A stretch of DNA of 26,821 bases from a virus (Duplodnaviria > Heunggongvirae > Uroviricota > Caudoviricetes). The position numbers and the translations under genes are program-made. Location of the stretch: the IMG/VR virus record IMGVR_UViG_2740892230_000038. The stretch is one strand, 5' to 3'. The notes under the pieces were generated by a model that ran no database searches, was not told the DNA's origin, and saw nothing but the letters and a program-made list of their open reading frames with translations. Positions 1 through 26,821 of this stretch are shown piece by piece (position 1 is the first letter of the stretch; each line of letters starts with the position of its first letter).

Positions 1-1083
1 ATGAAAAAATTAACAGTGGCAATTTCTGCTGTAGCTGCATCAGTACTGATGGCGATGTCTGCTCAGGCAGCTGAAATTTATAATAAAGACAGTAACAAGC
101 TGGATCTGTACGGGAAAGTTAATGCTAAGCACTACTTCTCCTCTAATGATGCAGATGATGGTGATACTACTTATGCCCGTCTTGGCTTCAAAGGTGAAAC
201 CCAAATCAACGATCAACTGACTGGTTTCGGTCAGTGGGAATATGAATTCAAAGGCAACCGCGCTGAATCTCAAGGTTCCTCCAAAGACAAAACCCGTCTT
301 GCATTTGCAGGCCTGAAATTCGGTGACTACGGCTCAATCGATTACGGCCGTAACTACGGTGTAGCATACGACATCGGTGCGTGGACTGACGTTCTGCCAG
401 AATTCGGTGGCGATACCTGGACCCAAACAGATGTATTCATGACTGGTCGCACCACAGGTGTTGCAACTTATCGTAACAACGACTTCTTTGGTCTGGTTGA
501 TGGCCTGAACTTTGCAGCTCAGTATCAGGGCAAAAATGACCGAAATGAAGTAACTGAAGCTAATGGCGATGGTTTCGGTTTCTCAACTACTTATGAGTAT
601 GAAGGATTCGGCGTGGGTGCAACCTATGCTAAATCTGATCGCACTAATAATCAGGTTATCTACGGTAACAACGGTCTGAATGCTTCTGGTCAAAATGCTG
701 AAGTATGGGCAGCTGGTCTGAAATATGATGCGAACAACATCTATCTGGCCACCACCTATTCTGAAACCCAGAACATGACTGTTTTTGGTAATAACCATAT
801 TGCCAACAAAGCACAAAACTTCGAAGCTGTTGCACAATATCAGTTCGACTTCGGCCTGCGTCCATCCGTTGCTTACCTGCATTCTAAAGGAAAAGACTTG
901 GGTGTTTGGGGTGATCAGGACCTGGTTGAATATGTTGATGTAGGTGCAACCTATTACTTCAACAAAAATATGTCCACTTTTGTTGACTACAAAATCAACC
1001 TGATTGATAAGAGCGATTTCACGAAAGCATCTGGCGTTGCTACCGATGATATCGTTGCTGTAGGTATGGTTTACCAGTTCTAA
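1..1083 (+). CDS. nmpC: Outer-membrane general porin, OmpC/NmpC family (prophage-borne)
   Basis: 360-aa ORF beginning at base 1; signal peptide [23 protein letters not shown]; porin-like beta-barrel sequence ending ...VGMVYQF; convergent with Q as in DLP12. Confidence 0.85.
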
Positions 1084-1220
1084 TTTGATTACTAAAAGAT
1101 ATGTTGTGGGAGGCTTTGCCTCCCCAACATATAAGTGGCTCCCTCAAGCCACTTCCTTTAGAAGCACAACCTTGCTTCTAACTATACAAACCTTCTGTTA
1201 TATATTACCCTTTATTTTTG

Positions 1221-1245
1221 GGGGCGTTTCAACGCCCCATTTTTA
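1221..1245. terminator. Rho-independent terminator hairpin between convergent porin and Q genes
   Basis: Perfect stem ggggcgtt/aacgcccc (1221-1238) followed by attttt; a longer imperfect hairpin lies at 1099-1133. Confidence 0.5.
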
Positions 1246-1271
1246 ATAACTTTTAGTAAATAATTGGCGTA

Positions 1272-1655
1272 TTAATTAGAGTTATTAACAACGATATCCA
1301 TCTCTAACCGGATATCTAATGCCATTAACATCCCTTCAATTATGCCCTCAGCCTTCTGTAACCTTTTCCCGATATAACCATCAGAGCAGCAATGCTTACC
1401 TGCCAGTGACATGAATGTCATACCGACTACATAATAATCTACTAATAAATCGTGCAAATCGCTGTTGTTCTTTTTCAGACGGGCCATGCACCCGCAAATG
1501 ATCATCGCGTCATCGTCACAACATTGCGGGCGAGATTTTACTTTTGAAGTAATTAATCCCTTAAAACCGGCGGCAATGGACGACCAGGTCACATCTTCAT
1601 GATTATTAGCCGCCCACGCTCCCCAACGCTCAAGAACCATCTGAATATCACGCAT
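1272..1655 (-). CDS. quuD: Late-gene antiterminator Q (QuuD-like)
   Basis: 127-aa ORF from ATG at 1655 ([21 protein letters not shown]...); matches recalled DLP12 QuuD; located upstream of the late region. Confidence 0.85.
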
Positions 1656-1877
1656 CAACTTACTCCACAAAAATCAGACCAGAACGCCAATTACAAGCAA
1701 AAATCAACGAAACAGTATTAGTTGATTGTTATCTCTGACTTCATACTCCTGCTCCTGTCAGGGTTTTGGCGTAATTCTTCAGTATTCGGTAATCGGTCAA
1801 AACAGAACCGGGGAAACGATATAAGCGCAGACGCCCCCAGCGGTGGCGAAGACGTTCTGCCATATAAAACTCAAACA

Positions 1878-2239
1878 TCATTCATTCCCCATTTCGGTGA
1901 TGGTCAGTTCCAGCCTCCCACCTTTGGTAACAGGCATCTTCACAACGCGGTAATCAACGACCTGAGCATCATCCAGCCAGAAACCTGCTTTAGTGAGTGC
2001 GTCAAAAGCGGCTTTTTGCAGATTATCCAGGTCACGGCGACGGCGATCCGGCATGTGGCACTCAATGCGGATTTTCACAGGCATAGCCAGGCCGATATCC
2101 AGCATTGCGTTTTTAATGATTCGGGCGACGTTATCGCGGTATGCCTGCCCCTCGCGCTGACGTGCGTGCGCCCGCGATTATGGCGGTAATAGCGATTATT
2201 GCTCGGAGGCCAGGGTAATGTGATGCTGTAGGTATTCAC
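1878..2239 (-). pseudogene. rusA: Holliday-junction resolvase RusA, apparently frameshifted
   Basis: N-terminal 29 codons ([32 protein letters not shown] at 2239) are in one frame; the C-terminal 75-aa ORF ([28 protein letters not shown]...) is in the +1 frame; consistent with loss of one G near 2152-2155 relative to recalled rusA. Confidence 0.6.
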
Positions 2240-2526
2240 GCCTTAATAACCCCCTCTTTCAGCCAGATAACCTGTGTTCTCGCCATACCTTCCAGCGCGC
2301 ATTCTTTTGCATATGCAGCATCGACAAAATGTGTGCGGCGGTCGATTTCGTCGTGGCAGGCAGAACATGCAATGGTGGCAATCAGGTCTGGCGGTTTGGT
2401 ACCGGTGCCGCACAATCCAGTCAGCCGGATATGTGCCAGTACAGACGTTTCAGGGTTGCCATTACATACGCCAGGGATTCTTACCTGGCATTCCCGACTA
2501 CGCGCTGCTTTTCTCAAATCAGCCAT
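2236..2526 (-). CDS. ybcO: YbcO-like protein (DUF1364, putative nuclease)
   Basis: [29 protein letters not shown]... with Cys-rich motifs; stop overlaps rusA GTG start (GTGA); nin-region position. Confidence 0.75.
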
Positions 2527-2689
2527 GATTCCTCCTTGCTGCCAGTCGCAACCATTTTTTATCAACCAGGCTGGCGGTATATCCGAGCAGTGTTGGTATT
2601 TCGGAAGGCTTCAGCTCCGGTTTACGCTTACGACGATCTGGTACTCTGTAGATGTGTCCGTTCATGACACGAATAAGCGGTGTAGCCAT
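2519..2689 (-). CDS. ninE: NinE-like small protein
   Basis: 56-codon [59 protein letters not shown] translated by hand; start overlaps ninB stop (TAATG); not in the ORF track (below 60 aa). Confidence 0.6.
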   Translation of the reverse strand: MATPLIRVMNGHIYRVPDRRKRKPELKPSEIPTLLGYTASLVDKKWLRLAARRNHG

Positions 2690-3144
2690 TACGCCTCCTG
2701 CTTGTCGCGGAGCAGCTGGAACTCGCAGCTCTGCGGAATAGTCAGGTGGCAGCCAATATTCACCGCCCAGGCTTCAACCTTACACAGGAAGACATACATC
2801 TCTCCGGTATCAAGATCGGAGGTATGGCGTAACGACTGGATAGTGGTGATATCACCGGTTACGACATCAACCAGGTCTTTGGTTTCATAACCGAGATATG
2901 TGTGTTTGAGAGCATCTTTTACCCAAGCTGGAGTAGCGAACGTTTTACCCCTGCTGATGAGGTATTCACTGATTTCGCTGTACCACATGTGGCTGAGTGC
3001 ATTCTGGGAAAGACTGCGTTTCTCACGCCACGGTTTAAGCACCATGCGAAAGCATTTGCCCTCCTCCAGATAAGGCTGGATCTGCCGACCGATAGCGGTG
3101 AAGTTACCGCGATGTAATTTGATGCCATCTTGTGGGAGATTCAC
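2689..3144 (-). CDS. ybcN: NinB-family recombination protein (YbcN)
   Basis: 151-aa [64 protein letters not shown]... matching recalled NinB/YbcN. Confidence 0.8.
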
Positions 3145-3338
3145 GCTTCACCTCCGCAGAGGTCAAACGCTGGATACAATATATCGCAGGTGCATTTCTG
3201 CATCTGTGAATGGAGAAGATAGGTTGGTTTGTATGTGCGCATAAACGTCCCCGTTTAGCGCAGAAGTCACCGGAGTTGTTCAGGCTCCAATGGCATGATT
3301 ATGGCTGGTTGATTATTGGAAATCAAATGTGCTGAAAA

Positions 3339-3848
3339 TTAGTCTGCCAAGTCTTCCTCAGTCGCAACTGGGTAATTCCAAATATCAAAAAAAGCTATAG
3401 CCTCCTGCCATTTGCTCCATAAGTTATCAAGTACTTGTGTAGGTTCCGTACTTTTAAAAACAGAATCAGCCGCATCACCGTTATGAACTTCCTCGTACAG
3501 TTCCATTATTAGCAGATTAACAAAGTACTGTTTCAACATTAATGCCTGATTACCTTCTTTCTGCTGGCTATCCTGCTTGATGATCTCCATCGCCCGTACT
3601 AGGCACCTGATGATATCCGCTGCATCATTAACGCTCCATTCAGATCCGCGCTTATCTTTAGCTGATGAATTGGCTCTCTCAGCGCAAGCCTTTAAAGACT
3701 CATAAAGGTAAACTCTATTTTGTAGCTGCAGCGCTTTTTTTGACGTGTACCAACTTGCAAGCGCCGACCCCGCTGCGGCTAATGTGCCAAACGCAGAAAT
3801 ACCTGCTGCTATTGCACTTAAGTCGGCACTGTCAAAGTTCCACATCAT
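3339..3848 (-). CDS. Hypothetical protein with N-terminal hydrophobic segment
   Basis: 169-aa ORF; tandem ATG start preceded by aaggtg SD; hydrophobic stretch LSAIAAGISAFGTLAAAGSALASW; no recognisable family. Confidence 0.5.
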   Translation of the reverse strand: MMWNFDSADLSAIAAGISAFGTLAAAGSALASWYTSKKALQLQNRVYLYESLKACAERANSSAKDKRGSEWSVNDAADIIRCLVRAMEIIKQDSQQKEGNQALMLKQYFVNLLIMELYEEVHNGDAADSVFKSTEPTQVLDNLWSKWQEAIAFFDIWNYPVATEEDLAD

Positions 3849-4517
3849 CGTTACACCTTATATAAATACCCCTCAGTAATATCCAATAAGGTATGTGCAC
3901 AATCAATATAATTTTATCCGTATCGGCACATAGCGATTTGAAGGCTACTGGTAATGGTATATTTTAGATTATATCGTCCAGTTTACAGCACCCGTATTTT
4001 ATGAAATGGACTCGCATATTACCCAAAAAATGCCAGCACTTCCGTCATCGTAGAATGCTGGCAGTATTTCTAACTAGTGACTTTATTGGAACAGATTCTG
4101 ACGGAAATATGGTAACACTCGACTCCACTTATCATCCAGCCACGGCTGGAATTTTACATGTGCCGTTTATCTGGCGAGGATTGCTCGCGCTCTGTTGAGT
4201 ATCTGGGGATATTCATGCTCGATAGAAGTAAAGCGGCCGGCTTCGCGGTGCTCCGCAACCTGAAGTAGTGGAGTAACGTTCTGGCAGGCAGTTAACATCA
4301 CATCACCTGCTCGCCATAACCAAGCACGTGCACAAAGTTTGTTATCAGTGAATTGTTTTGTGATTGGGTATTGTTGAACTGCTAGAACGAGAACGCCAGC
4401 ATCCATTGGCAGTCCCTATAGTAAAACCATAGCTCAGGACGCTTCGTTCAGGATAGATAATTTTATTGTACTTACCTAACTTTCTTACTATAGCACGGTT
4501 GAAAAAGTGATTATTAC

Positions 4518-6044
4518 TCAAAAATAAACCTCACCATCAACCATATATTTGAGAGTACTTATCGCCTGCTGGGCGGATATTGTTTTCATTAAAGGATAGT
4601 GTTTAAAAACAATGCCATTCATAAAATAGATATCACAGGTTTTATTATCTGTATTGATTATGATTTTTTCGAATGTTTTATAGGCAAGTGTACGACATAG
4701 CTCTCGCCCATTTTTACTGGTTAAGTCAATAGCATGAAAATCACCAAGTGAACTCACCGCTTTACTCTTCAAAGTTTTTAATGATACAGAAGCCCTTCGT
4801 AATTCCTTATCTAATACTCTGATTTTTTCTGCTATAGCGGTAACTTCAGGCGCAACAGATAATGCAGCAATTAAATTATTAATTTTCATCTGGAGCTCAA
4901 TAATTTTCAACTCTAAAGTTTCATTAGCATCTTTCTTGTTTTCAACTGGTTGGATTTTACTACAATTAAAAAGCAACTCATTAATGATATTATAATCAAC
5001 CAAATCTCTCTTTATTGATGGCCTGTCACATCGATGCAGTCTTCTCATCGGACAAACATAATAGCCATGCAAACTTCCAGATACCGCATGAACAATCATG
5101 GTATTACCACAAGCCTCGCACTTCATAACTGTTCGAAGTAGATTTATCAACATAGGATTTTTGCTACTATTGCTAATACCAAAAGGTGCCAACCGAATTT
5201 CCTGCACAGCGTAAAACAAATCATCTGATATGACTCTGGGATAATAGCCAGCGATTTCACTTATTCCTTTACCTCTTGCACGATATGAAGGTACGCATAT
5301 ACCTATCAGAGCTTTATTCGCTAATAATTTTTCAATTACAGAAGGTCCCCATGCACTTTCTTTTCCTGAGAAATTCTTTACAGCATGATCATTTAAATAC
5401 TTGGCTATTGCATTCAATGAGCGCCTTTCCATCCTGAGTTTAAAAATTAGCTCAATAGTTTTCACCCTGTCGGGGTCTGGAACAAAAGCCGTTCTTTTGT
5501 CATCCAATGAGAGCCATCTCGGACAAGACGCCGTCATAATCGTGCCTGACTCCAGTGCATCCTGCCGTTTTTTCTTCCATGATAATTTAACCCGACTTGA
5601 CTTTATCTCGCTTTCTTCATTTGCCCTTTGTGCTATAAGTATGGCTTTTATTAATGAATATGGCTCATTCAATGAGTCAATATTATAGACTGTATTATCG
5701 CAAAGAGTTATAACATCAATACCGTGATTCAAAATCAATTTCAGACGCTCAATCGCTTCACCGACTTTTTCTCTTGAAAGTCTGTCCAGACTTTCAACTA
5801 ACAATGTAGTCCCTGGCAATATATAACCATGTTCTATAGCATCTAAAAATTCCGAAAAAGCTCCTGATTGTGCATGCTTTCCATTGAATGCGCTTAACCC
5901 CAAATCTTCATACGTTACGGTATCAAGGTAATAATCACTATTTACCTTTAGCCATTCAGTAATAAGCCTTCTCTGGCGGTTTAATGAATCACCAGACATC
6001 TGACCTGGTGATGAAAATCGCATATATGCTATGGCTTTTTTCAT
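4518..6044 (-). CDS. ybcK: Large serine recombinase (YbcK-like)
   Basis: 508-aa ORF; N-terminal resolvase-type catalytic region MKKAIAYMRFSSPGQMSGDSLNRQ...; Cys-rich recombinase zinc-ribbon region; coiled-coil C-terminus. Confidence 0.85.
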   Translation of the reverse strand: MKKAIAYMRFSSPGQMSGDSLNRQRRLITEWLKVNSDYYLDTVTYEDLGLSAFNGKHAQSGAFSEFLDAIEHGYILPGTTLLVESLDRLSREKVGEAIERLKLILNHGIDVITLCDNTVYNIDSLNEPYSLIKAILIAQRANEESEIKSSRVKLSWKKKRQDALESGTIMTASCPRWLSLDDKRTAFVPDPDRVKTIELIFKLRMERRSLNAIAKYLNDHAVKNFSGKESAWGPSVIEKLLANKALIGICVPSYRARGKGISEIAGYYPRVISDDLFYAVQEIRLAPFGISNSSKNPMLINLLRTVMKCEACGNTMIVHAVSGSLHGYYVCPMRRLHRCDRPSIKRDLVDYNIINELLFNCSKIQPVENKKDANETLELKIIELQMKINNLIAALSVAPEVTAIAEKIRVLDKELRRASVSLKTLKSKAVSSLGDFHAIDLTSKNGRELCRTLAYKTFEKIIINTDNKTCDIYFMNGIVFKHYPLMKTISAQQAISTLKYMVDGEVYF

Positions 6045-6299
6045 GGTGACACCTGCTAAAGTATGCTTTTATAAACCTTAGTGGTGAGATATGATTTTTG
6101 TTTAATTTTTATTTAAAAAGACAATTAAGGTCACATTATCTTAAATATACAACAATAATCGTATTGCAATTTTCTTACACCATAATCCTGAAAGCACAAA
6201 AGAATGAATAAAAACTAAAGACATTAACAAAAAGCATAAAACGAGGCCCATATAAATATACGAACCTCCATATTTTAGTCGTTTAAAAACAAATTATTT

Positions 6300-6632
6300 T
6301 TAATGTGGTGTGCTTCGTGACAATAAATTAATAACCAACACACCGGCACAAATCAACATCATGCCTATAATGGCTGGCAGGTCCAACCGTTGGCCGAAAA
6401 ATCCCCATGATAGTAAGCTAATCAGGACAATACCGACTCCTGACCAGATAGCATAAGCAATCCCTGTAGGTATATAAGCCAGCGTCTGAGCTAATAACCA
6501 GAATGATGCACAATAACAAATAATTGTACCAACAGATGGCCATAACCGTGTAAAACCTTCTGAAAACTTCATTAAGGTTGTACCAATGACCTCTGCAAGT
6601 ATTGCACCACCAAGATAAATATAAGGATTCAT
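6300..6632 (-). CDS. emrE: Small multidrug resistance efflux protein EmrE
   Basis: 110 aa from MNPYIYLGGAILAEVIGTTLMKFSEGFTRLWPSVG...; four hydrophobic helices; matches recalled EmrE. Confidence 0.9.
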   Translation of the reverse strand: MNPYIYLGGAILAEVIGTTLMKFSEGFTRLWPSVGTIICYCASFWLLAQTLAYIPTGIAYAIWSGVGIVLISLLSWGFFGQRLDLPAIIGMMLICAGVLVINLLSRSTPH

Positions 6633-6699
6633 AGCATATTCTTTCCTGTTCAAACTGGAGAGAATTGTACTACAGTTTGAACTCAACTCACCTGTTTCA

Positions 6700-7002
6700 T
6701 CATTGTGTACCCATTGATGTTCTTTTATATACCCTCAATACCCGTTTCATCGCGGCACTCTGGCGACACTCCTTAAAAATCAAATTCGTGCTCACCTTTC
6801 CTTCCCATTCTTCTCTGGTAGCGAACCGATAATACACCGTTCGCCAGACCTTACCATCAACGACCAGGATTCCTGCCCGCGCCATTTTAGCCGCAGCCTG
6901 ATTTATGCTGGTTACCGTTGCGCCTGTTACCGCGGCAACGTCCTGCGCACAGAATTTCTTATGAGTCCCCAGGTAATGAATAATTGCCTCTTTGCCCGTC
7001 AT
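6700..7002 (-). CDS. ren: Ren-like protein
   Basis: MTGKEAIIHYLGTHKKFCAQDVAAVTGATVTSINQAAAKMARAGILVVDGKVWRTVYYRF... closely matches recalled lambda Ren; start overlaps P stop (ATGA). Confidence 0.8.
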   Translation of the reverse strand: MTGKEAIIHYLGTHKKFCAQDVAAVTGATVTSINQAAAKMARAGILVVDGKVWRTVYYRFATREEWEGKVSTNLIFKECRQSAAMKRVLRVYKRTSMGTQ

Positions 7003-8006
7003 ACCCTTGCTCCTTTCAGCCCAAACTTAGCTTTAATTTCTGCGATCTTCGCCAGCGCCTGAACACGATTTAGAGGTCTGCCGCCCATGACAGGAAGTTG
7101 TTTTACTGGTTCAGGGATCGCCTCACCACGGTTAATTCTCGCAGTCATATGGACAAGCTCATCTGCGGCCTTACGGCGTAATTCCGCATCAGTAAGCGCA
7201 TTGGCCCGCATGTTCTGATACAGGTTGGTAACCAGCCAGTAGTGCGCGTTTGATTTCCACGGATAAGACTCCGCATCCGGATACAGGCCTCGCTTCCGGC
7301 AATACTNNNNNNNNNNTATCGTCTCACCACGGTTAATTCGCGCTGTCATACAGGTCAGTTCATCGGCAGCCTTGCGCCGTAATTCCGCGTCAGTCAGCGC
7401 ATTGGCCCGCATGTTCTGGTACAAGTTGGTAACCAACCAGTAATGCGCGTTCGATTTCCACGGATAAGACTCTGCATCCGGATACAGGCCTCGCTTCCGG
7501 CAATACTCGTAAACCATATCAACCAGCTCGCTGACGTTTGGCAGTCCGGCGATAACGGATGCTTCTTCCCGGCACCATGCAACAAACTGCCCGGGTGATG
7601 GCAGAAATGGTCGATTCTGCCGACGGGCTACGCGCATTCNNNNNNNNNNCCCGGCGTTAACAGATGCTTCTTCCCGGCACCAGGCGACAAACTGCCCGGG
7701 TGATGGCAGGAATGGTCGATTCTGCCGACGGGCTACGCGCATTCCAGCGTTAACCTGTTCCATTGTGGTGATCCCGTTTTCCCGGAAAGCCAGAACCCAC
7801 TGGCGGCGGATTTCGTTCAGTTCATTCTGGTCACGGTTAGCCAGGCTCGCCGGGAAAGTTGCCAGTAACTGGCTGAACACACCGTTGATGATCTGCGCTA
7901 CCTGCTGTACCTGTGGCTTTTCGTCGTACTGTTCCGGCATGTTGTTGGCGATCCTACGCATCTGCTCACGGTCAAAGTTAACCATCTGTGCGGCGATGTT
8001 TTTCAT
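6999..8006 (-). CDS. P: Replication protein P (DnaB loader); reading frame inflated by two N10 runs and duplicated variant blocks
   Basis: MKNIAAQMVNFDREQMRRIANNMPEQYDEKPQVQQVAQIINGVFSQLLATFP... to ...AKIAEIKAKFGLKGARV matches recalled lambda P; N-runs at 7307-7316 and 7640-7649 each flanked by variant repeats of the same P segment. Confidence 0.8.
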   Translation of the reverse strand: MKNIAAQMVNFDREQMRRIANNMPEQYDEKPQVQQVAQIINGVFSQLLATFPASLANRDQNELNEIRRQWVLAFRENGITTMEQVNAGMRVARRQNRPFLPSPGQFVAWCREEASVNAGXXXXMRVARRQNRPFLPSPGQFVAWCREEASVIAGLPNVSELVDMVYEYCRKRGLYPDAESYPWKSNAHYWLVTNLYQNMRANALTDAELRRKAADELTCMTARINRGETIXXXXYCRKRGLYPDAESYPWKSNAHYWLVTNLYQNMRANALTDAELRRKAADELVHMTARINRGEAIPEPVKQLPVMGGRPLNRVQALAKIAEIKAKFGLKGARV

Positions 8007-9372
8007 AAATCCACCCCGTAAATCCAGTCAGTGTTTGTCAGGTCGAGTTTTGGTTTTCCAGCTGTCACGCCAGCCTGTTGCTTGTTACGGTTGANNNNNN
8101 NNNNATCCACCCCGTAAATCCAGTCTGTGTTTGTCAGGTCGAGTTTTGGTTTGCTGGCTGTCACGACTGCCTGTTGCTTGTTACGGTTGATTTCGAGCTG
8201 GGTCCACTTGTCGCGGANNNNNNNNNNGCCGGCTATCACGCCAGCCTGTTGCTTGTTTCGGTTGATTTCGAGCTGGGTCCACTTGTCGCGGAGTTTGGCC
8301 GGACTTAGCACGTTACCGGACCAGAAGTTGTCCTGGCATGCCCAGCGGAACAGCACGCACATGTCGCGGTGGTTACGTCCGTCACGTTCACGCATCAGGC
8401 GGATATCGTTAGCCCACCCTGCAAAATTCGGTTTTCTGGCTGATGGCGCGATGGTCTTCACCATGTCAAACATCCACTCTGCGGCGGTCAGGTCTTCTGC
8501 TGTCCCCCACTTGCTGCCGCTCTGAATCGCAGCATCCGGTTTCACCACAGGAAGGGCATTTTCTGGCTGGTCAGAGGATTCGTCAGAATTCTCGGACGAA
8601 AAAGGTTTTATATTGTCTTTTGTTAGTTTGTCTTTTGTGTTTACCTGATTCGGGTAAGTGCCTTTACCTGATTTGGGTAAACTTTTCTTACCTGACTCAG
8701 GTAAATTTACCTCTTTCAGGTAAACTTTATNNNNNNNNNNACGCCTTTACCTGATGTGGGTAAACTTTTTTTACCTGATTCAGGTAAATTTACCTCTTTC
8801 AGGTAAACTTTATTTTTCTTACCTGATTCGGGTAATGTTGACCATTCACTGACCACATTATTGATGCCGATATTCCGCCCGCTCTGAATAAGAATCCCAC
8901 GCTTTACCAGAACGCTTTTTGCAGCAGAACACTTGTGCGGCAATATCCNNNNNNNNNNAATGCCGGTATTCCGCCCGCTCTGAATAAAAATCCCACGCTT
9001 TACCAGAACACTTTTTGCAGCAGAACACTTGTGCGGCAATATCCCGGTTAATTCGGAAAGTTGCTCGTTGCTAACCCAATCCAGTTTTTTATTAAAGCCA
9101 TATGTTTTGCGCATGACAGCCAGAAAGACCAGAAGCTGGTGCTGTGTTAATCCGGCCAGCATCACAGCTTCCAGCAACTCATTTGCAATGCGCGTATAAC
9201 CATCATCGAGATCTGCCACGCGCGGCTCCTTTTGTACCGCATCCGGCACTGGAAAATTGAATATCTCAGCAGTGTTTGCCATAATTCCTCCCGCAATGAG
9301 TGTGTTACGATTTGCACCTGAAAGTCGGTTCTGTTCCAGCAGACCGGCTTTCGCCATTTCTGAACCTGTCAT
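8003..9372 (-). CDS. O: Replication initiator O, mosaic: non-lambda iteron-binding N-terminus, lambda-like C-terminus; interrupted by N10 runs
   Basis: C-terminal part (...VKPDAAIQSGSKWGTAEDLTAAEWMFDMVKTIAPSARKPNFAGW...TNTDWIYGVDL) matches recalled lambda O; N-terminal part (MANTAEIFNFPVPDAVQKEPRVADLDDGYTRIANELLEAVMLAGLTQHQLLVFLAVMRKTYG...) differs from lambda; iterons embedded in the coding sequence. Confidence 0.7.
8641..8835. repeat. Origin iterons (17-bp TTACCTGANNCGGGTAA-type repeats) inside the O gene
   Basis: ttacctgattcgggtaa, ttacctgatttgggtaa, ttacctgactcaggtaa, ttacctctttcaggtaa and further copies; adjacent AT-rich tract 8600-8640; copy count inflated by the N-run at 8731-8740. 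Confidence 0.6.
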
Positions 9373-10125
9373 ATTGCCCCCAGCATGGTGGTGACCATCG
9401 CCATCAGTGGACCAGCCAGATCCGGGTCCACACGAAACATCGACACAATGCCTTCACTCATCTCCTTCAGTTTCTGGTGGCGTGGTGCGTTGAGAANNNN
9501 NNNNNNCGCCCCCAGCATGGTAGTAACCATCGCCATCAATGGACCAGCCAGATCTGGGTCCACACGAAACATCGACACAATACCTTCACTAATTTCCTTC
9601 AGTTTCTGGTGGCGTGGTGCGTTGAGAATGACAGCCTGTTTTGCCTCACTGAGTTCCTTTTCCATTTCAGCCAACCTAGCCATGAAGCTATCCTGCTCAA
9701 CCAGGTAACCGCGATATTCCAGCGGTAGTACCGCCAGAATTGNNNNNNNNNNGCCGAGCCATGAAGCTATCCTGCCCAACCAGGTGGCCGCGATATTCCA
9801 GCGGTAGTACCGCCAGAATTGCCGGGGTCAGTTCACGCACGTTATTTCGGTATTTTTCAGAATCGAATTTGTTATCGAGGAAGCGGAACAGCTTCTGGCG
9901 TGCACGGCTGACATCATCAGGGAAATCGATGGTGCCGCCGCCCTGCTCCCGATACTCATTCACAATGAGTGTGGCAACGACATCCTGATTATCTACAGCC
10001 GACCAGGCGCGGACGGCATCACGGATTTTTTCGTGGCCTGGCACCTGTTTTGTTTGAGAACGATTTATCACCGCAGTCGGGCTAAATCCGCTAGTCTGTT
10101 GGTATGTAAGTGATTGCATAGTCAT
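9369..10125 (-). CDS. YdaT-like protein at the cII position; frame interrupted by N10 runs and duplicated blocks
   Basis: MTMQSLTYQQTSGFSPTAVINRSQ... with motif TPAILAVLPLEYRGHL resembling recalled Rac YdaT; between the cro-like gene and O; stop overlaps O start (ATGA). Confidence 0.5.
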
Positions 10126-10149
10126 TGCCTTATCAGTTAACGCCGCAGT

Positions 10150-10377
10150 TTAGGCGGCAGAATTACTCGCGTTAAACAATGGTGCGAGGTCGGGACGAAT
10201 ATCTGCTGGTTTAATCTTTCCACCAGTGGCTGAGACAATTTTCATTACATAGCGGGCATCAATTCCGCCACCGTGTAGCCAACGCCAAACAGTGGGTTGG
10301 GCTACACCGCATAGATCTGCCAGTCGTTTTTGACTACCTGTAATACTGATTGCGAGTTGAATGGTTTGATTTGTCAT
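10150..10377 (-). CDS. Cro-like/YdaS-like HTH regulator (immunity type 1)
   Basis: MTNQTIQLAISITGSQKRLADLCGVAQPTVWRWLHGGG...; small HTH protein divergent from a cI-like gene. Confidence 0.6.
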   Translation of the reverse strand: MTNQTIQLAISITGSQKRLADLCGVAQPTVWRWLHGGGIDARYVMKIVSATGGKIKPADIRPDLAPLFNASNSAA

Positions 10378-10487
10378 TATCAATTCCTATTGGTATTGCA
10401 ATGAATAGATAATAGCAATGCGTATTAACCCAATCAATAGCAAAACGTGTTTTGACCATCAATACGCAAGCGTATAAATTAAAACTT

Positions 10488-10769
10488 ATGAAAAAAGAAA
10501 CTCTTGCTGATCGCTTAAACCTAGCGATGGAACAATCTGGAATGTCTCAAGGCGCTCTTGCAAAGGCGTCTGGCGTAGCTCAACCCACAATCTGGAGACT
10601 GACAAGCGGCAACGCGCGCGGCTCAACAAAAATTGTTGAAATAGCTAATGCATTGGGTGTTCGAACTGAGTGGCTCTCATCAGGCATAGGCCCGATGAGA
10701 AATGACGGTCAACAATCAGGGAAGCCTGCTGTCAACCATTCCAAATACTTCAAGATTGACGTTCTTGAT
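10488..10769 (+). CDS. CI-like repressor (immunity type 1), N-terminal HTH part only; truncated by N-run at 10770
   Basis: MKKETLADRLNLAMEQSGMSQGALAKASGVAQPTIWRLTSGNARGSTKIVEIANALGVRTEWLSSG...NHSKYFKIDVLD then Ns; HTH-XRE type. Confidence 0.55.
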
Positions 10770-10855
10770 NNNNNNNNNNGTTGCATAATTGACTCCTTTA
10801 GTTTGAATTGACTGTTAAGTTGATTGCTTATTGTTAAAGAGCGTGAAATGGAAAT

Positions 10856-11086
10856 TTAAGCTGCGTTCTTTTCGGTGTGTGGAAACAACTTCGGAAGATC
10901 CGGGCGAATCTGGTATGCCTTCACTACTCCACCAGTAGCCGTAACAATGCTGCCGACATGTTCAGGGGATACCTTTGCTTTGTTGTGAAGCCACTTATAG
11001 ACGGCCTGCTGTGAAACTTCGCAAGCAGCGCCCAGTTTCTTTTGTGAACCAACGATATTGATCGCTGTTTTGATAGCTGGGTTCAT
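10856..11086 (-). CDS. Cro-like/YdaS-like HTH regulator (immunity type 2)
   Basis: MNPAIKTAINIVGSQKKLGAACEVSQQAVYKWLHNKAKVSPEHVG...; homologous to the ORF at 10150-10377; divergent from cI-like gene at 11191. Confidence 0.6.
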   Translation of the reverse strand: MNPAIKTAINIVGSQKKLGAACEVSQQAVYKWLHNKAKVSPEHVGSIVTATGGVVKAYQIRPDLPKLFPHTEKNAA

Positions 11087-11124
11087 AACAACCTCCGTGG
11101 TTAATTTGAATCAAGATTAAAACT

Positions 11125-11149
11125 ATGGTTGTTTTTAGTCAACAACCAT
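11125..11149. promoter_or_regulatory. Candidate operator: perfect 9-bp inverted repeat ATGGTTGTT-N7-AACAACCAT between cro-like and cI-like genes
   Basis: Read directly in the divergent intergenic region; a related half-site ggttgt occurs at 11174-11179. Confidence 0.35.
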
Positions 11150-11190
11150 TTTCGTTTGATGGGATAAAACCTTGGTTGTACATTTGGACT

Positions 11191-11880
11191 ATGAAAACAA
11201 CACTCTCAGAAAGACTTAAAGAAGCCAGATTAGCGCGAGGCCTTACACAAAAGGCGCTTGGGGATTTGGTCGGGGTTAGCCAGGCTGCTATTCAGAAAAT
11301 CGAAACAGGGAAAGCTAATCAAACAACTAAAATCGTGGAGATCGCGAACGCTTTGGGTGTGCGCGCAGAATGGTTATCTTCTGGCGTTGGAAATATGTCA
11401 GACAGTACAGTGCAACCAATACAATCAACTGTCAGCCATTCCAAATACTTCAAGATTGACGTTCTTGATATAGAAGTCAGTGCTGGGCCGGGAGTCATCA
11501 ACCGTGAGTTTGTAGAAGTTCTACGCTCGGTTGAGTACTCGTTTGACGATGCTCGTCACATGTTCGATGGTAGGAAGGCGGAAAATATCCGCATCATTAA
11601 CGTGCGTGGTGACAGCATGTCAGGAACGATCGAACCAGGTGATCTGCTGTTCGTTGATATCACAGTTAAATCTTTCGACGGTGATGGTATCTATGCGTTT
11701 CTGTACGACGACACAGCCCATGTAAAGCGCCTGCAAATGATGAAGGATAAGCTGCTGGTCATCTCTGATAACAAAAGCTACTCACCGTGGGACCCGATCG
11801 AGAAAGACGAGATGAACCGGGTGTTCATCTTCGGTAAGGTTATTGGGAGCATGCCGCAGACGTATAGGAAGCATGGGTAG
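11191..11880 (+). CDS. CI-like repressor (HTH-XRE N-terminus, LexA/S24-like C-terminal domain), immunity type 2
   Basis: MKTTLSERLKEARLARGLTQKALGDLVGVSQAAIQKIETGKANQ...; C-terminal ...NVRGDSMSGTIEPGDLLFVDITV...HVKRLQMMKDKLLVISDNKSY typical of S24 autocleaving repressors. Confidence 0.8.
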   Translation: MKTTLSERLKEARLARGLTQKALGDLVGVSQAAIQKIETGKANQTTKIVEIANALGVRAEWLSSGVGNMSDSTVQPIQSTVSHSKYFKIDVLDIEVSAGPGVINREFVEVLRSVEYSFDDARHMFDGRKAENIRIINVRGDSMSGTIEPGDLLFVDITVKSFDGDGIYAFLYDDTAHVKRLQMMKDKLLVISDNKSYSPWDPIEKDEMNRVFIFGKVIGSMPQTYRKHG

Positions 11881-11941
11881 CCATACAATAGAAGTTTTAA
11901 GATTTAAGACAATATCGTAAATTAACTGTATATGTGATCAG

Positions 11942-12895
11942 GTGAATGCCATAATGGATGCGGGCAACAATTCGGAAACCAATGATATGAAGTTCAGGAT
12001 AGTATACGACGGTCCGGCACTGGAAACGCATGAAATGAACGTGCGAGACCTTGCTCCTGCCCTTCTATCACTATCAGATGCATTAGAGGAAGCCGGTAAA
12101 ACTCTCTACGGAAACAAGACTGTTGTTTCTGTAAAAGTCAATGCATCATTTAAAGCTGGCTCATTTGGAATAGATCTGGTTGCCTCATCTACATCTTGGT
12201 TCAAACAGGCTGTTGATTTTTTATCCGGCGATTCAGCAACAGCCGCTGCGAATTTGATTGCTTTTATTGGACTCTGTCCTGGTTCTAAAGAAAAAATATG
12301 CAAAGGCCTAATTCAACTGATAAAATGGATAGGTCCAAGGAAAATAAAAAAATTACACAATTTGCCTGATAGCAACATCGAAGTCTTTGTTGATGACGAA
12401 AGCGAGATCTACGACAGTAACGTTATTGAACTTTATAAAAATATTAAACTTCGCTCTTCATTACAAGAAGTTATAAGTAAGCCATTAGAGCAGGAAGGCA
12501 TTGACAGCTTTGCCTCTACTGTCGATGATGGTTTGACATTCATGACGATCAACAAGCAAGAAGCACATTATTTCAAAGTCAATCTACCAGCAGAATCAAT
12601 AATTTCAGAGTACACAGTAGAGAAAGCCCTTCAAATTAAAAATATTTCCTTCAATGAAGGAAGCCGGTGGCGGTTTTCTGATGGTGCCAGTAGCTTTTTG
12701 GCTGAAATAAAAGACCAGAAATTCATCAGCGATATTGATAACAACACCTTAAATTTTTCTAAAGGTGATATGTTACTTGTAGATTTAAAAGTAACTCAAT
12801 ATATGATCGGAGATGCCATAAAAACCATATTCGAAATTGAGCATGTAAAAAAACAGTTGAATCCTCAAAGGCAAATAGATCTTCCATTCGAATAA
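11942..12895 (+). CDS. Hypothetical protein at the rex (post-repressor) position; AT-rich cargo gene
   Basis: 317-aa ORF (GTG at 11942; alternative ATG starts at 11954 and 11987) immediately downstream of cI-like gene and 5 nt upstream of tImm-like terminator; no family recognised. Confidence 0.6.
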   Translation: MNAIMDAGNNSETNDMKFRIVYDGPALETHEMNVRDLAPALLSLSDALEEAGKTLYGNKTVVSVKVNASFKAGSFGIDLVASSTSWFKQAVDFLSGDSATAAANLIAFIGLCPGSKEKICKGLIQLIKWIGPRKIKKLHNLPDSNIEVFVDDESEIYDSNVIELYKNIKLRSSLQEVISKPLEQEGIDSFASTVDDGLTFMTINKQEAHYFKVNLPAESIISEYTVEKALQIKNISFNEGSRWRFSDGASSFLAEIKDQKFISDIDNNTLNFSKGDMLLVDLKVTQYMIGDAIKTIFEIEHVKKQLNPQRQIDLPFE

Positions 12896-12900
12896 AGATA

Positions 12901-12927
12901 CCCGGCCACCGTGCCGGGTTTTCTTTT
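12901..12927 (+). terminator. tImm-like rho-independent terminator
   Basis: cccggc-caccgt-gccggg followed by ttttctttt; homologous copies at 19075-19101 and 16078-16103. Confidence 0.6.
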
Positions 12928-13011
12928 GCCTCCCCTCATCACACAAACCGTTCAAAAAACCACCACGACCTCGCTTCAGTTATCGCTATGCGATTCAAGT
13001 CNNNNNNNNNN

Positions 13012-13534
13012 AAAGATCGTTTTCTGGCTGGTCAGAGGATTCGCCAGAATTCTCGGACGAATAATCTTTTCTTTTTTCTTTTGTAATAGTGTCTTTTGTG
13101 TCCCCCTGTTTTGAGGGATAGCAATCCCCCAATTTGAGGGATGTTTTATCCCTCGTTTTAGGGGATTTTCCCTCGTTTTGAGGGATGCACCATTCTGAGA
13201 TGTTTTTATTTGGTCCAAACATGCCGCCTTGCTGCTTGATAATATTCATTCTGACGAGTTCTAACTTGGCTTCATTGCACCGTTTGACAGGTAACTTTGT
13301 AATCTCGCTAAGTTGAGAATCGGTGATTCTGTCCATTGGTTTATTCCACCCATAGGTTTTACGCAGAATGGCAAGCAGCACTTTAAACTGTCGCTTGGTC
13401 AGATCTGCGCCTGAATAAGCCTCAATCAGCATATTTGATAGTCTGGCGTAACCATCATCGAGATCTGCCACATTACGCTCCTGTTCGGCAAAGTTACCTC
13501 TGCCGAAGTTGAGTATTTTTGCTGTATTTGTCAT
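13012..13534 (-). CDS. O: Lambda-type O protein N-terminal (ori-binding) domain; 3' end cut by N-run at 13002-13011
   Basis: MTNTAKILNFGRGNFAEQERNVADLDDGYARLSNMLIEAYSGADLTKRQFKVLLAILRKTYGWNKPMDR...SSDQPENDL matches recalled lambda O N-terminus. Confidence 0.7.
13101..13186. repeat. ori-lambda iterons (four ~19-bp repeats) inside the O coding sequence
   Basis: tccccctgttttgagggat, atcccccaatttgagggat, atccctcgttttaggggat, tccctcgttttgagggat; flanked by AT-rich tract at 13060-13100. Confidence 0.7.
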
Positions 13535-13566
13535 AATGACTCCTGTTGATAGATCCAGTAATGACC

Positions 13567-13860
13567 TCAGAACTCCATCTGGATTTGTTCAGAACGCTCG
13601 GTTGCCGCCGGGCGTTTTTTATTGGTGAGAATCGCAGCAACTTGTCGCGCCAATCGAGCCATGTCGTCGTCAACGCCCCCCCATTCAAGAACAGCAAGCA
13701 GCATTGAGAACTTGGGAATCCAGTCTCTCTTCCACCTGCTGATCTGCGACTTATCAACTCCCACAGCTTCCGCTGTCTTCTCAGTTCCAAGCATTGCGAT
13801 TTTGTTAAGCAACGCACTCTCGATTCGTAGTGCCTCGTTGCGTTTGTTTGCACGAACCAT
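13567..13860 (-). CDS. cII: Transcriptional activator CII
   Basis: MVRANKRNEALRIESALLNKIAMLGTEKTAEAVGVDKSQISRWKRDWIPKFSMLLAVLEWG...SEQIQMEF matches recalled lambda CII. Confidence 0.9.
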   Translation of the reverse strand: MVRANKRNEALRIESALLNKIAMLGTEKTAEAVGVDKSQISRWKRDWIPKFSMLLAVLEWGGVDDDMARLARQVAAILTNKKRPAATERSEQIQMEF

Positions 13861-13939
13861 ATGTAAGTATTTCCTTAGATAACAATTGATTGAATGTATG
13901 CAAATAAATGCATACACCATAGGTGTGGTTTAATTGGAT

Positions 13940-13971
13940 GCCCTTTTTCAGGGCTGTGATGTGTAAGAGCG
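13940..13971 (-). promoter_or_regulatory. nutR (boxB hairpin plus boxA)
   Basis: On minus strand boxA cgctcttacac and boxB gccctgaaaaagggc, immediately downstream of cro. Confidence 0.6.
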
Positions 13972-13978
13972 GTGTTAT

Positions 13979-14188
<210 letters not shown>

Positions 14189-14205
14189 TTAGTACATGCA
14201 ATTAT

Positions 14206-14269
14206 TATCACCGCTAGAGGTAAAACAGTCAACACGCACGGTGTTAGATATTTATCCCTTGCGGTGATA
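14206..14269. promoter_or_regulatory. Right operator OR1-OR2-OR3 with pR/pRM
   Basis: 17-mers tatcaccgctagaggta (OR1), caacacgcacggtgtta (OR2), tatcccttgcggtgata (OR3) between cro and cI. Confidence 0.8.
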
Positions 14270-14276
14270 GATTTAA

Positions 14277-14993
<717 letters not shown>

Positions 14994-15043
14994 TGATAAG
15001 TCGCCGAGATGCTCGTAGAGCATACAGCGATGCAGGAGAATTT

Positions 15044-15478
15044 ATGGCACTTAATTTAGAAAGAATATCTTTTATAACCCCATTTGATAGCAGCGAAGAA
15101 CCCAACCAACCGACGCTTAATTTTACATGCAATGAATTTCCTGCGCGGCTATCAATTGATTTCAGGGTTGGTATGATCGGGTTGAAACCAAATTCAAGAT
15201 ATAATTTGGGTATTATGGTAATCCCCGCGCACCTAATTATAAAAAAAGGTGAGGAAATTCAATTCCCTGACGGCTCTTCGGAATCAGTTTCACTTTTCAT
15301 CGATACGAAAGATAGCCATTTTGAAACAGGGGTTGGCGGACAGGTAATAGTAACATTGAAAGAAATTAGGGTCCCAGCTAAAGGGCTGTATAGTGTTATA
15401 GGGAGATTGCAAGATAATGAAGACCCTAAAAATGAACTTCATAAAAATGAATCATTTTTCACCGTAGAGCTATTATGA
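15044..15478 (+). CDS. Hypothetical soluble protein, first gene of a two-gene cassette at the rex position (not RexA-like)
   Basis: ATG at 15044 preceded by aggag SD (alternative GTG/ATG at 14990/14993 overlapping cI stop); 144 aa; AT-rich; stop overlaps next gene start (ATGA). Confidence 0.6.
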   Translation: MALNLERISFITPFDSSEEPNQPTLNFTCNEFPARLSIDFRVGMIGLKPNSRYNLGIMVIPAHLIIKKGEEIQFPDGSSESVSLFIDTKDSHFETGVGGQVIVTLKEIRVPAKGLYSVIGRLQDNEDPKNELHKNESFFTVELL

Positions 15479-16077
15479 GTGACGACAGCAATTTAAATAA
15501 TCATGGAAAGCAAGACACCAACATATCTGAAAGCCGGAGGTTGAAGGTTGTTGGCGGTTCCGATTTTGAGGCTGAATTTGATAATTCTCCCACCAAGGTG
15601 CAAAATAATTACATAAAACCGCCACAAACGGAGGAAGAAGTGGGAACGATCAGCAGAGAGGAACTTGATGCTCGCTTAGCTGCTAATAAAGCAGAGATGG
15701 AGTCTATTGCTTCTTCCATTAGGGCTGACATGGCTCTATCTCGTGAAAGCGTTAATGTCCAATTTGCATCACTTAATGCGGCCATAAGCTCTCTATCGTC
15801 CAAGATCGATGGAAAAATGGATAGCGCTGCTGGCGATTTAAAAGCAATTAATGGGAGATTCGAAGGAATTCAAGGACAAATAACAGGGGTTAATACCGCA
15901 ATTAGTGGTGTTCAGTCGGGTATTTCTATACGATTAGCCATTTTTAGTGTCATTATCGCTGTAATAGTTGCGATTCCCGGGCTGGTATCAGCTTTAAAGT
16001 CAGACCACGCACCTTTGCAAGCGCCGCCACAAAATACCCAGCCAACAGACAACAAAAAAATCACTCCCCAGCATTAA
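15475..16077 (+). CDS. Hypothetical tail-anchored membrane protein (Ser/Ala-rich coiled-coil-like region plus single C-terminal TM helix), second gene of rex-position cassette
   Basis: 200-aa ORF; hydrophobic segment LAIFSVIIAVIVAIPGLVSAL near C-terminus; repetitive region ...ASLNAAISSLSSKIDGKMDSAAGDLKAINGRFEGIQGQITGVNTAISGVQSG...; unlike the polytopic RexB as recalled. Confidence 0.6.
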   Translation: MSDDSNLNNHGKQDTNISESRRLKVVGGSDFEAEFDNSPTKVQNNYIKPPQTEEEVGTISREELDARLAANKAEMESIASSIRADMALSRESVNVQFASLNAAISSLSSKIDGKMDSAAGDLKAINGRFEGIQGQITGVNTAISGVQSGISIRLAIFSVIIAVIVAIPGLVSALKSDHAPLQAPPQNTQPTDNKKITPQH

Positions 16078-16103
16078 CCCGGCCTCAGCGCCGGTTTTTC
16101 TTT
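16078..16103 (+). terminator. tImm-like terminator after the cassette
   Basis: GC stem ccggc...gccgg followed by tttttcttt; homologous to 12901-12927 and 19075-19101. Confidence 0.5.
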
Positions 16104-16260
16104 GCCTCACGATCGCCCCACCTAAAAACACATAACCAATTGTATTTATTGGAAAATAAATAGATACAACTCACTAAACAACGCAATTCTGATCTCTCCT
16201 TACATCGCCGAGGCAATACACTCACTCGAAAAAATAAATCCATATAAAAAACATACAGAT

Positions 16261-16322
16261 AACCATTTGCGGTGATAAAATATCTCTAGCGGTGTTGACA
16301 CAAATACCACTAGCGGTGATAC
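16261..16322 (+). promoter_or_regulatory. Left operator OL3-OL2-OL1 with pL
   Basis: aaccatttgcggtgata, tatctctagcggtgttg, taccactagcggtgata; -35 ttgaca and -10 gatact. Confidence 0.8.
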
Positions 16323-16374
16323 TTAGCCCGTCAGCAGGACGCACTAACCACCATTGAAGGTGAGGCTCTTAAAA

Positions 16375-16404
16375 ATTTAGCCCTGAAGAAGGGCAGCATT
16401 CAAA
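16375..16404 (+). promoter_or_regulatory. nutL (boxA plus boxB hairpin)
   Basis: gctcttaaaaatttagccctgaagaagggc; boxB stem-loop gccctgaagaagggc. Confidence 0.65.
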
Positions 16405-16504
16405 GCAGAAAGCTTTGAGTAGCGCGAAATGCAGCTGCAAGACAGCAACCGTGGGGATAAGCATCACGGCGCGTTACTCAAAGCTAACTGACAGGAGAAT
16501 CCAG

Positions 16505-17402
<898 letters not shown>

Positions 17403-17524
17403 TTAAAAGACAGGCACAATCTTTACTACCGCAATCCACTATTTAAGGTGATATATGGAAGAAGAATTTGAAGAGTTCGAAGAGCATCCTCAGGATGTGA
17501 TGGAACAATACCAGGACTATCCGT

Positions 17525-17725
17525 ATGACTACGACTATTGATAAAAATCAATGGTGTGGACAATTCAAGCGATGCAATGGATGCAAGCTGCAATCGAAAT
17601 GCATGGTTAAGCCTGAAGAAATGTTTCCTGTAATGGAAGATGGGAAATATGTCGATAAATGGGCAATACGAACGACGGCAATGATTGCCAGAGAACTTGG
17701 TAAACAGAACAACAAAGCTGCCTGA
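17525..17725 (+). CDS. ral: Restriction alleviation protein Ral
   Basis: MTTTIDKNQWCGQFKRCNGCKLQSKCMVKPEEMFPVMEDGKYVDKWAIRTTAMIARELGKQNNKAA matches recalled lambda Ral. Confidence 0.85.
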   Translation: MTTTIDKNQWCGQFKRCNGCKLQSKCMVKPEEMFPVMEDGKYVDKWAIRTTAMIARELGKQNNKAA

Positions 17726-17861
17726 TAGTGGCCTTTATTTTTGGCATAAATAACAGAATAAACACTGCACTGTGTATTCATTCCAACGAGTGAATACACG
17801 GAGCAATGTCGCTCGTAACTAAACAGGAGCCGACTTGTTCTGATTATTGGAAATCTTCTTT

Positions 17862-17887
17862 GCCCTCCAATGTGAGGGCGATTTTTT
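17862..17887 (+). terminator. Rho-independent terminator (tL1-like)
   Basis: gccctc-caatgt-gagggc followed by gatttttt. Confidence 0.5.
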
Positions 17888-17907
17888 ATCTGTGAGGATA
17901 TGAACAG

Positions 17908-18408
17908 ATGTCAAACATCAAAAAATACATCATTGATTACGACTGGAAAGCATCAATAGAAATTGAAATCGACCATGACGTAATGACAGAGGAAAAACTT
18001 CACCAGATTAATAATTTCTGGTCAGACTCTGAATACCGACTCAATAAACACGGCTCTGTATTAAATGCTGTATTAATCATGCTGGCGCAACATGCTCTGC
18101 TTATAGCAATTTCGAAAGACTTAAATGCATATGGTGTTGTTTGTGAGTTCGACTGGGATGATGGAAATGGTCAGGAAGGATGGCCTCCAATGGATGGAGG
18201 TGAAGGAATAAGAATTACCGATATCGATACATCAGNNNNNNNNNNAAGCGACTTAAATGCATATGGTGTTGTGTGTGAGTTCGACTGGAATGATGGAAAT
18301 GGTCAGGAAGGATGGCCTTCAATGGATGGTAGCGAAGGAATAAGAATTACCGATATCGATACATCAGGAATATTTGATTCAGATGATATGACTATCAAGG
18401 CCGTCTGA
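17908..18408 (+). CDS. Ea10-position hypothetical protein; length inflated by N-run 18236-18245 and a duplicated variant block
   Basis: MSNIKKYIIDYDWKASIEIEIDHDVMTEEKLHQINNFWSDSEYRLNKHG...; segment DLNAYGVVCEFDW(D/N)DGNGQEGWP... present twice around the N-run; lies between ral and cIII. Confidence 0.5.
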   Translation: MSNIKKYIIDYDWKASIEIEIDHDVMTEEKLHQINNFWSDSEYRLNKHGSVLNAVLIMLAQHALLIAISKDLNAYGVVCEFDWDDGNGQEGWPPMDGGEGIRITDIDTSXXXXSDLNAYGVVCEFDWNDGNGQEGWPSMDGSEGIRITDIDTSGIFDSDDMTIKAV

Positions 18409-18480
18409 GTGCGGTTTTACCGCATACCAATAACGCTTCACTCGAGGCGTTTTTCGTTATGTATAAATAAGGAGCACACC

Positions 18481-18645
18481 ATGCAATATGCCATTGCAGG
18501 GTGGCCTGTTGCTGGCTGCCCTTCCGAATCTTTACTTGAACGAATCACCCGTAAATTACGTGACGGATGGAAACGCCTTATCGACATACTTAATCAGCCA
18601 GGAGTCCCAAAGAATGGATCAAATACTTATGGCTATCCAGACTAA
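18481..18645 (+). CDS. cIII: CIII (FtsH/HflB inhibitor)
   Basis: MQYAIAGWPVAGCPSESLLERITRKLRDGWKRLIDILNQPGVPKNGSNTYGYPD matches recalled lambda CIII; aaggag SD. Confidence 0.85.
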   Translation: MQYAIAGWPVAGCPSESLLERITRKLRDGWKRLIDILNQPGVPKNGSNTYGYPD

Positions 18646-18757
18646 ATTCACTATCGCCACTTTTATTGGCGATGAAAAGATGTTTCGTGAAGCCGTCGAC
18701 GCTTATAAAAAATGGATATTAATGCTGAAACTGAGATCAAGCAAAAGCATTCACTAA
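18614..18757 (+). CDS. kil: Kil (host-killing/division inhibitor)
   Basis: MDQILMAIQTKFTIATFIGDEKMFREAVDAYKKWILMLKLRSSKSIH (47 aa) overlapping cIII end as in lambda. Confidence 0.8.
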   Translation: MDQILMAIQTKFTIATFIGDEKMFREAVDAYKKWILMLKLRSSKSIH

Positions 18758-18802
18758 CCCCCTTTCCTGTTTTCCTAATCAGCCTGGCATTTNNNNNNNN
18801 NN

Positions 18803-18953
18803 TCTGCAAATGATGAAGGATAAGCTGCTGGTTATCTCTGATAACAAGAGCTACTCACCTTGGGACCCGATCGAGAAAGACGAGATGAACCGGGTGTTCA
18901 TCTTCGGTAAGGTTATTGGGAGCATGCCGCAGACATATAGGAAGCATGGGTAG
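18803..18953 (+). CDS. CI-like repressor C-terminal fragment (variant copy following an N-run)
   Basis: About 96 percent identical at DNA level to 11730-11880 (…LQMMKDKLLVISDNKSYSPWDPIEKDEMNRVFIFGKVIGSMPQTYRKHG); followed by a cargo-free spacer and tImm. Confidence 0.5.
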
Positions 18954-19074
18954 TACCAATTAAAAATTATCAACTGGGCATTGTGCTCATTCAGTAAAGA
19001 ACTAATTCCTATCTTTGCTCTAGGTAGTAATATTAAGCCACCGCAATAATATCTTTACCTAACGGCGTAAGAAT

Positions 19075-19101
19075 CCCGGTCACCGTGCCGGGTTTTCTTT
19101 T
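19075..19101 (+). terminator. tImm-like rho-independent terminator (cargo-free context)
   Basis: cccgg-tcaccgtg-ccggg followed by ttttctttt; downstream 80 bp homologous to 12928-13001. Confidence 0.5.
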
Positions 19102-19855
19102 GCCCTCCCCTCATCACACACACACCGTTAAAAAAACCACCATAACCTCGCTTCAGTTATCGCTATGCGATTCAAGTCACAAAATTAATTCTTTTTGCCA
19201 TCAAACATTTAATAGCAAAACACATCTAACAATAGCAATAAGTATTAATATCACCAATAGCAATAGCTATTATCACCATGTCGCAACAACACAACGATAC
19301 GGCAACCACCTGATTCACCGTTGCGATGACCGCTTAGATCCNNNNNNNNNNAAATCCATCCTAAATACAACCAGTTATATCTAAAACAACCAATAAAACA
19401 ACTTTTGTTGTTGACGATAAAACAACTATAGTTTTAAATAAGTTCATCGCAACAACACAACGATACGGCAACTACCTGATTCACCGTTGCGATGACCGCT
19501 TAGATCCGCAGTTTGAATTTCAGCAGGCTTCGGGGAGTGCGAGGGGTGAAACGGACGCGTGAACGTCGGTGTGACCAGCTGAAATCAACTCAACACTTCA
19601 TACCTCAGTTGCTTCAACGAGGCGACTTAGTTATGACAACCGGCGGCCATCCACCGCCAGATACTGCGCAACCCCTTATTTGTTCAGCAGCCCAGCTTAC
19701 GGGCAGGAGTTTTTNNNNNNNNNNTAACTCAACATTTCATACCTTAGTCGCTTCAACGAGGCGGCTTAGTTATGACAACCGGCGGCCATCCACCGCCTGA
19801 ATACGCGCAGAAGTCTCTATATGTTCAGCAGCCCAGCTTACGGGCAGGAGTTTTT

Positions 19856-20062
19856 ATGGTTCATCAACATTATGGAACGCAGACCGTTAATCGAGGTGCG
19901 GTCATGCCAGGAATGCTGGTCAAACACAAAGATGGTACCTGGACTGCATCAGCTAATTTACGCGGACGGCTTTATCTGCATCGCGGCATCGAGCGCACTT
20001 ATACCCGTGATTTGCTCGTGGAAGTTTTTCTCGACGGACGCGGCAACGGCCTGAATCACTAA
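19856..20062 (+). CDS. Hypothetical small protein at the kil position, upstream of gam
   Basis: 68-codon ORF MVHQHYGTQTVNRGAVMPGMLVKHKDGTWTASANLRGRLYLHRGIERTYTRDLLVEVFLDGRGNGLNH with aggag SD 6 nt upstream; ends just before the conserved gam leader. Confidence 0.45.
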   Translation: MVHQHYGTQTVNRGAVMPGMLVKHKDGTWTASANLRGRLYLHRGIERTYTRDLLVEVFLDGRGNGLNH

Positions 20063-20137
20063 TCCCCTTTCCTGTTTACCTAATCAGCCTGGCATTTCGC
20101 GGGCGATATTTTCACAGCCATTTTCAGGAGTTCAGCC

Positions 20138-20434
20138 ATGAACGCTTATTACATTCAGGATCGTCTTGAGGCTCAGAGCTGGGCGCGTCACTACCAGCAG
20201 ATCGCCCGTGAAGAGAAAGAGGCAGAACTGGCAGACGACATGGAAAAAGGCCTGCCCCAGCACCTGTTTGAATCGCTATGCATCGATCATTTGCAACGCC
20301 ACGGGGCCAGCAAAAAAGCCATTACCCGTGCGTTTGATGACGATGTTGAGTTTCAGGAGCGCATGGCAGAACACATCCAGTACATGGTTGAAACCATTGC
20401 TCACCACCAGGTTGATATTGATTCAGAGGTATAA
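20138..20434 (+). CDS. gam: Gam (RecBCD inhibitor), short form
   Basis: [60 protein letters not shown]...[10 protein letters not shown] matches recalled lambda Gam. Confidence 0.9.
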
Positions 20435-20439
20435 AACGG

Positions 20440-21225
20440 ATGAGTACAGCACTCGCAACGCTGGCAGGGAAGCTGGCTGAACGTGTCGGCATGGATTCTG
20501 TCGACCCACAGGAACTGATCACCACTCTTCGCCAGACGGCATTTAAAGGTGATGCCAGCGATGCGCAGTTCATCGCATTGTTGATCGTCGCCAACCAGTA
20601 CGGCCTTAATCCGTGGACGAAAGAAATTTACGCCTTCCCTGATAAGCAGAACGGCATCGTTCCGGTGGTGGGCGTTGATGGCTGGTCCCGCATCATCAAT
20701 GAAAACCAGCAGTTTGATGGCATGGACTTTGAGCAGGACAATGAATCCTGTACATGCCGGATTTACCGCAAGGACCGTAATCATCCGATCTGCGTTACCG
20801 AATGGATGGATGAATGCCGCCGCGAACCATTCAAAACTCGCGAAGGCAGAGAAATCACGGGGCCGTGGCAGTCGCATCCCAAACGGATGTTACGGCATAA
20901 AGCCATGATTCAGTGTGCCCGTCTGGCCTTCGGATTTGCTGGTATCTATGACAAGGATGAAGCCGAGCGCATTGTCGAAAATACCGCATACACTGCAGAA
21001 CGTCAGCCAGAACGCGACATCACTCCGGTTAACGATGAAACCATGCAGGAGATTAACACTCTGCTGATCGCCCTGGATAAAACATGGGATGACGACTTAT
21101 TGCCGCTCTGTTCCCAGATATTTCGCCGCGACATTCGCGCATCGTCAGAACTGACACAGGCCGAAGCAGTGAAAGCTCTTGGATTCCTGAAACAGAAAGC
21201 CACTGAGCAGAAGGTGGCAGCATGA
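20440..21225 (+). CDS. bet: Bet (Red-beta single-strand annealing protein)
   Basis: 261-aa [77 protein letters not shown]... matches recalled lambda Bet. Confidence 0.9.
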
Positions 21226-21975
21226 CACCGGACATTATCCTGCAGCGTACCGGGATCGACGTGAGAGCTGTCGAACAGGGGGATGATGCATGGCACAAAT
21301 TACGGCTCGGCGTCATCACCGCTTNNNNNNNNNNTGCATCGTCAGAACTGACACAGGACGAAGCAGTGAAAGCTCTTGGATTCCTGAAACAAAAAGCTAC
21401 TGAACAGAAGGTGGCAGCATGACACCGGACATTATCCTGCAGCGTACCGGGATCGACGTGAGAGCTATCGAGCAGGGAGATGATGCGTGGCACAAATTAC
21501 GGCTCGGCGTCATCACCGCTTCAGAAGTTCACAACGTGATAGCAAAGCCCCGCTCAGGAAAGAAGTGGCCTGACATGAAAATGTCCTACTTCCACACCCT
21601 GCTGGCTGAGGTTTGCACCGGTGTGGCTCCGGAAGTTAATGCTAAGGCGCTGGCCTGGGGAAAACAGTACGAGAACGACGCCAGAACCCTGTTTGAATTC
21701 ACTTCCGGCGTGAATGTTACTGAATCCCCGATCANNNNNNNNNNTACTACAGAACGTCAGCCGGAACGCGACATCACCCCGGTTAACGAAGAGACCATGT
21801 CGGAAATTAACGCCCTTCTTACTTCCATGGAAAAAACGTGGGATGACGACCTCTTGCCGCTCTGTTCCCAGATATTTCGCCGCTACATTCGAGCGTCGTC
21901 AGAACTGTCCCAGGCCGAAGCAGAGAAGGTTCTTGGATTCCTGAAACAGAAAGCCACGGAGCAGAAGGTGGCAGC

Positions 21976-22830
21976 ATGACACCAGAAATTATCCTACAAC
22001 GTACCGGGATCGACGTGAGAGGTGTCGAGCAGGGAGATTATGCATGGCAAAAATTACGGCTCGGGGTCATCACAGCTTCAGAAGTTCACAACGTGATAGC
22101 CAAACCCCGCTCCGGAAAGAAATGGCCTGACATGAAAATGTCCTACTTCCACACCCTGCTGGCTGAGGTCTGCACGGGTGTGGTCCCGGAAGTTAACGCC
22201 AAAGCCCTGGCATGGGGAAAACAGTACGAGAACGACGCCAGAGCCCTGTTTGAGTTTACTTCCGGCGTGAATGTTACTGAATCCCCGATCATCTATCGCG
22301 ACGAAAGTATGCGTACCGCCTGCTCTCCGGATGGATTATGCAGTGACGGCAACGGCCTTGAGCTGAAATGTCCGTTTACCTCCCGGGATTTCATGAAATT
22401 CCGGCNNNNNNNNNNCACCGCCTGCTCTCCCGATGGTTTATGCAGTGACGGCAACGGCCTTGAACTGAAATGCCCGTTTACCTCCCGGGATTTCATGAAG
22501 TTCCGGCTCGGTGGTTTCGAGGCCATAAAATCGGCTTACATGGCCCAGGTGCAGTACAGCATGTGGGTGACGCGAAAAGATGCCTGGTACTTTGCCAACT
22601 ATGACCCACGAATGAAGCGTGAAGGCCTGCATTATGTCGTGGTTGAGCGGGATGAAAATTACATGGCGAGTTTTGACGAGATGGTGCCGGAGTTCATCGA
22701 AAANNNNNNNNNNATTGAGCGGAATGAAAAGTACATGGCGAATTTTGACGAGATGGTGCCGGAGTTCATCGAAAAAATGGACGTGGCACTGGCTGAAATT
22801 GGTTTTGTATTTGGGGAGCAATGGCGATGA
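21976..22830 (+). CDS. exo: Exo (lambda exonuclease); frame inflated by N-runs at 22406-22415 and 22704-22713 with duplicated blocks
   Basis: [65 protein letters not shown]...GFVFGEQWR; ATGA overlap with preceding bet-end copy; additional partial bet-end/exo-start variant copies at 21222-21324, 21335-21734 and 21745-21979. Confidence 0.85.
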
Positions 22831-22985
22831 AGCATCCTCACGATAATATCCGGGTAGGCGCGATCACTTTCGTCTACTCCGTTACAAAGCGAGGCTGGGT
22901 ATTTCCCGGCCTTTCTGTTATCAGAAATCCACTGAAAGCACAGCGGCTGGCTGAGGAGATAAATAATAAACGGGAGAGTGTATGA
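22827..22985 (+). CDS. Small hypothetical ORF downstream of exo
   Basis: 52 codons [52 protein letters not shown] translated by hand; ATGA overlaps with exo stop and with next gene start; a variant of its 3' end recurs at 23804-23855. Confidence 0.4.
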
Positions 22986-23734
22986 TTCATTTTCACGGTG
23001 GTCCAATAACTCCCGATACCTGTGCGTTGAAAGCCTGGAAAGGCAGACACGCATTCATCAGTTTTGCTAATCCAGCTCAGATTGATCTGGCTTCCGAAGT
23101 CACCCAATCATTTGCTCTTGATAATGGTGCATTCACATTCTGGACAAAAAACAAGGCCGTAGACTGGAATAAATATTACAGATTTGTTGAACGCTGGGGT
23201 AATCACCCTCGTTTCTCATTCGCGGTTATCCCGGATGTTATCGGCGGAACCAGTGAAGAGAATGACGCCCTGATTGCGGCATGGCCTCACGGTAAATTTA
23301 TTGGTGCTCCGGTGTGGCACATGAACGAACCAGATGAGCGATTTATTCGTCTGTGCCATGAGTTTCCCCGCGTCTGCATCGGCTCGATGGGGGAATGCGA
23401 TGCAAAACGACCGAGAGCGTGTCGGGCTAAACTACGCGATCTTATACGTCATGTTGTAGATCAGTACGGCTACCCAATCACCAAGATTCATGGGTTACGG
23501 ATGTTAAATAAAGACATTTTTACTCATGTACCGCTTTCGTCTGCAGACAGCACGAACGTCGCAAGAAATATAGGCATCGACAAATCCTGGGTAGGTTCGC
23601 CATATGCTCCCGCAAGTAAAGAAACCCGTACGCAAGTTCTTGTGGAACGCATTGAATCATTCAACAGTGCCAGTTCACTTAATTACAATGCTGAACGGGA
23701 CGTCTTTACCCCTCAACTGGCATTCGAAGTGTGA
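22982..23734 (+). CDS. Hypothetical 250-aa protein (Cys cluster CHEFPRVCIGSMGECDAKRPRAC), variable cargo downstream of exo
   Basis: ORF with ATGA coupling to upstream small ORF; no family recognised by eye. Confidence 0.55.
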   Translation: MIHFHGGPITPDTCALKAWKGRHAFISFANPAQIDLASEVTQSFALDNGAFTFWTKNKAVDWNKYYRFVERWGNHPRFSFAVIPDVIGGTSEENDALIAAWPHGKFIGAPVWHMNEPDERFIRLCHEFPRVCIGSMGECDAKRPRACRAKLRDLIRHVVDQYGYPITKIHGLRMLNKDIFTHVPLSSADSTNVARNIGIDKSWVGSPYAPASKETRTQVLVERIESFNSASSLNYNAERDVFTPQLAFEV

Positions 23735-23854
23735 GGCCAATATGACAATAGAACATAATAACGCCCTTCGCAGCATTGCCCGTCAGGCTAATTNNNNNNN
23801 NNNGCTGAAAGCCCAGCGGCTGGCTGAGGAGATAAATAATAAACGAGGGGCTGT

Positions 23855-24046
23855 ATGCACAAAGCATCTCCTGTTGAGTTAAGAACGAGCATTGAGATTG
23901 CACATAGCCTTGCTCAAATTGGAGTCAGGTTTGTGCCAATACCAGTAGAAACAGACGAAGAATTTCATACGTTAGCCGCATCCCTTTCACAAAAGCTGGA
24001 AATGATGGTGGCGAAAGCAGAAGCAGATGAGAGAGACCAGGTATGA
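23855..24046 (+). CDS. Hypothetical small acidic protein (alternative occupant of the post-exo slot)
   Basis: 63-aa ORF MHKASPVELRTSIEIAHSLAQIGVRF... preceded by gagggg SD; follows N-run 23794-23803. Confidence 0.4.
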   Translation: MHKASPVELRTSIEIAHSLAQIGVRFVPIPVETDEEFHTLAASLSQKLEMMVAKAEADERDQV

Positions 24047-24122
24047 CAACCACGGAATGCATTTTTCTGGCAGCGGGCTTCATATTCTGTGTGCTTATGC
24101 TTGCCGACATGGGACTTGTTCA

Positions 24123-24338
24123 ATGACACCTCAGCAGGAAAACGCCCTTCGCAGCATTGCCCGTCAGGCTAATTCTGAAATCAAAAAAGCCAGACAGCAG
24201 TTTCCGGATAAAAACGTCGATGACATTTGCCGTAGCGTACTGAAGAAGCACCGCGAAACGGTAACGCTGATGGGATTCACACCGACTCATTTAAGCCTGG
24301 CGATCGGCATGTTAAACGGCGTCTTTAAGGAACGATGA
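24123..24338 (+). CDS. Hypothetical small protein (ALRSIARQAN-containing)
   Basis: MTPQQENALRSIARQANSEIKKARQQFPDKNVDDICRSVLKKHRETVTLMGFTPTHLSLAIGMLNGVFKER; a variant 5' end (MTIEHNNALRSIARQAN) occurs at 23742-23793 before an N-run; start codon uncertain. Confidence 0.4.
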   Translation: MTPQQENALRSIARQANSEIKKARQQFPDKNVDDICRSVLKKHRETVTLMGFTPTHLSLAIGMLNGVFKER

Positions 24339-24436
24339 ACATGAAAAGCAAAATCATCAGGGAGCTACAGGCTCCTTTTTTATTATTCGCATTCACCCTC
24401 AAGCGTATTAACCAACAATTCAGGGATTAATGGAAG

Positions 24437-24593
24437 ATGGCAGACATCATTGATTCAGCATCAGAAATTGAAGAATTACAGCGCAATACAGCAATAAAAA
24501 TGCGTCGTCTGAACTACCAGACTATATCCGCCACTCATTGTTGTGAGTGTGGCGATCCCATAGATGAACGAAGACGCCTGGTCGTTCAGGGTT
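24437..24593 (+). CDS. TraR/DksA-like C4 zinc-finger protein, 3' end cut by N-run
   Basis: MADIIDSASEIEELQRNTAIKMRRLNYQTISATHCCECGDPIDERRRLVVQG; CxxC followed by basic patch, typical of phage TraR-like proteins. Confidence 0.5.
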
Positions 24594-25180
24594 NNNNNNN
24601 NNNAACTGCTCCGGTAGCTCCAAGGCGGAGGTGCTGGAAAATATCAAAAACAATTTCGACGCGTTTCTTGCTCTGACACCAGAAACAAAAGCAGAACGGA
24701 TGTACCGACGCGATATACAACTCGCGCTAAAACAGGAGAAGGACCGAACAAACGAAACAGCAATGAGACCGTTGCGAAAAGCGACAATAGACAAATTCCC
24801 TGAATATATCGACCCGCGCCTGCGTAATTACCGCTCACGCTATGGCGCTATCAGTAATGACTGAGGAATTTACCATGAGAGGACTTGCATACAATCCCGG
24901 CATTCTTCCGGCAGAAATGATTATTCGCCAACGCGTAAAGCCAATGCCCTCGAGAGAGGAATTGCTTAAGAGAAAGAGTTTCGGTTCTGTTAATGACAAC
25001 AAATATCTGAATGCGATGTTGCGCAAAGGAGGCAACCAGTGAGCAAAATTGACTATCAGGCACTGCGTGAGGCGGCAGTAGCAATTGAANNNNNNNNNNG
25101 ATCGAACTTAAGAACAAACAATGGGGACTGTGATGGCCTCAAAGCAGCAAATTTCAACATCGTCCAACTGAGGTGTAAAA

Positions 25181-25459
25181 ATGTTCAGAATCATTTTTCC
25201 TAACACCTGGTACGTCGACCACCACGGCACTCCCTGCAAAATCCTGCGTTCTACCCACAACAAAGTTCACTACATCCGAAAAGGCAGAACATGTATCGCC
25301 AGCATGTTCCGCTTTAATCATGACTTTGAACCTGTGAATAAAGCTGATGCAGATCGGATAGCAGAAGAGATCGAAACGGCAGAACACATTAAGAAGTTAC
25401 GTGACATGCGTTCAAAAAGCAGAGGTAACCATGGAATCATACAGCCTCACACTCGATGA
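25181..25459 (+). CDS. Hypothetical protein upstream of xis
   Basis: 92-aa ORF MFRIIFPNTWYVDHHGTPCKILRSTHNKVHYIRKGRTCIASMFRF...; no family recognised. Confidence 0.35.
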   Translation: MFRIIFPNTWYVDHHGTPCKILRSTHNKVHYIRKGRTCIASMFRFNHDFEPVNKADADRIAEEIETAEHIKKLRDMRSKSRGNHGIIQPHTR

Positions 25460-25802
25460 GGCCTGTCAGTTTCTTAAGATATCCAGACCAACCGCCACCA
25501 ACTGGATACGAACAGGCCGCCTACAGGCAACACGTAAAGATCCAACCAAGCCAAAATCTCCTTACCTCACAACACGGCAAGCCTGCATTGCGGCGCTTCA
25601 GTCTCCGCTGCATACTGTCCAGGTGAGCGCGGGTGATGGCATAACAGAGGAAAGAAAATGTCACTCTTCCGCAGAAATGAAATATGGTATGCCTCGTATT
25701 CGCTCCCGGGCGGGAAACGAATTAAGGAATCTCTTGGCACAAAGGACAAGCGGCAAGCTCAGGAGTTGCACGACAAGCGAAAAGCAGAACTCTGGCGAGT
25801 AG
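25431..25802 (+). CDS. xis: Excisionase-like (AlpA/Xis-type HTH) protein; 3' extent uncertain, frame overlaps int
   Basis: [57 protein letters not shown]...; aggtaacc SD; immediately upstream of integrase. Confidence 0.5.
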
Positions 25803-26821
25803 AAAAGCTAGGGGATTTACCTGATGTCACTTTTGAAGAGGCCTGCCTAAGATGGCTTGAGGAAAAAGCTGATAAAAAATCTCTCGATTCAGATAAAAGC
25901 CGGATTGAGTTCTGGCTTGAACATTTTGAGGGTATAAGGCTTAAAGATATCTCGGAGGCAAAGATTTACTCTGCTGTAAGCAGAATGCATAACAGAAAGA
26001 CGAAAGAAATATGGAAACAGAAAGTTCAGGCCGCCATCAGGAAAGGTAAAGAACTGCCTGTTTATGAACCAAAGCCAGTATCAACTCAGACAAAGGCAAA
26101 GCATCTTGCCATGATAAAGGCCATTCTCCGTGCTGCAGAACGCGACTGGAAGTGGCTGGAAAAAGCGCCTGTCATCAAGATACCAGCGGTCAGAAACAAG
26201 CGAGTCAGATGGCTGGAAAAGGAGGAAGCAAAACGCCTTATTGATGAGTGCCCCGAACCACTGAAATCTGTCGTCAAGTTTGCGCTGGCAACTGGTCTGA
26301 GAAAGTCGAACATCATAAATCTGGAATGGCAACAAATCGACATGCAGCGACGAGTTGCCTGGGTGAATCCAGAAGAGAGCAAATCAAACCGCGCCATTGG
26401 TGTGGCGCTGAACGATACCGCCTGTAAAGTGTTGCGTGATCAAATAGGCAAGCATCACAAATGGGTGTTTGTACATACCAAGGCGGCTAAGCGAGCAGAT
26501 GGAACATCAACGCCTGCGGTCAGGAAGATGCGCATCGACAGCAAGACATCATGGCTATCAGCTTGTCGTCGTGCAGGAATTGAAGATTTCCGTTTCCATG
26601 ACCTCAGACACACCTGGGCAAGCTGGCTGATTCAGTCAGGCGTCCCATTATCAGTGCTTCAGGAAATGGGCGGATGGGAGTCCATAGAAATGGTTCGTAG
26701 GTATGCTCACCTTGCGCCTAATCATTTGACAGAGCATGCGAGGAAAATAGACGACATTTTTGGTGATAATGTCCCAAATATGTCCCACTCTGGAATTATG
26801 GAGGATATAAAGAAGGCGTAA
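25658..26821 (+). CDS. intD: Tyrosine site-specific integrase (DLP12 IntD / phage 21 type)
   Basis: 387-aa [55 protein letters not shown]...; C-terminal catalytic region ...[42 protein letters not shown] with conserved R/H/Y motifs. Confidence 0.9.

Follow-up and report, generated by a model that had tools for sequence, protein, structure and literature searches.

The question raised by this stretch of DNA (the window, 26,821 nt, analysed at full length) is whether the lambdoid genes that recur along it as partial, diverged copies were duplicated in tandem within one prophage, or were set side by side when a genome was assembled. The content is that of a lambdoid prophage early region of the DLP12/lambda type. 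Its genes follow the lambdoid order (replication, immunity, antitermination, Red, integrase), with homologues annotated in the reference loci L001, L002, L005, L011 and L012 and with the Pfam families Phage_lambda_P, Phage_rep_O, Phage_CII, Cro, Peptidase_S24, N36, Ral, Lambda_CIII, Gam, RecT, YqaJ and Phage_integrase. A check of all 26,821 nt found 21 runs of N, each exactly 10 long and all of them where an earlier note on this DNA had placed them, and no further N. These runs divide the window into 22 segments, listed here with their identities to real prophages (L001 is from CP010117; L011, L012 and L005 lie in CP027544 at 1.02, 1.36 and 4.45 Mb).

S0, 1-7306 (N run 7307-7316): contiguous DLP12-type prophage block with nmpC/ompC porin, quuD, ylcG, rusA, ybcO, ninE, ybcN, ybcK serine recombinase, emrE, ren and P 3' part; 99.6% to L001 over 7,308 nt; S1 contains an exact copy of its last 34 nt, at 7474
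S1, 7317-7639 (N run 7640-7649): internal P-gene allele of a prophage other than that of S0; best 98.5% to L011 and L009; overlaps S0 by 191 nt (88.5% ungapped, 89.5% by BLAST)
S2, 7650-8094 (N run 8095-8104): P 5' part and O 3' end; 97.8% to L001; reference interval 13345-13789, overlapping that of S1 (13117-13439)
S3, 8105-8217 (N run 8218-8227): 113-nt O 3'-end allele of an imm-lambda argU-type prophage; 100% to L005-L010
S4, 8228-8730 (N run 8731-8740): O C-terminal-half allele; 99.2% to L012
S5, 8741-8948 (N run 8949-8958): mid-O allele; 98.5% to L012, 98.1% to L001
S6, 8959-9496 (N run 9497-9506): O 5' part and ydaT 3' end; 98.3% to L001
S7, 9507-9742 (N run 9743-9752): ydaT allele; 100% to L001
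S8, 9753-10769 (N run 10770-10779): immunity region no. 1, with ydaT 5' part, YdaS-type cro-like gene (Pfam YdaS_toxin at 10150-10383) and repressor gene start; 99.4% to L012 over its full length, with 10100-10769 at 99.9% to CP027544 at 1,357,921
S9, 10780-13001 (N run 13002-13011): immunity region no. 2, with cro-like gene, S24 repressor and a 317-aa PDC-S42-like gene (PADLOC PDC-S42, 3.4e-86); 99.4% to L002 over 1,926 nt; its terminal 34-mer occurs again in S12 at 19145, not in S10
S10, 13012-18235 (N run 18236-18245): lambda-immunity region, immunity region no. 3, with O 5' part, cII, cro, cI, two ORFs in the place of lambda rexAB, N, ral and DUF2528 5' part; 99.87% over 5,224 nt to L005, L004, L009 and L010
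S11, 18246-18792 (N run 18793-18802): DUF2528 3' part, cIII and kil; 99.3% to L011; overlaps S10 by 122 nt at 92.6%
S12, 18803-19341 (N run 19342-19351): S24 repressor gene 3' end and intergenic DNA, an allele without the PDC-S42-like gene; 18803-18953 at 99.3% to L012, whole segment 91% to L001
S13, 19352-19714 (N run 19715-19724): intergenic, upstream of the kilR-type division inhibitor; 98.9% (268 nt) to L012, 96.2% to L001
S14, 19725-21324 (N run 21325-21334): division inhibitor, gam, bet and exo start, with bet/exo junction copy 1; 99.8% to L001
S15, 21335-21734 (N run 21735-21744): bet-end/exo-start junction copy 2; 99.75% to L009, 99.5% to L012
S16, 21745-22405 (N run 22406-22415): bet-end/exo junction copy 3; 100% to CP027544 1,019,879-1,020,539 (L011), other alleles only about 90%; 35-mer sharing predicts both of its boundaries
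S17, 22416-22703 (N run 22704-22713): exo 3'-part allele; 99.3% to L012
S18, 22714-23793 (N run 23794-23803): exo end, DUF1317 and a 250-aa hypothetical gene; 99.35% over 1,079 nt to L012
S19, 23804-24593 (N run 24594-24603): DUF1317/DUF1382, hypothetical gene and traR-like 5' part; 98.0% to L011, 97.8% to L001
S20, 24604-25089 (N run 25090-25099): anti-RecBCD gene, DUF2737 (Pfam) and ead-like start, from a fifth prophage type; 100% to CP021339 and CP032805, where the gene names are annotated; nothing in L001-L012 matches it beyond 52 nt
S21, 25100-26821: DUF4222 gene and 387-aa integrase of an argU-site prophage; 100% to L005, L006, L007 and L009; the source scaffold runs on into chromosomal fimZ (flank in L013)

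The stretch 13012-18792 had been described as contiguous. This is wrong, since a run at 18236 stands in that description's own list; the true contiguous stretch is 13012-18235.

The window is identical, N runs included, to positions 607-27427 of CCPR01000324.1 (GCA_000752855.1), a draft E. coli scaffold of 64,997 bp in GenBank and not a finished molecule. Two ORFs that read through N runs (their translations contain XXXX) are present on exactly one public contig, and a literature search found no paper describing the draft record. Outside the window the scaffold has zero N runs in the preceding 606 nt or in the 1.6 kb of chromosome past the integrase gene. Every junction between copies in the record is an N run, so that nowhere does continuous sequence lead from one copy into the next, and the spacer, being 10 N in all 21 cases, is uninformative as to distance.

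A per-junction comparison of all 21 joins shows what kind of repeat the runs separate. At 13 of them (7307, 7640, 8095, 8218, 8731, 8949, 9497, 9743, 18236, 19715, 21325, 22406 and 22704) the left end is repeated flush at the start of the next segment, over 61-191 nt at 89.5-96.5% identity. At four more (10770, 19342, 21735 and 23794) the terminal 34-399 nt are found again 95-649 nt into the next segment. The earlier note had seen a repeat across every run, which is true of these 17; at two others the next segment has no copy of the left end, which recurs further along (13002 in S12, 18793 in S14), and for 24594 and 25090 the comparison found no repeat of the left end. The blocks it singled out are real: those in the P gene around 7307 and 7640, those within exo around 22406 and 22704, and three bet-end/exo-start junctions, each with overlapping stop and start, at 21222 (S14), 21419 (S15) and 21976 (S16). 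Consecutive segments map to overlapping intervals of references in which the region is single-copy, the flanks of each of the 13 flush and four offset joins falling on one interval. Such a pair of repeated blocks represents two alleles of a single gene interval.

The ends of the segments follow a rule. For 15 of the 21 left ends the exact match found downstream is exactly 34 nt long and the 35th base is always different (chance about 3e-29); these left ends thus stop exactly 34 nt past the last allele difference. The six other left ends have exact suffix matches of 22, 19, 33, 9, 0 and 0 nt. On the other side of the runs, 14 of 21 right segments begin at the first private (differing) base, as judged from the matching real prophage: the 34 nt preceding the start there are present exactly in a window segment and are followed by a different base. 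In 12 of those 14 this 34-mer sits in the immediate left neighbour. Of 75 testable boundaries, 52 are predicted by 35-mer sharing among just four loci (L001, L005, L011 and L012), while word lengths of 31, 33, 37 and 39 predict 13-18. The segment boundaries fall at k-mer branch points of a de Bruijn graph with k=35. Two joins have no shared sequence, so some joins must rest on read-pair links or on alleles not visible here.

Segments that adjoin one another have matches of 98-100% in different real prophages. For example, one complete chromosome, CP027544, carries three of the allele sources, at 1.02 Mb (S16 at 100%, S11 at 99.3%), at 1.36 Mb (S8 at 99.4%, S18 at 99.35%) and at 4.45 Mb (S10 at 99.87%, S3 and S21 at 100%), while a DLP12-type prophage accounts for S0 (99.6%), S7 (100%) and S14 (99.8%). 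At least five related lambda-like prophages thus appear to have contributed pieces, and the alleles probably come from physically separate loci, as seen in relatives of the source strain; the source loci in this strain itself can be placed only by way of those relatives, because many segments reach just 97.8-99.4% identity to the best reference found. The caution that gene order across a run is unproven holds in a stronger form: where a close complete genome can be compared, neighbours lie at different chromosomal sites. Positions 1-24593 of the window are colinear with merely 13.9-15.7 kb in complete genomes, and a search of 5,426 complete E. coli genomes turned up no place that covers 80% or more of the window.

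Genuine tandem partial duplications within one prophage, the N runs being small unsequenced gaps, would account for the long ORFs that cross N runs and for a reading frame kept at 10 of the 13 flush joins, yet we can give this explanation almost no credence. The frame-keeping may be a matter of arithmetic: the overlap equals the distance between boundary SNPs plus 35, and where those SNPs share a codon position, most plausibly the third, it becomes 3m+35, or 3m+45 with the 10 N, which keeps the frame. The boundary rule, with the chance probability given above, depends on a word length, and a word length is algorithmic, not biological. The copies have their matches in different prophages, which occupy different chromosomal sites, three different immunity regions (in S8, S9 and S10) stand in series, and the arrangement occurs in 0 of the 5,426 complete genomes, the references having a single P, O and exo.

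The same artefact could have arisen from alleles of at least two E. coli strains mixed in one sample, or of a contaminant in the culture, instead of from paralogous prophages of a single genome. The identities of S1, S2, S5, S6 and S19, just 97.8-98.5% to any prophage examined, lean this way, as does the lack of a DLP12-type block like S0 at the three CP027544 loci compared. Against it, CP027544 alone holds three of the allele sets, each at a site of its own and at 99-100%, and a bet/exo query finds three places in it, equal to the three alleles in the window, with up to five such places per genome among complete genomes. With several allele sets and bet/exo places available in a single genome a mixture is unnecessary, and we regard it as very unlikely; the alleles presumably all come from one genome.

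The earlier note's reading, contig joins between related lambdoid prophages and no real tandem duplication, is borne out: the source record is a draft, consecutive segments overlap in reference coordinates, the alleles differ in origin, and the boundaries obey a rule with k=35. It is highly probable that the joins are artefacts that arose when this public draft genome was assembled, through the serial writing of branches of a de Bruijn graph with k=35. The sequenced E. coli would carry several lambdoid prophages, of which at least five allele sources are visible: DLP12-type, imm-lambda argU-site type, mlrA-site type, torI/dsdC-site type, and one with an anti-RecBCD module. Their P, O, immunity-flanking and Red (bet, exo) genes, about 88-97% identical, would form chains of bubbles in such a graph, each arm starting at its first private base and ending 34 nt (k-1) beyond its last. 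A short-read assembler would have had no single path to follow, yet read pairs from the near-identical stretches would have placed the nodes at about zero or negative distance, as neighbours, so that they would have been concatenated with a fixed minimal buffer of 10 N, alternative branches in series. Most joins would then link the alternative arms of a single bubble, with the right-hand node printed minus its first k-1 bases. Such printing fits the way in which Velvet stores node sequences, and 10 N is probably its minimum printed gap; the assembler was probably Velvet, with Velvet-style scaffolding, and the uniform 10 N would reflect that minimum. For this record assembler, k and 10-N minimum are undocumented, k=35 being deduced from the boundaries.

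A spacer fixed at 10 N everywhere, and a segment order almost monotonic in reference start coordinate, might also be expected if a post-assembly tool or the submitter, and not the assembler's paired-end scaffolder, had ordered contigs against a reference prophage or genome and strung them together with that spacer. We think this unlikely. The order is not strict, S16 (18081) following S15 (18228) and S10 (14076) following S9 (15247), and the right segments start exactly at the first private base, with no copy of the shared 34-mer ahead of it, which would be expected of Velvet-type concatenation within the graph and not of contigs exported separately, since those keep the k-1 prefix.

Serial writing of graph branches by the assembler, the explanation we prefer, has partial parallels. 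In diploid assemblies, uncollapsed haplotypes arise when both arms of a heterozygous bubble are retained, and the result is artefactual duplication. There too, a locus is represented by two diverged alleles side by side, which look like tandem duplications and yield gene models that are too long or present twice; the window differs in that its alleles would be paralogues in prophages of one haploid genome (or possibly come from mixed strains) and in that up to 3-4 alleles are serialised per site. In the Pebble scaffolder, read-pair neighbours that have no graph path between them are merged by means of an N buffer, in many cases a very short one (Zerbino et al. 2009, PMC2793427). The window is similar in that its node boundaries obey the de Bruijn rule (k-1 = 34) and its right nodes lack the k-1 prefix; it differs in that all 21 of its buffers are exactly 10 N, whereas the published buffer has the length of the distance estimate (PMC2793427). 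A smaller case is another draft, LM995475.1 (GCA_000936635.1; L009), in which one N at position 5392 of L009 joins an mlrA-site-type block (flank 99.8% to L011) to an argU-type block (99.9% to L005), so that P-O-cII occurs twice in 5 kb; that is a single join with a 1-N spacer, against 21 ten-N joins in the window.

Set beside mosaic lambdoid prophages (Shiga-toxin-type and others of E. coli; DLP12, lambda, HK542), the segments are without exception ordinary lambdoid early-region DNA, matched at 98-100% by phages and complete genomes, and P/O and Red modules are common to several prophages per genome. A real prophage has each module once, with a P of 233 aa, an O of 299 or 339 aa and an exo of 226 aa, and a single immunity region, whereas the window has 2-3 partial module copies and three immunity regions. 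The consequences for gene models are direct. The P ORF across an N run has 335 aa, the DUF2528 ("Ea10-like") ORF has 166 aa against 122 aa, and exo is present as 66, 186 and 284 aa instead of a single gene. The claim that ORF lengths across the runs are inflated stands for these three; O and YdaT are broken into pieces spread over added length. With prophage pieces very probably written one after another, the duplicated blocks and the over-long genes would be artefacts, not biology.

The repeated blocks in the window are not a real feature of any genome; they are a product of scaffolding. The window carries a lambdoid prophage early region from E. coli, with the gene order nmpC/ompC, quuD, rusA, ybcK, emrE, ren, P, O, immunity, kil/gam/bet/exo and a 387-aa integrase. 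Two of its ORFs traverse N runs (XXXX in translation), and by exact look-up each is found on exactly one public contig. The single contig with both is scaffold CCPR01000324.1 (64,997 bp) of NCBI assembly GCA_000752855.1, whose positions 607-27427 are identical to the window, N runs included. At its left end that scaffold opens where the essD lysis gene starts, and to the right of the integrase it continues into chromosomal fimZ and fimbrial genes; no N run occurs in the 606 nt preceding the window, nor in 1.6 kb beyond it. A literature search on CCPR01 and GCA_000752855 found nothing relevant, and junction patterns of 25 nt + 10 N + 25 nt gave 0 matches in viral_contigs and genome_contigs, where a literal N may go unmatched by the pattern, or from which the record may be absent. 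The leftmost segment also includes the following genes inside the prophage, which are known cargo of DLP12:

4518-6632, minus strand, segment S0: ybcK large serine recombinase (Resolvase, Recombinase, Zn_ribbon_recom) and emrE multidrug transporter, between the nin region and ren

All 21 runs listed in the earlier note were located at their positions, each of exactly 10 N; the remainder of the window is N-free, and the runs delimit 22 segments (S0 to S21, left to right). The stretch 13012-18792 had been called contiguous, which it is not, because a run at 18236 interrupts it. Join classes were derived from an all-against-all comparison of the segments, tabulated per junction. At 13 of the 21 joins (flush joins) the end of the left segment recurs at the start of the next, over 61-191 nt at 89.5-96.5% identity, and at 4 (offset joins, at 10770, 19342, 21735 and 23794) the terminal 34-399 nt reappear 95-649 nt within the next segment. 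A repeat across the run, proposed for every case, holds for these two classes and fails at four sites: the end reappears only in a later segment at 13002 (in S12) and 18793 (in S14), and there is no repeat at 24594 or 25090. The bet-end/exo-start junction does occur three times (21222, 21419 and 21976), and the blocks in P and in exo match their description. The original observation is largely correct.

Window positions 1-24593 are colinear with merely 13.9-15.7 kb of complete genomes, and among 5,426 complete genomes there are 0 places covering at least 80% of the window. When the segments are mapped one by one, the reference intervals of consecutive segments overlap. For example, S0 extends to reference coordinate 13307, S1 covers 13117-13439, S2 13345-13789, S3 13706-13818 and S4 13752-14254. 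What looks like a repeat on either side of a run is thus a pair of alleles from one reference interval. These alleles match different prophages, so at the N runs the window switches among no fewer than five types of prophage.

Best prophage matches of window segments
S0, S7, S14: 99.6-100%, DLP12-type prophage (L001, in CP010117)
S16 (21745-22405): 100%, CP027544 at 1.02 Mb, prophage adjoining mlrA (L011)
S1, S11: matched to L011
S8 (9753-10769), immunity allele: 99.9%, CP027544 at 1.36 Mb, prophage adjoining torI/dsdC (L012)
S4, S15, S17, S18: matched to L012
S3, S10, S21: 99.87-100%, CP027544 at 4.45 Mb, argU-site type (L005)
S9 (10780-13001): matched to the STEC388 prophage (L002)
S20 (24604-25089): 100% in CP021339 and CP032805, fifth type with anti-RecBCD gene

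Three different immunity regions stand in series (S8, S9 and S10). S10 (13012-18235) is a lambda-immunity region with the 5' part of O, cII, cro, cI, N and ral, 99.87% identical to prophages of several complete genomes, in which P (233 aa), O (299 aa) and exo (226 aa) each exist as one gene. Three separate parts of the window have their top match in a single complete genome, CP027544 (strain 2013C-3264), which has 3 bet/exo places, equal to the number of alleles in the window (complete genomes have up to 5). A mixed sample, in place of paralogous prophages of a single genome, is a less probable source of the alleles; it is also unnecessary, since this one genome has three of the allele sets.

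S20 (486 nt) is without counterpart in the other prophages examined, and is annotated in CP021339 and CP032805 with an anti-RecBCD protein, DUF2737 and ead/Ea22-like. Neither of its flanking joins shares any sequence with it, so nothing visible supports where the scaffold places it. Another public draft, LM995475.1 (GCA_000936635.1), has a single-N join at position 5392 of the prophage we label L009, exactly at the boundary of a block of mlrA-site type (99.8% to L011) and one of argU type (99.9% to L005), with P-O-cII present twice within 5 kb. The join is probably of the same chimeric class, with another spacer.

The boundaries of the segments carry a k-mer signature. At 15 of the 21 joins exactly the last 34 nt of the left segment are repeated exactly downstream, and the 35th base differs every time; an exact run of exactly 34 occurs at only 0.6% of positions at 91.7% allele identity, so that the probability of at least 15 in 21 is about 3e-29. 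Right-hand segments show no 34-nt exact prefix match (longest, 21 nt). For 14 of the 21, a window segment contains an exact copy of the 34 nt upstream of the start in the matching real prophage, with a different base next; 12 times this segment is the immediate left neighbour. An independent test was confined to four real prophages (L001, L005, L011 and L012), and scored a boundary as predicted if a private k-mer ended at the boundary base and the adjacent k-mer was shared. It predicts 52 of 75 testable boundaries at k = 35, and only 13-18 at k = 31, 33, 37 or 39. The exact 34-nt rule is absent at six left ends (8095, 18793, 22406, 22704, 24594 and 25090), and shared sequence is wholly absent at two joins; the exceptions presumably reflect alleles that this scaffold omits, tips trimmed as errors, or links from read pairs alone.

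Each regular join sets the two arms of one bubble in a k = 35 de Bruijn graph in series. The left node runs to k-1 nt past its last private base, and the right node opens on its first private base, its own k-1 prefix being left out; irregular joins are alternative graph branches serialised likewise. The node-sequence convention of Velvet fits right nodes printed in this way, and Velvet probably prints its buffer as at least 10 N. In SPAdes, k must be odd, contigs overlap by k and both contigs retain the shared ends; scaffolding of that type is less likely, as an odd exact stretch would be expected at both contigs, versus the 34 nt found on the left end only. A literature search for a citable source for the 10-N minimum gap gave only irrelevant uses of "10 Ns". 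The Pebble algorithm merges read-pair-linked nodes that lack a graph path using an N buffer, which in many cases has a very small length (PMC2793427). Concatenation of contigs along a reference, with a fixed spacer between them, is a less likely origin, given the absence of the k-1 prefix from right-hand nodes and an order that does not strictly follow reference coordinates (S16 after S15, S10 after S9). Real tandem duplication, with the blocks repeated in series in one molecule, is contradicted by all of these results, and the earlier reading of the runs as joins between related lambdoid prophages is supported.

Duplicate plus 10 N comes to a multiple of three at 10 of the 13 flush joins (calculated chance about 0.002). 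The frame would be kept if the two boundary SNPs share a codon position, most plausibly the third, making the overlap 3m+35, which the 10 N bring to 3m+45. As a result, gene callers read across the in-frame joins. Inflation of ORFs across the runs, as had been suggested, affects P, DUF2528 and exo; O and ydaT are broken into pieces.

6999-8006, minus strand: chimeric "P" ORF, 335 aa against a real 233 aa, contains XXXX
17908-18408, plus strand: chimeric DUF2528 ORF, 166 aa against a real 122 aa, contains XXXX
"exo" pieces: 66, 186 and 284 aa against a real 226 aa

The 335-aa and 166-aa products occur as proteins in a large public collection, on one contig each. The duplicated blocks, these over-long ORFs and the three serial immunity regions are all products of scaffolding.

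For the non-reference ORFs, Pfam and PADLOC mostly give no family. Three places in S9 and S10 are described here:

11942-12895, plus strand, S9: 317-aa ORF immediately 3' of an S24-type repressor
14990-16077, plus strand, S10: two ORFs between lambda-type cI and N, 162 aa (GTG start) and 200 aa
16821-17324, minus strand, S10: 167-aa ORF between N and ral, on the opposite strand, with CxxC motifs near the C-terminus

The 317-aa ORF matches PDC-S42, a candidate defence family in PADLOC, at 3.4e-86, and no Pfam family. In the alternative allele S12 (18803-19341) the 3' end of the repressor runs into downstream DNA and this gene is missing, so the site is present in the scaffold both with and without the gene. 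The two-ORF module occupies the rexA/rexB position of lambda and is a candidate cassette for exclusion or defence. Neither ORF reaches a Pfam gathering score or has a PADLOC family; the first has 144 aa in the gene calls of other genomes, and the 200-aa protein is widespread (1,321 blocks of a protein-to-contig index). The module also occurs in phages HK542 and HK244, annotated solely as hypothetical proteins of the immunity region. The 167-aa ORF, called as 142-164 aa in related genomes, has no Pfam or PADLOC family.

It is improbable, in our estimate, that DLP12-type and imm-lambda prophages at the argU site are in tandem or recombined and, separately, that 14990-16077 is an undescribed exclusion or defence cassette. 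If the former were true, the linkage of S0 through S10 to S21 would be partly physical, and the assembler's confusion would flag a genuinely polylysogenic or recombining argU locus. As a product of scaffolding, the finding has no biological importance. A chimeric scaffold deposited in GenBank is a data-quality warning, for analyses of prophage typing, synteny, gene length or "novel fusions" that use such records are misled, and the signature of 34 nt at the left end and a first private base at the right start is a simple test for joins of this class. The sole value of the finding is as a data-quality flag and a clean example of a short-read scaffolder serialising paralogous prophages.

What the first reader, a model, noticed from the sequence alone, without database searches (positions are those of the whole stretch)
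11881..12927. 317-aa AT-rich gene inserted between a cI-like repressor and tImm, with a cargo-free variant in the same window
In immunity type 2 the cI-like gene (ends 11880) is followed by a 317-aa ORF (11942-12895) and then the tImm-like terminator (12901-12927). A variant copy of the same repressor 3' end (18803-18953, about 96 percent identical) is followed by only about 120 bp of non-coding DNA before a homologous terminator (19075-19101) and conserved downstream sequence. The ORF therefore behaves as a discrete insertion at the repressor-tImm junction, the same hotspot that holds rexAB in lambda and repressor-linked Abi genes such as BstA in other prophages. I could not recognise a known domain, so BstA homology is neither confirmed nor excluded.
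Basis: partly seen in the sequence, partly recalled or inferred. Interest (0 to 1): 0.8.

Follow-up and report, generated by a model that had tools for sequence, protein, structure and literature searches.

The report
Repressor-linked prophage defence-candidate cargo gene
A 313-aa gene of unknown function sits as a swappable cassette directly behind a prophage repressor gene, in the slot where phage lambda keeps its rexAB anti-phage genes; it belongs to a large uncharacterised family already listed, but never tested, as a phage-defence candidate.

Summary
A cI-type repressor (11191-11880) is followed by a 73-nt spacer, a low-GC ORF (11954-12895, 313 aa from the likely ATG; 37.7% GC vs 47.1% for cI) and a strong intrinsic terminator (12900-12929). 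A second segment (18804-19178) has the same cI 3' end (97%) and terminator flank (91%) with only 115 bp of unrelated filler between them. Both alleles are natural. The loaded one is intact in 34 of 5,426 complete E. coli genomes. The empty one occurs in phages Turner and PhiR34_1 and dominates E. coli prophages with these flanks. The window is a 10-N-joined mosaic of several lambdoid phages, and the empty copy probably comes from a hetero-immune relative. The protein is not BstA or RexA. It matches PADLOC PDC-S42 (untested candidate), NCBIfam 'LAPAL motif-containing putative phage structural protein' and phrog_3243. Across seven proteobacterial lineages, homologues lie immediately downstream of unrelated lysogeny repressors. 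Others sit in lysogeny modules of Gram-positive phages, at the Mu G/I accessory locus, or beside MADS and type III RM genes, so the 'structural' label is not supported. The model shows a soluble three-domain protein with a C-terminal OB-like barrel and no enzyme fold. Best reading: a lysogen-expressed single-gene anti-phage factor. Function and mechanism are untested.

The parts
10856..11086 (-). cro-like repressor of the lysogenic cycle, divergent from cI (immunity type 2)
   Evidence: Pfam YdaS_toxin 4e-17 and P22_Cro 8e-5. Annotated 'transcriptional regulator' in E. coli GMM060.
11125..11149 (.). operator-like palindrome ATGGTTGTTTTTAGTCAACAACCAT in the cro-cI divergent promoter region
   Evidence: 9-bp inverted repeat. 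A related AACAAC...GTTGTT motif recurs in the pL/OL region at 19395-19412. Its role as an operator is inferred.
11191..11880 (+). cI-type lysogeny repressor (HTH_3 + Peptidase_S24), 229 aa from the PGAP start; the longest ORF starts at 11125
   Evidence: Pfam Peptidase_S24 1.5e-18 and HTH_3 6.5e-13. PGAP start from L001. Annotated 'cI' in phages Turner and PhiR34_1.
11881..11953 (+). 73-nt spacer between cI and the cargo ORF, with no terminator and an AGGTG Shine-Dalgarno 9 nt before the ATG
   Evidence: No terminator-like site. Fold is no better than shuffles, z +1.05. Sequence read.
11881..12894 (+). variable cassette (1,014 bp) that replaces the 115-bp filler of the empty allele
   Evidence: Boundaries from local and multiple alignments. 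No flanking direct repeats.
11954..12895 (+). cargo gene: 313-aa protein of the PDC-S42 / LAPAL family (GTG at 11942 would give 317 aa)
   Evidence: PADLOC PDC-S42 3.4e-86. NCBIfam NF053583 1.9e-80. phrog_3243 1.3e-116. 261 close and 5,221 distant cluster representatives. AlphaFold model pLDDT 81. 37.7% GC.
12900..12929 (+). tImm-like intrinsic terminator: 7-bp GC-rich stem, 6-nt loop, TTTTCTTTT tail, starting 5 nt after the stop codon
   Evidence: dG -16.6 kcal/mol, z -3.84. Conserved in the empty allele, Turner and GMM060.
12895..13001 (+). conserved right flank shared with the empty allele, ending at the N spacer 13002-13011
   Evidence: 91% identity to 19069-19178.
18804..18953 (+). 3' end of a cI gene (empty allele); the segment begins right after N spacer 18793-18802
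   Evidence: 97.3% identity to 11731-11880. N runs mapped.
18954..19068 (+). 115-bp non-coding filler occupying the slot in the empty allele
   Evidence: Unrelated to the cassette and identical to phage Turner. No ORF of 50 aa or more.
19074..19103 (+). homologous terminator of the empty allele
   Evidence: dG -13.5 kcal/mol, z -2.5. Alignments.
19230..19272 (.). operator-like repeats (CAATAGCAATAAGTATT and CAATAGCAATAGCTATT) downstream of the empty allele, resembling the OR region of immunity type 1 (10376-10450)
   Evidence: 5 matches found where 0.12 are expected by chance.

Best explanation
The ORF is a self-contained accessory ('moron') cassette in the repressor-to-terminator slot of a lambdoid prophage. 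It most likely acts as a single-protein anti-phage (superinfection exclusion or abortive infection) factor of the PDC-S42/LAPAL family.

Shown: the cassette (gene plus 73-nt leader) replaces 115 bp of filler between two conserved joints, the 3' end of cI and the tImm terminator. It is present or absent in otherwise near-identical prophages. An analogous module (repressor 3' end, gene, terminators) is shared at 96% between two hetero-immune Pseudomonas prophages. It therefore moves by homologous recombination at conserved flanks, not by transposition.

Inferred from anatomy and precedent: the gene is co-transcribed with cI from the maintenance promoter in lysogens and terminated at tImm. It is thus made while the prophage is silent, and its transcription stops when cI is inactivated at induction.

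Predicted: the product is a soluble, acidic, cytoplasmic three-domain protein. The N-terminal alpha/beta domain carries the invariant YDGPAL...RDLAPAL segment and a poorly ordered hydrophobic helical pair. Then come a compact alpha/beta middle domain and a C-terminal OB-like beta-barrel with a conserved K-W-R-F...F-x-K-G-D face. No nuclease, NTPase, protease, TIR/SIR2 or membrane domain is detectable.

Speculative mechanism (about 0.2 on its own): the OB-like barrel recognises a cue from an infecting phage, either single-stranded or replicating phage DNA or a phage protein bound to it. The N-terminal domains then oligomerise or bind stoichiometrically to block phage DNA replication or packaging. 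The outcome would resemble BstA, rather than enzymatic degradation or RexB-type membrane depolarisation.
For: Cassette boundaries; no target-site repeats. Natural loaded alleles in 34 of 5,426 E. coli genomes, all at least 99.7% identical and single copy, one disrupted by IS1. Natural empty alleles in Turner, PhiR34_1 and in all but six of the 60 listed E. coli genomes with these flanks. No terminator or stable structure in the 73-nt spacer, and a strong terminator 5 nt after the stop. Precedent: cI-bstA is a single operon read across an 88-bp spacer in BTP1, and lambda rexAB is expressed in lysogens (PMC7067206; PMC8585504). Recurrence immediately downstream of, and co-directional with, different repressors: E. 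coli Rac-type CI_repr; Salmonella 130-aa HTH_3; Burkholderia 132-aa HTH_3; Proteus S24 cI followed by N; Pseudomonas savastanoi with two different S24 repressors; Halopseudomonas S24. Lysogeny or moron modules in Lactobacillus A2, Listeria vB_LmoS_188 and Bifidobacterium PMBT6. Defence association: PADLOC PDC-S42 3.4e-86, a candidate class derived from genes embedded in BREX, DISARM or type I RM. A mad3-like protein lies 110 bp upstream in Rhodoferax, and a type III RM methyltransferase lies 114 bp downstream in Halomonas. The Acinetobacter island contains HIRAN and BstA_C proteins. Low GC. Structure. No TM segment.
Confidence: 0.55

Rival explanations
1. Counter-defence or other phage-benefit accessory protein: the product helps its own phage, for example by inhibiting a host immune system or a competing element, rather than protecting the lysogen.
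For: In two Mu-like prophages the homologue lies exactly between Mu G and the protease/scaffold gene I. In Pseudomonas Mu-like phages that locus holds the anti-CRISPR operon (PMC3993853; PMC4378225). The protein is acidic (pI 5.0), as many anti-defence proteins are. No toxic or enzymatic effector domain was found. The sampled close relatives lie mostly in temperate phages or prophages.
Against: In lambdoid prophages it sits in the repressor operon, which is expressed during lysogeny and not at the start of infection, when anti-defence is needed. It also occurs outside prophages, next to host defence genes: mad3, type III RM and the Acinetobacter island. At 313 aa with three domains it is large for typical anti-defence proteins (own knowledge).
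Confidence: 0.15
2. Lysogenic-conversion or host-physiology moron unrelated to phage-phage conflict (for example stress tolerance, virulence, or modulation of lysogeny and induction), expressed with cI simply because that promoter is active in lysogens.
For: Lambda also expresses non-defence morons (lom, bor) in lysogens (PMC7067206). bstA was first reported as a virulence-associated gene (same paper). Neighbour contexts in the broad sample are mostly heterogeneous and not defence-related. No defence-typical effector domain was found.
Against: The protein is cytoplasmic, with no signal peptide or TM segment, unlike surface or virulence morons. The family spans many phyla and habitats, including CPR bacteria and environmental MAGs, where a host-virulence role is implausible. 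The link to many different repressor types argues against a specific regulatory partnership with cI. It is listed by PADLOC on the basis of embedding within defence systems.
Confidence: 0.2
3. Virion structural or morphogenesis protein, as the NCBIfam name ('LAPAL motif-containing putative phage structural protein') suggests.
For: NCBIfam NF053583 equivalog hit at 270 bits against a cutoff of 60. Homologues lie between the head genes G and I in two Mu-like prophages.
Against: In the window and in 7 of 9 sampled lineages the gene lies in the immunity region, behind the repressor and before a terminator. In three Gram-positive phages it lies next to the integrase or repressor. Near-identical phages (Turner, PhiR34_1) and most prophages with these flanks lack it yet include viable phages. 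It also occurs in non-prophage islands. The Mu G/I junction is a known accessory-gene locus. BFVD and PDB fold searches return no virion protein.
Confidence: 0.03
4. Scaffold artefact: the loaded/empty contrast results from mis-assembly or deletion in a chimeric scaffold, and the ORF is not a mobile unit.
For: The window is a mosaic of 22 segments joined by 10-N spacers, with bubble-like overlapping alleles. The empty copy starts at a spacer and is only about 91% identical overall to the best natural records, because its operator stretch differs.
Against: Both configurations are found uninterrupted in finished genomes and isolated phages.
Confidence: 0.02

Closest known systems
PADLOC PDC-S42 (phage defence candidate; Payne et al. 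2024 preprint, 10.1101/2024.01.29.577857)
   Same: Full-length HMM match, E 3.4e-86, residues 15-316 on model positions 3-300 of 302. Single-gene unit. Some homologues adjoin defence systems.
   Different: PDCs were nominated by 'guilt by embedding' in BREX, DISARM or type I RM and are untested. The repressor-operon location described here is a separate, independent line of context evidence. I could not find PDC-S42 in the paper's held text or supplements.
Lambda RexA/RexB exclusion system
   Same: Same genomic slot (between cI and tImm, co-directional with cI). The product is expected in lysogens. The cytoplasmic protein is similar in size to RexA (279 aa).
   Different: No sequence relationship to RexA (hhalign probability 0.2%). 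There is no RexB-like membrane partner: a single gene is followed directly by the terminator, and the product has no TM segment.
BstA (BTP1-type prophage abortive-infection protein with aba self-immunity element)
   Same: Single gene immediately downstream of the prophage repressor, presumably sharing its promoter. Spread across Gram-negative prophages with different repressors (PMC8585504). The proposed outcome (a non-enzymatic block of phage replication) is modelled on BstA.
   Different: No KilA-N or BstA_C domain and no PADLOC BstA hit. hhalign probability is 0.1% against a BstA_C protein. No aba-like repeat-flanked element was found. The fold is different (C-terminal OB-like barrel).
NCBIfam NF053583 'LAPAL motif-containing putative phage structural protein' / phrog_3243
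   Same: Member by score (270 bits vs cutoff 60; phrog_3243 1.3e-116). The LAPAL motif is present (RDLAPALLSL).
   Different: The 'structural' part of the name is unsupported by context: the gene lies in immunity, lysogeny or accessory loci, not virion modules. PHROGs lists the function as unknown.
Anti-CRISPR / accessory operon between Mu G and the protease/scaffold gene in Mu-like phages
   Same: Two homologues occupy exactly this junction. It is another hotspot for horizontally acquired, low-GC accessory genes.
   Different: Known occupants are small Acr proteins with an Aca regulator. This protein is 300 aa, was not scanned against Acr or Aca families here, and in most sampled close relatives lies elsewhere.
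OB-fold ssDNA-binding proteins (SSB, PriB, RPA, Stn1/Ten1)
   Different: Sequence identity is about 10%, only one domain of three matches, and the domain is acidic (pI 4.97). There is no sequence-level relationship to any PDB chain. This is fold resemblance only.

Membership tests
PADLOC PDC-S42 | Full-length match to the PDC-S42 HMM | tested here: met
   E 3.4e-86, 287.5 bits, residues 15-316 vs model 3-300 of 302.
PADLOC PDC-S42 | Homologues found embedded in, or adjoining, known defence systems (the basis for nominating PDCs) | tested here: inconclusive
   Immediate neighbours include a mad3-like protein (E 9e-101), a type III MTase (E 1e-148), a type III REase, MzaA, and OLD/AriA/PtuA-like ATPases in a minority of 78 species loci, plus a BstA_C protein in the Acinetobacter island. 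No background rate was computed and ORF calls were crude.
PADLOC PDC-S42 | Anti-phage activity | not testable with these tools
   PDCs are described as untested. No paper mentions PDC-S42, the LAPAL motif or WP_000338655.
NCBIfam NF053583 LAPAL_fam | HMM score above the curated cutoff, and the LAPAL motif | tested here: met
   270.4 bits vs cutoff 60. 'RDLAPAL' at residues 31-37 is invariant or near-invariant in 60 homologues.
NCBIfam NF053583 LAPAL_fam | Structural (virion) role implied by the name: location among virion genes, indispensability for particles | tested here: not met
   The gene is in the immunity region here and in 7 of 9 sampled lineages, and absent from near-identical viable phages. 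Only 2 of 76 species loci lie among head genes, at the G/I accessory junction. Virion proteomics is not testable here.
BstA | N-terminal KilA-N-like domain | tested here: not met
BstA | BstA C-terminal domain / BstA HMM | tested here: not met
   No BstA_C hit in Pfam. PADLOC returns only PDC-S42. hhalign vs a BstA_C protein gives probability 0.1%.
BstA | Gene immediately downstream of the prophage repressor | tested here: met
   This feature is described for bstA in PMC8585504.
BstA | Cognate aba DNA element (about 63 bp with terminal direct repeats, overlapping the gene start) | tested here: inconclusive
   No significant direct or inverted repeat in 11881-12930. A sequence-unrelated functional analogue cannot be excluded without experiments.
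Lambda RexAB | RexA homologue | tested here: not met
   hhalign of the family profile vs lambda RexA: probability 0.2%.
Lambda RexAB | RexB-type polytopic membrane partner in the same operon | tested here: not met
   The single ORF is followed after 5 nt by the terminator. The product has no TM segment (maximum Kyte-Doolittle 1.31).
Lambda RexAB | Position between cI and tImm, transcribed with cI | tested here: met
   Position shown (lambda layout). Co-transcription is inferred from the terminator-free 73-nt spacer.
OB-fold nucleic-acid-binding domain | Five-stranded beta-barrel superposable on SSB, PriB or RPA | tested here: met
OB-fold nucleic-acid-binding domain | Binding of ssDNA or RNA | not testable with these tools
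   Conserved aromatic and basic residues (K238, W239, F233, K270) are compatible with binding, but the domain pI is 4.97.

The most novel reading that the evidence does not exclude
PDC-S42/LAPAL is a very widespread (over 5,000 clusters at 50% identity, many phyla), always standalone, non-enzymatic anti-phage protein with a fold combination not seen in any characterised defence system. Temperate phages of unrelated types repeatedly plug it into whichever locus is transcribed in the lysogen (repressor operon, integrase-proximal moron site, Mu G/I accessory locus). It would sense infection through an OB-like barrel and stop phage replication or assembly stoichiometrically, and shut-off of the repressor operon at induction would provide built-in self-immunity.
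Probability: 0.3. Interest if true: 0.65.

Novelty: new member of a known kind. Interest (0 to 1): 0.42.

Why it matters
The cI-to-N slot of lambdoid prophages is a proven source of anti-phage systems (rexAB, bstA). This work shows that an uncharacterised but very large protein family uses that slot, behind many unrelated repressors and in several bacterial orders. That independently supports its listing as a defence candidate. It also corrects a misleading RefSeq product name ('putative phage structural protein') now spreading through E. coli annotations. Natural isogenic pairs exist (loaded prophages in 34 E. coli genomes, empty-slot phages such as Turner), so the hypothesis is cheap to test. 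If confirmed, it would add a single-gene defence with no recognisable effector domain, and therefore probably a new mechanism. If not confirmed, it remains an ordinary moron polymorphism.

Tried and rejected
- **BstA homology:** rejected. No KilA-N or BstA_C domain, no PADLOC BstA hit, and hhalign probability 0.1%.
- **RexA homology:** rejected.
- **Structural protein (NCBIfam name):** rejected on context.
- **Transposon-like insertion:** no flanking direct repeats or terminal inverted repeats. The boundaries coincide with conserved recombination joints instead.
- **Internal aba-like or RNA element:** only chance-level short repeats. Rfam finds nothing in the region.
- **Membrane effector:** no TM segment.
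- **Sequence relatives with solved structures:** none, with either the single sequence or the profile.
- **Domain fusions as functional hints:** the top 150 of 5,221 representatives are all standalone proteins of about 300 aa.
- **AFDB Foldseek:** the library was unavailable.
- **Literature:** no hits for PDC-S42, 'LAPAL motif' or WP_000338655. HepS (Nature 2026) was checked and is an unrelated HEPN protein. PDC-S42 was not found in the held supplements of the PADLOC preprint.
- **Family-wide repressor linkage:** not supported. Only about 6-8 of 78 species-representative loci have an HTH or S24 gene upstream, so the linkage belongs to the proteobacterial prophage sub-clade.
Full report
**1. 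What is in the sequence**

The window is not one contiguous genome. It holds 22 segments joined by 10-N spacers. Many neighbouring segments overlap as alternative alleles that are 88-96% identical. That pattern fits a scaffold or bubble-like collapse of several co-occurring lambdoid phages.

The segment 10780-13001 reads as a classical lambdoid immunity region.
- A cro-like gene lies on the minus strand at 10856-11086 (YdaS/P22_Cro HTH).
- A divergent control region follows, with an operator-like palindrome at 11125-11149.
- A cI-type repressor with HTH_3 and Peptidase_S24 domains ends at 11880.
- A 73-nt spacer comes next.
- The ORF in question runs 11942-12895 from GTG. RefSeq starts identical copies at the ATG equivalent to 11954, giving 313 aa.
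- Five nucleotides after the stop comes a GC-rich hairpin with a T-tract at 12900-12929 (dG -16.6 kcal/mol, z -3.8).

The ORF is 37.7% GC, against 47.1% for cI and 45.4% for the window.

**2. The loaded versus empty comparison**

Local alignment shows two conserved flanks.
- 11731-11880 matches 18804-18953 at 146/150 (E 5e-71).
- 12895-13001 matches 19069-19178 at 100/110 (E 5e-39).

Between these flanks lie 1,014 bp in one allele and 115 bp of unrelated, ORF-free filler in the other. Similarity stops exactly at the cI stop codon and resumes just before the terminator stem. This is a cassette replacement between two conserved joints. There are no flanking direct repeats that would indicate transposition.

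The empty copy begins immediately after an N spacer, so it is a separate scaffold piece. Its downstream operator-like repeats (19230-19272) resemble the OR region of the window's other immunity type (10376-10450). They do not resemble the AACAAC/GTTGTT operators of the loaded type, which appear in the next segment at 19395-19412. The two cI alleles converge on the same C-terminal-domain sequence (10730-10769 = 11430-11469). The empty copy therefore most likely belongs to a hetero-immune relative that shares the cI 3' end.

**3. Both alleles are natural**

The full cI-ORF-terminator unit is found uninterrupted, at 98-99% identity, in 34 complete E. coli chromosomes.

The ORF itself occurs in exactly 34 of 5,426 genomes. 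It is always single copy and chromosomal, all copies are at least 99.7% identical, and one is split by IS1.

In E. coli GMM060 the gene order is replication genes, cro, cI, ORF, kil, gam, bet, exo.

Phages Turner and PhiR34_1 carry the same cI at about 99% identity but lack the ORF. Turner's filler is identical to the window's 115 bp.

A query of cI plus the terminator-to-kil flank, with the cargo removed, finds 1,148 genomes holding both flanks in one place. In the 60 best rows, six have the loaded span of 2,390 bp and the rest have the empty span of about 1,492 bp.

The scaffold-artefact worry is therefore answered for the biology. What remains true is that the two alleles in the window need not lie on one molecule.

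**4. What the protein is**

Pfam has no model for it. Three other libraries do.
- PADLOC PDC-S42: E 3.4e-86, full length.
- NCBIfam NF053583, 'LAPAL motif-containing putative phage structural protein': 270 bits against a cutoff of 60.
- phrog_3243, function unknown: E 1.3e-116.

PDCs are phage defence candidates nominated because homologues are embedded in BREX, DISARM or type I RM loci. The authors state that the 145 candidates are untested (10.1101/2024.01.29.577857). I found no paper mentioning PDC-S42, the LAPAL motif or the RefSeq protein.

The family is large.
- 261 close cluster representatives.
- 5,221 representatives at 50% identity with E up to 1e-3, the top 150 all standalone proteins of about 300 aa.
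- At least 306 species representatives across Proteobacteria, Desulfobacterota, CPR lineages, Melainabacteria and others.

Invariant positions cluster in two regions. One is an N-terminal YDGPAL...M.VRDLAPAL segment. The other is a C-terminal F...KW.F.DG...F.A.I.D..F...F.KGD.L segment.

**5. Structure**

AlphaFold2 with a 60-sequence alignment gives mean pLDDT 81; residues 120-300 are mostly above 90. A separate model of residues 1-212 has pTM 0.81.

BFVD returns uncharacterised phage proteins, one of them DUF6575, and no virion component. No PDB chain is related by sequence or profile.

The protein has no TM segment. Its pI is 5.0, and the OB-like domain alone is 4.97.

It is therefore a soluble three-domain protein with no recognisable catalytic or membrane effector module.

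**6. Tests against the named comparators**

BstA is excluded as a family. There is no KilA-N or BstA_C domain, no PADLOC BstA hit, and hhalign probability against a BstA_C protein is 0.1%. No repeat-flanked internal element resembling aba was found (aba features from PMC8585504).

Lambda RexA, the protein in the same slot of lambda, is unrelated (hhalign probability 0.2%). There is no RexB-like partner.

**7. Genomic context of homologues**

This is the most informative evidence. In sampled contigs the homologue lies immediately downstream of, and co-directional with, the lysogeny repressor in these cases.
- E. coli Rac-type prophages: 155-aa CI_repr, then the homologue, then KilR, RecE and RecT.
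- Salmonella: 130-aa HTH_3 repressor opposite a P22-type Cro.
- Burkholderia: 132-aa HTH_3 repressor.
- Proteus: S24 cI, then the homologue, then N.
- Halopseudomonas: S24 repressor.
- Pseudomonas savastanoi: the identical protein follows two different S24 repressors in two different prophages.

In the Pseudomonas pair the shared DNA is 1,373 bp at 96% identity. It starts in the last ~28 nt of the repressor genes and ends after two terminators, where the pL regions diverge. This is the same module structure as in the window.

Intergenic distances are 58-115 bp in most cases.

In isolated phages the family appears only in three Gram-positive temperate phages, always in the lysogeny or moron module.
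- Lactobacillus A2 ORF19 lies between the endolysin and the integrase.
- Listeria vB_LmoS_188 ORF27 lies at the end of the repressor-side operon, next to the integrase.
- Bifidobacterium PMBT6 has it next to the integrase.

In Acinetobacter pittii and Yersinia the homologue lies in small non-prophage islands. The Acinetobacter island also holds a HIRAN protein and a BstA_C protein.

**8. Limits of the context argument**

I made a crude census of the nearest ORFs in 80 species-representative loci at 34-41% identity. Most neighbourhoods are heterogeneous.
- Upstream: HTH_3 in 6 and Peptidase_S24 in 4 of 78.
- Defence-model hits at E up to 1e-5 in a minority. These include mad3/mad8-like proteins in 3, OLD/AriA/PtuA-type ATPases in 2-3, PDC-M63B in 1, and one each of type III MTase, type III REase, MzaA and a DRT-like reverse transcriptase.
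- Two concrete examples: a 1,086-aa mad3-like protein 110 bp upstream in Rhodoferax, and a type III methyltransferase 114 bp downstream in Halomonas.

No background rate was computed, so this is suggestive only. The repressor linkage is a property of the proteobacterial prophage sub-clade, not of the entire family.

**9. The 'structural protein' label**

In two Mu-like prophages (Halothiobacillus, Vreelandella) the homologue sits inside the head cluster, in the order portal, F, G, homologue, I (protease/scaffold), T. This is probably the source of the NCBIfam guess.

The G/I junction is exactly where Mu-like Pseudomonas phages carry their anti-CRISPR accessory operon (PMC3993853). It is also a low-GC region of genomic plasticity (PMC4378225).

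Near-identical viable phages lack the gene, and it sits in the immunity region elsewhere. A virion role is therefore unlikely. The Mu context does keep a counter-defence function alive as a rival.

**10. How it most likely works**

Shown: a discrete, recombination-exchanged module in the repressor-terminator slot, polymorphic among near-identical prophages.

Inferred: co-transcription with cI in lysogens.
- The 73-nt spacer has no terminator or stable structure.
- The terminator follows immediately after the ORF.
- In BTP1, cI and bstA form one operon read from a single start site across an 88-bp spacer.
- Lambda rexAB is expressed in lysogens, and the repressor-to-n interval is a recognised moron hotspot (PMC7067206; PMC8585504).

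Such placement gives expression while the prophage is dormant. Transcription shuts off when cI is inactivated, which would limit self-targeting at induction (inference).

Function: anti-phage exclusion is the best-supported reading, and I put the whole package at about 0.55. The grounds are the slot, the independent PADLOC nomination, sporadic links to defence genes, low GC, and patchy presence (0.6% of E. coli genomes).

Mechanism is speculative, about 0.2. No enzymatic or membrane module is present. I therefore favour ligand sensing by the OB-like barrel, with the ligand being a phage replication intermediate or a phage protein. A stoichiometric or oligomerisation-based block of replication or assembly would follow. 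The acidity of the barrel argues against simple ssDNA binding.

**11. Novelty and score**

The hotspot is known. The family is already catalogued and already flagged as a candidate, and nothing here demonstrates function. This is a new member of a known kind.

New contributions are these.
- Precise cassette boundaries.
- Natural loaded and empty pairs.
- Recurrent linkage to many different repressors.
- Exclusion of BstA and RexA homology.
- The domain architecture.
- Evidence that the spreading RefSeq product name is probably wrong.

Interest is moderate (0.42). It is a well-framed, cheap-to-test candidate rather than a surprise.

Noticed in passing
whole window; N runs at 7307, 7640, 8095, 8218, 8731, 8949, 9497, 9743, 10770, 13002, 18236, 18793, 19342, 19715, 21325, 21735, 22406, 22704, 23794, 24594, 25090: The window consists of 22 segments joined by 10-N spacers. 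Many neighbouring segments overlap as 88-96% identical alternative alleles (for example 7117-7306 vs 7318-7507, 9376-9496 vs 9508-9628, 18118-18235 vs 18250-18367, 21139-21324 vs 21336-21521). It looks like a chimeric or bubble-collapsed scaffold of several lambdoid phages, so synteny across spacers should not be trusted.
   Followed up: partly
window 10150-10769 and 19230-19272: There is a second immunity region ('type 1'): a cro-like YdaS gene at 10150-10383 (-) and the N-terminal part of an HTH_3 cI at 10452-10769 (+), cut by an N spacer. Its OR repeats (10376-10450) resemble the repeats downstream of the empty slot (19230-19272). The two cI alleles share the same C-terminal-domain sequence (10730-10769 = 11430-11469).
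   Followed up: partly
window 18468-18526 (+): Rfam Lambda_thermo (the cIII thermoregulator element) matches at 88.5 bits, E 1.3e-20. It is the only Rfam hit in the window.
   Followed up: no
window 4518-6044 (-) and 6300-6686 (-): The lowest-GC stretch of the window (31-40% GC) encodes a 508-aa large serine recombinase (Resolvase + Recombinase + Zn_ribbon_recom) and a 128-aa SMR/EmrE-type small multidrug-resistance protein. From memory this resembles the ybcK-emrE cargo of DLP12-like prophages. Neither hits PADLOC.
   Followed up: partly
window 19352-19507; L001 about 10880-11250: In the natural loaded prophage (GMM060) and in phage Turner, no N-like antiterminator gene is annotated between the terminator/pL region and kil. 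A conserved, apparently non-coding leader of about 300 nt follows the putative pL (CGCAACAACACAACGATACGGCAAC...GACCGCTTAGATCC...). It has no Rfam hit. Whether it is a nut- or put-type RNA element was not examined.
   Followed up: no
E. coli STEC388, NZ_CP041425.1 3561511-3563228: One of the 34 E. coli copies of the gene is interrupted by an IS1A element.
   Followed up: no
L003-L006 (Acinetobacter pittii), locus coordinates 5467-9067: A small non-prophage island holds, in order, a 109-aa ORF, the LAPAL homologue, a 210-aa HIRAN-domain protein, a 78-aa ORF and, on the opposite strand, a 304-aa BstA_C-domain protein. It looks like a compact defence-type island.
   Followed up: no
window 17908-18408 (+) and 18246-18408: A DUF2528 protein gene is duplicated as two 95%-identical partial alleles across the N spacer at 18236-18245. 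This is another example of allele stacking in the scaffold.
   Followed up: no

Follow-up and report, generated by a model that had tools for sequence, protein, structure and literature searches.

[quoted passage not shown]

Introduction

What occupies the position just downstream of the exonuclease gene exo in lambdoid prophages, and what do its alternative occupants do? The question is raised by a 26,821-nt viral record (IMG/VR IMGVR_UViG_2740892230_000038), here called the window, in which a gene for a 250-aa protein and a gene for a 63-aa protein follow each other between what look like the same flanks. An earlier note, made from the sequence alone, described these as two paths of one locus and the 250-aa product as a protein of unknown function, possibly binding metal through a cluster of cysteines.

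Results

The two arrangements come from different prophages

The window does not represent one molecule, being composed of 22 pieces joined by 10-N gaps. Neighbouring pieces overlap in nearly all pairs, by 34-190 nt at 89-100% identity. The ORF list places the two genes where the earlier note had them (250 aa at 22982-23734 and 63 aa at 23855-24046), and the N-run that it reported at 23794 is one of the scaffold gaps. The elements that distinguish the two arrangements are:

23794-23803, no strand: scaffold gap of 10 N, joining two contigs from different prophage copies
22985-23759, + strand: divergent cassette A, 775 nt, bounded by the shared ATG on the left and, in orf61, by the shared AACGCCCTTCGC... 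(pairwise contig alignment)
23858-24140, + strand: divergent cassette B, 283 nt, orf63 and the N-terminal part of a Stx-type orf61 (pairwise contig alignment)

Both flanks are common to the two arrangements. The 3' end of the small upstream gene, orf60a, recurs past the N-run at 23805-23857 (53 nt, 90.6% identical), as had been noticed, and on the downstream side 34 nt are 100% identical (23760-23793 = 24141-24174). The swap between them also changes the neighbours, replacing the final codons of orf60a (54 aa in one form, 60 aa in the other) as well as the N-terminus of the next gene, which indeed starts differently in the two cases, with MTIEHNNALRSIARQAN (ATG 23742) versus MTPQQENALRSIARQAN (ATG 24123).

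Because the window consists of tiled contigs whose adjoining ends overlap without being identical, the two arrangements are slot alleles of two lambdoid prophages, set side by side by a reference-ordered scaffold. E. coli 2013C-3264, whose genome is complete, carries the 250-aa gene (100% identical) at 1.36 Mb and the orf63 block (99.6% identical) at 1.02 Mb. A single locus with two switchable states is ruled out by the separate contigs, their non-identical overlaps and the different loci of both arrangements in a complete genome. The idea of two paths through one locus thus gives way to separate contigs from paralogous prophages, and what survives of the shared flanks around different cargo is their homology between prophage copies. 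The earlier note had itself allowed that the scaffold might have joined unrelated loci; this came close, since the loci were joined by the scaffold but are related. Since the seemingly alternative cargo results from the scaffolding of contigs from several related prophages, no synteny should be read from adjacency across N-runs here.

The slot is a recombination hot spot in the exo-xis region

The order of genes is exo, orf60a, the slot, orf61 and orf73 (TraR-like), which is that of the well-studied exo-xis region; five exo-xis genes have been described as a conserved block (PMC8614690). The following genes were assigned:

22714-22830, + strand: 3' end of exo (lambda exonuclease), truncated at the contig start (ORF list; DNA 99% identical to the SfI and PhiR5_1 exonuclease genes)
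22821-22985, + strand: orf60a (DUF1317), 54-aa form (Pfam PF07026, E 2.1e-33; phrog_1998)
22982-23734, + strand: 250-aa singleton phage DpdA-family protein (TGT-fold 7-deazaguanine transglycosylase homologue), predicted active site D47, F51, D85, H113, H170, S187, D189, S190
23742-23793, + strand: start of an orf61-type gene with the alternative N-terminus MTIEHNN..., cut by the contig end (sequence)
23804-23882, + strand: 3' end of a lambda-type orf60a, 60-aa form, ending in ...NNKRGAVCTKHLLLS and a stop (frame 1 translation; 97.7-98% DNA identity to lambda, HK630 and BP-4795)
23855-24046, + strand: orf63 (DUF1382), the canonical slot occupant, 63 aa (Pfam PF07131, E 1e-30; phrog_292)
24027-24338, + strand: orf61, Stx-phage-type full length, 103 aa (ORF list; phrog_303, E 4.7e-36)
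24043-24126, + strand: candidate 27-aa ORF, hydrophobic (MTTTECIFLAAGFIFCVLMLADMGLVQ), overlying the orf61 N-terminus in a different frame (translation)
24437-24593, + strand: orf73 (TraR/DksA-like C4 zinc-finger protein), cut by the next gap (ORF list)

In the first arrangement the stop of orf60a overlaps the start of the 250-aa gene (ATGA; junction GTATGA), and a GAGG precedes ATG 23742 of the orf61-type gene, the full 71-aa version of which is annotated in E. coli 2013C-3264 and SfI. The 63-aa ORF of the second arrangement, acidic as described (D/E 11 versus K/R 6), lies between orf60a and orf61 and matches PF07131 over residues 1-60 of 60 with 106 bits (cutoff 27); its block shares 97.7% DNA identity with lambda. 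Full-length orf61 overlaps orf63 by 20 nt, presumably as in lambda, and contains an internal start at 24123 that gives a 71-aa form beginning MTPQQENALRSIARQAN... (orf61 is named here after PMC8614690 and the PhiR30_1 annotation). Orf73 has been called TraR-like (PMC8614690) and is annotated DksA/TraR in SfI, BP-4795 and 2013C-3264. The candidate 27-aa ORF is kept in the orf63 and Dam arrangements and absent from the DpdA arrangement.

Compared with the exo-xis region of lambda and Stx phages (orf60a-orf63-orf61-orf73-ea22), the second arrangement is alike, its DNA being 97.7-98% identical to that of lambda, HK630 and BP-4795. The first retains orf60a, the C-terminal part of orf61 and orf73, but carries dpdA in place of orf63 and the orf61 N-terminus, here and in ~2% of E. 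coli genomes.

Occupancy of the slot was compared across 80 IMG/VR loci, ranked by similarity to the window's orf60a allele, so that the DpdA type is over-represented. Of these, 56 had orf63 in the slot, 15 the 250-aa gene, 2 a phage Dam gene and 4 an insert of 2.6 kb that includes a PAPS-reductase/DndC/SspD-like gene; in the remaining 3 the contig ends before the slot. The slot was seen independently in the complete phage genomes of SfI, PhiR5_1, lambda and PhiR30_1. Among 5426 complete E. coli genomes, 3173 carry the orf63 block and 100 the 250-aa gene, with an intact ORF in 95 of the latter. The variable cargo slot that had been proposed downstream of exo is therefore real: a recombination hot spot whose borders, towards orf60a on one side and the next conserved gene on the other, are fixed while its contents alternate.

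The 250-aa protein belongs to the phage DpdA family

The 250-aa protein is 99% identical to gp34 of Shigella phage SfI (YP_009147480), which is annotated as a queuine tRNA-ribosyltransferase in RefSeq and appears among the "singleton" phage DpdAs in Supplementary Data 1 of Hutinet 2019, so that "function unknown" no longer describes it. It matches phrog_887 with E 4.5e-98, and the DpdA of phage CAjan, deletion of whose gene leads to loss of dPreQ0 (PMC6884629), falls in the same group (E 8.2e-96). Aligning the profile of our family alignment A2 with the CAjan DpdA sequence by hhalign gave a probability of 98.7% (E 3.6e-16, 174 columns), with the motif pairs LDNGAF/LDSGAF, PVWH/PCFH, KLHGL/KLHAF and SSADS/YSCDS. 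In tblastn the protein matched gp032 of Salmonella phage 7-11 (E 1e-27, 37% identity) and HK106 (E 2e-27, 38%), both singleton DpdAs in Hutinet 2019. These results show that the 250-aa protein is a member of the phage DpdA family, PHROG 887. The gene and its exo-xis setting are thus ordinary and largely already known, the protein being of a catalogued phage DpdA type; the earlier guess that a DNA-modification gene might be the cargo fits this assignment to a DpdA/TGT-fold enzyme.

Its nearest counterparts are the singleton DpdAs of gamma-proteobacterial phages (group 3 of Hutinet 2019: SfI YP_009147480, HK106 YP_007151699, 7-11 gp032), which share PHROG 887, a length of ~234-266 aa and the lack of phage que genes. 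In the temperate phages SfI and HK106 the gene likewise sits in the early-left region, between recombination genes and xis/int. The SfI protein differs by a few substitutions including Y139C and by essentially nothing else, while phage 7-11 is virulent (90 kb) and its protein lacks the first ~18 residues.

The Queuovirinae DpdA1 proteins (CAjan gp35, phage 9g DpdA) are validated DNA preQ0 transglycosylases. CAjan DpdA shares the motifs LD(N/S)GAF, P-x-(W/F)-H, H-(G/A)-(L/F) and S-x-DS and also has no Zn motif; it differs in sequence (~18% identity), in length (306 aa, with N- and C-terminal extensions) and in its neighbours, namely FolE, QueD, QueC, QueE and a preQ0 transporter, with ~32% of G modified (PMC6884629), whereas the window gene stands alone and would rely on a host pool. 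The bacterial DpdA of S. Montevideo (PDB 7UI4) is more distant still: it has 413 aa, needs the DpdB ATPase and belongs to an 11-gene island, of which the window contains nothing, and its Ins1-3 and the 128-residue Ins8 with a CXCX2CX22H zinc site are all missing from the 250-aa protein. No dpdB-like neighbour is annotated around the gene in SfI or E. coli 2013C-3264. Of the features that define the bacterial enzyme (NF041059, the Ins8 zinc domain, a DpdB partner) or TGT (PF01702, the Zn site, tRNA-binding insertions), the 250-aa protein has none.

General models accordingly miss the family. Pfam TGT (PF01702) gave no match at E<=1, only noise, for the 250-aa protein and for the 52 members of alignment A2; phmmer with the 250-aa sequence and hmmsearch with the family profile against PDB sequences returned GCN4 coiled-coil noise, no TGT and no DpdA (7ui4); and neither NCBIfam NF041059 nor the PADLOC DpdA models matched the protein. 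CAjan DpdA itself reaches these bacterial models with sub-threshold matches only.

The cysteines are poorly conserved

The four cysteines that had drawn attention do lie within 23 residues in the window allele (positions 125, 132, 139 and 147), though their spacing is C-x6-C-x6-C-x7-C and not x7-x6-x7 as first given. A Cys-cluster metal-binding protein, one of two cargos alternating at a single locus, is nevertheless very improbable, even though canonical TGT and bacterial DpdA each have a structural Zn (PMC10164549). SfI and 118 of 119 close relatives have Y at position 139, and 193 of 203 relatives an aromatic residue there, so that C139 is a private Y139C change of this allele; at position 147, 75 of 84 distant relatives have W, and position 132 is mostly A. 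On this residue conservation we ruled out a metal-binding Cys cluster. The TGT zinc motif, CXCX2CX22H, sits past the nucleophile Asp (PMC10164549), in a domain that the 250-aa protein lacks, and no CxCxxC...H motif of this type was present in it or in any other phage DpdA examined. The two cargos, as shown above, are on different contigs from different prophages.

A TGT-type barrel with a conserved active site

An AF2 model built from the diverse 52-sequence alignment (pLDDT 93.1, pTM 0.90), which superseded a weak model from 31 close homologues (pLDDT 68), is a TGT-type (beta/alpha)8 barrel, and it is at the fold level only that the tie to TGT becomes visible. Thirty BFVD structures matched at E<=1e-3, the named ones being mostly phage "queuine tRNA-ribosyltransferase". 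The closest structural match was Cap10 of type IV CBASS (PDB 9NTN), only 0.9 Z ahead of DpdA, to which sequence identity is higher (16% versus 10%). Cap10 differs in acting with the QueC-like Cap9 on the CD-NTase N-terminus within a defence operon, its nucleic-acid surface remodelled to a dimer interface, while the neighbours of the 250-aa gene are exo, orf60a, orf61 and orf73, with no QueC-like match.

Residues D47, D85, H113, H170, S187, D189 and S190 are conserved in 94-100% of 203 family members and stay near-invariant down to ~32% identity. They are also present in CAjan, Sonali, ZHS, 7-11 and HK106 (D85 of CAjan after manual realignment of the SVLDG segment, gapped by MAFFT). TGT and DpdA are defined by three invariant Asp, and the D95A and D256A mutants of bacterial DpdA are dead (PMC10164549). 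The 250-aa protein has the three active-site Asp (acid/base, base recognition and nucleophile) and conserved His in D47, D85, D189, H113 and H170, and its D-x3-F spacing equals that of Asp95/Phe99 in bacterial DpdA; correspondence to Asp95/130/256 and His181 was drawn by motif and spacing rather than by superposition. The chain ends ~60 residues past the nucleophile Asp, and it has neither the helical Ins8 domain nor the Zn site through which bacterial DpdA binds DNA.

This conservation bears on whether the gene is a decaying or neutral passenger (moron), hitch-hiking in the hot spot and inactive in E. coli and Shigella. Such a reading would suit its rarity beside orf63, the private Y139C at a position that is otherwise aromatic, and the identity of at least 99% among all E. 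coli copies, which suggests recent spread over long maintenance. We regard it as quite unlikely, given the near-invariant active site, the intact ORF in nearly all E. coli carriers, the size of the family (6194 proteins at E<=1e-3, with 869 cluster representatives at 50% identity) and its steady placement in early-left operons of Escherichia, Klebsiella, Salmonella, Pantoea and Vibrio phages.

The gene stands apart from preQ0 synthesis genes

A tblastn search with phage queries for FolE, QueD, QueC, QueE and YhhQ, from which very divergent genes could escape, found none in the window and none up to 8 kb to either side in 80 related loci, and a phage-encoded preQ0 pathway was rejected on this basis. 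No que gene is annotated in a 13-kb stretch of SfI, for which Hutinet 2019 gives DpdA alone. With no linked preQ0/G+ genes the 250-aa gene is a group 3 singleton, groups 1-2 having linked genes; two distant homologues, Sonali gp87 and Edwardsiella ZHS_65, are part of preQ0 gene clusters and adjoin QueC/QueD/QueE and QueC/FolE, respectively. A phage Dam methyltransferase gene is close by in 12 of 80 IMG/VR loci and abuts the gene in 11.

Published measurements indicate what a DpdA can do from a host pool. Expressed alone in E. coli MG1655, 9g dpdA yielded 790 dPreQ0 per 10^6 nt in plasmid DNA (PMC6884629, Table 1). The DNA of singleton phage 7-11 contained dADG, not dPreQ0, at ~0.02% of G, and that of the singleton mycobacteriophage Orion no modification (PMC6884629).

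The low values in the singleton phages would also suit a singleton clade that has drifted to another substrate or role, either acting on RNA/tRNA or protein (Cap10-like deazaguanylation or transfer) or sequestering or consuming host 7-deazaguanine precursors, with a regulatory effect on lysis-lysogeny like that of the displaced orf63/orf61. In the published similarity network the clade clusters separately from the pathway-linked DpdAs, and the network's authors point to possible functional divergence; the gene also sits where the pro-lytic regulators orf63 and orf61 sit (PMC8614690). Against a protein substrate, no Cap9/QueC-like partner or CD-NTase was found nearby, and the structural margin of Cap10 is trivial. 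A tRNA substrate is opposed by the absence of the Ins3/Ins8 elements by which TGT holds tRNA, and by the failure of 9g DpdA to complement an E. coli tgt deletion (PMC6884629). The strong profile homology to CAjan DpdA, a validated DNA enzyme, points instead to DNA, as do the Dam genes beside the gene and the Dam and DndC-like genes that take its place elsewhere; a drifted role therefore seems unlikely to us.

Discussion

By analogy with characterized DpdAs, we think it fairly probable that the 250-aa ORF is a minimal phage DpdA that inserts host-made preQ0 sparsely into phage DNA, with partial protection from DNA-targeting defences. DNA as the substrate, preQ0 as the donor and an anti-restriction benefit are what we infer from the family assignment and context. 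The enzyme would be a TIM-barrel protein of the TGT superfamily, swapping guanine in double-stranded DNA for a 7-deazaguanine base. It would be expressed from the pL-driven early-left (exo-xis) operon of a lambdoid prophage, probably by translational coupling to orf60a, with dpdA standing in for orf63 and the N-terminal part of orf61. [quoted passage not shown]

The prophage has no preQ0-synthesis genes, and the enzyme would therefore need host preQ0, presumably that made by E. coli or Shigella for queuosine (FolE-QueD-QueE-QueC). E. coli QueF normally converts preQ0 to preQ1, and the donor pool is therefore small. After induction or infection, replicated phage DNA would receive sparse, probably motif-specific dPreQ0 or a derivative before packaging, which may partly shield that DNA, in the next host, from restriction or other defences that target DNA. 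Any protective effect may be small, because modification in singleton phages ranges from nil (Orion) to the trace level of 7-11.

A broader proposal, which we offer tentatively and consider possible but doubtful, combines two statements: that cassettes of one DNA-modification gene each (solo DpdA, phage Dam, DndC/SspD-like PAPS reductase) are exchanged at the junction between the orf60a end and the orf61 start, displacing the pro-lytic regulator orf63, and that temperate enterobacterial phages have in their solo DpdA a working writer of sparse, motif-specific 7-deazaguanine marks from the host queuosine-precursor pool alone. If this is true, ~2% of E. coli strains would harbour prophages that can deazaguanylate DNA upon induction, their own chromosome included.

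Should the solo DpdA prove active, lambdoid and Stx-type prophages of E. coli and Shigella could gain 7-deazaguanine marks without biosynthetic genes. This would bear on restriction escape at transfer, on nanopore and restriction-based phage typing, and on sensitivity to glycosylase defences, of which some that target 7-deazaguanine DNA have recently been described (bioRxiv 10.1101/2025.10.29.685425). It would also answer the question raised in 2019, whether the large singleton DpdA group functions.

Genomic arrangement of the slot

Two versions of the interval between orf60a and orf61 stand next to each other in the window, on pieces that we term A and B.

Features of pieces A and B
22714-23793: piece A, with the exo end, a 54-aa ORF, a 250-aa ORF and the start of the MTIEHNNALRSIARQAN gene
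22821-22985: 54-aa ORF of piece A, after the exo end
22982-23734: 250-aa ORF of piece A; its start overlaps the preceding stop as ATGA
ATG at 23742: gene beginning MTIEHNNALRSIARQAN, piece A, first 17 codons only
23804-24593: piece B, beginning within the same small ORF as in piece A
23855-24046: 63-aa ORF of piece B
ATG at 24123, or 24027 for the long form: gene containing MTPQQENALRSIARQAN, piece B
24437 onwards: start of a zinc-finger gene, piece B

Both pieces belong to the lambda exo-xis region: orf60a (Pfam DUF1317, E 2e-33) is the small ORF after exo, orf63 (Pfam DUF1382, E 1e-30) is the 63-aa ORF, and at the DNA level piece B shares 97.7-98% identity with lambda, HK630, BP-4795 and many Stx phages. 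After orf63 come orf61 and the zinc-finger gene, which is the TraR-like orf73; orf60a, orf63 and orf61 have been described as pro-lytic early genes transcribed from pL (PMC8614690). Pieces A and B have in common a left flank of 53 nt (90.6% identity), which ends exactly at the ATG, and an identical right flank of 34 nt, around divergent cassettes at 22985-23759 (A) and 23858-24140 (B). In piece B orf61 (24027-24338) is of the long, 103-aa Stx-phage type, as opposed to the truncated 61-aa form of lambda, and the arrangement in piece A keeps only its C-terminal ~64 residues, with a new 7-residue N-terminus. A strongly hydrophobic 27-aa ORF, MTTTECIFLAAGFIFCVLMLADMGLVQ (24043-24126), runs from the orf63 stop to the internal orf61 start, with ATGA at both junctions; it may encode a small membrane peptide or be no more than the alternative frame of orf61.

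The earlier note had described these arrangements accurately, including the acidity of the 63-aa protein (11 D/E versus 6 K/R), except for a cysteine spacing and for treating them as one locus. The window is composed of 22 pieces joined by 10-N runs; in a self-BLAST of the pieces nearly all neighbouring pairs showed overlaps of 34-190 nt with 89-100% identity, and there are three copies of the bet-3'/exo-5' junction (ORF starts 21222, 21419 and 21976). Overlapping, non-identical piece ends and a triplicate junction are the pattern of a mixed-prophage scaffold, and the window is not one molecule but looks like contigs of several related lambdoid prophages set along a reference. Adjacency across N-gaps is therefore unreliable, and the side-by-side display of the two arrangements is a scaffold artefact. 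E. coli 2013C-3264 carries both the gene for the 250-aa protein and the orf63 block ~340 kb apart, a setting from which a draft assembly would yield A and B.

The 250-aa protein belongs to the singleton phage DpdA group

The 250-aa protein had no match in Pfam, NCBIfam or PADLOC. In PHROGs it falls into phrog_887, "queuine tRNA-ribosyltransferase" (E 4.5e-98), together with the genetically validated DpdA of phage CAjan, and a profile of 52 family sequences aligned to CAjan DpdA in hhalign with 98.7% probability (E 3.6e-16). In DNA, piece A matches Shigella phage SfI and Escherichia phage PhiR5_1 at 99% identity; the SfI product (gp34, YP_009147480) is annotated in RefSeq as queuine tRNA-ribosyltransferase and appears in Supplementary Data 1 of Hutinet et al. 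2019 among the DpdA-only phages, the third group of that study, whose modification status is hard to predict and which might use host-synthesized preQ0. Using tblastn we found homologues in 111 phage records. Salmonella phage 7-11 (E 1e-27) and HK106 (E 2e-27), the other singletons already in the literature, are among them, and so are BTP1, SPN3UB, and phages of Klebsiella and Vibrio. The family is large, with 6194 proteins at E<=1e-3 in a 90%-clustered database (869 representatives at 50% clustering), nearly all unnamed and of ~250 aa.

AlphaFold with a diverse alignment gave a confident (beta/alpha) barrel (pLDDT 93.1, pTM 0.90). A Foldseek search, as proposed in the earlier note, retrieved only generic TIM barrels from the PDB, and 30 hits at E<=1e-3 among predicted viral structures, of which the named ones were mostly phage "queuine tRNA-ribosyltransferase".

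Bacterial DpdA and TGTs have three invariant aspartates, Asp95 (general acid/base), Asp130 (base-reading) and Asp256 (nucleophile), with Phe99 stacking on the base and His181 reading it; the D95A and D256A substitutions abolish activity (PMC10164549). Across the window protein and 203 relatives, conservation is 94-100% at D47, D85 (PDVI), H113, H170 and S187-x-D189-S190; D47 lies in an LDNGAF motif, with F51 four residues further on. The same motifs occur in CAjan DpdA, Sonali gp87, Edwardsiella phage ZHS_65, 7-11 gp032 and HK106_029. By motif and spacing, these residues probably correspond to the bacterial active site. The evidence weighs against the gene being a neutral passenger.

It also weighs against a metal-cluster protein, as suggested by a cysteine cluster in the earlier note. 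Four cysteines are present (125, 132, 139 and 147), spaced x6-x6-x7 rather than x7-x6-x7, and the cluster is not a family feature. C139 (codon at 23396-23398) is a Y-to-C change private to the window allele and E. coli 2013C-3264: the residue is Y in SfI and 118/119 close relatives, and an aromatic residue in 193 of 203 relatives. At position 147, 75/84 distant relatives have W, and the C132 position is mostly A. We therefore rejected a metal site; the C139 substitution might affect activity.

A tblastn search with phage FolE, QueD, QueC, QueE and YhhQ as queries gave no hit in the window, nor up to 8 kb to either side of the gene in 80 IMG/VR loci, making dpdA a true singleton. Distant homologues do lie within preQ0 clusters (Sonali gp87 by QueC/QueD/QueE, ZHS_65 by QueC/FolE), which links the fold family to 7-deazaguanine chemistry. 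The protein fits the phage DpdA group by its homology, its fold, its catalytic residues and its singleton context. It differs from bacterial DpdA in having no equivalog match, Ins8/Zn or DpdB, from Pfam TGT, whose test was negative, and from Cap10 in lacking the Cap10 partners.

Alternative occupants of the slot

Comparison across related prophages bore out the proposed variable slot: the orf60a-to-orf61 distance takes discrete values, each with its own occupant.

Slot occupants in 80 IMG/VR loci with orf60a, ranked by similarity to the window orf60a allele, so that proportions are biased towards dpdA
268 nt: orf63; 56 loci (two of them inferred, as the contig stopped short of orf61)
760 nt: dpdA; 15 loci
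634 nt: phage Dam (PF05869); 2 loci
~2640 nt: 414-aa PAPS-reductase protein and reverse-strand methyltransferase fragments; 4 loci
Distance not determined: locus cut off by contig end; 3 loci

Given this bias, complete E. coli genomes provide a better estimate: dpdA is found in 100 of 5426, in every case on the chromosome and with identity of 99% or more, and the orf63 block in 3173. A DUF1317 gene adjoins dpdA in 19 of 20 sampled E. coli matches.

Phage Dam (PF05869, E 2e-56) occupies the slot in PhiR30_1 (L002:3268-3825) and in loci L028 and L065, where orf63 is replaced and the 27-aa ORF and orf61 N-terminal region are retained; the 27-aa ORF is kept wherever the slot holds orf63 or Dam. 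The 2.6-kb insert (L022-L025, about 3162-5800) encodes a 414-aa protein (L022:3162-4406) with a PAPS_reduct domain (PF01507, E 7e-21) that resembles SspD (PADLOC E 6e-19), BrxP and DndC; after it, the reverse strand carries SAM-methyltransferase fragments and an unannotated ORF of 210 aa with no Pfam match. The insert may be a phage DNA phosphorothioation-type modifier.

In 80 IMG/VR loci with close DpdA relatives, the gene has recombination genes (exo/bet or erf) on one side and orf73/int on the other. Of these loci, 12 have a phage Dam gene nearby, abutting in 11 and ~5.8 kb off in one (L163); the start of Dam is 754 nt past that of DpdA in L099, L100, L109, L125 and L132, and about 530-680 nt ahead of it in L105, L106, L118, L129, L134 and L155. 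The pairing points to a two-gene DNA-modification module in related temperate phages.

Compared with the integrases of two IMG/VR DpdA prophages, the one at the end of the window (25658-26821) shows 99% identity in one case (L096) and 74% in the other (L090), and the 2013C-3264 DpdA prophage ends differently, with torI adjoining dsdC; the dpdA cassette therefore moves among prophages with different integration modules. In the latter prophage, from a complete genome, dpdA is 100% identical to the window gene, and a dATP/dGTP pyrophosphohydrolase-domain protein (L003:10888-11379) is encoded ~1.1 kb downstream in the same operon.

Predicted activity

The best-supported reading is a minimal DpdA, translationally coupled and expressed from pL, that would put host-made preQ0, or a derivative of it, in place of guanine in DNA. 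We infer the DNA substrate, the preQ0 donor and any anti-restriction benefit. The host preQ0 pool can suffice, since 9g dpdA alone in MG1655 gave 790 dPreQ0 per 10^6 nt of plasmid DNA (PMC6884629); in singleton phage 7-11, dADG amounts to ~0.02% of G. The authors of the family left open that singletons may have diverged; the evidence weighs against a shift to a non-DNA substrate, either Cap10-like or tRNA.

The finding is already known in kind, since a 99%-identical protein carries an annotation and has been listed as a singleton DpdA, and since the exo-xis region is mosaic and has been well studied. That dpdA displaces orf63 and the N-terminus of orf61 at a fixed junction, and that it alternates there with other DNA-modification genes, appear little described; a limited literature search found no paper stating either. 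The slot is thus an ordinary mosaic junction, correctly spotted, whose cargo is a known phage DpdA with a predicted activity that would leave sparse marks and an anti-restriction benefit that is partial at most.
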